Source: a virus
Taxonomy: Duplodnaviria; Caudoviricetes
Length of the DNA: 64,000 bases
Direction: 5' to 3' (one strand)
Virus record (IMG/VR): IMGVR_UViG_3300029288_000081
Location: 107,467 to 171,466 of that record
The position numbers were made by a program, and so were the translations under genes. Positions 1-64,000 of the stretch are shown here, one piece after another (the stretch's first letter is position 1; every line of letters starts with the position of its first letter). The notes beneath the pieces are model-generated. The model was not told the DNA's origin and ran no database searches. It saw only the letters and a program-made list of their open reading frames with translations.

Positions 1-775
1 TCACCTCGGGTGCGCTGGTCAGCGGAGACCCGGGAGCCTCGGCGAGGCCCTGGACCAACTCGGCAAGGCCCCACGAGCGCCCTTCCAGCGCCGCGACGGC
101 ATGCTCCCAGTGCCGACCGTCCGGCTCGAACTTGCCCATGGCGACGTTCTTGGGGTCCAAGGGCAGCGTGCCGCCGCTCTTCCTGGCGAGCTTGCCGTTG
201 AGCGGGCTGCCGACGAGGTTGCCGGGCTTGCGGGTGCCGTCGTCGTTCGGGATGGGGTTCAGGTAGTCCTGCGGAGGGATGAGCCTGTCGAAGCTCTGCG
301 GCTCCCCGTCGCTGAGGTCGTCGTCGGGCATGGTCAGGACGCCCGCCTCTTCGAGCCACGTGTTGAACCAGCGGCGAGCCATCCATGCCGGGACCGGCTC
401 GTTGAAGAGCACGCGGACGTGAGCGCCCTTCGCAGATCGCGACAGGTTCACGAAGAGCGGCGCGCCGGTGTCGATGAGGAACTCGACCGTGCGCTTGACG
501 TCGCGCATCCAGTCGACGTGAGGCTTCTTGCCGTCGAAGTCGGCAGCGACCCAGCGCACGTTGGGCGCCTTGTGGTTGCCGAACGGGATGAGCGCGTAGC
601 TGCCGATCTCGATGGTCCCTGCGAGGTGCATCGCGGCATGACCATCAGTGAGCGGCGCGTAGACGGGCCGCCACGACCAGCCGGTGGCCTTGTCGGTCTG
701 CATCGCGAAGACGTCTTCGGCGCCTCGGGTGAGATCGCGGAAGATGCGGATCTTGTCTTCGGGCGACAGGTTCAT
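1..775 (-). CDS. Archaeo-eukaryotic primase (AEP, TOTE-primase-like), truncated by left window edge
   Basis: Not in the ORF track because it has no stop in the window. My translation from ATG at 775 is MNLSPEDKIRIF...WVAADFDGK...NLSRSAKGAHVRVLF...FDRLIPPQD...GNLVGSPL. It has the AEP DxD and SxxGxH motifs, and its ATG overlaps the upstream TGA (ATGA). Confidence 0.85.
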   Translation of the reverse strand, partial: MNLSPEDKIRIFRDLTRGAEDVFAMQTDKATGWSWRPVYAPLTDGHAAMHLAGTIEIGSYALIPFGNHKAPNVRWVAADFDGKKPHVDWMRDVKRTVEFLIDTGAPLFVNLSRSAKGAHVRVLFNEPVPAWMARRWFNTWLEEAGVLTMPDDDLSDGEPQSFDRLIPPQDYLNPIPNDDGTRKPGNLVGSPLNGKLARKSGGTLPLDPKNVAMGKFEPDGRHWEHAVAALEGRSWGLAELVQGLAEAPGSPLTSAPEV

Positions 776-1122
776 GAGATCTCTCCCGCAGCACGGAGGC
801 GTGCCACGTTCCATTCGATCCAGAGCGCGTCGCCCGTGTCGGTCCACTGCCACAGCCACGCGCTTGCGCCGGGGAGCTGCCAGTAGATGCCGATGAAGGT
901 CCAGCCGTCGCGTTCGCGGTTCCATCGCCACGCGCGGCATGTTTCCGTCTGGCCTTCAGAGCGGAGCAGAAGACAGCGCATCGAGCAGAGGCGCCGCAGG
1001 CGAGTAGGATTGATCTGTTCGACCCTCAACGCGTCTTCGGTGCGGACGTAGTCGTCGCATTCGACACACTGAACGAACACACCGAGCCGCCTCATGGCTT
1101 CATCGCGAATGGCCTGGCTCAC
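772..1122 (-). CDS. Hypothetical protein (Cys/Trp-rich)
   Basis: 3' part of ORF 772..1548, with GTGA coupling to the stop of 1119..1733. Confidence 0.6.
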   Translation of the reverse strand: MSQAIRDEAMRRLGVFVQCVECDDYVRTEDALRVEQINPTRLRRLCSMRCLLLRSEGQTETCRAWRWNRERDGWTFIGIYWQLPGASAWLWQWTDTGDALWIEWNVARLRAAGEIS

Positions 1123-1733
1123 GGCTCCTCCAACGAGGGCATCGACGTTCCGCCGCACTTGCCGCCACGCCAGATGATGCCGGTGTCGCTGGGGAGCGTC
1201 GCGAGCTTGTGCGACGCGCACAGGTGCGAGCAGCAGAAGACGATGTCGCTGTTGCCGTCGTCGTAGTCGCTCACACCGTCTGGCGGGTTCGTCATCACGG
1301 AGAACGTCTCGTTCGCATCCCAGACGTAGTCGCGCGAGCACACCGGGCACCGGGCGAACCTCACGCCCAGGCGCTCGGCGGCATGTCGAAGACGATCGGA
1401 CTCCATGGCCGTCTTGCGCACAGCGTCTCCTCGCAGCCGCCCTGGGCTCTTCTTTTCGTACAACGGCTCGCCGCCCCGCTTGCCATCGACCCACACGTAT
1501 CCGTGCGGCAAGGAGTCGACCTTCTCCTTCGCGCACGCGAACGAGCACGCGTACCCCAGCGACGAGAAAGGACCATGACGCAGCTCGCAGCCGTCTTCCT
1601 CGACAGGGCTGTCGACGTCACCGTCCTGTTCGACGGTGAACGCGTGCTGGCCCAGCGCGAACGTCACACCGCACTGGACGCAGTCTCCTGTCGGCACTCC
1701 CAGACGCCGCGCAGCCTCGATCCCCCTGCTCAT
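1119..1733 (-). CDS. Hypothetical protein with CxxC motifs
   Basis: 204-aa ORF in the operon, containing CVQC, CSFAC and CPVC. Confidence 0.65.
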   Translation of the reverse strand: MSRGIEAARRLGVPTGDCVQCGVTFALGQHAFTVEQDGDVDSPVEEDGCELRHGPFSSLGYACSFACAKEKVDSLPHGYVWVDGKRGGEPLYEKKSPGRLRGDAVRKTAMESDRLRHAAERLGVRFARCPVCSRDYVWDANETFSVMTNPPDGVSDYDDGNSDIVFCCSHLCASHKLATLPSDTGIIWRGGKCGGTSMPSLEEP

Positions 1734-1736
1734 GGC

Positions 1737-1847
1737 TCAGCAGGACAGGAAGATGGCGCCAGCGACGAACGCCGCGACGAAGACCGCCATCACCACAGTG
1801 AACACGCCGTACTTCTCGATCCACGGCCGCTTGTCGTAGTTGTCCAT
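1737..1847 (-). CDS. Small single-TM membrane protein
   Basis: MDNYDKRPWIEKYGVFTVVMAVFVAAFVAGAIFLSC with a GGAGG RBS. Confidence 0.5.
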   Translation of the reverse strand: MDNYDKRPWIEKYGVFTVVMAVFVAAFVAGAIFLSC

Positions 1848-1872
1848 GTGTGCCTCCGCTCGTGATGGTAGC

Positions 1873-2532
1873 TCAGCGACCGACGCCCCTCTGGGACCTC
1901 GCTCGCCATGCTGCGAACTGACGCTCCTGCGCCTCGGCAAGGAGCTGCTGCTGCCGAAGCAGCTCGGTGACGGTCATGTCGCCAATCTCGTGACGCATGT
2001 CCCAGAGGATCTGCCCAGCGGCGATGGCGTCGGCGATGGCGTCGTGAGCGTTCGGCAGCGCGATGCCGCGGCGCTCGCAGACCTTGAAGAGCTTGTGTCG
2101 TCCCTCGCCCTTCACGAAGCGATCGACGCTTCGGATCCAGACGAGAGGATCGATCCACCGATGGTACGGATCGAAGATGGGCAACGGGATGTCTCGCACC
2201 TGGGTCTGCATCATCTCGGACCAGAACATCCGCTTGTCGAAGGACTCGTTGTAGGCGGCCGGGTGTGCGCCGCGCGACATGGACACGATCTTCGGCAAGA
2301 CCGCGTTCCACGGAGGAGCGTCTGCGATGTCGACCGTGCGGATGCCGTGGATCTCGGTTGCCTGCTGTGGGATCTCGATGCCGGCCCACACGAGGGTCCC
2401 CCACGCATCGACGAGCTTGCCCTGGTCGAAGCGAGCGAGGCCGAGCTGCACGACGCGATCGTGCGCTTCGAGCCCCGTCGTCTCCACGTCGAGGATCAGA
2501 ACGGGACTCTCGTACCAGATGTCGTAGCTCAT
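1873..2532 (-). CDS. DEDDh 3'-5' exonuclease (DnaQ/Pol III epsilon-like)
   Basis: Exo I-III motifs LDVETTG, AYNESFD and HDAIADA. Confidence 0.92.
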   Translation of the reverse strand: MSYDIWYESPVLILDVETTGLEAHDRVVQLGLARFDQGKLVDAWGTLVWAGIEIPQQATEIHGIRTVDIADAPPWNAVLPKIVSMSRGAHPAAYNESFDKRMFWSEMMQTQVRDIPLPIFDPYHRWIDPLVWIRSVDRFVKGEGRHKLFKVCERRGIALPNAHDAIADAIAAGQILWDMRHEIGDMTVTELLRQQQLLAEAQERQFAAWRARSQRGVGR

Positions 2533-2888
2533 CGAGACGCTCGCTTGATGCCAAGCGACCTTTTGGGGCGCATGGGCACCATGTATGTCTTGCTGATCTG
2601 TTCCGCCAGAACACGCACATCGTGCGCAACGAGATGCGCGCTAGCGGCGCCCATCAACTCGTCACGCGACCTTGCGACAACCTCGTAAGTCCGCGAGACG
2701 GACACTCCATGGACACGAGCTACCGACGAAATCGACATGCGGTGCACGTATCGCTGCTCGAACATCTCGCGCGCCTGGTCTCCTCCGCGTGTGCGGTAGG
2801 GAGACGAGAGCCAGTCGCCGAAGCTGTCCAGCAGCCATCGCGCGTGCTGTGGCGCCAGATCCAACGTCTCGAATGACGGAATCTTCAT
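2529..2888 (-). CDS. HTH protein (sigma70 region 4-like)
   Basis: MKIPSFE...REMFEQRYVHRMSISSVARVHGVSVSRTYEVV, ATGA-coupled to the helicase. Confidence 0.6.
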   Translation of the reverse strand: MKIPSFETLDLAPQHARWLLDSFGDWLSSPYRTRGGDQAREMFEQRYVHRMSISSVARVHGVSVSRTYEVVARSRDELMGAASAHLVAHDVRVLAEQISKTYMVPMRPKRSLGIKRASR

Positions 2889-5800
2889 GCCCCAGTCGCC
2901 TTCCTGTGCGTCCAGATGGCTCGCGCTGCCATGCCCTTCGTGAGGTTCTCCCCGACGGGCAGCTTGTGGAACCGGAGGTAGTTGATCTGCTTGACCGTCG
3001 CCGGGACGCGCATCTTCATGTCGCGCTCGACGCGCATGATCGTGATGAGGTCGCTCGCCTCGCCGGCTGTCTCCGGCATCGTGCGTTCCTTCACCCCAGT
3101 CGAGAGCAAGAGGCTGCGCTGCTTCGCGGACACCGGGCGATCTCTCCACCCGGCATCCTTGAGCATCAGCTCCTCCTCGGGGAGGAAGGTGGCCTCGTCG
3201 GTGCCCTCGTCGAGGTCCACGAACGAGGCGACTGGCTGGTCGGTGTCGGCAGGCGCACCGTCGTCGCGCCGAGCGCTGCGCGCCCGGAAGATGCGGTCCA
3301 TCTCCCCCTCGACGAGACCGTAGGCCAGGTCGAACTCGACGGGCTGGCGAACGACCTCGCGCGGGGGCTCGTGCTTGCGGCCGTCCCGCTGGTCGAAGAA
3401 GCGGATGACGGCCATGTGGTGCGCCTTGTCGCTCCACGCGACGAGGTAGTAGCCGATGCGCGGGATCTGCAAGATCCACCCGAGCGTCGTCTCGCGCCAC
3501 TGGTACTGGCTCTTGGGCTTACGCGACCCGAACGTGACTTCGACCGCCTCGCCCACCTTCGCTCCGGTGACCTCGTCATGCTCCACAGGCTCGTCGATGT
3601 CCTCCTGCCCATCGCCGAACCCCTTACCCTCGCCCTTGTACTTGCGCTCGGGGTCGAAGCCGGCCAGCGAGGCGAGCTGCACCGGCCGGTGCTTGGCGCT
3701 GTTGCCGACGCAGTCGATGACCAGGCACTCGGTCTTGCCCGGGTAGAGCCGGAGCCCGCGCCCGAGGCAGTTGCCGACGACGGCCGCCTTGCCGTGGCGG
3801 CGCGTGATGACGGTCCCGGTCGAGGTTTCGACGCACCAGACGCGTTCGTCCGGCGCGCGATCGACCTCGCGCATCGTCAGCTCGGGGCGGCTGCCGTTGA
3901 TGGTGTGGTAGCGCTTGTCCGGTGCGATGTTCAGCTTGGGAAAGCCCTTGCCCCGGCCGCGGTCGTTCACGTGCTCCGACAGATTGCACCGCATACCACG
4001 CGTCAAGCAGAGCGCCTGGAACATATCGTGAAGCCCGGTGCCCGGCTTCTGGTAGATGCTCCAGGTCTGCGGTTCCCAGTCGATCGACGCGCTTTCCTGC
4101 CGTGCCCCATCGCCCTTGTTGAACGCTTCGAGGAAGATCCGCCACTGGCGCGCCGACAGCTCGTGAAACGCCGCCGTCGGCTTCTTGGTGCCGTCGCGGC
4201 TGATCCAGCGGTCGAGATACTTCCAACCACGCTTGTCTTTGTGCGTTCCGCGAGGCGTGCCGTACGACACGTACCACGTGAACATCTCGTGGTTCTTCTT
4301 GAACTCGGTATCGCACTTCTTGTGCTGACGGCCGAACTTGAGGCCACACTCGCGAAGAGAGCGTTCGATCGCCTTCACAAAGCGAGAACGGACGCCTTGG
4401 TAGAGCACGAGCGCGTTGTTTGCGCGGTTCCATGACCCTTCGGCGTACCACCAGCCGAGCAAGGTCAAGTCGGCATCGCTGATGCCAGGACAGTCCTGCG
4501 CGTCCTCGGGCTCAGCCACGGAAACGATGGCCGTGAAACACTTCGGCATCTGCGATGCCACGGTCCACATCGGCTTCTTGTTGCGCCGCTGCTTGTAGAT
4601 CATCCGATGGTTGCCGGTGACGCGGATGTCGATACCCGGCAGCTTGAGCGCGTACATCTTCTCGCGCTCGTGCATAGGGCGATCGACGCGTGACAGGATC
4701 GGCGACCAGACGCAGCGCTCGGTGTCCGGATCCATCGTCGCGACGATGTCATCGTCGTGGACGGTCTGCGGGCCCACCCATCCTCGCTTCGTCAGGATCT
4801 CGGTCTGGTAGTCGAGGCACTGGATGTAGAGCCCCTGCGACTGCGTGGGCCGAGCGAAGACGATGCCCTCTGCGCTCGGGTCGTCGTAGCCTTCACTCAA
4901 GACGTTGCAGTTCACGAGCAGCTTGACCTCGCCCTCGCGGAAGCGACGCAGCGCCTCGTGCCGGTCCTTCTTCTTCATGCTGCCGTCGAGGGCGACCGCA
5001 TGGTGCCCGGCGTCGTTGAATTCCTGCGCGAGCGCGTGTGAATGGGCCACGTCGCAGGCGAACACGATGCACTTGCGGTCGTGACCGTAGGCGCGCCACG
5101 CCTCGACGACCGCACGGTTCACGTGCGGCGTGTTCATCAGCTTGGACAGCTGGGTGACGACGTAGTCCCCGTCGCCGGTGTCCACCTTGTCGAGGTCGAT
5201 GTCGATGTCGACCCGGAACCCGTGAGGCGGCACGAGCCAGCCGTCGCGGATCATCTCGAAGGCGTTCTTCTCGTACGCGACGACGTCGAAGACTCGGTCG
5301 AGCGCGATACCGTCTGCGCGCCCCGGGGTTGCGGTCATGCCCATGAGCAGCATGTCCGGGTTCGCCTCGCGCAACGCCTGGATCACGCTCATGTACTGCG
5401 CACCGACGGCGTGGTGAGCCTCGTCGATGATGACCAGCCGGAAGGAGCCGCTCGCGATGAGCGCCTTGAGCTTGTTCTTGCTGCGGTGCCCGATCGTCTG
5501 GATGGATGCGACTGTGATCTCGCGCCCCAGCTCGTTGTGCTTCTGCTGTACGAGGCCCACCCGTGTCATCGGGCTGACGAGCCTGACCTTGTCCATCGTC
5601 TGCGTGAGCAGCTCCTCACGGTGCGCGATGAAGAGGCACCTGCCGCCCGAGCCCTTGAACACGCGCGCCATGATCTCGGACGAGATGATGGTCTTGCCCG
5701 CCGCCGTGGGGAGAACAAGCAACGGAGCCTTCGCGCCGCGTGCCCACGCGTCGTGAACGGCGTCGATCGCTTCGAGCTGGTAGTCGCGGAGCTTGACGGT

Positions 5801-6022
5801 CGTGCCGCCTCCGCTGCTGGCCATCGGCACTTCGACGACGTGAGCCTCGGCGGTCTGCTCGGCGAGCGGCAGGACGGCGCCGGGCGCCGCGCCGACGACG
5901 AGAGAGTGGAGCCGCAGGTTCGTGCCGGGCTGCAACGTCCACGTGCTTGGGTCACGATCGCGGGCGATCATGTCGGGCACGACGATGCTGTCGGGCATGG
6001 GAACGAACGGCATCGAGATCAC
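2885..6022 (-). CDS. SF2 DEAD/DEAH-box helicase (ResIII/Irc3-like) containing an intein
   Basis: LRDYQ, LPTAAGKT, IIDEAHH, GMTATPGR and LSEGYDDP. Motif VI (Q-CLGRGLR) is split by the intein. Confidence 0.93.
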   Translation of the reverse strand: MISMPFVPMPDSIVVPDMIARDRDPSTWTLQPGTNLRLHSLVVGAAPGAVLPLAEQTAEAHVVEVPMASSGGGTTVKLRDYQLEAIDAVHDAWARGAKAPLLVLPTAAGKTIISSEIMARVFKGSGGRCLFIAHREELLTQTMDKVRLVSPMTRVGLVQQKHNELGREITVASIQTIGHRSKNKLKALIASGSFRLVIIDEAHHAVGAQYMSVIQALREANPDMLLMGMTATPGRADGIALDRVFDVVAYEKNAFEMIRDGWLVPPHGFRVDIDIDLDKVDTGDGDYVVTQLSKLMNTPHVNRAVVEAWRAYGHDRKCIVFACDVAHSHALAQEFNDAGHHAVALDGSMKKKDRHEALRRFREGEVKLLVNCNVLSEGYDDPSAEGIVFARPTQSQGLYIQCLDYQTEILTKRGWVGPQTVHDDDIVATMDPDTERCVWSPILSRVDRPMHEREKMYALKLPGIDIRVTGNHRMIYKQRRNKKPMWTVASQMPKCFTAIVSVAEPEDAQDCPGISDADLTLLGWWYAEGSWNRANNALVLYQGVRSRFVKAIERSLRECGLKFGRQHKKCDTEFKKNHEMFTWYVSYGTPRGTHKDKRGWKYLDRWISRDGTKKPTAAFHELSARQWRIFLEAFNKGDGARQESASIDWEPQTWSIYQKPGTGLHDMFQALCLTRGMRCNLSEHVNDRGRGKGFPKLNIAPDKRYHTINGSRPELTMREVDRAPDERVWCVETSTGTVITRRHGKAAVVGNCLGRGLRLYPGKTECLVIDCVGNSAKHRPVQLASLAGFDPERKYKGEGKGFGDGQEDIDEPVEHDEVTGAKVGEAVEVTFGSRKPKSQYQWRETTLGWILQIPRIGYYLVAWSDKAHHMAVIRFFDQRDGRKHEPPREVVRQPVEFDLAYGLVEGEMDRIFRARSARRDDGAPADTDQPVASFVDLDEGTDEATFLPEEELMLKDAGWRDRPVSAKQRSLLLSTGVKERTMPETAGEASDLITIMRVERDMKMRVPATVKQINYLRFHKLPVGENLTKGMAARAIWTHRKATGA
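3770..4819 (-). mobile_element. Intein (350 aa) with LAGLIDADG-type homing endonuclease in helicase motif VI
   Basis: Starts CLDYQTEILTKRGW, has block B VTGNHRM, endonuclease-like LLGWWYAEGS and FLEAFNKGDG, and ends VWCVETSTGTVITRRHGKAAVVGN|C. Confidence 0.9.
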
Positions 6023-6282
6023 TCCGGTTCAGCAGCGGGCTGTGGCTTGCCCCCATAGAACGAGACGTCGTACTGCGGCTCGACGCCGACCAGGAACAGC
6101 TCGCGGCTCTCCGCGTTCCGGACGTACACCTCGATCTCGTTGGGGATGGGATCTCCGGCGAAGGTGCCGCCGTCGTTCCACTCCTGACAAGCATCAGCCG
6201 CCGCGTCTTGGGCATCGAAGGCGTCGATGTCTCGACCGTCGTCTTCGCTGTGATGATCCTTGAGCCAGCACCGGAACATCAT
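6019..6282 (-). CDS. Hypothetical protein
   Basis: 87-aa acidic ORF, translationally coupled on both sides. Confidence 0.65.
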   Translation of the reverse strand: MMFRCWLKDHHSEDDGRDIDAFDAQDAAADACQEWNDGGTFAGDPIPNEIEVYVRNAESRELFLVGVEPQYDVSFYGGKPQPAAEPE

Positions 6283-7115
6283 CGTCGCACCGTGAGGGTG
6301 GCACCGCGCACGAAGTCGGGTTCAGGCGCCCAGAGGTCCCCGTGCCCCGTGAGAGCGATCTCGTCGCAGATGATCGGCTGCGCGAGCATCCGAGACAGGA
6401 AGGCGTTGTCCTTGTTCGCGATGATCAGCTCGAACTGCTTCTTGGTCACCTCGGACCTGAGAGCCTCCTCGTCTGCGTAGATGCCGTCGATGGTTCCGAA
6501 CCGCGTCAGCAGCTTGGCCGCCGTCTTCGCGCCTACGCCAGCGACGCCGGGGATGCCGTCGGAGGTGTCCCCGAGCAGGCCCAGGTAGTCGTAGAGCTGC
6601 GATGGAGCGACGCCGAACTTCTCGACGACGTCGGCCGCGCGGGTCCACTTGTCGCTCATCGGGTTGTAGGCGGAGATGCACTTCTCGTCGTTCACGAGCG
6701 CGAGCAGGTCCTTGTCGTGCGAGACGATGACGTAGCCGACGTCGGGCTCCTGACCAGCCAGCGTGGCGATCAGATCGTCGGCCTCGTACTGCGGCTCGTC
6801 GAACACGTTGACGCTCAGATCCTTGAGCGCGTCGAAGAACCGCGGCATCTGCGCGGTGAAGACGGGCGTGTGCGGCTTCCGCTCGGCCTTGTACTCCGGG
6901 TACATGTCGCAACGCAGAGACGGCTCGGTCGAATCGCACACGACGGCCATGCGGCGGATGCCGCACTTCTCCATCGTGTTGGCCAGCATCACGCAGGCGT
7001 GGTCGATGAACGCGGTGTCCGTTGCGGCGACGGTCGCTGCGCGATCGCCGTAGACGACGTGCATCGCGCGGTGCAGGTACGCGGAGATGTCGATGAGGTA
7101 GATCGGCGAGGTCAC
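6279..7115 (-). CDS. 5'-3' exonuclease / flap endonuclease (PolA N-terminal, T5/T7-like)
   Basis: YLIDISAYLHRA, YPEYKAER, YEADDLIATL, SHDKDL and the H3TH motif LLGDTSDGIPGVAGVGAKTA. Probable start is GTG at 7115. Confidence 0.93.
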   Translation of the reverse strand: MTSPIYLIDISAYLHRAMHVVYGDRAATVAATDTAFIDHACVMLANTMEKCGIRRMAVVCDSTEPSLRCDMYPEYKAERKPHTPVFTAQMPRFFDALKDLSVNVFDEPQYEADDLIATLAGQEPDVGYVIVSHDKDLLALVNDEKCISAYNPMSDKWTRAADVVEKFGVAPSQLYDYLGLLGDTSDGIPGVAGVGAKTAAKLLTRFGTIDGIYADEEALRSEVTKKQFELIIANKDNAFLSRMLAQPIICDEIALTGHGDLWAPEPDFVRGATLTVRR

Positions 7116-7117
7116 GA

Positions 7118-8020
7118 TCAGCCCAACAGCGTCTTGATGACGCGTCCGATCGCTTGCGTCTGCCCTGCTTCGACGGTGCCGTCCATCATCCCGCCGAACG
7201 GGTTCTTGTAGACGTTCGCGGCGCGGTGCGCGTGGAACAGCGTTGCCTCGTTCCGGAGCCACGGCTCGCGGTGTTCGAGGATCAGCTTGGCCGCGAGAAC
7301 CTCTTCCTCGGGCGGCACGCTGTTGTCGTGGAAGTGGACGACGGTGTCGTCGTCGAGATCGAAGCAGATGCGCCCGACCTTCTGCGCGTAGTGGGAGTGC
7401 CGGTGGGCCAGCATGTACCTGTGGCCGCTCAGGCCGCCCTCCACGACGATGAAGCGTTCGCGAGCCCACAGCTCGTGCTCCAACGGCGTGAGGAACGTCT
7501 GGAGCACCTCGGAGGCGCGGTCGATGGCGCCCGGGACGCACTGGGGGCAGCTCGGGGTCGGACGCTTCACCGAGACTGCGGCCGGCTCTTCCTTCGGCGC
7601 CTGGGGCTCTTCGGTCTTCGCGGGGATGATGGCGTCGGGCGAGAGAGCTTCGTCGATCTGAGCGAGGTCGGCGGTCTCGTACACGCGGACCTCGCCGCCC
7701 GTCGAGGTGACGGCGGTGATGGTGCGGTCCGCGGGACGGATGCGCGTGTAGAGCAGCTTGCCGGCGGAGGCGACGCTGGTGGAGAGGAGGATCTCCTGAC
7801 GCCGCTTGCCATCGATCTCGTCGAGAACGATCTTCGAGATCGGCGTCCACTTGTTCGCGCGAGCGTCCGCGAGGAACGCTTCGAGCAGCGTGGTCTCGTG
7901 CGTCGTCGGGTCGACGATTTCGAGGACACACGCTGAGTCGTCGGCCTGCTCGCGGTAGCTGCTGTTGTCGACCGCGATGATGCGGAAGTCGCCGTTGTAC
8001 TGCGGGAAGAACCACCTCAT
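7118..8020 (-). CDS. Hypothetical protein
   Basis: MRWFFPQYNGDF... with ATGA coupling and globular composition. Confidence 0.7.
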   Translation of the reverse strand: MRWFFPQYNGDFRIIAVDNSSYREQADDSACVLEIVDPTTHETTLLEAFLADARANKWTPISKIVLDEIDGKRRQEILLSTSVASAGKLLYTRIRPADRTITAVTSTGGEVRVYETADLAQIDEALSPDAIIPAKTEEPQAPKEEPAAVSVKRPTPSCPQCVPGAIDRASEVLQTFLTPLEHELWARERFIVVEGGLSGHRYMLAHRHSHYAQKVGRICFDLDDDTVVHFHDNSVPPEEEVLAAKLILEHREPWLRNEATLFHAHRAANVYKNPFGGMMDGTVEAGQTQAIGRVIKTLLG

Positions 8021-8796
8021 CGCGCATCCTCCGTCGTGGCCGCGAGGGCCTTCGCCGAGGCTTCGCGGATCTGCGTCTCCAGCATCTGAAGCACGGATTT
8101 CGGCAGCTTCTGCTTCTTCGCCTCGACGAGCGCATGAACGAGTTCGAGCATGGTGGGCGGGAACGGCTTGCGTGCCTCCGCCTGGGCTCGCGCCTGGGCT
8201 TCCACAAGGTCCTTGCCGATCTTCGCGGCCTCGGCGATCAGGCTGCGCGACGCGTTGGCGCCGTACGTCTCGATGCTGGGCGCAGGCGCGAGCGACTCGT
8301 CCTCGGTCTCGTAGAGATTGACCCCGCCACCCAGCGAGATCGGGCTGAGCGTCGGGCCGCGCCCGAACCGGTCGCGCACGAGAGCGTCGGGCCGTTCCAG
8401 ACCGAGCATCGCCTGCCCCATCGACGAGCAGAAGCGCTGGAGCCGGTCGAGCGTCTTGGCGGTGATGTCCTGGTCGCAGAACGCGAGGATCTGCGTCTTG
8501 ATCGCCTGCTGGAGCCCGAGGCGAGCGGCCTCGCCCGTGTTCGGCGTCATCGAGAGTGCCGACCCAGGGATCGCCGGGCCATGCTTGAAGTAGTCGTCGA
8601 TGCGACGACGGTGCGGAGACTGAAGGATCCCCTGCCCCGGCCCCTGGTTGACGCAGGGCTGCCCCGGGGTCGCGCCGCACGTGTGACACGCCGCGAACCG
8701 TTCCGACGCGTGCGGCAGTCCCGCGTCGAGCGCGGAGTCGATGCGGCGCCGTTCCTCCGCCACATCGATCTCCGCCTTCTGTGCCGACGCGGCCAT
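8017..8796 (-). CDS. Phage zinc-finger domain protein
   Basis: CHTCGATPGQPC...PHRRR motif. Confidence 0.65.
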   Translation of the reverse strand: MAASAQKAEIDVAEERRRIDSALDAGLPHASERFAACHTCGATPGQPCVNQGPGQGILQSPHRRRIDDYFKHGPAIPGSALSMTPNTGEAARLGLQQAIKTQILAFCDQDITAKTLDRLQRFCSSMGQAMLGLERPDALVRDRFGRGPTLSPISLGGGVNLYETEDESLAPAPSIETYGANASRSLIAEAAKIGKDLVEAQARAQAEARKPFPPTMLELVHALVEAKKQKLPKSVLQMLETQIREASAKALAATTEDAR

Positions 8797-9284
8797 CAGA
8801 CGAGGTCCTCGTCCTTGATCTCCTCCGTCGTGTCGACCTTCACGACGTTCGTGAAGACCGGGAGCTTGCCGTCCTCGTCGACCTGGGTGCCGTTCCGGTG
8901 GCGGACGGTGACCTTGACGGTCTTGGTCAGGAGGTGGTCCGTGTTGAAGCCGTCGTCCGTGTACGGGACGCCGGCCGCGTCGAGGAGCATGCGCAGCTCC
9001 CAGCGACGCTGGGCGTTCAGGTCGGGCTTGGCCGGGTCCTTCTCCAGGATGTAGTCCTGGTAGACCCGGCGGCCTGCCTGAGCGGTGTCGCTCGCGTTCT
9101 CGCCGTGCAGGACCTGGAACTCCACCATCACCTTGTCGAGAGGCGGAGTCCCCTTCGTGACGCCCAGGGGGGCCGCCATGATGAGTGCGACGTAGACGCC
9201 GGGCGGGACCGGCTCGCGCTTCGGCGGCTTGGTCGTCGCATCGGGGTCGGTGATCTTGTCGTGATTGACCTTGACTGCGGGCAT
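8796..9284 (-). CDS. Phage single-stranded DNA-binding protein (DUF669-like)
   Basis: PVPPGVYVALI...VEFQVLHG...GRRVYQDY...VKVTVRHR with an acidic C-terminus, next to the putative annealase. Confidence 0.7.
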   Translation of the reverse strand: MPAVKVNHDKITDPDATTKPPKREPVPPGVYVALIMAAPLGVTKGTPPLDKVMVEFQVLHGENASDTAQAGRRVYQDYILEKDPAKPDLNAQRRWELRMLLDAAGVPYTDDGFNTDHLLTKTVKVTVRHRNGTQVDEDGKLPVFTNVVKVDTTEEIKDEDLV

Positions 9285-9287
9285 CGA

Positions 9288-10559
9288 TCAGTTCTCCTTC
9301 TTCTTGTGAGCCATGAGCAGAGCCTTGAGGCTGTCGTACTGGTTCTGACGCACGAGCGCACTGCGCTCGACGTCCGCGTGCTCCTTCAACCACGCCTGCG
9401 CGGCTGGGCGCGTCCCGAGCTTTTCGAGCAGCAGCTCGCTCAGGTTCTTGGCCTGGATGTTCGTGATGGTCTCGGAGCTGCCGTCGCGGCTCGGGCCGTG
9501 AGGCCCTGAGACGCCAGCCGCCGGCACCTGTGCCGCCGCCTGGGGCCGCGAGACCGGCTTCTCGTCGAGCTTGCGGTTCTCCTCGTGCGCGTTGTTCGTC
9601 CCGCTCAGGTCCCAGCCGGGCTTGCCCTGCTCCGCGGCAGCCTTGACCAGTGCGATGTCCAGGGGGGTGATGTTCGGTACTTCGACCTCGAAGGTCTCGT
9701 GCGAGACCGAGTCCTGCGCCGTGCCCTCCCAGGCGTAGCCCAGGGAGCCCATCTGCCTGGCTGCCGTCTCGTTCCCTCTGCGGGCCTGCGCCCGAAGCTC
9801 GCGAGCCGCCTTGGAGGCCTGCTGTGCCTCCGGGAGCATCCCGGTCCCCCGCTTGACCGACTCCTCGGCCCACCAGCGCTGCGCGGTGACGATCTCGTCC
9901 AGCGTCGAGGCGGGCAGCGCTGCGGGCTTCTTGAGCGTCGGCGTCGCATCGACGTATCGCTCCGGAACCTCGTCGTAGGCCATGCCGACGATCTCTTCTG
10001 CCGAGACGTCGCCGAAGCCTGCCAGGCGCAGGACGGCGCGGTTGTACGCCCTGGTGTCCGCGGTCGCGATGACGCTGTGCAGATCGATGCGACCTCCGCG
10101 CTCGGTCTTGTCGCACCAGCCCACACCCTCTTCGGTGCGGCCCGAGCGCTTGTGCGTGGCCTCGTAGGTCACGAAGCTGTACGTGGCCATCGCATCGTCG
10201 GGAAGACCACGCGTCATCTTGCGCCGCGACTCGATGCCCAGCGCCGTCGCCAGCTTGGTGATGCCGCTCTTCTTCGGGCTCGCGCGGACCTCGACCCCGT
10301 AGGCCTTCGCCGCCTTCTCGGCGTCTGCGCGGCGAGAGTAGACGCTCTGCTTGGTCTTGCCGGCCTCCGTGTAGGAGATCGTGTAGATGTAGTCGCTCTC
10401 GTCGAGGATGGCCGCGTACAGCCGCTGCTTCTCGGCGAAGGCAGCTCGCAGCCGAGCCGGAGTCGCGATCGGTGTGATGAATCCGAGGTCCGACAGATCG
10501 GCCAGCGCGGCCGTATCGTCAGCAACGACCATGGACCCGTCCCCTGTGTTCTCGCTCAT
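9288..10559 (-). CDS. Putative single-strand annealing/recombination protein
   Basis: KKSGITKLA and ATADTRAYNRAVLRLAGFGDVSAEE motifs, adjacent to the SSB and exonuclease. Confidence 0.5.
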   Translation of the reverse strand: MSENTGDGSMVVADDTAALADLSDLGFITPIATPARLRAAFAEKQRLYAAILDESDYIYTISYTEAGKTKQSVYSRRADAEKAAKAYGVEVRASPKKSGITKLATALGIESRRKMTRGLPDDAMATYSFVTYEATHKRSGRTEEGVGWCDKTERGGRIDLHSVIATADTRAYNRAVLRLAGFGDVSAEEIVGMAYDEVPERYVDATPTLKKPAALPASTLDEIVTAQRWWAEESVKRGTGMLPEAQQASKAARELRAQARRGNETAARQMGSLGYAWEGTAQDSVSHETFEVEVPNITPLDIALVKAAAEQGKPGWDLSGTNNAHEENRKLDEKPVSRPQAAAQVPAAGVSGPHGPSRDGSSETITNIQAKNLSELLLEKLGTRPAAQAWLKEHADVERSALVRQNQYDSLKALLMAHKKKEN

Positions 10560-10774
10560 TCTGCCCCTTTCTTCTTCTCGCCGTTCACGTGGTAGCCGGC
10601 CTGGAACTTCACAAGGTCGGCACGCTTGACTCCGATGAAGTCGCCGACCTTGCTCGACTTCAACATCTCGCTCTTGATCCACAGCCAGACCGTTGATCGG
10701 TGGACGCCCATCTCCTTGGCGACCTCGCCAGTGCTCAACAGGCCCGACGCCTGAAACTTCTTGCTCAGGGTCAT
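10556..10774 (-). CDS. Excisionase/MerR-like HTH DNA-binding protein
   Basis: LLSTGEVAKEMGVHRSTVWLWIKSEMLKS. Confidence 0.8.
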   Translation of the reverse strand: MTLSKKFQASGLLSTGEVAKEMGVHRSTVWLWIKSEMLKSSKVGDFIGVKRADLVKFQAGYHVNGEKKKGAE

Positions 10775-10807
10775 GCTTTCCTTGTTTTTCTGGGCGCCCA
10801 GCGACAC

Positions 10808-10847
10808 CTTGTATGTCGCGCGCGGAGGGTCGTCAACTACTTTCGAC
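10808..10847 (-). promoter_or_regulatory. Sigma70-like promoter with upstream GTCGAAAG box
   Basis: Minus strand reads GTCGAAAG-tag-TTGACG-N17-TACAAG. Confidence 0.55.
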
Positions 10848-11088
10848 GCACGTCTTTCAGCTTCTTGACGGGCGCCGGTCCGACCCTCTTCGCTCGAAGA
10901 TGGGTCACCACCTCGATGGACACCGAGTAGATGTCCCCGGGCACATCGCGCTCTTTGCGGACCTCGACCTGGAACTGGTCGGCCATGTGTTCGATCTCAT
11001 CACCGAACACCTTCCTGATGGCTCCATCGACGTCGACCGCCTCGACCTTCAGGAACTCCCCCGCGCCGTCGTCCACGTAGTAGACCAT
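10837..11088 (-). CDS. Hypothetical protein
   Basis: 83-aa ORF directly downstream of a TTGACA element. Confidence 0.55.
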   Translation of the reverse strand: MVYYVDDGAGEFLKVEAVDVDGAIRKVFGDEIEHMADQFQVEVRKERDVPGDIYSVSIEVVTHLRAKRVGPAPVKKLKDVRRK

Positions 11089-11094
11089 GGGCGA

Positions 11095-11134
11095 CTCTTG
11101 TCCGAGACCGCCTCGGCTGTCAACAACTTTCGAC
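11095..11134 (-). promoter_or_regulatory. Sigma70-like promoter with upstream GTCGAAAG box
   Basis: Minus strand reads GTCGAAAG-ttg-TTGACA. The -10 element is weak. Confidence 0.5.
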
Positions 11135-11264
11135 TCACCGTCGGTTGGTGCCGGATGGTGCCGATCACTGCGAGACGAACGCGGTCAGGAGCGCAAGGAC
11201 GGTCACGGTCACAACCGACGCGAGAGCGACGAGCACGTAGAGACGCGTCTCGCGGTCAGGCTCA

Positions 11265-12158
11265 TCATCGAAGCGCACGGCGCCTGCGATTCTTGGCGAC
11301 GCCCATGCCGCGGCCGCTCTGGTGGAAGCCCATGAGGAGCGCCTTCTTGTCCGCGGAGGTCATCAGGTGTCCGAACGCGTCGTAGACAGCCTGCGCCGGG
11401 ATCTTGAGCGACTTGGCCTTCGTGAAGACGCCGTCCAGTGAGATGACGCGGTTCGTGGCGATGTTCCTGATGACCTTGGGCGTCTCCTCGATGACACCCC
11501 AGATGGCCTTGGACGGGTCGCGCGCGTCGAGCAGGACCAGGCTTCCCTTCTTGGTGCCGCGTGCCAGCCCCCGGGCGCCCACGTGGCCGATCTTGACGTG
11601 CTTGAGGCCGTAGGTGAGCTGTGCCGCATCACCGGCCTCGTCGCCCAGCTTGGACTTGCGAACCATGTGGCCGAACGCCAGGAGAACGTCGCGCGCGTCG
11701 ATCCCGAGCTTCTGAGCGATCTTCTGGAACTCGGCGACCGTCTTGAACACGTCGATGTTTGGGCCGGAGATGTGGATCTTGCCGGCGAGCTTGTCTTCGG
11801 GGCCCGCGTACTCCGCTGCCTCTGTGCTGCCGATCTTGAGGTAGCCCTTCTCGATGATGGGCGCGGCACCGCTGTTACGCTTCACCCCCGCGCGCCCGAA
11901 CGCCTGCTCGCCAGCCGACGCCGAGATGCCCTCCTCACGCAAGATACGCGGGAGCTGCGACAGGGAAGGGAACTCGGTCATCCCCGAGCCGCGCACCACG
12001 GCGATTCGCCCGCGGAAGACGGGGTTCGAGCCCCTGTAGGCGGTCGCCTTGAACCCGGGGCCCGAGATGGAACCAGGCCTGATGGTCACGCGACGGCCGG
12101 GGCTGGCAGCGGGGTTGCGGCTGGTGCGACGACGGCTGGTGCGACGACTTCTCGGCAT
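11265..12158 (-). CDS. Basic protein with three internal repeats and virion-type Arg tags
   Basis: MPRSRRTSRRRTSRNP...VKRNSG...VAKNRRRRALR. The repeats end ...GISASAGEQAFG, ...GIDARDVLLAFGHM and ...KIPAQAVYDAFGHLM. Confidence 0.7.
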   Translation of the reverse strand: MPRSRRTSRRRTSRNPAASPGRRVTIRPGSISGPGFKATAYRGSNPVFRGRIAVVRGSGMTEFPSLSQLPRILREEGISASAGEQAFGRAGVKRNSGAAPIIEKGYLKIGSTEAAEYAGPEDKLAGKIHISGPNIDVFKTVAEFQKIAQKLGIDARDVLLAFGHMVRKSKLGDEAGDAAQLTYGLKHVKIGHVGARGLARGTKKGSLVLLDARDPSKAIWGVIEETPKVIRNIATNRVISLDGVFTKAKSLKIPAQAVYDAFGHLMTSADKKALLMGFHQSGRGMGVAKNRRRRALR

Positions 12159-12358
12159 GGCGGGAGTGTAACAGGCGGCGGCTTGGCCGCACCAGGCGGC
12201 CGATGCCACGAAGGCCCCCAGATCGGCCACGCCGGGGAACGCGTGGTTCATGCCGGGCACCAAGGAGAAATGCGCCGGCCCGCCTATCGTCCTTTTCCAA
12301 GGGAATGAGTGGCCGCTGGCCGCTCTCGCGGATGGGAGGACGCCGCCCTGTTCTACCT

Positions 12359-12553
12359 CTACTTCTCGACCCGCACCTCGCCCTGCTTTCGGAGGCGACG
12401 CCACTGACCGCGCCTTCCATCGAAGATCCAGAAAGTTGTACCGATCTTCGCAACGTCTCCGTGGGTCGGACCCGCGACATCCGAGACCCGTTCGACCGTA
12501 CCACGGAAGACCATCATCCGAAGCGGAGCGCCGCTCGTGCGGTACGGGCTCAC
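12359..12553 (-). CDS. Hypothetical protein
   Basis: 64 aa, GTGA-coupled. Confidence 0.5.
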   Translation of the reverse strand: MSPYRTSGAPLRMMVFRGTVERVSDVAGPTHGDVAKIGTTFWIFDGRRGQWRRLRKQGEVRVEK

Positions 12554-12906
12554 TTGCGCCGCCTCTTCTTCGGCAGCGTGTCCTCGAACCGCTTGTGCTG
12601 CGGCCCGTCCGTCTGTACGTCTCGAAACCGTCCGTCACGGGCCAGCATCCGGAGGCCGAGGTTGTTGCCCTCGTTCAGCTGGTTGATGAGCCAGCCGACA
12701 CAGGGCTGCTCGGCGCCGACCGGCGAGTCGTGGCAGGCCATCATGCGCACGCCACCGGGAGCAAGCGTCATCGGATCGCCCGGGTTGGCGATGGTCGAGC
12801 TGAGCGCCTCGTGCTTCTTGACGCAGTAGCCGCCCGGGATGTCCTTCTCGGGACGCACGCCCTTGCGCCAGGGGCACGCCTTGCACTGCTTGGTGCGGAC
12901 GTTCAC
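12550..12906 (-). CDS. DUF6283-like Cys/His protein
   Basis: QCKACPWRK...MACHDS...CVGWL...NNLGLR. Confidence 0.7.
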   Translation of the reverse strand: MNVRTKQCKACPWRKGVRPEKDIPGGYCVKKHEALSSTIANPGDPMTLAPGGVRMMACHDSPVGAEQPCVGWLINQLNEGNNLGLRMLARDGRFRDVQTDGPQHKRFEDTLPKKRRRK

Positions 12907-13628
12907 TTGCGCCTCTTCGTCTTCGTTACGGGGGCCGCCTCTGGCTGGCGCACGGTCTCGGGGAGCGGTTCGCACTCCTCGTCGAGGCAGTCGGGGCAAC
13001 CGTGTTCGGTGATGTTGCGCGTGAACCTGCGATTGCAGGTCGGACAGTTCTGTCCGTTCTCGGTGCCGTTGAACTTCTCGTTGCAGTGCGGGCACTCGCG
13101 GACCTGCACGAGATCGTCCTCGTCGTACAGCTCGTCGCACCCGTCGCACAGGAAGAGGGTCTCGCCCAGCTTCAGCGCCTCGTCGATACGCGCGGTGCGT
13201 TCGTTGGCCTCCAGCACCTCACGCTGTGCCACGGCCTCTGCGCTCTTCTTGCGTTCCGCGGCGATCCTCTTGACCTCCTCGGGCGGCGGAGGGACCCACG
13301 CGGGCTTGCCTGGCAGATCTGGCAAGAAGCCTCCCGGACCGCGCTCGGGCTCCGACCAGAACTGGATGCCGGGGTGCGCCTTGACGAAGTCCGCAGGGCT
13401 GCCGCCGGCCCCGTAGGACCACCCCTGACCCTCATACAGCTCGCCGTGATGCGAGGAGTTGAAGATGACGTGCGCTGTGACGCTCATCTTCGGGGGCATC
13501 GAGTCGTCCCACGACTTGGCCCACTGCACGAGGATGAGACCGTAGGCGGGCTGGTGGGGGCGACCGTACTTGTCGGGCGCCCTCCACCAGTAGCGACCCT
13601 CGACAGGGGGAACGATGGACATCCACAT
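12903..13628 (-). CDS. Zinc-ribbon protein
   Basis: Four CxxC motifs at the C-terminus (CDGC, CPHC, CPTC, CPDC). Confidence 0.65.
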   Translation of the reverse strand: MWMSIVPPVEGRYWWRAPDKYGRPHQPAYGLILVQWAKSWDDSMPPKMSVTAHVIFNSSHHGELYEGQGWSYGAGGSPADFVKAHPGIQFWSEPERGPGGFLPDLPGKPAWVPPPPEEVKRIAAERKKSAEAVAQREVLEANERTARIDEALKLGETLFLCDGCDELYDEDDLVQVRECPHCNEKFNGTENGQNCPTCNRRFTRNITEHGCPDCLDEECEPLPETVRQPEAAPVTKTKRRK

Positions 13629-13633
13629 GGCGC

Positions 13634-14374
13634 CTACTCCTCCGTCGGCATCGCGTCCGGGAACAGCTCGCACAGCTCCACGAGGGCGCGATGCGTCTCC
13701 TGGCGCGCCGTCTCGGACGCTCGCTTGAAGATGGAGATGGCCTTGGGCGTCCGCTGTGTGTCCCACTCCAGCGGCCCAGTCATCCTGCTCGCCGCGTGGT
13801 AGGCGGTCGCCAGCTGGCCGTTGGCGATCGCCGCGGTGGATGCCGAGCACGCGCGGCTCAGCAGCTCGATGGCCAGCGCAGGCGACCGAGCATCGCTCCT
13901 GCCCTCCCACACGTTCTCGCGCATCATCATCGCGCGAGCAGCCTCCAGGGCAGCAGAGGCGTCCTCGCACCAGCGAACGCGCACCGGGAAGATCGCGTCT
14001 TCCTTGCGCTCCGCGTCGCCGAGGTACTCGCGAGCGTGCCACACGAGACAGAGAACGGACGACTGGCGATCCTGCGCATCGAACTCGGTGAGCCGCGCGA
14101 TGTTCCGGACCTTTGCGGTTGCGACGGGCTGAGCAGACCCGTCCACCAGGGACACCCTGTCACCGAGCTTCGCGCCGTCGTACCTGCGCCACACTCTGAT
14201 GTCGTCGGGGAGCGCTCCGTCCCGGTCTCGGTGCCCAGCCTTCGCAACATCGACTGAGGTGCCGTAGACCGTGTCCGCGCCGTAGAAGACGTCGATGACC
14301 CTGGCCGGCCCTGCCGGGCGCTTGGGGTCTTCGAGGCGCACGACCACGAGCCCGTCGTCCTGCGGGCGCGTCAC
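13634..14374 (-). CDS. Hypothetical protein
   Basis: 246-aa ORF in the operon. Confidence 0.65.
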   Translation of the reverse strand: MTRPQDDGLVVVRLEDPKRPAGPARVIDVFYGADTVYGTSVDVAKAGHRDRDGALPDDIRVWRRYDGAKLGDRVSLVDGSAQPVATAKVRNIARLTEFDAQDRQSSVLCLVWHAREYLGDAERKEDAIFPVRVRWCEDASAALEAARAMMMRENVWEGRSDARSPALAIELLSRACSASTAAIANGQLATAYHAASRMTGPLEWDTQRTPKAISIFKRASETARQETHRALVELCELFPDAMPTEE

Positions 14375-15081
14375 GACGCCACCTTCGCGACCTTGCCGAG
14401 CTTGCCGTTGATGAGCGCGAACTCGCAGATCTCGAACCCGTCATCGTCGGTCCCGTCGATGGCGTAGAGGAACCCCGGGTGCTCGCTCATGCCGACGACG
14501 AAGCGCCCGTCGATGACCGGCTTGGCCTTGCCGACCGACTCCAACCACCCCTTCTGGAGCGGCACGGTCCACTTGTCCGACGAGAAGAGCGCGACGTTCG
14601 TGCCCGCGGTGACGTTGCTGTCGGGCACGAAGCAGACCTCCTGCCCGAAGTCCGCGCGGCTCATGCCGTGCCGGTAGCGGCCGCACGAGACCATCGCGCG
14701 CCGAGCGACCTTGAGCATCTCGGCGTGCTCGGCGTCCCTCTTCTCGACGAGCCCGCAGAACACCTCGCGAACGAGGACGTTCGTGCTGTAGGACGCCCAC
14801 GCGTCCTTCCAGCCGCCCCACTCTCCGGTCACGTCGGCACGAGCTGCGACGAGCTTGGGCGCGCCGACCGAGATGAAGGCGATCAGTCCTGCGCACGACC
14901 GGCGCAGCATGTTGGGCGCACCGAGCGCCACCGCGGTACCGAGCCGCTTGCCGTCCTCGACGCCCGAGGGGCAATCGCATTCGATCGAGCCGTCCTCGAA
15001 GAGATGCACCTTGTGGTGCGCGTGGCCCTCGTTGTCGGTGCAGAGGATGCGGGTCTTGGCGATGATCTTCTTGCTCTTCAC
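14371..15081 (-). CDS. Hypothetical protein
   Basis: GTG start coupled to the upstream stop. Confidence 0.65.
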   Translation of the reverse strand: MKSKKIIAKTRILCTDNEGHAHHKVHLFEDGSIECDCPSGVEDGKRLGTAVALGAPNMLRRSCAGLIAFISVGAPKLVAARADVTGEWGGWKDAWASYSTNVLVREVFCGLVEKRDAEHAEMLKVARRAMVSCGRYRHGMSRADFGQEVCFVPDSNVTAGTNVALFSSDKWTVPLQKGWLESVGKAKPVIDGRFVVGMSEHPGFLYAIDGTDDDGFEICEFALINGKLGKVAKVAS

Positions 15082-15362
15082 GTTCGCTCCTTGTCGGCGG
15101 TTGTCGCCTCGGCGTTCTTCTGACGATGCTCTTCGACCATGCGTCGCAGCACGTCCAGGTCCATGGCGCGACCTGCGGTCAACGACTGCACGATGCCGTG
15201 CTTGTGTGCGTAGCCCACCAACTGCGTGCGGCCCTCGCGGCGCTCTGGCTTCAGCTTGTTCATGCTCCCGTAGGGGCAACAGGTGGCGCACACCTCTTTC
15301 CCCGTGTCGTCACGGCCGGACGCGTGGCGCACGCCACAGCACTCGCACAGCTTCTCGGTCAC
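15078..15362 (-). CDS. Small Cys-rich hypothetical protein
   Basis: MTEKLCECCG...CATCCP, translationally coupled. Confidence 0.55.
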   Translation of the reverse strand: MTEKLCECCGVRHASGRDDTGKEVCATCCPYGSMNKLKPERREGRTQLVGYAHKHGIVQSLTAGRAMDLDVLRRMVEEHRQKNAEATTADKERT

Positions 15363-15844
15363 AGCAGCCCCCTTCGCAGGCTCTTCTCGCCCGAGATGCG
15401 CTCGTAGGCGCGCTCGCGCTTGACGAGCTTGGCGTACGCCTCGATCTGCTCCACGAAGAGCACCGTCGACTGGATCGCCGTATCGCGCGTCGTGTCGTAC
15501 AGGCCGAGCCCCGACGGCACGGGCACGGACGCGACCCCGTCCACGATGATGCTGCGCAGCGCTTCGCACACCCTGACGGCCAGGAGGTACTCCGCGAAGT
15601 TCCACTGCCAGCGCGGCTTGATGCGGGCTCCCTGGACCGCACACGGTGTGAGAGCGGTGGCTGCGTCGAGCTGCACCAGGAGCACCGTCGCCGTCTTCGC
15701 GTGGACGGGGTTGAGCTTGAGCAGTTCGAGCACTGCGATGACGTCGGCGGTCGCCTTGGCGCCTGCTGCCCAGGTCGACGCCGACACCGGGTCGAACGGC
15801 ATGGGCTCGGAGGGCTTCTTACGGAGGAGGGGGGCGGGCATCAT
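15359..15844 (-). CDS. Hypothetical protein
   Basis: ATGA-coupled to the VWA gene. Confidence 0.6.
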   Translation of the reverse strand: MMPAPLLRKKPSEPMPFDPVSASTWAAGAKATADVIAVLELLKLNPVHAKTATVLLVQLDAATALTPCAVQGARIKPRWQWNFAEYLLAVRVCEALRSIIVDGVASVPVPSGLGLYDTTRDTAIQSTVLFVEQIEAYAKLVKRERAYERISGEKSLRRGLL

Positions 15845-18333
15845 GCACCTTCCGGGTTGACCACGATCACCCGCGCCCACTCGGGGCACGCAGCGATCGA
15901 GCGTTCGTTCGCTTCGATTGCGCAGATGATGACGCGCACGCCAGGGTCAGCGTCGGGCCATGGGGTCTCGCAGTCGGAGCCCAAGATGATCACGTCCGGT
16001 CGAGGGGTCATGTCGTCGAGCGCGGCCGCGATGCCCACACGCATGTCCGTGCCGCCTCGACCGCGCATCTCGATGGACCGACCGTTGTGGGCCCGCTGCA
16101 CCCCATGGACGGCCGCGTCGGTCGCGAGGAAGGTCAGGGCCGCACCGAGGGCCATGCAGACGTCCTCGACCACGCCACGGACGAGCGCGAGGGCACCTTC
16201 GCTCATGCTGGCAGACGTGTCGCCGATGAAGATGACGTTGGGGACGGGGCGACGCATCGAGGGGAAGACGACGTCGGGGGTCGCCTGCTGACGCCGGGAG
16301 GGGCGCTTGTAGTTGTGGGTAACCTTGCCCGAGACGTCGTTGATGGCCCACCGGCAGGCGCCCGCAAGCTCCTGGTCCCACGGGATGGTCTCGGGGCGCA
16401 GGATCTCTTCTGCCCAGGACACCCACGACCCCGGCACCGTGCCGCGGCTCTTCTGGGCCTCCTCACGGATGGCCGCGGCGACGCGCCGTTCGATGTCCTT
16501 CCAGTCCGCGTCTTCGACGCCTTCGCCGCCGCCGTTCGCCGGGGACGGGTCTTCCCACGGCTGCTGGACGCCGGTCGCGGCAGAGCCGCACTTGTGCTTG
16601 CGGTTGCGCACGGGGTCGTTGCCGCCACCACCGGGCTTCTTGCCCTTGCGCTGGCCCTGGCCCTCGCTCTGTGCCGAGCCACCGTTGCCGCCGTCCTCGT
16701 TGCCGTTGCCGCCGTCGCCGTCCTTGAGCTGCTCGGCCAGCTCCTCGGCCTTGTCCATCAGGAGCTGGTAGTAGACCTCCATGACGAGACCGTCCTCGAA
16801 GCCGAACGTGCTCGGGTACACCGCGCCGCTCGGCAACGCCTGGATGTCCCGGTGCGTCTTGACCTCCTCGGCGATGTCGTCGTTGATCTCACAGTTGTGG
16901 ACCTTGATGCCCTCAGCGATGAACGAGTGCTCCTTGTCACAGGACAGGTTGTAGACGGGCCCGGCGTAGTGGCCGCGAGCGACTTCTCTGATCGGAATCA
17001 GGATGCCCTCGTCGCATCGGCGCCACCGGCGATTCCACGACGCGACCACCTGACCGTTCAGCGTTCGCGGAGAGGTGCGTGGATCCCAGGTCCATCCGAC
17101 ATGGTAGAGCAAGCCTCCACCCTCGACGAAGTACCCATCGATCGTGCGATCCTTTTGGACGAGAGTCGCACCCCAAAAGCCGAGTCCGAGACGAGCGAGC
17201 AAGAGCCTGACGTGGCACGCCAGACCGCGACTGGAAGTGTGGACGGCGACGTGATTCGTTCCACCCTTGCCACCTCCGCCCGCTGTGCCGTCGCCGGCCC
17301 AGAGACCTTCCAGGTAAGCACGCACGAGCTTGAGGTCTGCGTGGCGCAAGATGAACTCGGGGCAGTGCTTGTTGTGCGACCCGTCGCCGCACCAGGTCTT
17401 CAAGGCGCGGGCGAGCACCGGGCCGCCGATGTTGACGCGGGTTCCGTTCTGGACCGTGGGGGTTGCCCTGTTGGTGTAGCTCGCGTCGCAGGCGCCTTCG
17501 TAGCCGAGTGAGCGCGCGATGGTAGCGGCGCGGTCGGCGAGTGCGCGCTCCTTGTCGGTCCCCCCGAGGGAAAGCTGCGCGTAGTCGGTCCCAGATCCTT
17601 CGGCCGTGTAGAGCCCGAGCAGCCATGCCGTCTGCTCGTTCAGTGGGAAGCCGCTCTTGAGGGGGCTCCGGTTCTCGTCGCTGCCGAACGCACTCACGCT
17701 GATGACCGTGTCGGTCACGTCGCCGCCGACGTCGGGGACGAGCATGAAGTCGCCGACACGGGCCTCGCTAGCCTTCGTCCATGCCGGATTCTTGAGCTTG
17801 ACGGGCGTGAGACCGACCTTGTGTCGCCGGGGATAGATCCAGATGGGATGCTCTGGCGTGCTCGTGATCTCGATACCGGCACCACGCAGCGTGACGGTCT
17901 CGCCATCCCACTCGCGCACGAGGTTGACACACGCCGAGTCGCCACCGTTGCCGCCGAGCGTATGGGAACGCGCCGCCTCGATCGGAAGACCGTCTGAAAG
18001 AATCGTTCCAACGGGAAAACAGTCGCCCGCGACATTCGCAACCTGCATCGTGGCCTCGGTCACCCCGAGCGCGTGGAAGCGGTCGTGGTGCTTGCGCAGC
18101 TTGTGGCCGATCTCGTGAAGGCAGACCGTCGCGATCTCGTCCACCGTGCAGGCGAGAACGAAGCGGGGGTTGTAGTAGAGGCGCCCCCACTTATCGACGC
18201 CCATCGTGGGCACGCCCTCGGACTGGATCGGGATCAGCGCGTAGAGCGCATGCGCGAAGTAGGGGCGCAGGAACGCTGCCTTGGCGCGAGCGGCGCGCAC
18301 ATGATCTTCCGCAGCCTGGTTCTTGATAGCCAT
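15841..18333 (-). CDS. DUF2201-type putative metallopeptidase with VWA-like domain (MoxR partner), intein-containing
   Basis: TMGVD..RLYYNPRF, HEIGH, NVAGD|CEIND, YKRPSRR, MIDAS-like DTSASMS, GRGGTDMR and SDCET. Confidence 0.88.
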   Translation of the reverse strand: MAIKNQAAEDHVRAARAKAAFLRPYFAHALYALIPIQSEGVPTMGVDKWGRLYYNPRFVLACTVDEIATVCLHEIGHKLRKHHDRFHALGVTEATMQVANVAGDCFPVGTILSDGLPIEAARSHTLGGNGGDSACVNLVREWDGETVTLRGAGIEITSTPEHPIWIYPRRHKVGLTPVKLKNPAWTKASEARVGDFMLVPDVGGDVTDTVISVSAFGSDENRSPLKSGFPLNEQTAWLLGLYTAEGSGTDYAQLSLGGTDKERALADRAATIARSLGYEGACDASYTNRATPTVQNGTRVNIGGPVLARALKTWCGDGSHNKHCPEFILRHADLKLVRAYLEGLWAGDGTAGGGGKGGTNHVAVHTSSRGLACHVRLLLARLGLGFWGATLVQKDRTIDGYFVEGGGLLYHVGWTWDPRTSPRTLNGQVVASWNRRWRRCDEGILIPIREVARGHYAGPVYNLSCDKEHSFIAEGIKVHNCEINDDIAEEVKTHRDIQALPSGAVYPSTFGFEDGLVMEVYYQLLMDKAEELAEQLKDGDGGNGNEDGGNGGSAQSEGQGQRKGKKPGGGGNDPVRNRKHKCGSAATGVQQPWEDPSPANGGGEGVEDADWKDIERRVAAAIREEAQKSRGTVPGSWVSWAEEILRPETIPWDQELAGACRWAINDVSGKVTHNYKRPSRRQQATPDVVFPSMRRPVPNVIFIGDTSASMSEGALALVRGVVEDVCMALGAALTFLATDAAVHGVQRAHNGRSIEMRGRGGTDMRVGIAAALDDMTPRPDVIILGSDCETPWPDADPGVRVIICAIEANERSIAACPEWARVIVVNPEGA
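16894..18021 (-). mobile_element. Intein (376 aa) with LAGLIDADG homing endonuclease
   Basis: Starts CFPVGTIL, has block B STPEHPIW, LLGLYTAEGS and YLEGLWAGDG, and ends VYNLSCDKEHSFIAEGIKVHN|C. Confidence 0.92.
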
Positions 18334-18358
18334 CGTCTCGTCTCCGAGCGCCCGTCTG

Positions 18359-18404
18359 GGCGCGTCTGTCGAAAGAACCGTAGCGACGGTTCGAGAGGTG
18401 TCAA
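18359..18404 (-). promoter_or_regulatory. Sigma70 promoter with conserved leader
   Basis: TTGACA-N16-TACGGT-tCTTTCGACAGACGCGCC. Confidence 0.75.
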
Positions 18405-18880
18405 GCCGCTGTTGGCTTCGGGTCGCGGAGTCGCGCGAGGATCTCCTCGCGCTTGCGCTGGCGGAGCTTGTCGAGCGGGTACCGAGCGCGAGAGAGCAGC
18501 GTCAGCCGGTCAGCTGGCACGAACTTGTTGAGACGCGCTCCGTTGCACGCCGCGCACGGCATGTCCCACCCCCGGCGGGAACCGTCGATCTTCGCGTGCT
18601 GGCACCGGAAGCAGCTGCCGAGAGGCTTGATCTCATCCGGCTCGATGCCGGCGAACGCGAACAGCACGTTCAGATCTTCGGGAGTCGTCTGCGCCATGCC
18701 CGTGGTGGCGAAGGACCACTTACCGGCTCCGTTGTAGGACATATAGCCGCCGAGGTGATGGCTACGCATCGCACGCAAGAGCTTCCGCAGCGCCGCGAGC
18801 CCCTTGGTCAGCTTCGCCCGGTCTTCACGGAGCGAAGCGACCTGGGTGCGGAGATCGACGATCTGTTCCTTGTCGGCCAT
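18401..18880 (-). CDS. Hypothetical protein
   Basis: MADKEQIVDLRTQ... with a coiled coil and CxxC motifs. Confidence 0.6.
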   Translation of the reverse strand: MADKEQIVDLRTQVASLREDRAKLTKGLAALRKLLRAMRSHHLGGYMSYNGAGKWSFATTGMAQTTPEDLNVLFAFAGIEPDEIKPLGSCFRCQHAKIDGSRRGWDMPCAACNGARLNKFVPADRLTLLSRARYPLDKLRQRKREEILARLRDPKPTAA

Positions 18881-18882
18881 CG

Positions 18883-20010
18883 TCAGCGCTTGGCCGAGAA
18901 GTCGATGCCGGCGCGTTCCAGGATCGGCAGGATCTCGTCCAGCTCCTCCGGAAGGTTCCGCTCGACTCCCTTGGGCATGTTGTTCGCCAGGACGCGCGTC
19001 GCCGGGATGGCGATGTCGCCCTTGGTCTTGAGGACGCGACCGATCACCTGCCAGCCGCGGTAGTAGCGCTCGATGCGCACCTTCTCGGTCTTGGAGCTGT
19101 CGAGGGCAGCCGCAGCGACCGAGTCGAGGGTCGCCATGATCTGATCCTGGCGCGTCGGAAGCGGCACGCCCGTCGGGTTCGCGAGGTACTCCTCCGGGTC
19201 GCGGAGGTCCAGGTCGGTGAACCACTTGGTGAACTCGACCGTCGCACCCTCGCCGACGCAGCCCTTGATGAGCAAGCGCGCGACCGGCGACTTCTTGCCG
19301 TGTCCGCACGACTCGGCCGCGGTCAGAAGGTCGGAGACACGCGACCACATGCGCGGGGACGGCCACGCCTGTCCCTGCTCCTTCGCCGACTTGGGGAGCG
19401 CGAGCAGAAGCTCGGGGCGCCGCTGGATGAACGCTGCGAGCAGACCGCGGTTCGCCGCCGCGTTGTCGCGCCAGTTCTTGGGGAGGATCGCGATCTCGGG
19501 GCTCGGCCAGCCCGAGATCATGCCCTCGCACCAGTCGGCGGGCGGGAGCGGCCAGTCGATGTGCGTCCAGCGGTTCGAGATGGCGGCGGTCAGATCGTAG
19601 CCGCCCTGGACCATCGAGGCCGGATTGCCGGCGGCGACGTGCGACGTCTGCGCGGGGAGCTTCATGTCGCCCGCGTAGCCACCGTGGATGACGCGGAGGG
19701 CAGAGGACTGAGTGGTCGGCGGGGCGGTGTTGAACTCGTCCCAGAACACGACCCCGTGCCCCTTCTCCTTCAGCTCGAACGCCCAGAGCGGCGGGTGCAT
19801 CGAGACACCGTCGGGCCTCACCACGGGCAACCCGCCCTGGTCGGACGGCTCGCGAATGGACAGGATGACGGTCCAGATCGGCTCGTTGAGCGCCGGAGCG
19901 ATCTCTTCGAGGCAGACGGACTTTCCCACACCCGGTGCGCCCCAGAGGAACACCGGGACGCGAGCCTGGATGCAGATCTGGGCGGCGAGCATGTGGTCTT
20001 GCACGGTCAT
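18883..20010 (-). CDS. MoxR-like AAA+ ATPase
   Basis: Walker A GAPGVGKS, Walker B VVFWDEFN, AAGNP and PSPRMW. An alternative GTG start lies at 20058. Confidence 0.9.
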   Translation of the reverse strand: MTVQDHMLAAQICIQARVPVFLWGAPGVGKSVCLEEIAPALNEPIWTVILSIREPSDQGGLPVVRPDGVSMHPPLWAFELKEKGHGVVFWDEFNTAPPTTQSSALRVIHGGYAGDMKLPAQTSHVAAGNPASMVQGGYDLTAAISNRWTHIDWPLPPADWCEGMISGWPSPEIAILPKNWRDNAAANRGLLAAFIQRRPELLLALPKSAKEQGQAWPSPRMWSRVSDLLTAAESCGHGKKSPVARLLIKGCVGEGATVEFTKWFTDLDLRDPEEYLANPTGVPLPTRQDQIMATLDSVAAAALDSSKTEKVRIERYYRGWQVIGRVLKTKGDIAIPATRVLANNMPKGVERNLPEELDEILPILERAGIDFSAKR

Positions 20011-20061
20011 GGTCTTCGTTCTCTTTCTGGGCGCCGTGAAGAGCGCCTCGGGGGTCACAGC

Positions 20062-20100
20062 AGCCTAGCCATCAGGGGCTAGGTGTCAACAACTTTCGAC
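20062..20100 (-). promoter_or_regulatory. Sigma70 promoter with upstream GTCGAAAG box
   Basis: GTCGAAAG-ttg-TTGACA-N16-TAGGCT. Confidence 0.75.
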
Positions 20101-20567
20101 ACATCGGTCGAGGAAAACACTTGCGACAAGGGCTCGGCGCGGAGCAACGCCAGGACGCCGAGTGCGTGGCGGCAGTGGCGGCTCAGAACGCGAACCCATT
20201 CGTTCGGATGCGTACCGTAGCGGAACTTGTGCGTAGCCACCTCGACGATGCCGCCGACACGTTCCCCCAGAGCCACGCTGGCAATCTTCTCGCTGTCCAC
20301 CGGGAGCACCGTGTAGATGTGGACGCTGATGGTCTTGCTGATGCCGATGCTAGTGAGCACGGCCGTCAAGAGAACGTGTGGCACCTCTGCGCCGAGCTTG
20401 GCGAGCGCGATGTTGCGCGAGCCCACGTGGAGGGGCACGGAGAGCGCCTCTTCGCCTGACGCAGCATGCGCCTCGGTGAGCAAGCTGCGTAGGCTGCGCT
20501 GGTGCTCCGCGGACAGGCGAGCGGGCGCTAGGGCCCAACCGCGGATGTGCTCGTCGGTGGTGATCAC
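20079..20567 (-). CDS. Hypothetical protein
   Basis: 162 aa, translationally coupled. Confidence 0.55.
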   Translation of the reverse strand: MITTDEHIRGWALAPARLSAEHQRSLRSLLTEAHAASGEEALSVPLHVGSRNIALAKLGAEVPHVLLTAVLTSIGISKTISVHIYTVLPVDSEKIASVALGERVGGIVEVATHKFRYGTHPNEWVRVLSRHCRHALGVLALLRAEPLSQVFSSTDVSKVVDT

Positions 20568-21037
20568 GGGTTACTGAGTCGGACCAGGGCCTCGATGCGG
20601 GAGCGGATGGTGCGGGAGCGGATGGCGCGCTTGATCTCCTCCGCTGCGACCTTGGCGCGCAAGGCCTGGACAGCCCAGCGCGGACCTTCGTAGCGCGTGA
20701 CGGGGGCGTTGCTGTCGCGCCCGTCTGCCGTCAGGACCTGGACCGTCTGCACCTTGATCCCAGCCGCGGTCAGCGTGACAGCTTCCTCGGGCCTCATGCG
20801 CATGCGCTCCCGGGCCAGCTTGTTCTTGCGGCGCCTCTTCGCTGCGGCGGTCCTCAACAGCCGCACGCGCGGCTCCTTGCGGATGGCTGGGTACTCGACG
20901 TCGAGCGCCTTGGTGACGAGCTTGAGATGCTTCTTGAGGTCGTCGCGTGCGTTGCGGCGGGCGATGCGTCCCTGGCCATCACCGAGGTGCCGTCGGGCCC
21001 GCAGCAGCTCCGTCAGCGCTTGGCCGAGCTTGCTCAT
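20564..21037 (-). CDS. Basic hypothetical protein
   Basis: MSKLGQALTELL..., ATGA-coupled. Confidence 0.55.
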   Translation of the reverse strand: MSKLGQALTELLRARRHLGDGQGRIARRNARDDLKKHLKLVTKALDVEYPAIRKEPRVRLLRTAAAKRRRKNKLARERMRMRPEEAVTLTAAGIKVQTVQVLTADGRDSNAPVTRYEGPRWAVQALRAKVAAEEIKRAIRSRTIRSRIEALVRLSNP

Positions 21038-21270
21038 GTGGGGCCGGTGACCGGGAGTCGGAGCGTTGGAAGGTACGCGGGTCCCTGCGCCGTCTGCACG
21101 ATCAGTCCGAAGGATCGTCCGCGGGGTCCGATCTCGGTGTGGATGTGAGGCGTGCCGTGGTACATGCCAGGCGGCAGTCCTCGAAGGAGCCGAAGAGCTT
21201 TCTGGCGACGGCGCATCTTCTTGGCGAGCTTGAAGCGCTTGAGGCGCGCCTTGCGCTGCTTGCGGTTCAT
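21034..21270 (-). CDS. Small basic hypothetical protein
   Basis: MNRKQRKARLKRF... Confidence 0.5.
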   Translation of the reverse strand: MNRKQRKARLKRFKLAKKMRRRQKALRLLRGLPPGMYHGTPHIHTEIGPRGRSFGLIVQTAQGPAYLPTLRLPVTGPT

Positions 21271-21567
21271 CGGGCCCCTCGCTTCCGCCAGGTGTTCCAG
21301 CGGGCTCGGATCTTCGCCACCGCAAGGGTGACGAACGGAAGCGCGACGATCAGTGCGTTCAGCTCGCCGTGACAGTTGAGATGGCAGCCCATCATTCGCG
21401 CCCCGCTTCCGTCTGCGCAGCGGTTGCCTCGTACAGGCGCAGGAGCAGGACAGACACGTCACTGAGCAAGCGCTTGTCTTCCTTCGTGAGGAGCTTGTTG
21501 GTGGAGAGCGTGGCCACCTTCTCGCGCACCGCGGCGATCTCTTTTCGGGTGGGGTTCCAGCGTTCCA

Positions 21568-21999
21568 TCAGATCGACTCAATGAAGGCCCGCACCAGGGC
21601 GGCCTGCTCGGGGGTCACGTTGATCGGGTAGGCGGAGGCGTCGTTCACGGCACGGATGAGGTCAGGGGCGTACCAACCATTCCGACTGCACGCCAGCCTC
21701 ACGAAGGCACGCCGGGCGGCGGTGTCGGGGATCAGCTCGCGAAGTACGAGGAGACTGTCCAGCAGTTCGTCGGGGTCGGGGCACCGCGCAGTGCGCAGCG
21801 CGGCGAGGTGCTGCTCGATCGGCGACGGGACGGCCAGGACAGCAGCCAGAACCTCCCCTTGCGTCTTGCCCGAGCGCTTGGCCTCCAGGGCGATGGCCGC
21901 GTCGAGCAGCGCGCCCTCCTGCGCCGTGCCGCCGCGGTAGATGCCGGTCTTGAGCCATGCGAGGAGCGCGGCGAGTGCCTTCTTTTCGAGCTTGTTCAT
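21568..21999 (-). CDS. Hypothetical protein
   Basis: 143 aa with a GAGGAG RBS. Confidence 0.6.
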   Translation of the reverse strand: MNKLEKKALAALLAWLKTGIYRGGTAQEGALLDAAIALEAKRSGKTQGEVLAAVLAVPSPIEQHLAALRTARCPDPDELLDSLLVLRELIPDTAARRAFVRLACSRNGWYAPDLIRAVNDASAYPINVTPEQAALVRAFIESI

Positions 22000-22009
22000 G
22001 TCGATCTCC

Positions 22010-22453
22010 TCAGAACATCAGAGCGCCGGTGCCCCAGCCCTCGGCGATCTCGTCCACGACCTTGAGGTCCCTGCGGTCCGCGTTGTCTGCGTTGTCCGAA
22101 TCGTCCGCGTCGAGGGCGACCTTGCGCACGCGATCGGGAAACTGCTCGCACAGGCGCTCCACGTCGCGCACGTGCATGAGGATGCACGGCTCATCGTGCG
22201 CGCAGAGGACGTCCTCGTGGAGCTTCTCACGGTCCTCGTCGGAGAGGCTGTCGATCGGGTCCGCCTCGTTGGAGACGAACCAGAGCGCGTAGCTCGGCGT
22301 CGCTTCGCACGCGTGGACGTGGGTGGCGGCATCGTAGGCGTACACGCCGTAGATCGCCGTCGTCTGGGCTGCGATCTTCTCGTGCCAGTGCTGGCGCTCG
22401 TCGATCTTGATCAGCCGCCAGTCGGCCGGGATGCTGGGGTTGAACCTGTTCAC
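22010..22453 (-). CDS. Hypothetical protein
   Basis: GTG start with a GGAGG RBS, translationally coupled. Confidence 0.6.
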   Translation of the reverse strand: MNRFNPSIPADWRLIKIDERQHWHEKIAAQTTAIYGVYAYDAATHVHACEATPSYALWFVSNEADPIDSLSDEDREKLHEDVLCAHDEPCILMHVRDVERLCEQFPDRVRKVALDADDSDNADNADRRDLKVVDEIAEGWGTGALMF

Positions 22454-22680
22454 TTGACCTCCTCCTTCCGCGGCGTGTAGTGCCAGCGCTCCAGCCAGCG
22501 ACGAAGAGCTTCGTCGGCGATCGCGACCGCGGACTCGGTCGGCCGAGGAGGCGCGACACCGAGCTTCTGCATGGAACCGATCAGGGCGGCCTCGTAGATG
22601 CGTTCCCAGAACGCGCGCGGCTCGTAACGCTGCTCCTCCGGGACGCTGGCGAGAAGGTCCCGGGTCTCCCACCAGTTCAC
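22450..22680 (-). CDS. Hypothetical protein
   Basis: GTGA-coupled. Confidence 0.5.
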   Translation of the reverse strand: MNWWETRDLLASVPEEQRYEPRAFWERIYEAALIGSMQKLGVAPPRPTESAVAIADEALRRWLERWHYTPRKEEVK

Positions 22681-23822
22681 TTCGCCACCTTCGCGAGGTA
22701 CTTGGCGGCCGCCTCTTCGAGGTCCAGGCGACGGTCGATGCCCTTGGTCTCGCCCACGCGAGCGATGGCGAGGAAGACGTCGTACGCCTTGGTGTTCTCG
22801 ATGGTGCTCAGGGGCCCCTCCCACTCCGCGGTGTCGTGCGGGAGAGCCACGCTCGCGCGGTCGGCGAGGTTGCGGAGCACCTCCCGAGCGTCGGCGATCG
22901 AGAGCCCGTACGAGCGGAGCTTGTCGGCCTCGGCGACGATGTCGGAGATCGCGATGTCGACCGCCTTGGTGATCTGCGTGCGAAGCGCACGCGCACCCGC
23001 CAGAGACTCGGGCAGCGCCTCACGGAACCCCTCGACGAGCTTGTCGCTCGTCCCGAGATGCCGCATGCGCAGCCCGGCGACACGACGAGCCGAGAGGCCG
23101 CTCTTGCGCAGGTAGACCGCGGGAGCCAGCTGCACGGCTCGGTTGCCCACCTCGCCGTTGGTGTAGTCGATGGCCAGCTCGGCCACCTCGTCACCAGGCA
23201 GGTTGAACGACTCGCCCGGGATCGTGAGGCGCATCAGCGTGGTGAGGCCCGTGGCGACCACGCGGGCCGAGAGGTCGTTCATGCCTGCCGCATCGAGCCC
23301 GGACCGCAGCTGCGGCAGGACGACCGCATCGTCGAAGGTCGCGTAGCGCTGACTCAGGATCGCCCGCACCTCGTCATCGCCGGCCAGGCGGATGAGCGCC
23401 GGACCGTCGGACTTGTTGAGCATGCCCCAGTTGAGCGCGGGCACGGTGTACCGCGCCGGGATCGAACGCAGGTACTTGCTCGGCGCCTTGGCGCGCTCGC
23501 AGAGGTGCCCGAAGGCAGTCATGCGCAGGAGGAGCACATCGTTGCCTCGCGCGATGCACGCGAAGCCGCCCATGACTCCGAAGATCCATCGGTCGAGGTC
23601 TTCGACCTTGCGGTCCGAGCGCTCGCCGTCCTGCTCGTGCTTGCGCAGGATGTGCTCGATCGCCTCGTCCAGCGATCCGAAGGGCAGGTTGGCGTTGGAG
23701 ACGCGGTCGTACCACGCGTCCTCCTGGTCATCCTGGACGATGATGGGCACGTCGCGAACGTCCATGTCTCGGACGGGGATATCCGCGTCGGGCGCACCGT
23801 TCACCTGGGTCTCGCTGAGCAT
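22677..23822 (-). CDS. DUF932-like domain protein
   Basis: VRAILSQRYATFDD...YTNGEVGNRAVQLAPAVY...RMRHLG, with its own promoter and an AGGAG RBS. Confidence 0.65.
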   Translation of the reverse strand: MLSETQVNGAPDADIPVRDMDVRDVPIIVQDDQEDAWYDRVSNANLPFGSLDEAIEHILRKHEQDGERSDRKVEDLDRWIFGVMGGFACIARGNDVLLLRMTAFGHLCERAKAPSKYLRSIPARYTVPALNWGMLNKSDGPALIRLAGDDEVRAILSQRYATFDDAVVLPQLRSGLDAAGMNDLSARVVATGLTTLMRLTIPGESFNLPGDEVAELAIDYTNGEVGNRAVQLAPAVYLRKSGLSARRVAGLRMRHLGTSDKLVEGFREALPESLAGARALRTQITKAVDIAISDIVAEADKLRSYGLSIADAREVLRNLADRASVALPHDTAEWEGPLSTIENTKAYDVFLAIARVGETKGIDRRLDLEEAAAKYLAKVAK

Positions 23823-23846
23823 CGTTCTCTCCTGTGCGCCGTGTGT

Positions 23847-23906
23847 GGCGCGTCTGTCGAAAGTACAGTAAGGACCCTGGGGACGCTGTCAAGGGTCTAT
23901 CGAAAG
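23847..23906 (-). promoter_or_regulatory. Sigma70 promoter with conserved leader and two boxes
   Basis: CTTTCGAT...TTGACA-N16-TACTGT-aCTTTCGACAGACGCGCC. Confidence 0.75.
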
Positions 23907-24277
23907 AACCCGGTCGCGCTTGAGCTGGTTTCGTTCGAGGATCGGTCCTCTCCAGCCTCCCGGCGCGAGCAGTCGGAGCAGCCAGATCAGGGCCCGCACC
24001 CAGCACTCGCCCTCGCGGCCCATCTGCATGCGTGCGTAGTGAATCTCGGCGTCCGAAACGCCGCGGAGCTTGCGTCTGCGCGCGGCTGGCTTGCCTTTCG
24101 CAAGAAGTCGCTCGCCAGAGGTCCCGGCCGCACGCGCGTGCTCGGCGTACATCCAGGCACGTCGTGCTGCCACGGGCATTCCATCGGGCACACGCCGCTC
24201 GCTGACGCTTCCAGCGCCGACGCGGTTCCAGCACACGCCGTACGTCTTGCGGATGACCGCGCGTGTGGCACGGCTTC

Positions 24278-24781
24278 TCACACTGAGCTGCCGTCTCCGA
24301 GGTCCTCCCGCGGCGGCTCCATGGCGTTCAGCTCCTCCCAGGTGATGCTCGGGATCGTCCACCACTCGGGGAACAGGATGGGTGTACCGTCAGAGATGTA
24401 GGTCGGACCGTCGATCCAGAGGCTCGTGAGCGTCTCGCCGGTGCGAGGGCAACACGGCGTCCAGCCAATGGCCTGGACCGAGTAGTACGTGTCGGTGATG
24501 GTGACGGCGGGCTCGTGGGGTGTGGCGCGGCGAACCTCGAAACTGCCGGACAGAGCGCCGGGTGCCACGATCACGTAGTTGTCCGTTGTCGTGTCGTGGT
24601 GCAGGAAGTCTTCCTGCTTCGCGCCACATATCTGCACCACGCCCTCGGCCTCGATCTCGTGCGAGTCGCCATGGGCGTACCCGTACACGCGGCGCGGGGC
24701 CACAGTACACAGGCGCAGTCGCGCGCGGTGCTCCCACGCAGCGAGCGCTGCCAACCCGACGTTCAGGTTCCAGTTGATCAT
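24278..24781 (-). CDS. Hypothetical protein
   Basis: MINWNLNVG... Confidence 0.5.
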   Translation of the reverse strand: MINWNLNVGLAALAAWEHRARLRLCTVAPRRVYGYAHGDSHEIEAEGVVQICGAKQEDFLHHDTTTDNYVIVAPGALSGSFEVRRATPHEPAVTITDTYYSVQAIGWTPCCPRTGETLTSLWIDGPTYISDGTPILFPEWWTIPSITWEELNAMEPPREDLGDGSSV

Positions 24782-24957
24782 GGTGCCCTCTCTAGCCAGC
24801 TGCGAAGAGCGCTGACACGCTCGGTCTCGTTCGAGGCGGCGAACCCGCCTCTCCATCGCCAAACCGCCAGGTCACGCAGGGCCTCGCGACACTCCTCGCG
24901 GTCGTCGTTGTCGCGAGCACCCTCGGCTCGCAGAAGGCATGCGTCAGGGTCCACGGC

Positions 24958-25377
24958 TCACTCCTCGTCGTCGCTCTCGTCGTCGTCATCGCTCTCGTCG
25001 TCGTCTTCGCCGTCGTGCTCCTCTTCGCCCTCGTCCTCGATCGGCGAGAAGGTCCAGAGGCCCTCGTCGGTGACGACGCGGATCTCGTCTCCGACGCGCT
25101 CCATTTTCTCGATGGGCGCGACGATGTTGGGGATCGACTCTTCGTCGGGATCGAAGGTCGCCGTCCACGGGACGTCGCCCTTGTGGTCGATCGTGAGCAC
25201 CCCGGAGAGCTTGCGGAGGTCCGCGTTGTGCTTCCGCGGCACGCGCGTGCAGGTCACCTCGACCTGTTCGACGCGCATCTTGGGGCGCGTGCGCGTCGTG
25301 CGACGCTTGGTGGGCTCGGCGGCGGGCGCCGTGGCGGTGCGGTTGGTCGTCGGGAACGCGAGGATCGTGGCGGTCAT
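24958..25377 (-). CDS. Hypothetical protein with acidic tail
   Basis: MTATILAFP...DDESDDDDESDDEE. Confidence 0.6.
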   Translation of the reverse strand: MTATILAFPTTNRTATAPAAEPTKRRTTRTRPKMRVEQVEVTCTRVPRKHNADLRKLSGVLTIDHKGDVPWTATFDPDEESIPNIVAPIEKMERVGDEIRVVTDEGLWTFSPIEDEGEEEHDGEDDDESDDDDESDDEE

Positions 25378-25821
25378 GTGCAGGTCTCTCAGGTGGGCGG
25401 ATGGTTGAGGGCGTCGATGGCGGCGAGCGTGGCGCGAGCGCGCTGAACCCAGCACTCGTCGCCGCGGAATCCGTTGCAGGGAGCGCCGGGAGCAAGGGGG
25501 CCGCGCCCGTGGTCGTGGTCGCCTGTCGCTTCGTACTTGGCGAGGGCCTCACGGAGGGCAGCGCCGGTAGTCAGGGAGATCAGGGCGCTCAGCCGAGCGA
25601 TCGCATCGTCCTGCACCAGCGCGGCAACGCGAGGTCCTCGGCCTCCTGGGCGAGCCAGGCGGCGGGGTCTTGGTCACTCGTTCGCGGGGTCGACATGGTG
25701 TTCCTCGGGGAGCTTGGCCTTGGCGGTGTCCAGCAGGTCGCGCAGGACGACCAGGCTATCTGGCGAGAGGGCGCGAAGGCTGCCCACCCAGCAAGCAGTG
25801 GGCGAACCCCCGGCTCTGTGA

Positions 25822-26001
25822 TCAGGTGCTCAGCGGCGCGAAGACGTTGATGCCGACCTTGAGCCCGCCGGGGAGCGCAGCGTTGCCGCCGCTCGTTCCG
25901 ACGATCGTGGTCTTGCCGGTGCCGCTCGGGCGCAGGCGCTTCTTGAGGTCCACACGCACGATGAGGGTGTCGCCCTCGACCTTGATGTCGCAGTTCTCCA
26001 T
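25822..26001 (-). CDS. Small beta-rich protein (59 aa, below the ORF-track cutoff)
   Basis: MENCDIKVEGDTLIVRVDLKKRLRPSGTGKTTIVGTSGGNAALPGGLKVGINVFAPLST, with a GAGGAG RBS directly under a promoter. Confidence 0.75.
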   Translation of the reverse strand: MENCDIKVEGDTLIVRVDLKKRLRPSGTGKTTIVGTSGGNAALPGGLKVGINVFAPLST

Positions 26002-26030
26002 GTCTCTTCTCCTCGTCGAGCGCCCGACAG

Positions 26031-26076
26031 GGCGCGTCTGTCGAAAGTACCGTAGCCACCGTGGCTACGGTGTCAA
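26031..26076 (-). promoter_or_regulatory. Sigma70 promoter with conserved leader and palindromic spacer
   Basis: TTGACA-N16-TACGGT-aCTTTCGACAGACGCGCC. An 11-bp inverted repeat (accgtagccac-c-gtggctacggt) spans 26049-26071. Confidence 0.78.
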
Positions 26077-26810
26077 GCAGTGAAGACGTCCTCGATGCGC
26101 AGCTCTCGCTCGCGGGGCCAGGAACTCTGCGCCCGCTCCGTGGCGGCGGCGGCCAAGAGGCGGCGCACCGCGTCGATAGCTTCGGTCTGAGCGCCGGGAT
26201 CGTTGGAGCCTCGCGCCGACTCTTCGATCTCGTTGCTGTCCAGAGCCTTGCTGACCTGGACGGCCACCTCGGCGACAAGCTCTGCGTCGAGAGCGGCGAG
26301 CCGCTGCTTGTAGCGCACGGCTGCGTTGGCCTCGGTGAGGACGTGCGACACGGCGCCTTCCAAGAGCCTCGTCGCGAACGCGGTCACCGCCTCGCGCCGG
26401 ATGGTCTCGCGCTCTTCCAGCGTGGCGGCTTCGATGACTGCGGCGACTCGCGGGACCAGCGACTTACCGTATGCGACTGCGGCCTCCTCCGAGACCACCT
26501 CGCTCGGCTTGGCCGCCTTGAGCCGGATGCGGACCGATACCGTGGAGCACCGCGGAAGGTCGCCGCTGTCGGCACGGTACGCACGGGCGGTGTCGTGCCA
26601 CATGGCGACACCCACCACGCTCGGACCGACGGCTGCGCGCAGAGCCAGCATAAGCGGCGTGGTTGGCAGCGTGCGCGGTTCGAGCCCGCGGCCGCGAAGG
26701 CCGAGAAAGGGGTGCGGCGCGACGATGACCACGTCTCGTGCGTAGCGCTTGTTGACGCGGTCGTCGGTGCGCGTGCAGGCGACGACGGTCCAGCCTTCGG
26801 GAAGGGTCAT
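26073..26810 (-). CDS. Hypothetical protein
   Basis: 245 aa with an AGGAG RBS. Confidence 0.6.
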   Translation of the reverse strand: MTLPEGWTVVACTRTDDRVNKRYARDVVIVAPHPFLGLRGRGLEPRTLPTTPLMLALRAAVGPSVVGVAMWHDTARAYRADSGDLPRCSTVSVRIRLKAAKPSEVVSEEAAVAYGKSLVPRVAAVIEAATLEERETIRREAVTAFATRLLEGAVSHVLTEANAAVRYKQRLAALDAELVAEVAVQVSKALDSNEIEESARGSNDPGAQTEAIDAVRRLLAAAATERAQSSWPRERELRIEDVFTA

Positions 26811-26854
26811 GAGGGGCTCCTGGTCTTGCGGGGTCGAAAGGGGTCGGGGGGCGA

Positions 26855-27091
26855 TCAGCGCTGCCCGAGTGCGATCCGTCTCGCTTTTTGCTTGTCGATG
26901 CCACTGGCGCGGTCGGCCGCAGCGTTCAGCACCTTCGCGAGGCGCCGTGCCTCGGCAACACTGAGGCTCTGCTCGTCGCCGTCACCGAGACGAAGGCCGA
27001 TTCCGATCCAGAGCTTTCCTGTCGAAGCCTCGACGCCGAACGGTACTGAGACCCGGATCTCTTGAGTGTGCCGGAACTTGAGGGTGGTCAT
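26855..27091 (-). CDS. Hypothetical protein
   Basis: MTTLKFRHTQE... with an AAGGA RBS. Confidence 0.5.
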   Translation of the reverse strand: MTTLKFRHTQEIRVSVPFGVEASTGKLWIGIGLRLGDGDEQSLSVAEARRLAKVLNAAADRASGIDKQKARRIALGQR

Positions 27092-27282
27092 TGGTGGTTC
27101 CTTTCGAGCGCAGGGCTCGCAGAAGCGGGTCAGTTGGCAGCGCTTGCACGCTCTCCGCTGGTCACAGGTCCTCCGCGGGCAGGTCGGTGATAGCCTCGTC
27201 GGCGAGGTGCGACAGGTCTCGTCCGAGGACGCCCACCACGCGCCGGATGGCACGGGCAACCTCCTCCGAGGTACCTCCGGGG

Positions 27283-27516
27283 TCAGCCGTTCAGCCAGTA
27301 GTTGATCAGGTCGAGCCGGAACCGAAGAGCATCGGACTCCTCGGCGAAGTAGGCGACGATCGAGTCAGTGCTTGTCGAGACGGCGTTCCAGCCCTCGGGC
27401 CCCTGGTCGTTCTCCCACATCCCGGGACCGTGGACCTGGACGTCTTCGAGCGCCTCGTCGAGGTTCGTGACGTGTTCGGGGCGTGCCCAGCGCTTCGAGG
27501 TGATGGTCGTGTTCAT
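27283..27516 (-). CDS. Hypothetical protein
   Basis: 77 aa with a GGAGG RBS. Confidence 0.6.
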   Translation of the reverse strand: MNTTITSKRWARPEHVTNLDEALEDVQVHGPGMWENDQGPEGWNAVSTSTDSIVAYFAEESDALRFRLDLINYWLNG

Positions 27517-27734
27517 GATGCACCTCCGGTCAGTCGGTCCAGGTCGCCCACGACGCGCTCGTAGAGCGGCCGAGCGTAGGGCGCAGCGTGCAGAGCAGGC
27601 TCAGCCTCCGCGAGCGCGCAGAGCGCAGCGTCCAGGGCCTGGGCGGCGCGAGCATGCTCCCCGCGCGAGGTCCAGCCGCGGGCGCGGGCCGCCTCGGCGG
27701 CCGCGCGCTCGATGATCGTCAGGGCGCAGCCCAT
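27513..27734 (-). CDS. Hypothetical protein
   Basis: 73 aa, translationally coupled. Confidence 0.45.
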   Translation of the reverse strand: MGCALTIIERAAAEAARARGWTSRGEHARAAQALDAALCALAEAEPALHAAPYARPLYERVVGDLDRLTGGAS

Positions 27735-27737
27735 GGC

Positions 27738-28268
27738 TCAGCCCTCCTTGGTGGCGTCGTCGGTGCCGAGCTGAGAGAGCGCCTCTCCCAGCAGCTCGGC
27801 GAGAATCTCGCAGAGCCCGACCAGCTCGGTGCCGGCCTCGCGGACGCCATCGGTGTCGACGTCGGTCTCCTCGGGGTCGATGAAGCTGTGGCCGCTGTAG
27901 TCGTCGATGAACTTGGAGATTTCGGACAGGCTGTCGCTGTCGCTCGGGACCTCGATCGTCTCGCGGCGCGCGTTCTTGCGCGCGATCACGGTGACCTCGT
28001 CGCAGAGGTTGTCGATCGACCGACTCGACCTGTCGACGTCACGCAGCGCGCTCTTCGCACGCTTGAGCAGCGCGATGAGGTTCTCGGAGTCGGCGTCCAC
28101 GGTGAGCGCGGCCGCAACGCTCGCGGCGCTCGCACGCTGCTCGGCGAGGGCACGCTCGTAGCCGGCGCGCTCGGCGGCGCGGATCGCCTCCGCGACGATC
28201 TCGCTTGCGGTGCGCTGGGCGGCCTCGACGGCCGCGGGAAGAATCGACAGGGGGTCGGTGGTGGTCAT
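27738..28268 (-). CDS. Hypothetical coiled-coil protein
   Basis: MTTTDPLSIL..., downstream of a promoter. Confidence 0.6.
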   Translation of the reverse strand: MTTTDPLSILPAAVEAAQRTASEIVAEAIRAAERAGYERALAEQRASAASVAAALTVDADSENLIALLKRAKSALRDVDRSSRSIDNLCDEVTVIARKNARRETIEVPSDSDSLSEISKFIDDYSGHSFIDPEETDVDTDGVREAGTELVGLCEILAELLGEALSQLGTDDATKEG

Positions 28269-28320
28269 GGCGCTCTCCGGGTTCCGGGTGGGCGCGGCGT
28301 CTGCCGCGTCTCGTACCAGC

Positions 28321-28363
28321 ACGATAAGGTCTGTCAGACAGTCGTCAAGGGGTGCGTCGAAAG
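28321..28363 (-). promoter_or_regulatory. Sigma70 promoter with upstream CTTTCGAC box
   Basis: CTTTCGAC-N7-TTGACG-N16-TATCGT. Confidence 0.7.
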
Positions 28364-28533
28364 ATTGTCGTCGGTGCTGCTGTCGTCGGCGCCCAGGTCG
28401 GCGCCCAGGTACTCCGCGAGCACGCGCTCGCGCAGCTGCCGGCGGGTGCTCTGCTCGCGCCGCTCGGAGCGGTCGACGTGCGGGCCTGCGCCCGTGCGAC
28501 GCGCGGCGGTCTGCGCCATCCACGACCGGCGGG

Positions 28534-28965
28534 TCATGACTCCCTCGGCGTTCTCGCCCACACGGTCATGGCCGCGTCGTCGTTGAGAGGGGCGCCCAGC
28601 ACCTGGGCGATCGCGCAGGCGACGTAGCCTTCGAGCACGGCCCCGCCGAGGGTCATGCCGGGACGCACGAGGCGGCGGCGCCGCAGCGACCAGCCGAGCA
28701 GGTACGGCTCGGCGCCGGTGCCGGCGTTGACCCCGCGGCGTGCCCGCTCGGCGGCCTCGTCGGCGTACGCGCGGATCGCCTCCTCCAGGGCCTCTCCCGC
28801 CTCCTCGGCCCTGGCCTCGGCCTCGTGTGCTCGGCGGCAGTCGTGCTCCGTCCGGCAAGTGCTCGCGTCGATCGAGCGGCGCGCGGACGCGTCGATCGCT
28901 TGCTCCCACGCGCGGAGCCGGCTGGCGAGGGTCTCGGGGAACGGGGTGGGGGTACTGGTCGTCAC
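28534..28965 (-). CDS. Hypothetical protein
   Basis: 143 aa, translationally coupled. Confidence 0.5.
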   Translation of the reverse strand: MTTSTPTPFPETLASRLRAWEQAIDASARRSIDASTCRTEHDCRRAHEAEARAEEAGEALEEAIRAYADEAAERARRGVNAGTGAEPYLLGWSLRRRRLVRPGMTLGGAVLEGYVACAIAQVLGAPLNDDAAMTVWARTPRES

Positions 28966-29375
28966 GGGGCCTCCTCGGTGGCGGGGTCCAGGCTGCTCAG
29001 GTCGGCGCGCTCGGCGCGCAGGTCGTCATCGAGCTGCCCCATGGCGCCCGCGACCATGTCATCGAAGTAGCCGTCTGCGCGGAAGGTCGCCTCGTCGGTG
29101 TAGGAGCACGCTCCGAGGTGGCTGCTGGCGTGGTACGTGCGGCCGCTCGGCGCGGTCCAGGCGACGCGTACGCAGACCGAGCACCACGCCCACTGGTTGC
29201 CCGCGTCCAGGTCGGCGAGGATCGCGTCCTCGGTCGCTCGGTCGGCCGCGTCGTCGCCGCTGGCCATGGCGTTGCCGCGCACCGGCAGGTCTTCCGGCTG
29301 GCACTCGACGGTGACGGTGACGTCGCGCTCTGCTCCGAGCAGCGTGCAGCGGACGGTGGTAGCGGGGGTCGTCAT
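28962..29375 (-). CDS. Hypothetical phage protein
   Basis: GNAMASGDDAADR...GNQWAWCSVCV...LGACSY...GYFDDM. Confidence 0.65.
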   Translation of the reverse strand: MTTPATTVRCTLLGAERDVTVTVECQPEDLPVRGNAMASGDDAADRATEDAILADLDAGNQWAWCSVCVRVAWTAPSGRTYHASSHLGACSYTDEATFRADGYFDDMVAGAMGQLDDDLRAERADLSSLDPATEEAP

Positions 29376-29647
29376 GGGGTGCTCCTCAGCGCGTGCAGCG
29401 CGGTCCAGTAGACGCGTCCGGTCTCGTGCTCGCGGACGCGGATGTCGCAGAGCCCTGGGCCCGGCTCGTACACCTCCACGGTGACGGCTCGCCCGGTCTG
29501 GACGTCGTATCCGTCGCGCCCGACCACGGGCTCGCGGTCGCCGCAGATCAGGCACGTCGCCCGCCCGTGGAACCGCTCGCCCCATGCGTGGGGGCACGGT
29601 CCGCGGTCCGCGCCGCCGCGCATGTCGATCTCGTCGCTGATGGTCAT
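29372..29647 (-). CDS. Hypothetical protein
   Basis: MTISDEIDM..., translationally coupled. Confidence 0.5.
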   Translation of the reverse strand: MTISDEIDMRGGADRGPCPHAWGERFHGRATCLICGDREPVVGRDGYDVQTGRAVTVEVYEPGPGLCDIRVREHETGRVYWTALHALRSTP

Positions 29648-29745
29648 GGGAGCCTCGTGGTGGTGGTCAGGGGGGGTCCGCAGGGTGGGCCTATGCGCGA
29701 GCCGGTGGCTCGTGCGCAGGCCCACGCCGCGGGCGCGTGGGGGCG

Positions 29746-30513
29746 TCACAGGCCCATCTTGTCCCAGCACTCCGGTCCGATGCCGCGCGCGACCGAGAGG
29801 GGGTCGGTCAGGTCGCGCCCGCACCGGCCGCAGGTGCCGTCGTGGTAGACCTCGACCGAGTCGAGGCTGCCGCCGCCGAGGAGGCGGGTGAAGTACCACG
29901 AGGCTGCCGCCGCCGAGGGCGCGTCCGGCCCGATGCGACTGCGCGAGCCGTGCTCGTAGCGGTGGTGCGGCCTGAGAACGAGCGAGCCGAGGTAGGTGAA
30001 GTCGCGCGAGTTGTCGGCGCCGGTCAGGACGGCCACGAAGAGCCGGTCGCTGGCCTCGGCGATGCCCGTCGCGTTGCACGAGCGGCACGGGTAGCCGCTG
30101 CGCCCCTGCCAGTTGCCGGTCCCGTCGCAGCGCTTGCAGGGGCCGCCGACCTTGCCGGACGGGGGCGCGGCGCGGTAGGTGTAGCGCTTGCCGCTGGCGC
30201 GTGAGACGAGCGTGAAGCGGCCGGCGTGCGCGTGGCCGCTCGCGTCCACACGTCCCGCGAGGATGTAGCGCAGCTGCTCCTCGCGCGTTGCGAGCACGCC
30301 CGGGGCCGCGACGAGCGGCGTCGCGTCCTCGCGCGAGACGTCGGGAGTCGCGGGGGCCTCCGCGGGAGGCGCCTTGGCGCGGCGCGGGGCGCGGCGGACG
30401 CGGGGCGGGTGGGCGCACGACGCGTGTGCGGCGGACCACTCCTCGGAGAGGGCGGCCTCTGCCTCGGCGCGCTCTGCGTCGAGGGTGGCGGAGATCAGGG
30501 AAGCATCGGTCAC
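29746..30513 (-). CDS. DUF6011-like zinc-finger protein
   Basis: C-terminal CGRCGRDLTDPLSVARGIGPEC and internal CKRCDGTG...CRSCNATG. Confidence 0.8.
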   Translation of the reverse strand: MTDASLISATLDAERAEAEAALSEEWSAAHASCAHPPRVRRAPRRAKAPPAEAPATPDVSREDATPLVAAPGVLATREEQLRYILAGRVDASGHAHAGRFTLVSRASGKRYTYRAAPPSGKVGGPCKRCDGTGNWQGRSGYPCRSCNATGIAEASDRLFVAVLTGADNSRDFTYLGSLVLRPHHRYEHGSRSRIGPDAPSAAAASWYFTRLLGGGSLDSVEVYHDGTCGRCGRDLTDPLSVARGIGPECWDKMGL

Positions 30514-30561
30514 GGGGTCCTCCGGTGCGGCCGGCTGGCCGCGACTCAGGTTGCAGGGGGC

Positions 30562-30589
30562 AGGATAGGAACGGGTCAGGCGGTGTCAA
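30562..30589 (-). promoter_or_regulatory. Sigma70 promoter for the first early gene
   Basis: TTGACA-N16-TATCCT. Confidence 0.75.
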
Positions 30590-30594
30590 GGGGG

Positions 30595-30999
30595 GTCAGT
30601 GCGGATCACTCGAAGGTCGGCGTGTGTGACCAACGCGCGAGGGTTTCCCGTCGCGTGCTCGTCGCACCCGCTGATCTCGCCCCGTCGGGGCGTCCCGGCT
30701 CACCGGGCATAGGTAGAGCGTCCCGGACCGGATGACATGCCATCCGTCCAGGCCCGCGGGACAGCGAAGTGATCCGCCGGTACGCGCCCTGACCACAGTC
30801 CCATCGAGCCCGGGGAATCCCAACCGCCCCCGAGGGAGCGATGTGCCGTAACCGGCGCCGGGTCGATCGTCGGTGGCGCACTCAGTGCGGCCGACAGGAA
30901 CGGGTACAGTGCTCTCCCAAGCGGGCCTCGCCGCGATTCCGCGGGTCGCCCTGTCAACGGCTTTCGCCGGCCACCGCAGGTCAAGCCCCGGTGGCAGGG
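30595..30999 (-). ncRNA. Candidate ~400-nt structured non-coding RNA
   Basis: Lies between two promoters and has no credible ORF. It shows a 10-bp long-range helix (30601-30610 with 30768-30777), several hairpins, and a GAAA-capped three-way junction at its 5' end. Confidence 0.45.
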
Positions 31000-31002
31000 G
31001 AG

Positions 31003-31030
31003 AGCATAGGCACGGTCCAGGAGGGGTCAA
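31003..31030 (-). promoter_or_regulatory. Sigma70 promoter
   Basis: TTGACC-N16-TATGCT. Confidence 0.7.
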
Positions 31031-31319
31031 GGGGGGTCATGTCGATTCTTCCCGGACCCCTCCGCACCTTCCCGTCCCCGCACGCCCCGCACGTAGCAGG
31101 CCCCGTGCCAACCCGGACCGGACCCGGGCTGACCCGGACGGACACAAACCGTGCCAATCGCGCAGGCGGCCGCGAAAGCCCGGGAAGGTACCAGATGACC
31201 CCCGATGCTCCTCGAGCCGTCTAGGCCCCCCCCGCGGGCCTGGAATCGCGCAATATGTGACCATATGTTTCCTTCCAAAACCCTTACGCCACGTTCCGTG
31301 CCAACGCGTAGACTCGCAG

Positions 31320-31625
31320 GGTTCCTGCGGGGCCTCCGCGGGGCCTTCCGCGGGGCCTCGGCGGGTCTCCGCGGGCCCGCCCCGGGCTCGGCCGGGCCTC
31401 GGCCCGGTCGCCGCGGGCCCTGGGCCGGCCGGCTCGTGCGCCTCGCGTGCGGGCCGGGTGCGCCTCGCGCGGCCTGCGCGCCTCGCGCGGGCGAGAGCGC
31501 CTCCTCGACGCTGCGCCTCGCGCGCAGCGGGCCCCTGGCGCGCCCTGGCGGCCGCTCGCGGCGGCCGCGGCCCGGGGGCCAGGCGGACCTGGGCCCCGAG
31601 GTGTCCGACCCCGCGGGAGCTGGGT
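31320..31625. repeat. Extremely GC-rich low-complexity tract at the strand switch
   Basis: Imperfect tandem units (gcggggcctcc, gcgcctcgcg) with almost no A. Confidence 0.6.
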
Positions 31626-31727
31626 GCCCAGGTCCAACCGCCGTTATTCGCAGCGCGCGGGCTGCGCTCTGCCAGCCAGCTTCTAAGGCCTACAGGTCGG
31701 CAACTGCTGCTGATAAAAACTACGTGG

Positions 31728-31756
31728 TTGCCAGTGTGATCGGCAGTCCGTAGGGT
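31728..31756 (+). promoter_or_regulatory. Rightward sigma70 promoter, probably leaderless
   Basis: TTGCCA-N17-TAGGGT, 7 nt before ATG 31764, preceded by the AT-rich gataaaaac. Confidence 0.6.
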
Positions 31757-31763
31757 GCCGCGC

Positions 31764-32294
31764 ATGGGTGGAGTTCACGACAGCGATGCAGCGGGCGTCT
31801 TCGACCCGCACAACCAGGGCGAGCAGCCGGGCGACCTCAGCGAAAGCGAGCTGGGCCACCGGGGCCAAGCGCCGATGGAGATCGACTCCTCGCGCTACTA
31901 CAAGACGGAGTACGTGGCAGTCGGCGTGGGCGCCGATGGAATGCCCAGGATCGGCGGCGATGGTCCTCCAGAGCCGGAAGCAGGCCTGACGGACGACAAC
32001 TTCATCTGCGCGGAGTCCGAGGACGGGACGCGGCCCGAGTGCGTCCACCTCGTGACCCTCGTGCTACCCGCCGACGGTCACGCGAAGGGCTTCGCCGAGC
32101 TTCGGCAGATCCGCCAGTTCTGCCGCTGGCTCGCCACTGGCTCCGAGCAGTGGGAGCACCGTGGCAACGTCTACGGCTGCAACGCTCGCAGCCCCCAAGA
32201 CCTGGTCTCGTTGCGGATCATCCGCGACTTCCGGACCAAGCAGAAGCAGTTGGCCGCCGAGACGGCAGAGAAGAGCGGCAAGCTCGATTTCTGA
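31764..32294 (+). CDS. Hypothetical protein, first gene of the right arm
   Basis: ORF 31755..32294 with an in-frame ATG at 31764. Confidence 0.7.
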   Translation: MGGVHDSDAAGVFDPHNQGEQPGDLSESELGHRGQAPMEIDSSRYYKTEYVAVGVGADGMPRIGGDGPPEPEAGLTDDNFICAESEDGTRPECVHLVTLVLPADGHAKGFAELRQIRQFCRWLATGSEQWEHRGNVYGCNARSPQDLVSLRIIRDFRTKQKQLAAETAEKSGKLDF

Positions 32295-32341
32295 CGATCA
32301 GTGGCCTGGGCGCCTGGGTAGCAAAACGAGGAGAGAACGAG

Positions 32342-32965
32342 ATGGCCGACAACGACCGTGACGACGTGGTGCAGCTTCCGCCCGCCTTCCTGAAGTTCCA
32401 GGGGCAGCTCAAGGCGGACAAGAAGACTCTGATGCGCGACAAGGCGTACGCGCAGAGCCCCGAGCAGCTCAGGGCGTTCATCGGAACGCACCTGTTCCAG
32501 CGGCTCGACGAGTTCGTGCAGCTGATGGGGCTCGCCCTCTACGACACCTACGGGCTGGCGGTGTCGAGCGAGAACCAGATCCAGCGCATGCGCGCGGTCT
32601 ACGGCAAGGCGCTGGCCAAGCTGGGCGCCGACGTCGATGGCGAAGAGGGAGATCTGCCGGGCGTGAGCCCCGAGGTCCTGGACGAGTTCCAGCAGTATTT
32701 CTTCGCGCTCGGGTCGCTGCTCCAGAAGCGCCTGCCCGACGACAAGGAGGTCGAGGCCGCGTTCAACAAGTGCGCGGAGGCCCTCGGTGACATGGTCGCC
32801 GACCTGCTCGGCGAGGACGAGGACGACGAGGACGACGACGAGGACGAGGACGAGGACGAAGGGCGAGACCTGGAGCACGAGCCGGGGCGTTCGGGCAAGC
32901 CGAAGGCGGAGCCGAAGGCGGAGCCGAAGGAGCCCGAGGTGAAGCCGGACGAGGAAGGCTCGTGA
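32342..32965 (+). CDS. Acidic helical hypothetical protein
   Basis: MADNDRDD... with a GAGGAG RBS and a poly-D/E tail. Confidence 0.75.
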   Translation: MADNDRDDVVQLPPAFLKFQGQLKADKKTLMRDKAYAQSPEQLRAFIGTHLFQRLDEFVQLMGLALYDTYGLAVSSENQIQRMRAVYGKALAKLGADVDGEEGDLPGVSPEVLDEFQQYFFALGSLLQKRLPDDKEVEAAFNKCAEALGDMVADLLGEDEDDEDDDEDEDEDEGRDLEHEPGRSGKPKAEPKAEPKEPEVKPDEEGS

Positions 32966-35364
32966 TGGACGAGAGCCTGGACGAGATCCCGGACCTGATC
33001 TCCCGCGCCGAGCCGCCCAAGCGCGTGCGGCGTGTTGTGACCAAGCGCAAGGATTCAGAGCCGGACTTCAGCGAGCCGGACGAGGCTTCGGACAGCGAAT
33101 CGTCGCTGGCGCCCACGGAGCCCACCAGCAAGCAGAGCACGATGGAGGACCTGGAACTCCGCGACATGCTCCCGTCGCAAGCGGCGATGAAGCCGGTCGA
33201 GAACGTCAAGTCGCTCGGCGACATCATCGCCAGGTACAACATCGGCAACAGCACGGAGTTCAAGCTCCAGGTCTGGCGCACCTACCCCAAGCTCTTCCCC
33301 GGTGGAGTGAAGGCAGACGGCTTCTACGACACCTGGGATCAGCCGCTCACCGAGGAGCTGATCCAGTCGGAGTACGGAGGCGGCAACTTCCGCATCGTGG
33401 TGATGGGTCCACACCCCACGAAGCCGAACACGCTGAAGCACTTCGACAGCGTCTCTCTGAACCTCGCCGGCACGCCCAAGTTCGACCGGCAACCGAAGGC
33501 GGTTCAGCAGAACCAGAGCGCGGCGGCACCGTCCGTCGACATGCCTTCGCCCATGCTGATGATGGGCCAGGAGAACGCCAAGCTCTCCGAGACGGCTATG
33601 AAGCTCGCGGTCGACATGGCCAGCAAGGAGCGCGAGGAGCGCATCCGCGTCGAAGACAAGGCCGACGCGAAGGCGGCGACGGCACTCTCCGCGACCTTGC
33701 CAGCCATCGAAGCAGAGCGTCGGCGTGCCGACGATCTGATCAGAGCCGAGCGAGACCGCTCCGAGATGGAGCGCAGGATGATGCAGGAACGCTTCGAGGA
33801 ATCTCGCGGCGAGCAGCGAAAGCTGCTCGAAAGGATCGAACAGATGGAGTCGAACCGACCGAACATGGCCGCGGAGCTGAAGGAGATCTTGCCCTTCATG
33901 CAGCAGCCCCGTGACACCGGCGAGAGCAATAAGACCGCTGAGCGCATGATGGAGAGCGTGCTGGACAAGCACCGCGTCGAGATGGAGTCGATGCGCACGC
34001 AGCAGCAGCAGATGATCGACAACCTGAACAAGCAGCAGGAGTCGATGGTCGCCTCGATGCGCAGCTCGCATCAGCACGAGATCTCCACGATGCGCGAGTC
34101 GGCCGCGCGCGAGCTTCAGTCCGAGCGCGAGTCGGGCGTGCGCCGACTGGAGAGGGCCGACGATCAGCTCAAGATGGAGCGCGAGGAGCGTCGTCGCGAC
34201 CAGGAGCGCCACAAGGATCTTCTCGAAGCGAACGAGAGGACCTGGAAGGAGCGCCTGGAGATGCAGATCGCATCTCTGAACGCGAGCTGGGAGAGCCGAC
34301 ACCAGTCGGTCCTCGGCACGCACGAGACCAGGGCGCTCTGGCTCCAGCAGGAGATCGACCGGCTGAAGGCCGATCTGTCGGACACCAAGGCGCGGATGAG
34401 CGACAACTCCGACCCGATCGCCATCGTCCACAAGGCCAAGGAGATCCGCGAGGCCATCGGTGGCCCCGAGCACTCCAGCAGCGGTCCCAGCGGCGGCTCG
34501 GGCGGCATCGGCATGGGCGGCGTCGAGGACTGGAAGAACCTGGCCGTCGAAGGCCTCACCGAGCGGGCTCCGCAGCTGCTCCAGGTCCTGGGAGGGCTCC
34601 TCTCCGGTCAGGGTGGCCAGCAGCCGGCCCAGCAGCAGTACCAGCTCGGACAGGTCGTCCAGACCCCCCAGGGCGCCATGGTCGTCGTGCAGGACCCGGC
34701 CACCGGGCAGCTCGGCTTCACACCCAAGGCGGCTCTCGACCAGGCGCAGGCGCAGCAGCAGGGCCGAATGCTCCCGTCCCAGCGGCAGCCCGGACAGCGC
34801 AGGCGCGTGATGCCGGACGCCGACGAGGTCACCAACGCAGGGGCTCGCCGCCGCCGCCGCGGGCCCATCTCGGCGGTCCCCAACTTCGCCGACCCGAGCC
34901 AGTACGGCTCCGACCCGCTTCCGGTGCGCGGCCGTAGACCCCCGTGGGAAGGCGGTGGCATGGAGGACGAGGATGGCGGCGAAGAGCGCCGGCAGTCACG
35001 TCCGCAGCCTCAGCAGCAGCCTCAGCAGCAGCCGCCTCGCCGCACGTCGAAGCAGGAGCAGGCGCCTCAGCAGCCTCAGCCGCGCATCGCGCGGCAGATG
35101 AACTCGCAGGAGCGACAGGGCCTGAACGTGATCGCCAAGCTCGTTCACGAGGCGGTCATGAACGCCGACGAGCCGGACGAGTTCGCCGAGAAGGTGCTCA
35201 AGGAGTGGCCGCCGGACATGCTGAAGCGTGTCACCAGCGGCTACAGCCCCGACGACATCGCACGCGGAATCGCTGAGACGCAGCCCACGAGCGCAGGCGC
35301 CACGCCCGCGGGACAGGCCTTCGTCCGTGAGGCCTTCGCGCGCATCGAAAGCGCCGTGACGTGA
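32962..35364 (+). CDS. Large coiled-coil protein (800 aa), possible assembly/scaffold factor
   Basis: Small globular N-domain, long E/R/Q/M-rich heptad region and Q/P-rich linker. Confidence 0.8.
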   Translation: MMDESLDEIPDLISRAEPPKRVRRVVTKRKDSEPDFSEPDEASDSESSLAPTEPTSKQSTMEDLELRDMLPSQAAMKPVENVKSLGDIIARYNIGNSTEFKLQVWRTYPKLFPGGVKADGFYDTWDQPLTEELIQSEYGGGNFRIVVMGPHPTKPNTLKHFDSVSLNLAGTPKFDRQPKAVQQNQSAAAPSVDMPSPMLMMGQENAKLSETAMKLAVDMASKEREERIRVEDKADAKAATALSATLPAIEAERRRADDLIRAERDRSEMERRMMQERFEESRGEQRKLLERIEQMESNRPNMAAELKEILPFMQQPRDTGESNKTAERMMESVLDKHRVEMESMRTQQQQMIDNLNKQQESMVASMRSSHQHEISTMRESAARELQSERESGVRRLERADDQLKMEREERRRDQERHKDLLEANERTWKERLEMQIASLNASWESRHQSVLGTHETRALWLQQEIDRLKADLSDTKARMSDNSDPIAIVHKAKEIREAIGGPEHSSSGPSGGSGGIGMGGVEDWKNLAVEGLTERAPQLLQVLGGLLSGQGGQQPAQQQYQLGQVVQTPQGAMVVVQDPATGQLGFTPKAALDQAQAQQQGRMLPSQRQPGQRRRVMPDADEVTNAGARRRRRGPISAVPNFADPSQYGSDPLPVRGRRPPWEGGGMEDEDGGEERRQSRPQPQQQPQQQPPRRTSKQEQAPQQPQPRIARQMNSQERQGLNVIAKLVHEAVMNADEPDEFAEKVLKEWPPDMLKRVTSGYSPDDIARGIAETQPTSAGATPAGQAFVREAFARIESAVT

Positions 35365-35633
35365 GCCAGGAACAGGACAACGAGAAGATCGGAGCGCGCA
35401 CGCGGGACCTGCTGCGTGCCCTCTCCGACTTCACCGACATGCTCGCCCTGGAGGTGCCAACCCCCGTCTTGGCCAGGCAGCTGGACGAGATGGAGGTCAT
35501 CGCCAAGGAGGTCGACGCGCTGGCGGGAAGCAGCCTGTTCGACAACGACATCTTCGGAACGCTGGGTGACACCACCAAGCTCATGAGGCTCTACGAGCTG
35601 CTCCAGTACCGCCAAGCACAGAAGTCGGAGTAG
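35361..35633 (+). CDS. Hypothetical protein
   Basis: 90 aa, translationally coupled. Confidence 0.65.
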   Translation: MSQEQDNEKIGARTRDLLRALSDFTDMLALEVPTPVLARQLDEMEVIAKEVDALAGSSLFDNDIFGTLGDTTKLMRLYELLQYRQAQKSE

Positions 35634-35643
35634 ACTGCCGCAG

Positions 35644-36000
35644 ATGTCGACCTCGACACCCAAGGCTCCGCTGCGAGGCATCGGTGGCTATTCGACCACG
35701 CAGCCGCCTCGGACCGAACGCCGTCCTGCTATGGTCGTCAAGTACCAGGGACAGCGTGCCCACGTTCGCTTCCACGACGGAATGACTTACGGAATGCCCT
35801 CGGGACCGCTGATGCAGATCGGCGTGCCCGAGGGCGCTACGTTCATTCTCGTGACGACCTGGGTAGGCAAATCGCCGGTGTCCAGTCACGTCGAGCGCAT
35901 GCCGGAGGCCCGGCCGCCCATGGATCGACGCAGCGGCACACCGAAGATCGTCGAGCGAAACGGCAAGAAGATGGTCACGCGGCAGCCATCTAGCCGGTAA
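35644..36000 (+). CDS. Hypothetical protein
   Basis: 118 aa. Confidence 0.6.
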   Translation: MSTSTPKAPLRGIGGYSTTQPPRTERRPAMVVKYQGQRAHVRFHDGMTYGMPSGPLMQIGVPEGATFILVTTWVGKSPVSSHVERMPEARPPMDRRSGTPKIVERNGKKMVTRQPSSR

Positions 36001-36024
36001 AACGCCTTCGGCGCGCCTTGCGCC

Positions 36025-36675
36025 GTGAGCGTAGAGCGTGCGAGACTCCATGCGGGCGCCTGGGCCGGTCACTTCGACATGCTCAGAGCACACCTGTATG
36101 CGCCCACCTTCAACGAGGCGATCGGAACCACGGAGCCATACCGTGGGACCGATCACACCGTGGCGGTGATGATCCAGCTCGCCAAGGGTCTCGTCGACCC
36201 TCGGGCGATGGTGCAGAGCGCGCTTCAGGGAGAGCGGAGCATCCGCTTCCGAAGGCACACCGAGCAGATCATCAACAATCTGCGGCCCAAGGACTACACG
36301 TCCGAAGTCATCGCCATCAGCAGGTGGTGGGGCAACGCGGGCCGATACACACGGGACCCACTACACGTCGAGCTGATCCGTGCTCCGGACCGTCTCCTCG
36401 ACGACGCGCTTGCCGGCAGACTCCTGGTCGACTGCGACGATCTGGCGCTCGCCATCGCGACGTCGTGCCTGACCATCGGGGCTCGCGCACAGTTCGTCAC
36501 CGTGGGCTTCAAGCCGCGCCTGCCGGGCCAGCCGAAGGTCCACACGCACGTCTTCGCTCGGGCCCAGGACCCCAAGAGCAAGGTCTGGTGGGTGCTCGAC
36601 CCGGTCGCCGGCCGTAAGACGGGCGACATGCTGCGTCGCGTGAAGCAGTACACGATCTTCGAGGTGGACCGATGA
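36025..36675 (+). CDS. Transglutaminase-like cysteine protease (candidate virion maturation protease)
   Basis: RYTRDP...VDCDDLA...HTHVF...WWVLDP gives a Cys-His-Asp triad of the transglutaminase-like superfamily. Confidence 0.82.
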   Translation: MSVERARLHAGAWAGHFDMLRAHLYAPTFNEAIGTTEPYRGTDHTVAVMIQLAKGLVDPRAMVQSALQGERSIRFRRHTEQIINNLRPKDYTSEVIAISRWWGNAGRYTRDPLHVELIRAPDRLLDDALAGRLLVDCDDLALAIATSCLTIGARAQFVTVGFKPRLPGQPKVHTHVFARAQDPKSKVWWVLDPVAGRKTGDMLRRVKQYTIFEVDR

Positions 36676-36986
36676 GCAGGTACTACGACGGACCGGGACT
36701 CGGTGTTTCTGCGCTGGGGCAGGCCATCGACTCCTCACCGCTGACGATCTCGGTCCGCCCGACGGGCGCACTGATCGGCGCATGGTGGAGCCTCTCGACC
36801 GTGAGCGGCCTCCTCAGCGCCTACCACGGCTACCGCCGCAACGACGGCAACCTTGCGTGGGCACTCGCATGGTTCCTCGCGGGCAGCGCGCTGCCCGTCA
36901 TTGTGCCGGTCATCGCCTTCACGCAGGGCTACGCCAAGCCCGAAAGCATCTCGGCGAACAGGCGCCGCCGCAGGAGCCGTCGATGA
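36672..36986 (+). CDS. Small membrane protein with Arg tail
   Basis: Two hydrophobic segments, AYHGYRRN, and the C-terminus ISANRRRRRSRR. Confidence 0.75.
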   Translation: MSRYYDGPGLGVSALGQAIDSSPLTISVRPTGALIGAWWSLSTVSGLLSAYHGYRRNDGNLAWALAWFLAGSALPVIVPVIAFTQGYAKPESISANRRRRRSRR

Positions 36987-37732
36987 GCTACTTCAACGGA
37001 CACAGCCGCACCGGGCTCATGGGACTCGGAGCCGTCGCTGACGAACAGGAGCCCATCCGCCTGGGCGCCCGAGCGAAGGAAGACCCGATCCTGTCGGCCG
37101 CATCGTTGATCGCGTCCTCGGTCCTCGTGCGCATGGCCGGCGTGCCCAAGCATCGGCGCCTTGCCGAGATGATCATCATCCTCAATGCAGGACGCCCTGG
37201 GTCTGGGGACGCAGCGGGTGTCGACTACCGCCGTCGCGCCGCCGCCGCGCCGGACAAGAAGGACCAGGCGATGTTCGACGCGGTTCGCGCGGCGGTCGCC
37301 AACGAGCTGGTTCGCCGGACGCTGAAGAGGGGTCCCGCTTCTCTCTCTGGCCTTGGGCAGACACTCGCAGAGGCGCGTGGCCAGACCAGCCGTGGCGTCA
37401 ACGATGCGCAGGCAGTCTTCTGCACCTACATCGCTGGAACATCCGCGATGGTCGGCGGGTACGTCGATCAGCTCGCAAGCGGAGGCACGCAGAACACGGG
37501 CAACATCACCCGTGCGTCGGGTGCGGCTGCGGCCACCGGCGGATGCGGTGCTGGCCAGCTGGTCATCCAGGGCGAGAACGCTCTGGCACAGGCTCGACTC
37601 GCGCAGAGCGGACAGGCCGCCGCGGCGCTCGCGGCTGCTGCGCGGGAAGCCACGTTCATGAAGTTCGCTCTGGTGGGCGGTGGCCTGCTGGGTGCGATGA
37701 TCCTCGGCTACGTCGTCGTCAAGAAGATGTGA
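36983..37732 (+). CDS. Virion membrane protein, paralog A
   Basis: MSYF...LMGLG...LSGLGQ with a C-terminal TM. Confidence 0.75.
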   Translation: MSYFNGHSRTGLMGLGAVADEQEPIRLGARAKEDPILSAASLIASSVLVRMAGVPKHRRLAEMIIILNAGRPGSGDAAGVDYRRRAAAAPDKKDQAMFDAVRAAVANELVRRTLKRGPASLSGLGQTLAEARGQTSRGVNDAQAVFCTYIAGTSAMVGGYVDQLASGGTQNTGNITRASGAAAATGGCGAGQLVIQGENALAQARLAQSGQAAAALAAAAREATFMKFALVGGGLLGAMILGYVVVKKM

Positions 37733-38439
37733 TGAGCTACGCATCGACAGGATCGGGTCAGGCCGCAGTGCGCGTTGGCAGCGCTGCACAGAGCGATCTT
37801 GTGCTCGCGAACGCGTCGCTCATCGCGTCGAAGATCATGCTTGGGGCAGCAAAGAAGCCGGCACGCATCCGAGCTGCGTTCATCGCGAACAAGCTCGACG
37901 CGATGCGCCCGGGGCTCGCTCGCGAGGTGGCCACCTCGCGTCGCCGCCTCGTCGCACAAGGCAAGGCTCCCGACCAGGCCGCGTTCGACGCGATGCGGCT
38001 CGCTATCGCGAACATGAACATGGCAGCGGGGATCGACTCCCTTCGCGTGTCGGCGGCCAAGGAGCACGGCGCAGAGGCCTTCAGCGGTCTCGGGCAGATG
38101 GCACCGAACGACCGCGCGACAGCGTGTACGGTGTCGGCCGGCGCCCAGGTGGTCGGCGGGATCGCAAGCATCGTCCCGGTCTACGGGACGATCATCGGTG
38201 GCATCATCAGTATCGGGTCCTCGATCGCTGGCGGAGCACTCGACTGCACGCGTGAACAGCGAGAAGCTGCGGCTGCGGCTGCGCAGGCTCAGGGGAATCT
38301 CGTTGCAGCGCAACAGGCAGCGGCAGCGCAGGCGGCGGCGCAGGCGGAAGCAACGAGCGGATCGCGAAGGCGCGTGTACATCATCGGAGGCGGCGCACTC
38401 GTCGTCGCTCTCGGAATCGGGTATCTCCTGCTGAGCTGA
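37732..38439 (+). CDS. Virion membrane protein, paralog B
   Basis: MSYA...ASLIAS...DQAAFDAMR...FSGLGQ with a C-terminal TM. Confidence 0.75.
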   Translation: MSYASTGSGQAAVRVGSAAQSDLVLANASLIASKIMLGAAKKPARIRAAFIANKLDAMRPGLAREVATSRRRLVAQGKAPDQAAFDAMRLAIANMNMAAGIDSLRVSAAKEHGAEAFSGLGQMAPNDRATACTVSAGAQVVGGIASIVPVYGTIIGGIISIGSSIAGGALDCTREQREAAAAAAQAQGNLVAAQQAAAAQAAAQAEATSGSRRRVYIIGGGALVVALGIGYLLLS

Positions 38440-38487
38440 ACGAGTGGATTTCTCACGGAACTGGCTGGGCGCCGAACGGAGTAGAGG

Positions 38488-39939
38488 ATGAGCAACGACT
38501 ACGGACTCGATGACGACGATGGAGATCTCTCCATTCCGACGATGCGCGGCAGCGCCAATCTCGATCCGCAGGACTACGCACGTGGCCCGAGCGGAAGAGG
38601 CTCGTCTTTCCTCGACGACGACCTGGAGGAGGACACGCTGTCTACCCCAGGGCGCAACCCGGGCGCCGCGTCGGCTCCGGACATCGACGGCGAGAGCGAC
38701 TGGGTGATCCAGGAGGAAGAGAACGGCCCTGGAACCGCAGCGACAACCTACGGAAGTCACCCATGGGGCCCCGGCAGCGCCGTGGGCTACCGACCGCAGT
38801 CCATGCAGCGCACGGACATGACCCTTCGCGACTCGCAGCTTCGCGACGGAATGGGCGACGTGGAGACAGGCCGAACCCCGAAGCCGACGAAGCGAGACAG
38901 CATGCACAACGAGCCCGAGGTCCTGGAAACTGATGACAGCGTCGTGGTGCCGAAGGCCCACTGGCACGGCAACAGGAACCAGCGCCCGTCGAACGCAGGC
39001 ATCAACGAGGACACGATCTACGATCGCGAGAGCTACGAGTACGACGACTCGTCGCAGGACACGATCGGCAGCGGCATCTTCGGCATGGAAGAGGGCGTCA
39101 CCTGGCGCCCCCGCGACGGCTCCTTCGCTCACCAGTTCGCGCTCCCCGCGTACATCGGTGACGAGGACGAGCTGGGAGTCCAGCAGAGCGAGATGTTCGA
39201 CACGACCGCGAACGAGTGGCGCGTCGTGCAGCCGTCGGCAGGAGGCGTGTCGCTCAAGACTCGCGTCGCCGACTACAAGCCTGGCTTCTCGCCCTTCGTA
39301 CGCCGACCCGTCCCGGAGATGCGCCCCGAGGTGACCGGTCCGCGCAGCCACATCGAGGCGTTCGGTCGCAAGGCCGCCAGCCTCATCGTGGCGGAGGCCA
39401 GGGTTCAGCCCCAGGCGACGCGCTCGCAGTTCGTCGCGAACGCGATCGAAGCTCTCGGGCCCGGCATGGCTGCCCGCGCGGGCGCGACCGCCAAGAAGCT
39501 CGTGGACCTCGGCCACAAGCCCGAGACGGCCCTGGAGGACGCGATCGCTCACGCGGTCATGCACGCTGCGGTCGGCGACCTGAAGAGCGCGAGCCGCACG
39601 TCGGGCAAGCTCGGCAACCTGGACCGCCTCGCCTCGCGCGTGAACCGCACGAAGCCGCAGATGCAGGCTGCGGCGGCCAGGCACATCGGCCCGCTCACGC
39701 AGGACACCCAGAAGCTCAAGAACGACCTCGGCGCTCTCTACGCTTCCCCGGCGGCCCTGGGCATGGGTCAGGTCGCCCAGGGCAGCGAGCCCAGCACGAC
39801 GACGGCCGCGTCGCTGCTGACGCCGAAGAACCTGCTCATCGGCGCGGTCATCGGCATCGGCGGCTACTACGCCTGGCAGAACCGCAAGACGATCACCCGC
39901 AACGCCAAGCGCCTTGCGAGGAAGGCAGGGCTGCGATGA
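38488..39939 (+). CDS. Virion membrane protein with acidic disordered N-terminus, paralog C domain and C-terminal TM
   Basis: AASLIVAE...ALGPGMA...ALGMGQ, TM, then ITRNAKR. Confidence 0.78.
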   Translation: MSNDYGLDDDDGDLSIPTMRGSANLDPQDYARGPSGRGSSFLDDDLEEDTLSTPGRNPGAASAPDIDGESDWVIQEEENGPGTAATTYGSHPWGPGSAVGYRPQSMQRTDMTLRDSQLRDGMGDVETGRTPKPTKRDSMHNEPEVLETDDSVVVPKAHWHGNRNQRPSNAGINEDTIYDRESYEYDDSSQDTIGSGIFGMEEGVTWRPRDGSFAHQFALPAYIGDEDELGVQQSEMFDTTANEWRVVQPSAGGVSLKTRVADYKPGFSPFVRRPVPEMRPEVTGPRSHIEAFGRKAASLIVAEARVQPQATRSQFVANAIEALGPGMAARAGATAKKLVDLGHKPETALEDAIAHAVMHAAVGDLKSASRTSGKLGNLDRLASRVNRTKPQMQAAAARHIGPLTQDTQKLKNDLGALYASPAALGMGQVAQGSEPSTTTAASLLTPKNLLIGAVIGIGGYYAWQNRKTITRNAKRLARKAGLR

Positions 39940-40232
39940 GTGGACGCAACGCGCAGGACTTCGTCACTCCCGAGGCACGCTACGCCGAGCACGAGCAGGA
40001 GATGTCCGGCGTGCCACGGGGCGGCGGCGGCGGTGTGGCCATGTACCCGCTCTACGGGCTCGGGCAGGCGTCGGCAGCGGTCGATCCCAACGCCTGGTAC
40101 CGGCGCCCGATGTTCGTGCTGCCCTTCGGCGTCGCCCTCGGAGTCGGCATCGGATGGGGCATCTGGGGCTGGTTCATGCCGCGCATCAAGAAGAGCGTGC
40201 GCAAGAACATCCAGCGCGGCCAGGAGGACTGA
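39936..40232 (+). CDS. Small virion membrane protein
   Basis: LYGLGQ, TM, then VRKN. Confidence 0.7.
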   Translation: MSGRNAQDFVTPEARYAEHEQEMSGVPRGGGGGVAMYPLYGLGQASAAVDPNAWYRRPMFVLPFGVALGVGIGWGIWGWFMPRIKKSVRKNIQRGQED

Positions 40233-40234
40233 CC

Positions 40235-40579
40235 GTGAGCTACAAGGTCAACAGAGACGTCGGCTACCAGCCCTGGGGCGTCACGAACCCGTGGGTCTTC
40301 GCTGACTACGGTCAGCCGCAGCGCCAGCGCGGTCAGGTCTCGCCGCTCGTCTACACGACGCAGCCGCCCTACCTGCGCTCGGCACACCTCAATCCGCCTC
40401 ACCCGTACTTCCCCTCGTCGCACCTCGGACAGACCTCCGAGGCTGATGCGCGCGGGGCGAGGATGGAAAGGTACGCCCTGGCCGGCGTGGTCTTCGGAGC
40501 GATCTCGCTCTTCATCACCTGGCAGGCCAGCCGCAAGAAGATGGCCGCGAACCGCAAACGCTCGCGCCGCAGCCGCTGA
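40235..40579 (+). CDS. Small virion membrane protein
   Basis: (M)SYKV...HLGQ, TM, then MAANRKRSRRSR. Confidence 0.7.
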   Translation: MSYKVNRDVGYQPWGVTNPWVFADYGQPQRQRGQVSPLVYTTQPPYLRSAHLNPPHPYFPSSHLGQTSEADARGARMERYALAGVVFGAISLFITWQASRKKMAANRKRSRRSR

Positions 40580-40594
40580 GAGGAACAACCACCC

Positions 40595-41410
40595 ATGAGC
40601 TACTACGAAGAAGGCATGATGGGGCTCGGCGACCTGCCGGCCGGCGCAACGATCCCCTCCGGGGCTCAGTACGCGCTCGGCTTCCAGGTCACCGGCCTGA
40701 CGCCCACGACGTCGCCCCAGGCGGTCTCGGCGCTGCGGGCAGTGGTCGGCACGGCGTTCCGCGGGAACCTCGTGGCGGCCGGCTGGGGGCCCGCGTACGG
40801 GGTCCCTTCTGGCCGACTCTACGCGGTGCTCCAGACGGCACGCGGCCTGACCGGCGCCGACATGAACACCGTGGCGCACATGATCACCGGTGCCCTGCCT
40901 TCTCGCCTGCCTGGAACGACGGTGACCAACACCAACTTCCACCTGGTCGGCGGCTCAGGCGGAGGCGCTGCGGAGACGGCAGCGGCCAGCATCACCGGTG
41001 CCATCGACCCCGTCACCGGACTCCTCACCGCCCTCACGTCAGGCACTCCCGCTACCTACCCTGGGGCCGACGCTGGCTACCCCATCGCCACAGAGCCCGC
41101 CGAGAACTTCTTCACCCAGAGCGTGGGCGGCGTGCCGGTGTGGGGCCTGCTCGCGGGCGGCGTGGTGGCGATCGGCGCCATTGCGTACGTCTTCATGGGC
41201 AAGCCCAAGACAGCGGCGACGGTGACGGCGAACCGCAAGAGCAAGCGCGGGAAGAAGCAGCATCGCTGGCGCAATCGCCAGGGACAGTGGCACGTCGGCG
41301 GCGGGTACGGCCGCGAACGCGGTCAGGGACGAGGCGGCCGTGATCGGGTCCGTCGGTCGTCGTCGGATGGGCCGTCATGGCTGAACACGAACGGTCGGAG
41401 GACACGATGA
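40595..41410 (+). CDS. Virion membrane protein
   Basis: MSYYEEGMMGLGD, TM, then VTANRKSKR...NGRRTR. Confidence 0.75.
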   Translation: MSYYEEGMMGLGDLPAGATIPSGAQYALGFQVTGLTPTTSPQAVSALRAVVGTAFRGNLVAAGWGPAYGVPSGRLYAVLQTARGLTGADMNTVAHMITGALPSRLPGTTVTNTNFHLVGGSGGGAAETAAASITGAIDPVTGLLTALTSGTPATYPGADAGYPIATEPAENFFTQSVGGVPVWGLLAGGVVAIGAIAYVFMGKPKTAATVTANRKSKRGKKQHRWRNRQGQWHVGGGYGRERGQGRGGRDRVRRSSSDGPSWLNTNGRRTR

Positions 41411-42618
41411 GCTACGCAGGACTCGGACAGATTCTCGCCAACATCGGCGCTCGCATGACAGGCGCCGTCGTGTCGCCGACCCCCAGCCGCGTGGTTGTGG
41501 CACCCTCTCGCCCCAGCAGCCCCATCGTCGTGACGCTGCCCCCGCGACCGAGCGGCGGTGCCGTGGTGGTGACCAGGGCTCCGGCAGCAGACGCGCTCAC
41601 AGCAGCAGCGATCGCCAAGGCCAACGTCGACCGCGCGTTCCGCGCGTATGCGGCGACCAGCTACAACGATCCTCTCGCACGCAACAACCGTAGGCAGGCC
41701 CTGCTCGCAGCGGGTCGCGAGATGGTCAGGAAGTTCATGGCGGTGAGGCCCGCCACGGAGACCGAGCGTCTGCGACTGCGGGCCCTGGAAGCGACCGCAC
41801 TCGCGAGTTCGCAGACGCGGCAGCGGTGCTTCAGCACCGGCAGCAACGGCTGCGGGCGCTTCGCCGCGAACGAGCCGCCCGGTCCGGTCAAGGTGAACGA
41901 CGAGTTCGTGGCCGTGACGCGTCCGCTGGACAACCTCCTGCGGCTCAACGTCACGCCCATGGCCATGCCGGTTCCCCGGGTGCCGCCGATCGTCATCGCC
42001 GGTCGTCTGATCCAGACCGTCTCTCCGCGCGCGGCGCAGCTCGTGGTGGACTCGGCCAAGGCCGGAACGGCAACGGCGGCTGCCAAGCTGGAAGCTGACG
42101 TGAAGGTCTCCCAGGAGGTCACCAAGCCCGAGACGAAGGTCGCCGCGGACAAGGTCGTCGTGGCCCAGGCGGGCGCGGACGCGGCAGCCAAGGCAGCGGA
42201 AGACCTCGCCATGAAGGCCAAGATGGCCGCCGAGGAGGCCGACAAGGTCGCCCAGGCTGCCAAGGAGGCAGGGACCATCGCCGCCGCTCAGGCGGCAGCC
42301 ACGGCAGCCCAGGCGGCAGAGCAGGCCAAGGTGGTGGCAGAGCAGGCCACAGTGGCCGCTGCCGAGGTCGCCACGGTCGCGGACGAGGCACGGAGCGAGC
42401 TGGAGACGGTCGCTGCGGAGACCAACGACGTGCCCGCTCAGGAGGCGACGACCGAGGCGACCATGACGGTCGCAACGACCGGCCTCGGACCGCTCGGCGT
42501 GTCGTGGAAGATCTGGGGCCTCGGCGCCGCAGCGCTCGTCGGCGGCTACTTCCTCCTCAACAGCCGAGCCATGGCGAAGAACCGCCGTCGCGTTCGTCGG
42601 AACCGGAGGCACCGGTGA
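41407..42618 (+). CDS. Virion membrane protein with Ala-rich coiled coil
   Basis: MSYAGLGQ, TM, then MAKNRRRVRRNRRHR. Confidence 0.75.
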   Translation: MSYAGLGQILANIGARMTGAVVSPTPSRVVVAPSRPSSPIVVTLPPRPSGGAVVVTRAPAADALTAAAIAKANVDRAFRAYAATSYNDPLARNNRRQALLAAGREMVRKFMAVRPATETERLRLRALEATALASSQTRQRCFSTGSNGCGRFAANEPPGPVKVNDEFVAVTRPLDNLLRLNVTPMAMPVPRVPPIVIAGRLIQTVSPRAAQLVVDSAKAGTATAAAKLEADVKVSQEVTKPETKVAADKVVVAQAGADAAAKAAEDLAMKAKMAAEEADKVAQAAKEAGTIAAAQAAATAAQAAEQAKVVAEQATVAAAEVATVADEARSELETVAAETNDVPAQEATTEATMTVATTGLGPLGVSWKIWGLGAAALVGGYFLLNSRAMAKNRRRVRRNRRHR

Positions 42619-42923
42619 GCCTCTTCGGCACCCACCTCTTCGCGAGCGACGCTCTCGGTCAGGTCACCCTGCCCGAGCCCGCGAGCGACGCTCTCATGAG
42701 CGAGCTGCGGGTCACCGGCGGCCGCTCGCGCACGGTCGAGCCCTCCAGCACACCGGACGTGCCCAAGGAGACGGGCGACAAGATGCTCTCCGGCGGAGGA
42801 CTGCCGACCTGGGCACCCTACGCGATGGTCGGCGGCGGCATCATCTTCGCTGGGCTGATGATCTGGTCCTCGATGCGGCGCCCGACCCCCAACCGTCGTC
42901 GCCGCCACAGGAGATCCCGATGA
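42615..42923 (+). CDS. Small virion membrane protein
   Basis: DALGQ, TM, then PTPNRRRRHRRSR. Confidence 0.7.
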   Translation: MSLFGTHLFASDALGQVTLPEPASDALMSELRVTGGRSRTVEPSSTPDVPKETGDKMLSGGGLPTWAPYAMVGGGIIFAGLMIWSSMRRPTPNRRRRHRRSR

Positions 42924-43492
42924 GCTACTTCGAGACACTTCCCGGCATGGGACGCCCCAGCTACAGCGACGGCATGGGCGCTGTCTTCCCCACGAGGGAA
43001 GAGAGCCCCGACATGCGGGCTCTTCAGCAGGGCCTCCAGCGCATGAACCTGCTCCCGGTCGACGGAGCCACCGGCCGCTGGACCATCGCCACGGCAGCCG
43101 CGCTCGCAAAGGCCAACAAGAACCTCGGTCGCACCGCAGCACCGCGCACCGGGTTCACCACCACCAACCGCGGCGCGAACGTCGATGTCCCGGACGATCT
43201 CGTCGCGGCCATCCTGAACACGCCCGCTGCGCCTCCTGCGGCACCTCCCCCCGGTCCCGATCCGGCCGCCACGCCGCCCCCGGGCATGATGCTCATCGCG
43301 CCGACCGCGCCGCCCCCCTCGCTTCTGCCTCCCGCCATCGAGGAGCCGTCTCGCACGAAGCTCTACGTCGCGGCAGGCCTCGCGGTGGTGGTGGTCGGTG
43401 GGATCGCCGCCTACGCGCTCTGGCCGAAGAAGAAGAGCACGCCGAACAGGCGCCGTGTGCGTCGCAACCGGCGTCGGCGCTCGCGTCGCTGA
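42920..43492 (+). CDS. Membrane protein with peptidoglycan-binding-like domain
   Basis: MRALQQGLQRMNLLPVDGATGRWTIATAAAL, Pro-rich linker, TM, then TPNRRRVRRN. Confidence 0.65.
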   Translation: MSYFETLPGMGRPSYSDGMGAVFPTREESPDMRALQQGLQRMNLLPVDGATGRWTIATAAALAKANKNLGRTAAPRTGFTTTNRGANVDVPDDLVAAILNTPAAPPAAPPPGPDPAATPPPGMMLIAPTAPPPSLLPPAIEEPSRTKLYVAAGLAVVVVGGIAAYALWPKKKSTPNRRRVRRNRRRRSRR

Positions 43493-43552
43493 ACTTTCAC
43501 GGGGCCGTGGGTGGACCCCGTCGTTTCCGAACAACCAAGAGGGCTGGGCAAG

Positions 43553-44245
43553 ATGAACGAGCATGATTTCGTGACCGACGACGAGACCGACGAGATGTTC
43601 AACGGAGATCAGCAGGAAGCTCCTGCTGTGGCGATGCAGTCGCAGCATCAGCCGGTCAGCAACATGGGTGGCCTGCCGGTGTACCCGCTCTCGCTCGCAC
43701 AGGCGCCCTCTGCGCCGGCAGAGGACAACATCCTGACCCGCAAGTTCGGGCCGCTGCCCGTGTGGGGCTGGGCGCTGACGGCGCTCGGCACCGGCATCGG
43801 CGGCTACCTCTGGTGGCAGTCGACGCAGAAGAAGGTCTCCAAGAACGAGAGCGATGACGGAGACCGCGAGACAGCAAGGGCCGCTCTGCCCGAGGACACG
43901 GGCAGTGAGCGCGGAACGTGGGGGCCGAGCCGAGGTGGCTTCTGTGAGCAGCTCAACAAGCACTTCATGCGCAAGGGCATGTCGGACAAGGTCAAGATCT
44001 TCGACGATGCCGACGAGGCGAAGGCCAGCGGAAAGCTCAAGCAGGTCTCGCCGCTCATCAACATCAAGTGCGAGTCGTCCTACAAGCCCGACAAGGACCT
44101 GATCAAGATCTGCAAGCGCGAGGGCCTCAACCCGATCGTCCACGAAGACGGCGCGATCGGTCTCTACCCCGCGTCCTCGGGCAAGCGTGCCCAGGAGTGG
44201 GAGAAGTACATCGACCTGCTGCGCGATGACGGGCAGAAGGTCTGA
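43553..44245 (+). CDS. Membrane protein with globular C-domain
   Basis: TM WGWALTALGTGIGGYLWW followed by VSKN. Confidence 0.7.
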   Translation: MNEHDFVTDDETDEMFNGDQQEAPAVAMQSQHQPVSNMGGLPVYPLSLAQAPSAPAEDNILTRKFGPLPVWGWALTALGTGIGGYLWWQSTQKKVSKNESDDGDRETARAALPEDTGSERGTWGPSRGGFCEQLNKHFMRKGMSDKVKIFDDADEAKASGKLKQVSPLINIKCESSYKPDKDLIKICKREGLNPIVHEDGAIGLYPASSGKRAQEWEKYIDLLRDDGQKV

Positions 44246-44285
44246 CGGGATCGGCTGAGGTATCCTCGGCCACCAGGAGAACGCG

Positions 44286-45026
44286 ATGAGCTACGCAGGA
44301 CTCGGACAGGACTTGGTGCCCACTGCAACCGTGGGACGCAGCACGTACCGTCGGCAGACGGGCGACTACGTCCGAGTCCCTGCGACGTGGGCTCAGCGCG
44401 CCGCGAACGCCGGCAACCGCTACAACAGCGGGTCGGCTCCGCTCATCGCGGTGGACGGCAAGGCCGGACCGGTCACGATCGCCGCTCTTCGGACCCTCTC
44501 GCAGCAGTTCTCCTCGGGCCTGCCGGTGACCAACGACCCGGTGGCGAGCCGCGTCACCGACAACGTGGTCATGCCGGTCGCGCTGGAGAACTCGCTCGCT
44601 GCGAAGCACATCGTCGCCGACCCCCGACCCTCGGCAGCGACGCGCCGCACGCCTGCGCCGACGAGCGGCGGCGGCACGACGACCACGGTGCCGATCCCCG
44701 GCGCCACGCCTGCCGCCACGCCTGCCGACGAGATCATCCTCGACGAAGGTTCCTCGTCGGGCATCCAGGGTCTCATCGCCCGCTACGGCATCTGGCCGTG
44801 GGCGGCTGGCGGCGCAGCGCTCGTCGCCCTCGGCATCTACTTCGTCGCGACCGGACCTGGGATGCGTCGGAACAGCAGCAAGCGCAGGGGCGGGTGGAAC
44901 TACCCATGCCCGGCGTGTGGCGAGCCCGAGCTGGGCAAGGCGGGACACGGGAGCGGCTGTGTGCTCGCGAAGAGGACCGCCGCGCTCTCGGTGCCCAAGC
45001 GCAAGAAGAGGAAGGCCGTCCGATGA
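44286..45026 (+). CDS. Membrane protein with peptidoglycan-binding-like motif
   Basis: MSYAGLGQ...IAVDGKAGPVTIAALR, TM, then MRRN...CPAC. Confidence 0.7.
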   Translation: MSYAGLGQDLVPTATVGRSTYRRQTGDYVRVPATWAQRAANAGNRYNSGSAPLIAVDGKAGPVTIAALRTLSQQFSSGLPVTNDPVASRVTDNVVMPVALENSLAAKHIVADPRPSAATRRTPAPTSGGGTTTTVPIPGATPAATPADEIILDEGSSSGIQGLIARYGIWPWAAGGAALVALGIYFVATGPGMRRNSSKRRGGWNYPCPACGEPELGKAGHGSGCVLAKRTAALSVPKRKKRKAVR

Positions 45027-45637
45027 GCTACTTCACCAGCACCGCCAAGCGCTCGCGCACGCACAGCCTTCACGGCATGGGCTGTGGCTGCGGGATGAAT
45101 GGCCTCGGGGACATGATCGCGCTTCCGGCAACACTGGCCACCCCCGGCGAGATGGTTGCAGCGATCGATCTGATCAACCGCAGCGTGACATCGCTGAACG
45201 CAGACGTGCAGGCGAACGCACAGCGCCTGCATGCCACGCAGGACGGCATCAGGTTCTTCTCGCAGTGGCAGATCTTCAAGGCCGAGTGGATCACGTTCTT
45301 CACGGACCACAACCGAGGAACCTCCTTCGCCACTCGCATCGGGCCGCTGGAGTACGGAAGCGGGCAGTTGGCCGCGCAGATTCGTGACAAGGCCACGGCC
45401 TACAACGCCATGGAACAGCGCTATCGCAACCTCGGCCTCGAACCGACGATCACGGCTGCGGTTCCGCTGGAGGAGAGGTTGTCCAACCTCGGGACCGGCG
45501 CGTTCATCACGGCGGGGCTGGGCATCGCAGCGGTGGTGGCCGTCGGGTACCTCCTGAGCAACTACGCCAAGATCAAGATGATGTCGCGGCTCGCGTTCAA
45601 CGGGCGCCGCAGTCGCCGAAGGAAGAGGAGTCGCTGA
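45023..45637 (+). CDS. Virion membrane protein
   Basis: MSYF...LHGMGCGCGMNGLGD, TM, then LAFNGRRSRRRKRSR. Confidence 0.75.
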   Translation: MSYFTSTAKRSRTHSLHGMGCGCGMNGLGDMIALPATLATPGEMVAAIDLINRSVTSLNADVQANAQRLHATQDGIRFFSQWQIFKAEWITFFTDHNRGTSFATRIGPLEYGSGQLAAQIRDKATAYNAMEQRYRNLGLEPTITAAVPLEERLSNLGTGAFITAGLGIAAVVAVGYLLSNYAKIKMMSRLAFNGRRSRRRKRSR

Positions 45638-45639
45638 TC

Positions 45640-46020
45640 ATGTCGTACATGCGAGGAATGGGAACCACAGCCACGGACGTCGCCGCCGTCACCACAGCGG
45701 TGGGCACTGCCGCGGCGCAGCTCATCGCGGCGGCGCGAGGCACACCGGCGACCACGCCGTACTCGACGGAGGGAGCGATCAACCCCGCCACGGGCCAGCC
45801 CTACGGGACGCTGCTCAATCCCGCCACGGGCATGCCCTACGGGGCGATCGACCCGGCCACCGGGCGCCCCTACGGCGAGCCGGCGCCGTCCTACACGCCG
45901 TACATCGTCGGCGGCCTCGTGCTCCTGGGCATCGGCGCCTTCTTCTTCACGCGGAAGCGGAGCGTGGCGAAGAACAGGCGTCGCGTGCGCCGGAACCGTC
46001 GCCGCTCGCGCAGGAGCTGA
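45640..46020 (+). CDS. Small virion membrane protein with 3x (N/D)PATGxPYG repeats
   Basis: MSYMRGMG, TM, then VAKNRRRVRRNRRRSRRS. Confidence 0.75.
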   Translation: MSYMRGMGTTATDVAAVTTAVGTAAAQLIAAARGTPATTPYSTEGAINPATGQPYGTLLNPATGMPYGAIDPATGRPYGEPAPSYTPYIVGGLVLLGIGAFFFTRKRSVAKNRRRVRRNRRRSRRS

Positions 46021-46023
46021 GCC

Positions 46024-46860
46024 ATGTCGTACGCCCTCTCGCAGGTCGACCCCACACCGCCGCCGACGAGGCCGATGAACTGGCCGATGATCCTCGGCTG
46101 GACCGCTGTCGTCGGCATGACGATCGCCGTCTTCAACGGCACCATCAACCTCCAGGGTGGACGCGTGAAGGCGAACAGGCGACACAGGTCGTCGCGCAGG
46201 AGGTCGTCGCGCAGGCGTAGCCTGCGGCGCAACCCCCGCTACCGGATGTGGTCGGGCCCGGTGTACGCGAAGGACCTCGCGAAGGCGATCCGTGACGCCG
46301 GAGCGCACGACGTCATCGCTGGCACCGAGCACGTCATCTTCCGTACGGATGACCTCGAAGCCCTCAAGGCGCGAGCCGGATCCGCGAAGCCATTCCTCGA
46401 TTTCCGTGGCGTGAAGATGATGATGGCCAACGCCAGCCGCCGCTCCTCGCACGCGCGACCGAAGCCGCCGAAGTTCAGCGAGATGGCCATCTGGCAGGCG
46501 ATCGCCGCGGTGCGCGAGTCGGGCCGCTCCTCCGAGATCGCCAGCATCCTGCCGCCCGGCGTCGCCGCGAAGTTCAAGCACCTCGCCCCCGGGCTCTACA
46601 AGTACGGACGTGGGCCCAAGAAGGGCGAGGTCATCGTCCAGTTCAAGAACGCAGGACTCAAGGGCGCTCTCACCTCCACGCGCATCGGCGCCTCGAAGGT
46701 CGGCGAGTACCACTGGGTCGTCGACAACTTCGACCCGAAGTTCCCCGTCGCCATCCGCGGCATCGACGATCACGGGCGCACGTTCTTCCGGATCGAAGAG
46801 CACGCACGGAAGTTCGAGCGTGTGCCGGTCCGCGTCTCGCGCAAGACCGCAGCGCGGTGA
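46024..46860 (+). CDS. TM-anchored multi-segment protein
   Basis: MSY, TM, VKAN-Arg tract, LRRNP, domain, MMAN, domain. Confidence 0.7.
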   Translation: MSYALSQVDPTPPPTRPMNWPMILGWTAVVGMTIAVFNGTINLQGGRVKANRRHRSSRRRSSRRRSLRRNPRYRMWSGPVYAKDLAKAIRDAGAHDVIAGTEHVIFRTDDLEALKARAGSAKPFLDFRGVKMMMANASRRSSHARPKPPKFSEMAIWQAIAAVRESGRSSEIASILPPGVAAKFKHLAPGLYKYGRGPKKGEVIVQFKNAGLKGALTSTRIGASKVGEYHWVVDNFDPKFPVAIRGIDDHGRTFFRIEEHARKFERVPVRVSRKTAAR

Positions 46861-55126: not shown

Positions 55127-55963
55127 ATGCCCAAGATCGTCGGTACCCGTGAGCGCATCCACCAGCCGTTCTACGATTCGCTCCTGCGCGTCGATGGCAG
55201 CGGCGACCTCCGTCAGGCGAACGTCGGCATCTTCGGAGCCGTCCAGAGCCGCTCGCAGCTCTTCACCAAGCAGGGCGCGGACATCGCCGTCAGCAACCTG
55301 ACCACCGGCGGGTTCTTCCCGTCCGACCAGACGTTCGTGACCCTCGCGGTCCGTGTCTGGACCTACTTCCGGTTCAACCGGGAGTCGTCGCGCACCGGCA
55401 CCGGCGGCCAGGTGTGGCCGACCATCAACGGTGGCGCCGCAGCGCCCGTGGGCGTGGGCCCCGGCGTCGAGGGCGACCGCATCGCGCGCGTCCACAAGCT
55501 CTACCACCAGACGCAGAACCAGCTGTTCTGGCAGTTCCAGGCCGGGGACAAGCCCCAGCTGACCACCTACACGGCGTACACGCCGTTCGCGGGCGGCCTC
55601 GACGGCTTCTTCTCCGACTCGCGCCTCCCGCGCGCGAACAACGGCATCCCGACGTCGTCGGCGCTCATGCGCCTGGCGCGTCCGATCCTCATCCCGCCCC
55701 GCCAGGGCTTCGTCGTGATCGCCATCGCGAGCCCGATCGGCCAGGCGACCGGCGCGTCGGTCATCGAGCAGCTGAACGGCTCGGTCCCGAACAACGACGC
55801 CTGGGGTCCGGTCAGCGGCAACGCTGGCACGATCACCGGCACGCCCAGCGCGGCGACGCTCGACGGCTCGTGGTCGAACGGCCTCGCGGTCGCCGGCCGC
55901 GACGACATCGAGAAGGACGTCAAGTACCTGATCGACGGCATCCACTCGCGCGACGTGCTCTGA
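55127..55963 (+). CDS. Putative major capsid protein (beta-rich, jelly-roll-like)
   Basis: 278 aa with no TM, alternating beta-strand pattern (QPFYD...SNLTTGGFFP...FVTLAVRV...NGIP...LARPILIPPRQGFVV...LIDGIHSRDV) and strongly C/G-ending codons. It is flanked by a structured leader and a terminator-like hairpin. The fold is inferred. Confidence 0.62.
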   Translation: MPKIVGTRERIHQPFYDSLLRVDGSGDLRQANVGIFGAVQSRSQLFTKQGADIAVSNLTTGGFFPSDQTFVTLAVRVWTYFRFNRESSRTGTGGQVWPTINGGAAAPVGVGPGVEGDRIARVHKLYHQTQNQLFWQFQAGDKPQLTTYTAYTPFAGGLDGFFSDSRLPRANNGIPTSSALMRLARPILIPPRQGFVVIAIASPIGQATGASVIEQLNGSVPNNDAWGPVSGNAGTITGTPSAATLDGSWSNGLAVAGRDDIEKDVKYLIDGIHSRDVL

Positions 55964-55975
55964 GGAGCGACTGCT

Positions 55976-56001
55976 GAGGCGGCCTCGCGAGGGGCCGCTT
56001 C
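55976..56001 (+). terminator. Terminator-like hairpin after the putative MCP gene
   Basis: gaggcggcctc-GCGA-ggggccgcttc with a weak U tract. Confidence 0.55.
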
Positions 56002-56137
56002 GCGGTCTCTGTGTCCGAGACAGCTCGGGCCTGGAGACGGCGAAGATCAGTAGCCGACCGCCCCTACCGGGCGTGTAGTTCCACCGGCTGACCAGGGACG
56101 AGGAGTCCAGTGGCGCAGCCAGAACTCAGGAGAGAAG

Positions 56138-57097
56138 ATGCCGATCGATCCGAACGACCCCGAGGTCGCCGCGTACCTGCGCCGCATGGCGAACAAGCAG
56201 TCGCGTGTCGAAGCGCAGATGGAAGCGCTCAACCAGCGCTACCAGGCGATGGCCGCCGCGGCCGAGGACGACAAGATCGAGCTGAAGCGTCTCGGCCAAG
56301 CCCTCAAGAAGGCTGCCGCGCGCATCCGGTACATCGAGGACATCCCGGGCAAGCGCGTGCCCTACTTCCTGGGCTTCCAGATCCCGATCCCCGGGCAGTC
56401 GAACCCGACGGTCTCGCTCGCGGGCTCGCGCCTGAGCGACTCCAAGCAGGTGAGCCAGGACGGTCCGTTCGTCGCGACGACCTACCTCAGCGCCTTCCTG
56501 CTCCGCACCTACTCGCTCGGGCCCTACGACGGGACCGGTGAGAACCCGGGTCGCCCGAACGATGCGGACGTGGGTTCCGAGGTCAGCACGCCTCTCAGCG
56601 GCCGGTTCCGGCCGGTGTCGTCGAGCGCAGACCCGTTCTCGGGCGCCTACATCGGCCCCGGCATCGGCGGCATCCCGGCGAACGCGGCCAGCCTCTCGGC
56701 GGCGCAGGCCGTGCAGACCTTCCGCCCCGGCATCATCGACTTCCTCTTCGAGGTCGCCGACGAGGGTGTGGACCGGCTGCGCCAGAACCAGATTCCGATC
56801 CCGAGCCGCTACCTCTTCAGCGAGTTCGACCGCCCACTCTACCTGCCGGTCTCGGACTTCTTCGAGCGCGGCTCGTCGATCCGCTTCAGCGCAACGCTGA
56901 CGCGCGACATCGGCTTCGCCGAGATCAACTACGCCTCGCTCCCGAACGGGTTCCAGGAGGGCGCCGTGAGCCCGCCGCCGGACCCGATCGCGAATGACCC
57001 GGTCCAGAGCGGCCGCATGATCGTGGCGCTCGGCGGCACGCTCTACTTCACCATGCTCGGCTACAAGATCCTCCAGGCGCAGAGCCCGGCGGTCTGA
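56138..57097 (+). CDS. Putative second/minor capsid protein (N-terminal coiled coil plus beta-sandwich)
   Basis: VPYFLGFQI...QVSQDGPFVAT...FEVADEGVDRLRQNQIPIP...PLYLPVSDFFERGSSIRF...LYFTMLGYKI. Confidence 0.55.
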   Translation: MPIDPNDPEVAAYLRRMANKQSRVEAQMEALNQRYQAMAAAAEDDKIELKRLGQALKKAAARIRYIEDIPGKRVPYFLGFQIPIPGQSNPTVSLAGSRLSDSKQVSQDGPFVATTYLSAFLLRTYSLGPYDGTGENPGRPNDADVGSEVSTPLSGRFRPVSSSADPFSGAYIGPGIGGIPANAASLSAAQAVQTFRPGIIDFLFEVADEGVDRLRQNQIPIPSRYLFSEFDRPLYLPVSDFFERGSSIRFSATLTRDIGFAEINYASLPNGFQEGAVSPPPDPIANDPVQSGRMIVALGGTLYFTMLGYKILQAQSPAV

Positions 57098-57112
57098 GAA
57101 GGAGACTCCCCG

Positions 57113-57499
57113 ATGGCGTACGCAACCAGGAAGAAGAAGTCGGCAGCGAGCCTCTATCAGGTGGTCTCCGGCAAGACGCACCGTGTCGCAGCTCGCACCA
57201 AGAAGCTCGTGACGGCGCGCAAGCGCGCAGAGGGCCTCGTTCGGCGAGGCAGCAAGCGCGTGAGCATCATGCGCGGCGGCAAGCTCATCGCGACGATGGG
57301 CACGTTCCGCTCGCCTGCGAAGCGGAGGTCGAGCAAGCGCAAGACCTCCGCCGGTCGCCGGACCTCGCGGAAGGCAGCGCGCCGCAGCTCGCGTCGCCGC
57401 TCCTCCGTGCGTCGCCGCTCGTCGAAGCGGCGCGTGAGCAAGAACCGTCGCCGGTCCAGCCGTCGCCGGGTCTCGCGTCGTCGCACGTCGCGTCGCTGA
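57113..57499 (+). CDS. Histone/protamine-like basic protein
   Basis: K/R/S-rich, ends VSKNRRRSSRRRVSRRRTSRR. AAGGAG RBS. Confidence 0.72.
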   Translation: MAYATRKKKSAASLYQVVSGKTHRVAARTKKLVTARKRAEGLVRRGSKRVSIMRGGKLIATMGTFRSPAKRRSSKRKTSAGRRTSRKAARRSSRRRSSVRRRSSKRRVSKNRRRSSRRRVSRRRTSRR

Positions 57500-57505
57500 G
57501 GCGAG

Positions 57506-58129
57506 ATGAGCCGAGTCTCGCCCATCCGGATCGTGCATGGCTTCACCTCGCAGTTGCCGGGGCGGAGCCGCATCTTCTTCCAGCGCGTGTACTTCGCGCA
57601 GATGCCGCATCCGATCCAGAAGGGCACGGGCAACCCGTTCCCGTTCACCATGCCCGTCGCGACCATCGAGGCCCCGAAGCAGCAGTGCGTGATCTTGCGC
57701 GCCGCCGCCTTCAAGGTCTTTCAGCACTCGGGCATCGGGGTCGACGACTACATCGAGACCCCGCCGTCGCGCTCGGCCAGCACCTTCGGGTTCTCCGTGC
57801 GCATCGGCAACCGCGGCCTGACCGACTACAACACCAACGTGTCGCCCGACCCCGGTCAGGTGGCGCCGGTAGCGAGCGGCAACCAGGGAGGGGGACAGGC
57901 AGCCCTGTCGCCCGGAGACGGACGCCTCTACCCCTTCTCGGGCACCATCACGCCGCACCTGGGCACCGACCCGTTCGCAAGCTACATCCGCCCCGGCGAG
58001 CAGATCATGGCATCGGTGACCGTGCTGCGAGAGCCCAACTTCGACGTCCGCTTCTTCAGCGTGGAGCTGAGCGGCTGGCTGGCCGGCGAGGCCGAACTGG
58101 ACAAGATGATCAACGCCCTCTCGGAGTGA
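57506..58129 (+). CDS. Putative minor capsid/penton-like beta-sandwich protein
   Basis: 207 aa, beta-rich, ending YIRPGEQIMASVTVLREPNFDVRFFSVELSGW. Confidence 0.5.
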   Translation: MSRVSPIRIVHGFTSQLPGRSRIFFQRVYFAQMPHPIQKGTGNPFPFTMPVATIEAPKQQCVILRAAAFKVFQHSGIGVDDYIETPPSRSASTFGFSVRIGNRGLTDYNTNVSPDPGQVAPVASGNQGGGQAALSPGDGRLYPFSGTITPHLGTDPFASYIRPGEQIMASVTVLREPNFDVRFFSVELSGWLAGEAELDKMINALSE

Positions 58130-58138
58130 TACGCTTCC

Positions 58139-58254
58139 TCGGTCCGCGGAAGCGGGGCCAGTGCTTTCGGTGTCCGACTCCACCCAAGGATCTTCGGTTG
58201 CACCCAGGCGCCCAGCCCGTAGCAGGAGGTACTGACCTCGCTTCCGCGGACCGA
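58139..58254 (+). ncRNA. Candidate ~115-nt RNA closed by a long terminal stem
   Basis: tcggtccgcggaagcgggg pairs with cctcgcttccgcggaccga, extended by cagtgctt/aggtactg. TGnTACGCT lies just upstream. Confidence 0.45.
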
Positions 58255-58265
58255 ACCTCCGAGAG

Positions 58266-59189
58266 ATGAGCATGGCGATCACCGAACCGAAGCCCCGCGC
58301 ACTTTCACGCCTCGACATCCGACGCCGCCAAGACCGAGGAACGAACAGCACCGTCCTGGAGTACACCGGACGAGTCCTTCGGTTCCACGAACGCGTCTAC
58401 GGCTTCCCCGACGGCGTCTTTCTCGTTGTCTCGCACGATGAGATGCCCTACCCGCCCAGCTTGAGAGCCCTGAGCGAAGACCTCGGCGTGCCCATCGAGG
58501 CCCTGTCGGTCGCCAAGGACCTCAAGATGGCGGCGGTGGACGCCCTCATCGCCGAGGGCATCGTCAAGGCACCGCAGATGCTCGCCGACTTCGCCGAGCC
58601 CAGCATCATGTGGCAGCCGTGGGACAGTCGAGAGCTGGAGCGGCGACACGTGGTCGCCATCGCTCGCGTGGTCGAGCTGGAGGCCCTTGCGGCGCGTGAG
58701 ATGCGGCTCCGTGTGGCGATGCTCCCCACCTCTGCCGTCGCACCTCCCCAACTGGAGGCTCCGAGGCCCGCAGCCGAGCCGGAGGTGGTCGAGATCTTCG
58801 TGGCGGCGACGGAGCGTCAGGCGGACCCGGCGGCGCAGGCGACTCTCGCGAAGGTCCAGGCAGCCGTTGCCCAGGCTCGCGAGTCCGAGCTGGCGCAGCG
58901 GCTCCCCAACGGTGCCCGCAGGGCGCTCCAGAAGCTCGTCAGGGCTCACTACGTCATCCGCGGCGCCGACGCACCTTCGGTCCGTGGCGGCCTCGCGGAG
59001 GCCATGCAGGACGCCGAGGCAGCAGCAGCGAGCATGCGGAAGGTGGCCGGCGACGACATCGAGGTGACGGTCATCGACTGGGACGGCGAGTGGCCGGTGG
59101 TCGTCAGGCGCTACGGCGCGGGCGGTCGCACGGTGTACCGCGTCGAGGACGCGCTCAAGCGCGCTGGCATCGAGGAGAAGGCAGCATGA
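58266..59189 (+). CDS. Hypothetical protein
   Basis: 307-aa ORF. Confidence 0.7.
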   Translation: MSMAITEPKPRALSRLDIRRRQDRGTNSTVLEYTGRVLRFHERVYGFPDGVFLVVSHDEMPYPPSLRALSEDLGVPIEALSVAKDLKMAAVDALIAEGIVKAPQMLADFAEPSIMWQPWDSRELERRHVVAIARVVELEALAAREMRLRVAMLPTSAVAPPQLEAPRPAAEPEVVEIFVAATERQADPAAQATLAKVQAAVAQARESELAQRLPNGARRALQKLVRAHYVIRGADAPSVRGGLAEAMQDAEAAAASMRKVAGDDIEVTVIDWDGEWPVVVRRYGAGGRTVYRVEDALKRAGIEEKAA

Positions 59190-59971
59190 CGGCCAAGCGC
59201 GGGTCTCAGTGGAAGTCCTCGTGGCGACGCACGGGCCCCGCCTTGGGCACGGGCCCCGACCCGATGTACTTCTTCAACACCTTCCGGGACAACGACGGGG
59301 CGTACCGCTACGAGCAGGCGTTGACGGCGCCGAGCATCGGATCGGACCCCGTTCCGTTCTGGGTAGGCACGATCACCGGGGCACTCTGCCTGACCACCAG
59401 CGAGAGCGTGTCTGTGGCTCGCGGTGCCGTGTGGAACGTCGACTCGCAGTGGAACGCGACGACCGACGTGCTGACGGCGTACGCATCGCTCTCGGTGGGC
59501 ACGCTGATCTCGACGGACATCCCGCCGTACAACCCTCCGCTCTGGCCGTTCCAGGTCCGGGCGATCGTCACGCTTCTCACGGTGCAGGCGGTGGCCGGTG
59601 GCTTCCGCGAGACGCTCTGGGTCGATGGGAACGTGCGCGCCGCGAGCGTCAGCGTGGGCCCGTATGCGCCGGGGCTCGGCGTGCTGGCCATCGACCCGTC
59701 GTTCGGGCTGCTCAACGGTGTGGTCGGCGGCAACAGCCTCGTCACCGATGACGAGGTGCGAGCGTGGTTCGCCGCCACGAGGACGGCGCTGGCGGTGCAG
59801 GAGATCCCCGGCAAGACCACCGACAGGTTCGACGCGGGCGCCACCCCCGGCGTCGTCCCAGACCCTCTCGTGAACCTTGTCGGTGGCGGGCAGGACGCAC
59901 CGCTCGTCGCGTCCGGCGGACCTTTCCCCACGCCGCTCAACACACTGTTCCAGGCCACCTTCGGCTACTGA
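59186..59971 (+). CDS. Beta-rich protein (possible spike/receptor-binding, LamG-like)
   Basis: T/V/G/W-rich, LWVDGNVRA, ATGA-coupled. Confidence 0.5.
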   Translation: MTAKRGSQWKSSWRRTGPALGTGPDPMYFFNTFRDNDGAYRYEQALTAPSIGSDPVPFWVGTITGALCLTTSESVSVARGAVWNVDSQWNATTDVLTAYASLSVGTLISTDIPPYNPPLWPFQVRAIVTLLTVQAVAGGFRETLWVDGNVRAASVSVGPYAPGLGVLAIDPSFGLLNGVVGGNSLVTDDEVRAWFAATRTALAVQEIPGKTTDRFDAGATPGVVPDPLVNLVGGGQDAPLVASGGPFPTPLNTLFQATFGY

Positions 59972-59976
59972 TCGCC

Positions 59977-61506
59977 ATGCTGCTCGACCAGGCCACATCG
60001 AAGGAGCAAGTAGCTGCCGCACTTGAGGCCGGCGACGAAGAGCTGCGCGAGAACATCCAGGAGATCCTCGACAACCTGCGGAGGCGTTGGGACAACGGCC
60101 CCAACTACGACGCCGCATCGGATTACGAGTCGTTTGACATGAAGGACATCGTCGAGAGCGACAACTTCATCGACACCGTGATCCTCAAGAGTCCGTCGCG
60201 CTATGAGCTGGCGCAGATCCCTCGTGAAGATGTCGAGAGTGGCCTACTGCGCGCTGCGGCCAATGCGACCCGTGGCTTCGGCTTCAGAAGTGCCACGAAG
60301 TACGGACCGTTCTACATCGACGAGCGCGGCGGAGACCACTTCTCGTACAAGCTGGATGTCGGCGGCAACTACACGTTCCCCGGCAGCTGGTTCCCCAAGA
60401 AGGCGGAGTTCATCCCCGCAGGCCTTGCCAAGGAGTTCTGGGATTCCCTCGGCAGCGAGTACACCTGGGGCTACACAGACCACGTCGATAGGAACGAAGA
60501 CAACTACGGCTATGGACCTGGCACCGAGTCCTACGTAGAGGCGAGCGAGAGCGACTTCGACGAGTGGTGCCGCGATCAGGTCGCCGAGTACGTCACCACG
60601 GCTGTCAGAAGGCAGCCGGAGAAAGCGAAGGAGATCTTCTTCAACGGCCTTGCCGAAGAAGACAAGGCGCTCGCCGAGAAGTTGAAGAGCGCCGGCCTGC
60701 CTGACGAGGAGATCCTCGACTTCGCCACCTCGTGGTTCCAGGAGGGCCGCGAAGACGTGCTCGCGACCGTCCGCGACTACTTCGCCACGCTCGAAATCGG
60801 CACCGGCGTCCCGCACGAGGTGCTTGCCGAGTTCTCGAAAGACGACGTCGTCAACATGGGCATCCGGAAAGGAGTGCTCTTCGAGAACGCTCCGTGGAAG
60901 CTGATCAAGCTCCATCCGTCTGACCTCCGACTGGAGGGCACGCTGATGGGCCACTGCGTCGGCGACAAGGGCATGGGGTACATCAGCGCCGTGAACAATG
61001 GCGAGATCGAGATCTGGAGCCTCCGCTCCCGAGACAACAAGCCGCGCTTCACGCTGGAAGTCGACGCGAAGTTCTACCGCGCCGACGATGAGGATGACCC
61101 GGGCCTCCGGACGCCAGAGCTTCAGACGCTCACTCCTGCTTTCTACCGAGCCCGTGCGATCAAGCAGCTCAAGGGCAAGGCAAACCGCCAGCCTGGCTAT
61201 GCTGACGTTCGGAAGACCGGTGGCATCAAGTTTCCTGACGAAGTGTTCTTCTGGGCGCACGCGCTCCAGCGCCTTGGTGTGAACCCGGAGCAGGTGGACG
61301 ACTTCGACGCGTTCCGCGAGGAGCAGGAGGAGGACCAGCTCAAGCTCCAGGCGAACAGCGGCGCGGTCTGCACAGGCTTCGACATGCCGTACAGGCCGCT
61401 CCTGCTCCCACACGAGGTCGCACCGAACCGCCGGTCGAGTCGCCGGTCGAGCAGCAGGCGTCGCGGCAGCAAGCGTCGGTCGAGCCGAAGGTCGAGTCGT
61501 CGGTGA
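59977..61506 (+). CDS. PcfJ-like domain protein with Arg tail
   Basis: DLRLEGTLMGHCVG..Y..IWSLRSRDNKPRFTLEV..IKQLKGKANR, ending VAPNRRSSRRSSSRRRGSKRRSSRRSSRR. Confidence 0.78.
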   Translation: MLLDQATSKEQVAAALEAGDEELRENIQEILDNLRRRWDNGPNYDAASDYESFDMKDIVESDNFIDTVILKSPSRYELAQIPREDVESGLLRAAANATRGFGFRSATKYGPFYIDERGGDHFSYKLDVGGNYTFPGSWFPKKAEFIPAGLAKEFWDSLGSEYTWGYTDHVDRNEDNYGYGPGTESYVEASESDFDEWCRDQVAEYVTTAVRRQPEKAKEIFFNGLAEEDKALAEKLKSAGLPDEEILDFATSWFQEGREDVLATVRDYFATLEIGTGVPHEVLAEFSKDDVVNMGIRKGVLFENAPWKLIKLHPSDLRLEGTLMGHCVGDKGMGYISAVNNGEIEIWSLRSRDNKPRFTLEVDAKFYRADDEDDPGLRTPELQTLTPAFYRARAIKQLKGKANRQPGYADVRKTGGIKFPDEVFFWAHALQRLGVNPEQVDDFDAFREEQEEDQLKLQANSGAVCTGFDMPYRPLLLPHEVAPNRRSSRRSSSRRRGSKRRSSRRSSRR

Positions 61507-62312
61507 CCACCAAGAAGCGCAAGACGAGCCGTCGTCGCACCTCGGGCGCCTTCTATGGCTGGACGGGTGGGGTCATCCAGAGTCCGCAGGAGCTGCTCAT
61601 GGCTTCGGGCATGGACGGCGACGCGGTGCGGCTCGTGTCCCTTCAGCAGCGCTCGATGGCGGCCTACGACGCGGGGCGGCTTGCTGAGGGTGACCGCCTC
61701 GCCGCGAAGGCGGATGTGCTCGTCGAGAAGATCGACGACGCCCTGACCGCGCTCGAAGAAGAGGGCGAGCCGCAGCAGGCTCCGGTGATTCAGAGTGTCG
61801 TTCGCGCGATGGCTGAGGCCTGGCAGGCGTGCATGTTCAACGCGTGGGACACGATGTGTCGTGACACGGTCGAGGAGTACCGGCGAACGGGACACGGACG
61901 CTGGGTGCCGCCGAGCCGAACGTTCCTGGGACCGCCGAGCCGGTGGATCGGTATCCGAACGAGCCCCGAGGCCGTGCGTCAGGCTGCGGAGCACTCAGAG
62001 TGGTACCGAGAGGAGCCCGGCTACTTCGAGGAGCCGTCTCTCGTGCATCAGCTTCGAGAGATCTCCGGCAACCGGGAAGCCGACGGGCTACTTCTGCTCG
62101 ACGCGGCAGAGGACGCGTGGCTCAGCACCATCGCAACGGCAGCGCGCATCAGGGCAGGCGCTGCGAAGCGACGGATCAGCGGCGTCGACCCGGTGAAGGA
62201 AGCCAAGAAGTTCGCGAGACGCATGACGAGGCGCAAGAAGCGCATGAGTCGCCCCGTCCCGAACCGTCGCCGCAAGACGAGCCGCCGCCGATCGAGTAGG
62301 ATGCGATCATGA
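61503..62312 (+). CDS. Hypothetical protein with basic ends
   Basis: Ends PVPNRRRKTSRRRSSRMRS. Confidence 0.65.
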   Translation: MTTKKRKTSRRRTSGAFYGWTGGVIQSPQELLMASGMDGDAVRLVSLQQRSMAAYDAGRLAEGDRLAAKADVLVEKIDDALTALEEEGEPQQAPVIQSVVRAMAEAWQACMFNAWDTMCRDTVEEYRRTGHGRWVPPSRTFLGPPSRWIGIRTSPEAVRQAAEHSEWYREEPGYFEEPSLVHQLREISGNREADGLLLLDAAEDAWLSTIATAARIRAGAAKRRISGVDPVKEAKKFARRMTRRKKRMSRPVPNRRRKTSRRRSSRMRS

Positions 62313-62578
62313 GCTACCACCGCACCGGCCTCGGCACGCTCCCGGCATTCTCGTCGACCCAGGCGTTCGCCCAGGCGGTCGACCCGTACGCGGCACGCAC
62401 ATCTCCGCCGAGCAGCCTCTACGCACCCTACGGCTGGGGCCCCGACTTCAACGTCGGCATGCCCATGAACTACAGCCACCACATCGGCTACAGCCGAACT
62501 CCTGTGCCCGGCGCTCGGCGCGTCGGTCCGATGTACGACCGCGTCGGCGGCCTGAGCGGCATCCTCGCCGCGCTGTAG
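62309..62578 (+). CDS. Small MSY-GLG virion protein
   Basis: MSYHRTGLGT...VGGLSG. Confidence 0.65.
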   Translation: MSYHRTGLGTLPAFSSTQAFAQAVDPYAARTSPPSSLYAPYGWGPDFNVGMPMNYSHHIGYSRTPVPGARRVGPMYDRVGGLSGILAAL

Positions 62579-62585
62579 GAGCGTC

Positions 62586-62813
62586 ATGAGCTACAAGCTG
62601 AAGGTCCGATACGGGACGGCCGTCGAGCCGTGGCACACGCTCGCGCCGTGGTACCGGGCAGGCACGACGGCGATGGGGCAGATGACGTGGCCCGGCGTGT
62701 TCGGCATGGAACCGCACCTTCTTGCAGCAGGGAGCTTCGGAGCAGGGATGCTCGCGATGTATCTGCTGCGCCGCATGCGCATGAAGGCGAACCGTCGCCC
62801 TCGTCGTCGCTGA
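62586..62813 (+). CDS. Small virion membrane protein
   Basis: MSYK...TAMGQ, TM, then MKANRRPRRR. Confidence 0.7.
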   Translation: MSYKLKVRYGTAVEPWHTLAPWYRAGTTAMGQMTWPGVFGMEPHLLAAGSFGAGMLAMYLLRRMRMKANRRPRRR

Positions 62814-62819
62814 GTCGCC

Positions 62820-63767
62820 ATGGACCTGCGCGTCGGCGACACGGTGATGTTCGGCCCGCCCGGCAAGCCCAAGACGAAGGGCACGGTCGTGAGGCTCGGG
62901 GCCAAGATCCGCATCAAGCAGGCCTTCGCCGCCCACGGGCAGCCCGCCGGCACCGAGTGGAACGTTCCCGCCACCTCCGACTACATCGAGGTCACCTGGC
63001 GTGGCGAAGAGCCGATCTTCGGCGGCGCGGCTGGTCGCAGCTCGGTCCCCGTCTCCAAGGGCGGCAACTACCACCCGCCCAAGCGCACCTCGCGGCCGCC
63101 GCCTCCGGCTCGCAAGGCCTCGCGTCCGCCGCCGCCTCAGCCCGTTCGCGTGGCAGCGCCGGGCAAGGCGCCCCCGTCGGGCGACCTGCTCTCGCACAAG
63201 GACACGATCGCCTTCGCCCACGAGCTTCTCAGGCAGTGGGCCATCCCGAACTACAAGGTGTTCTTCTCGAACAAGTTCACGCGGCGCATGGGCCAGTGTG
63301 ACTTCAGGCACAGGGAGATTTCCTACTCCGCGCCGCTCTGGCCGCTCGCCAGTGCCGAGCAGCGCCGGCAGACGACCATCCACGAGGTCGCGCATGCCGT
63401 GACCCGTGACCGTCATGGAGCCGCCGTTGCTCCTCACGGCAAGGAGTGGAAGGCGCAGATGGTCGCGATGGGCGCCATGCCCAAGACCACCCACAACGTC
63501 AACCGCGAAGGAGTCGCGAGGTCGCGTGGCGACACCGTCGCGATGGTCTGCTGCGGAACGACCTTCCGCGTCACGCTGAAGAAGGCTCACGCGTTCATGA
63601 CCAAGAGAGGCCGGTGCAGGTTCTGCCAGCAGCCGCCCGTCTTCGCGAGCGCAGCAGACCGAGCCTCGTACGATGCCTGGATGCGAAGCACGGGTGGGCT
63701 CATCATCCGCCCCAACTCGTGCCGATGTGGCGCCCACGCTCTGGAGTGTGGACTCGTCTCGCGATAG
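62820..63767 (+). CDS. SprT-like zinc metalloprotease
   Basis: RRMGQCDF...TTIHEVAHA...PHGKEWK with a C-terminal Cys ribbon. Confidence 0.85.
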   Translation: MDLRVGDTVMFGPPGKPKTKGTVVRLGAKIRIKQAFAAHGQPAGTEWNVPATSDYIEVTWRGEEPIFGGAAGRSSVPVSKGGNYHPPKRTSRPPPPARKASRPPPPQPVRVAAPGKAPPSGDLLSHKDTIAFAHELLRQWAIPNYKVFFSNKFTRRMGQCDFRHREISYSAPLWPLASAEQRRQTTIHEVAHAVTRDRHGAAVAPHGKEWKAQMVAMGAMPKTTHNVNREGVARSRGDTVAMVCCGTTFRVTLKKAHAFMTKRGRCRFCQQPPVFASAADRASYDAWMRSTGGLIIRPNSCRCGAHALECGLVSR

Positions 63768-63776
63768 GGTGACCCG

Positions 63777-64000: not shown

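What the first reader, a model, noticed from the sequence alone, without database searches (positions are those of the whole stretch)
36672..62813. Shared (V/M/L/I)xxN plus Arg-rich tag on more than 20 unrelated proteins: candidate virion cargo-loading and maturation system
Seen: the Arg/Ser tracts of the right-arm proteins almost always begin right after an Asn, usually with a hydrophobic residue three positions earlier. Examples are ISAN-RRRRRSRR, MAAN-RKRSRR, VTAN-RK, MAKN-RRR, VRRN-RR, LAFN-GRR, VAKN-RRR, VKAN-RR, LRRN-P, MKRN-K, LAAN-GRRR, VVMN-GRRR, MTAN-RR, VSKN-RRR, VAPN-RR and MKAN-RR, with variants such as PTPN and PVKN. The tag is on membrane proteins and also on soluble proteins (PcfJ-like 59977, zinc finger 48116, ORF 61503), so it is not just the positive-inside rule. 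Known: viral maturation proteases read short motifs with a fixed P1 and an upstream determinant (T4 gp21 L/I-x-E; adenain M/I/L at P4). Inference: the Arg tail is a portable DNA-binding packaging tag, and an Asn-specific cut releases both the cargo and protamine-like peptides inside the particle. I do not know of a described system like this.
Basis: partly seen in the sequence, partly recalled or inferred. Interest (0 to 1): 0.92.

Follow-up and report, generated by a model that had tools for sequence, protein, structure and literature searches.

The report
Asparagine-capped arginine tags on virus proteins
In an uncultivated 171-kb tailless bacterial virus, about 25 otherwise unrelated proteins carry an arginine-rich stretch that is always joined to the rest of the protein by the same four-residue signature ending in asparagine; the pattern is real and conserved. 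It most likely marks DNA-binding modules that may be cut off when the particle matures, but no cutting has been shown.

Summary
In the right arm of the window (31.7-64 kb, + strand), 18-21 proteins carry an Arg-rich tract joined to the protein body by hydrophobic-x-x-Asn.

- **Enrichment:** [VMLI]..NG?[RK][RK] occurs 20 times against 1.2±1.2 in shuffles; the left arm has 1 against 0.9.
- **Position -3:** three residues before a tract-bounding Asn is V/M/L/I in 74% of cases, against 26% for all other Asn. Two complete relatives show the same (pooled p about 1e-22).
- **Protein level:** Arg codons vary, the protein bodies are unrelated, and homologues keep the Asn.
- **Direction:** internal and N-terminal tracts end in the same signature, so Asn always lies at the tag/body junction, in one direction.

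The genome is a complete uncultivated virus. No HK97 capsid or terminase family was detected. It has a jelly-roll capsid-like protein and about 20 tail-anchored membrane proteins.

Best reading (about 40%): portable polycationic genome-binding modules whose Asn signature is a maturation cleavage site. Cleavage, the enzyme and virion location are all untested. The only conserved enzyme candidate is a transglutaminase-like Cys-His-Asp protein.

Follow-up agents in this scan noted the same signature earlier on other genomes of this lineage.

The parts
36025..36675 (+). Transglutaminase-like Cys-His-Asp protein. It is the candidate processing enzyme and the first gene of the membrane-protein block; its stop overlaps the start of the first tagged gene.
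   Evidence: Found in all 4 complete relatives and in 2 distant ones at 46-82% identity. Cys119, His157 and Asp174 are invariant and in transglutaminase order. Pfam Transglut_core matches only below cut-off, in 3 of 7 orthologues, best E 4.8e-4. The window copy itself gives no Pfam hit.
36672..36986 (+). Small membrane protein with a C-terminal tag (I-S-A-N followed by an Arg run).
40235..40579 (+). Small MSY-type protein with a weak C-terminal hydrophobic helix and the tag M-A-A-N + Arg/Lys.
40595..41410 (+). MSY/GLG membrane protein; the tag V-T-A-N + basic tract follows the TM helix.
41377..42618 (+). 413-aa protein with a C-terminal helix and a double tag (M-A-K-N, then V-R-R-N).
42615..42923 (+). 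Small membrane protein with the tag P-T-P-N + Arg. The start is uncertain (42615 or 42696).
42920..43492 (+). MSY/GLG membrane protein with the tag S-T-P-N + Arg, then V-R-R-N + Arg.
   Evidence: The L007 orthologue keeps V-T-S-N + Arg.
45023..45637 (+). MSY/GLG membrane protein with the tag L-A-F-N-G + Arg.
   Evidence: All three database homologues at 36-38% identity, and the L011 orthologue, keep x-F-N before the Arg run.
45640..46020 (+). MSY/GLG membrane protein with the tag V-A-K-N + Arg, then V-R-R-N + Arg.
   Evidence: The L011 orthologue lacks the tail.
46024..46860 (+). Protein with an N-terminal TM helix followed by an internal Arg/Ser tract. The tract is bounded by V-K-A-N on one side and L-R-R-N-P on the other.
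46857..48119 (+). 420-aa multidomain protein. An internal tract bounded by M-K-R-N and V-R-R-N-P lies just before its TM helix.
   Evidence: Weak DUF3140 match.
48116..48853 (+). Cys-rich (zinc-ribbon-like) protein with no TM helix, carrying a C-terminal tag (P-V-K-N + Arg/Ser/Thr).
49345..49707 (+). Small membrane protein with a short tag (P-I-R-N + four Arg).
   Evidence: Five orthologues end in short Lys/Arg tails without Asn, so the tag is facultative.
51304..54078 (+). Giant basic core-type protein (924 aa, net charge +187). It has tandem Asn-bounded Arg/Ser units separated by x-K-Y-V-V-hydrophobic-N spacers, then a hydrophobic C-terminal domain.
   Evidence: The last junction, hydrophobic-basic-basic-Asn before the C-domain, is kept in 10 orthologues; these include relatives whose capsid-like protein is only 30-38% identical and one with 37% GC.
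54141..54959 (+). Paralogue of the C-domain of 51304, with its own N-terminal Arg leader that ends in V-H-R-N and V-L-R-N.
   Evidence: The four paralogues of this type that have the hydrophobic domain (in L007-L010) start with an Arg leader ending in Asn just before that domain; a fifth, short L008 copy lacks both.
55127..55963 (+). Jelly-roll capsid-like protein, the most conserved gene of the lineage.
   Evidence: More than 250 metagenomic homologues. AF2 model pLDDT 77, pTM 0.77. Best structural match is the SPV1 capsid protein 6oj0 (Z 7.0, 137 residues aligned); then HCIV-1, HHIV-2, P23-77 VP17, PRD1 and FLiP capsid proteins.
56138..57097 (+). Second conserved beta-rich late protein, next to the capsid-like gene.
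   Evidence: 58-78% identical orthologues in syntenic positions. No Pfam or PHROG match. Fold not tested.
57113..57499 (+). Small protamine-like protein (128 aa, net +51) ending in V-S-K-N + Arg/Ser.
57506..58129 (+). Third conserved beta-rich late protein.
   Evidence: 37-48% identical orthologues in syntenic positions. Fold not tested.
59977..61506 (+). PcfJ-like soluble protein with a 26-residue C-terminal tag (V-A-P-N + Arg/Ser).
   Evidence: Pfam PcfJ E 1.1e-4, below cut-off.. Two paralogues elsewhere in the genome carry pentapeptide repeats instead of a tag.
61503..62312 (+). Soluble protein with a basic N-terminus and a C-terminal tag (P-V-P-N + Arg).
62586..62813 (+). 75-aa MSY membrane protein with the tag M-K-A-N + Arg.
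62820..63767 (+). SprT-like zinc metalloprotease. Considered as the processing enzyme and set aside.
   Evidence: Pfam SprT-like E 6e-14. Found in only 1 of 4 complete tag-bearing relatives.
11265..12089 (-). Left-arm protein with the same C-terminal tag (V-A-K-N + Arg). It shows that the tag is not confined to the right arm.

Best explanation
The Arg-rich tracts are portable polycationic modules of a large, tailless, membrane-containing virus of bacteria with a jelly-roll capsid-like protein.

Shown: their composition (+4 to +14 per tail; +187 for the 924-aa protein; +51 for the 128-aa protein), their position and their conservation.

Inferred: they bind the viral DNA. That would condense the genome and tether to it about a dozen tail-anchored membrane proteins and a few soluble proteins.

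Each module is joined to its carrier by hydrophobic-x-x-Asn. Asn is always the last residue before the boundary, whether the module is C-terminal, internal or N-terminal. I read this as a P4-P1 protease site. During maturation, an enzyme that also needs the polybasic (probably DNA-bound) context would cut after Asn. This would free protamine-like peptides of about 7-35 residues from the polyprotein-like core protein and separate carriers from their tags.

The conserved transglutaminase-like Cys-His-Asp protein at 36025-36675 is the leading candidate enzyme. The cleavage, the enzyme and the side of the membrane that the tails face are all inference.
For: - **Enrichment and position specificity:**. 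Replicated in two complete relatives (23/28 and 19/24 hydrophobic at -3; pooled p 1.3e-22).
- **Directionality:** tract-ending Asn also have the hydrophobic residue at -3, inside the Arg run, where such residues are otherwise rare (15/25 pooled, p 3.4e-4).
- **Variable next residue:** the residue after Asn is R, G, P, T, Q, A, L, F or M, while Asn is fixed.
- **Tandem units:** Asn-bounded Arg units occur in every orthologue of the 924-aa protein. The junction before its C-domain is conserved down to relatives whose capsid-like protein is 30-38% identical, including one with 37% GC that uses Lys.
- **Leaders:** the four paralogues of 54141 that have the hydrophobic domain begin with an Arg leader ending in Asn just before that domain.
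- **Homologues:** homologues of 45023 at 36-38% identity keep the Asn.
- **Protein level:** codon variety and unrelated bodies.
- **Virion context:** jelly-roll capsid-like fold. No HK97 capsid or Terminase_6N family detected. About 20 C-terminal-TM proteins.
- **Candidate enzyme:** conserved, next to the block, with an invariant Cys-His-Asp.
- **Established knowledge (mine, not tested here):** adenovirus core precursors pVII and pX are Arg-rich and are cut by adenain at sites with M/I/L at P4. Picornavirus 3C sites combine an aliphatic P4 with a carboxamide (Gln) P1. Several viral coat proteins cleave at Asn.
Against: - There is no direct evidence of cleavage.
- No legumain, caspase-like, T4 gp21-like, adenain-like or Ulp1-like protease was detected in the virus, and no legumain in five MAGs that hold relatives.
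- The transglutaminase-like assignment is below Pfam's cut-off, and that fold is not known to prefer Asn at P1.
- Tails come and go among orthologues, so they are not essential to each carrier.
- Basic residues after a TM helix are expected anyway.
- Hydrophobic-x-x-Asn away from Arg tracts is at background (860/3313), so any enzyme would need a further determinant.
- If the viral membrane derives from the cell membrane as in PRD1 (my knowledge), cytoplasmic tails would face the capsid, not the DNA.
- Asn inside Arg-rich nucleic-acid-binding helices (HIV Rev, bZIP basic regions; my knowledge) makes base contacts without any cleavage.
Confidence: 0.4

Rival explanations
1. No processing. The tails are permanent anchors that hold membrane and core proteins on the packaged DNA (or on acidic lipids). 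Hydrophobic-x-x-Asn is a structural punctuation, for example a helix cap or hinge that sets off a flexible or helical Arg run, or Asn contacts nucleic acid.
For: - Tails sit 8-15 residues after the TM helix, following a short Lys/Arg cluster. This fits a juxtamembrane linker.
- Seven-residue spacing of Asn and Val in several tails would put both on one face of a helix.
- No protease with suitable known specificity was found.
- My knowledge, not tested here: Asn is a preferred helix-capping residue and a base-contacting residue in Arg-rich motifs.
Against: - A cap or a contact residue does not explain why Ser, Thr and Asp, which are equally good caps, are almost never used.
- It does not explain why the motif keeps one direction on both sides of a tract.
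- It does not explain why the hydrophobic residue lies outside the tract in C-terminal tags but inside it in N-terminal ones.
- It does not explain why the residue after Asn is free to vary.
Confidence: 0.3
2. Asn is a site of side-chain or backbone chemistry other than proteolysis by a dedicated protease. The possibilities are deamidation or transamidation (cross-linking to Lys) by the transglutaminase-like enzyme, or spontaneous succinimide formation at Asn-Gly or Asn-Pro acting as a timer or self-cleavage.
For: - A conserved transglutaminase-like protein heads the block.
- Asn-Gly and Asn-Pro are frequent at junctions.
- My knowledge: HK97 capsids cross-link through Asn-Lys isopeptide bonds; reovirus mu1 and FlhB/YscU self-cleave at Asn-Pro.
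Against: - Most junctions are Asn-Arg, which is not especially labile.
- Transglutaminases act on Gln, not Asn.
- Tandem Asn-bounded units have no obvious use in cross-linking.
- Tails are poor in Lys acceptors.
Confidence: 0.12
3. The signature is a sorting or topology signal read by an assembly or insertion factor, for example one that recruits late proteins to the DNA-rich assembly site or fixes the orientation of tail-anchored proteins. It involves no cleavage and has no role inside the particle.
For: - Concentration in the late, structural arm.
- Presence on soluble proteins that need not be structural.
- Facultative presence among orthologues.
Against: - The densest arrays are in the giant basic protein, which needs no sorting tag repeated a dozen times.
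- No receptor candidate was identified.
Confidence: 0.1
4. By-product of sequence composition or gene layout: high GC favouring Arg codons, Shine-Dalgarno sequences of the next gene embedded in gene ends, or unrecognised paralogy.
For: - 10 of 15 right-arm tails carry an AGGAG-type site for the next gene in their last 30 nt, which helps explain endings of the Arg-Ser-Arg-Arg type.
- The genome has 66% GC.
Against: - Shuffles keep composition, and still z = 16.
- A distant relative of equal GC (66%) has only short Lys tails.
- A 37%-GC relative keeps the Asn junctions.
- Asn and the -3 residue lie upstream of the ribosome-binding sites.
- Bodies are unrelated once tracts are masked.
Confidence: 0.03

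Closest known systems
Adenovirus core proteins pVII and pX/Mu processed by adenain (my knowledge of the family)
   Same: Arg-rich, DNA-bound core precursors. A short site with a hydrophobic residue at P4. Release of a small protamine-like peptide. The protease works on DNA-bound substrates. The virion belongs to the jelly-roll capsid world.
   Different: The site here ends in Asn, not Gly-Gly or Gly-x-Gly. No clan CE protease was detected. The tag is spread over about 25 proteins, including a dozen membrane proteins. The host is bacterial. Cleavage is unproven.
Phage T4 capsid targeting sequence with gp21, and the prohead protease gp245 of giant phage SPN3US (PMC10052503)
   Same: A short shared peptide directs diverse proteins into the head and is removed at a simple motif. 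Many head proteins share the motif.
   Different: Those are tailed HK97-fold phages with N-terminal propeptides cut after Glu by an S77-type serine protease. Neither that protease nor the HK97 capsid family was detected here. The tag here is polycationic and mostly C-terminal.
Arg-rich genome-binding tails and protamine-like proteins of viruses: hepatitis B core C-terminal domain, nodavirus capsid arms, baculovirus P6.9 (PMC12159748), ascovirus P64 (PMC6163548)
   Same: Arg/Ser-rich, low-complexity, charge-neutralising tracts attached to structural proteins or standing alone.
   Different: None of those has a fixed boundary signature, and none is shared by dozens of unrelated proteins of one virus. 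None is from a bacterial virus.
Asparagine-specific cleavage: legumain (C13) and the asparagine peptide lyases of viral coats (nodavirus, reovirus mu1) and of FlhB/YscU (my knowledge)
   Same: The peptide bond after Asn is the one broken. Several cases are virion maturation steps. Asn-Pro junctions occur here too.
   Different: No C13 family match in the virus or in five MAGs. Lyases cut once, within a folded domain, not at many sites in disordered polybasic tracts.
Capsid proteins of internal-membrane tailless viruses: Portogloboviridae (SPV1, 6oj0), Sphaerolipoviridae/Simuloviridae (HCIV-1, HHIV-2, P23-77)
   Same: Best structural matches of the capsid-like protein at 55127. A block of small membrane proteins lies next to the capsid genes.
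   Different: Those genomes are 16-30 kb, against 150-300 kb here. The Z-scores (5-7) lie in the range where only a common jelly-roll arrangement is certain.
Sortase- and exosortase-type C-terminal sorting signals (LPXTG, PEP-CTERM)
   Same: A short motif, a TM helix and an Arg-rich tail at the C-terminus, with the tail removed after recognition.
   Different: In those signals the motif precedes the helix. Here it follows the helix and abuts the Arg run, and non-membrane proteins carry it too.

Membership tests
Adenain-type core-protein maturation | Virus encodes a clan CE cysteine protease (Peptidase_C5 or Ulp1-like C48) | tested here: not met
   No match at E<=1 in the complete own genome.
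Adenain-type core-protein maturation | Sites of the type (M/I/L)-x-G-G|x or (M/I/L)-x-G-x|G | tested here: not met
   Boundaries are hydrophobic-x-x-Asn. Only the hydrophobic P4 is shared.
Adenain-type core-protein maturation | Arg-rich DNA-binding core precursors | tested here: met
   51304 (net +187) and 57113 (net +51) lie next to the capsid-like genes. DNA binding itself was not tested.
T4-type capsid targeting sequence and prohead protease | S77 prohead protease and HK97-fold capsid protein | tested here: not met
   No Peptidase_S77 and no Phage_capsid match in the own genome.
T4-type capsid targeting sequence and prohead protease | N-terminal propeptide removed after Glu | tested here: not met
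   Tags are mostly C-terminal, and the boundary residue is Asn.
Legumain / asparaginyl endopeptidase substrates | A Peptidase_C13 enzyme available from the virus or the host | tested here: not met
   None in the virus. None in five MAGs holding relatives; these are incomplete genomes and their link to the host rests on binning only.
Asparagine peptide lyases | Self-cleavage at Asn within a folded domain that positions the Asn | not testable with these tools
   Junctions lie in low-complexity tracts. No structure or chemistry is available.
Transglutaminase-like cysteine protease superfamily (protein at 36025) | Cys, His and Asp in that order, within the C-x-acidic-aromatic/aliphatic-A, H-x-hydrophobic and hydrophobic-D-P contexts | tested here: met
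   Cys119, His157 and Asp174 are invariant in 7 orthologues at 41-82% identity.
Transglutaminase-like cysteine protease superfamily (protein at 36025) | Profile match to Pfam Transglut_core above the curated cut-off | tested here: inconclusive
   3 of 7 orthologues match, best E 4.8e-4. The window copy gives no hit. The profile of the seven finds nothing in PDB sequences.
Jelly-roll capsid, internal-membrane tailless viruses | Capsid protein with a jelly-roll fold | tested here: met
   AF2 pLDDT 77. Best matches are SPV1 6oj0 (Z 7.0, rmsd 3.6, 137 aligned; Foldseek probability 0.82-0.85), then HCIV-1, HHIV-2, P23-77 VP17, PRD1 and FLiP. The Z-scores are modest.
Jelly-roll capsid, internal-membrane tailless viruses | Lipid membrane in the particle | not testable with these tools
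   Inferred only, from about 20 small proteins with a C-terminal TM helix next to the capsid-like genes.
Positive-inside tails of membrane proteins | Basic residues only as a short flank of a TM helix | tested here: not met
   Tags reach 26 residues. They occur on proteins without a TM helix and as N-terminal leaders. A distant relative with the same GC content shows the plain short Lys form.
Sortase/exosortase C-terminal sorting signals | Recognition motif on the N-terminal side of the TM helix | tested here: not met
   The motif follows the helix by 8-15 residues.

The most novel reading that the evidence does not exclude
A lineage of very large, tailless, membrane-containing bacterial viruses uses a maturation endopeptidase with Asn at P1 and an aliphatic residue at P4. 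The enzyme acts only in a polybasic, DNA-bound context. It would release protamine-like peptides from a polyprotein-like core protein and detach some two dozen tagged membrane and soluble proteins from the genome. That would be a bacterial counterpart of adenovirus core maturation, with a new specificity and possibly a new (transglutaminase-like) protease type.
Probability: 0.35. Interest if true: 0.85.

Novelty: new variant of a known kind. Interest (0 to 1): 0.68.

Why it matters
Bacterial viruses are generally thought to package naked DNA, and protein-condensed genomes with processed Arg-rich core proteins are a hallmark of adenoviruses and large eukaryotic DNA viruses. This is an uncultivated lineage with 150-300-kb genomes in which no tailed-phage capsid or terminase family was detected, and with more than 250 metagenomic relatives of its capsid-like protein. 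It carries a giant protamine-like protein and a shared, directional tag on about 25 proteins.

If the tag is a cleavage-bounded DNA-binding module, three things follow:
- It gives a directly testable model for how such particles load, condense and later release their genome.
- It points to a protease specificity (after Asn) not described for virus maturation enzymes other than self-cleaving coats.
- It offers a short portable peptide for targeting proteins to DNA or into particles.

Even if nothing is cut, the signature is a clean sequence marker for finding virion and nucleoid proteins in this lineage.

Tried and rejected
- **First fold attempt:** the first AF2 run on the capsid-like protein, with 25 close homologues, gave pLDDT 43 and was discarded. 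A 48-sequence alignment built after an exhaustive profile search worked.
- **Family and sequence searches:** Pfam and PHROGs gave nothing for most right-arm proteins. PDB sequence searches gave nothing useful for the capsid-like profile, the 800-aa protein, the transglutaminase-like profile or a tail peptide. The Atlas feature search gave only unnamed viral clusters.
- **SprT-like protease at 62820 as the enzyme:** attractive because such enzymes are DNA-dependent, but it is present in only 1 of 4 complete tag-bearing relatives.
- **The conserved protein at 49704, just upstream of the giant basic protein:** its alignment shows no plausible catalytic triad, and its Cys is not conserved.
- **Known protease and tailed-phage families:** legumain, caspase-like, T4 gp21-like, adenain and Ulp1-like families, HK97 capsid and Terminase_6N were not found in the own genome. 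No legumain was found in five MAGs.
- **Complex prediction:** the transglutaminase-like protein with the last 60 residues of 59977 returned no verdict (score 0.02, controls not run). This is no evidence either way.
- **DNA-level repeat explanation:** rejected by codon variety.
- **Paralogy:** rejected by BLAST with tracts masked.
- **Cleavage at every domain junction (notes on 46857 and on a polyvalent protein):** outside Arg tracts the hydrophobic residue at -3 is at background, also for Asn-Gly and Asn-Pro. In 46857, 6 of 14 Asn have it, which by my own estimate is not significant.
- **Literature:** searches for a described system of this kind, or for this virus lineage, found none.
- **Not searched:** a packaging ATPase. 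I make no claim about one.

Full report
**Setting.** The window is the last 64 kb of a single 171,466-bp virus record with 66% GC, rated complete. GC3 frame analysis and a simple codon-usage gene caller give about 252 genes. In the window, a left arm (1-30.6 kb, minus strand) holds replication-type genes:
- an SNF2/ResIII helicase;
- a 5'-3' exonuclease;
- a DUF2201 metallopeptidase/VWA gene interrupted by an intein;
- a MoxR-like AAA ATPase.

A right arm (31.7-64 kb, plus strand) holds about 42 tightly packed genes with AGGAG-type ribosome sites. Almost none has a Pfam or PHROG match.

**The observation.** Most tagged proteins are small. They have a C-terminal hydrophobic helix, a short Lys/Arg cluster, then hydrophobic-x-x-Asn and an Arg run of 4-25 residues up to the stop codon. 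The same junction is found on proteins without a hydrophobic helix: 48116, 57113, 59977 and 61503.

The Arg codons after the invariant AAC vary among AGG, CGC, CGT and CGA, so the conservation is in the protein. With basic tracts masked, BLAST relates only 51304 and 54141.

**Statistics.**
- With two basic residues required after Asn, it gives 20 against 1.2±1.2, and 1 against 0.9 in the left arm.
- Genome-wide, 32 Asn directly precede an Arg tract, in 25 proteins. Position -3 is V/M/L/I in 23 of 31, whereas positions -4, -2 and -1 are not hydrophobic. The other 1289 Asn show 25% (p 1.4e-8).
- I called genes the same way in two complete relatives (160 and 153 kb) and found 23/28 and 19/24. Pooled p is 1.3e-22.

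Arg tracts that are internal or N-terminal end in the same signature. The hydrophobic residue then lies inside the Arg run and Asn is the last residue before the body (15 of 25 pooled, p 3.4e-4). So Asn sits exactly at the tag/body boundary whichever side the tag is on. The motif keeps one direction, and the residue after Asn varies freely.

The 924-aa protein at 51304 (net charge +187) is a chain of such units, separated by a conserved seven-residue spacer that itself ends in Asn. Its orthologues in nine other contigs show the same design with different numbers of units. The last junction, just before the conserved hydrophobic C-terminal domain, is kept in all of them. These include relatives whose capsid-like protein is only 30-38% identical, and one of 37% GC whose basic region is Lys/Ala-rich.

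Four paralogues of 54141 in relatives have the hydrophobic domain. Each starts with an Arg leader that ends in Asn just before that domain. Homologues of 45023 at 36-38% identity keep the Asn.

**Limits of the pattern.**
- Tails are facultative. Five orthologues of 49345, and one of 45640, end in short Lys/Arg tails without the signature.
- A distant relative with the same GC content has the same block of tail-anchored proteins but only short Lys tails. Long Asn-capped Arg tails are therefore an elaboration within one subclade, while the junctions in the giant basic protein are older.
- Away from Arg tracts, hydrophobic-x-x-Asn is at background (26% of 3313 Asn), also for Asn-Gly and Asn-Pro. 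The notes that see a cleavage site at every domain junction are not supported, and any enzyme must also read the polybasic context.

**What kind of virus.**
- The most conserved right-arm protein (55127) has more than 250 metagenomic homologues and no family assignment.
- With a deeper alignment, AlphaFold gives pLDDT 77 and pTM 0.77.
- Its best structural matches are jelly-roll capsid proteins of internal-membrane viruses: SPV1 6oj0 (Z 7.0), then HCIV-1, HHIV-2, P23-77 VP17, PRD1 and FLiP. The Z-scores are modest.
- No HK97 capsid or Terminase_6N family match is found.
- Relatives are IMG/VR contigs of 62-298 kb, two of them with terminal repeats, and contigs binned with planctomycete-type and other MAGs.
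- Together with about 20 tail-anchored proteins, this points to a very large, tailless, membrane-containing particle. The membrane itself is inferred.

**Mechanism.** I take the Arg tracts to be genome-binding, charge-neutralising modules (composition shown, binding inferred). I take the boundary signature to be most likely a P4-P1 cleavage site, at about 40%. The grounds are its directionality, the fixed Asn with a free next residue, the tandem Asn-bounded units, and the leaders that stop just before conserved domains.

The only conserved enzyme candidate is the protein at 36025:
- It is found in all complete relatives and in two distant ones, always at the head of the membrane-protein block.
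- It has invariant Cys, His and Asp in transglutaminase order.
- It has sub-threshold Pfam Transglut_core matches in 3 of 7 orthologues.

The SprT-like protease at 62820 is not conserved among tag-bearing relatives. No legumain, caspase-like, gp21-like, adenain-like or Ulp1-like family is detected.

**Rivals.**
- Permanent anchors with a structural cap or hinge (about 30%).
- Asn side-chain chemistry or self-cleavage (about 12%).
- A sorting signal (about 10%).
- A composition or ribosome-site by-product (about 3%). Ribosome sites do lie inside 10 of 15 tails, but they cannot explain the Asn or the -3 residue.

**Comparison with what is known.**
- The nearest functional analogue is adenovirus core maturation: Arg-rich pVII and pX are cut by adenain at sites with a hydrophobic P4 (my knowledge).
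- The nearest phage analogue is the T4 capsid targeting sequence with gp21, and the gp245 system of SPN3US (PMC10052503).
- This case fails the membership tests for both, in protease family, site and capsid type.
- I found no described system with this signature.

**Earlier work in this scan.** Follow-up agents reached the same reading on other genomes of this lineage: e1-5735942, e1-1089494 and e1-5595514. I treated these as leads and repeated the tests here.

Noticed in passing
window 36983, 40235, 40595, 42920, 44286, 45023, 45640, 46024, 62309, 62586 (gene starts) and elsewhere in the genome: Eighteen of 252 proteins start Met-Ser-Tyr, where well under one is expected by chance (my own rough estimate). 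Two relatives have 13/220 and 10/211. Ser is coded by AGC and by TCG/TCC, so the motif is at the protein level. Most of these proteins also have G-(L/M)-G within the first 40 residues. The function is unknown. It co-occurs with the Arg tag but is not tied to it.
   Followed up: partly
window, last 30 nt of right-arm genes with Arg tails (e.g. 36957-36986, 42894-42923, 45991-46020): Ten of 15 Arg tails contain the AGGAG-type ribosome-binding site of the next gene, and stop and start codons often overlap (ATGA). Part of the tail sequence is therefore dual-coded.
   Followed up: yes
window 15841-18333 (-) and 18883-20058 (-): A DUF2201 metallopeptidase/VWA gene is interrupted by an intein with a LAGLIDADG domain, next to a MoxR-like AAA ATPase. 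Inteins or LAGLIDADG domains also sit in a glycosyltransferase gene, and probably in RtcB, elsewhere in the genome.
   Followed up: no
window 31319-31525: GC-rich degenerate tandem repeats (periods 11, 21 and 35-37) lie in the roughly 1.1-kb, 73%-GC gap between the two divergent arms. This may be an origin or a divergent promoter region.
   Followed up: no
window 59977-61506; L001:1360-3033; L004:5482-6948: There are three PcfJ-like paralogues. Two end in pentapeptide repeats, and the third has the Arg tag in that place.
   Followed up: no
window 49704-50447: A protein of unknown function lies just upstream of the giant basic protein in every relative. It has invariant Y-R..K-W and D-Y-K-H motifs and a conserved C-terminal end, and no recognisable catalytic triad.
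   Followed up: partly
L017 (contig binned with a Pseudomonadota MAG) and L018 (37% GC contig): These distant relatives share the capsid-like gene, the giant basic protein and the block of tail-anchored proteins. L017 has only short Lys tails. L018 has a Lys/Ala-rich, histone-H1-like basic region that still has Asn-bounded units before the hydrophobic domain.
   Followed up: partly
window 51304-54078 and orthologues: The C-terminal third of the giant basic protein carries repeats of G-E-Y-V-x-Q-P-(M/L)-S-G and an almost invariant C-terminal end shared with 54141. The function is unknown.
   Followed up: no
window 48853-49290: A NUDIX hydrolase (Pfam E 1.3e-18) sits inside the late block and is conserved in position in relatives.
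   Followed up: no
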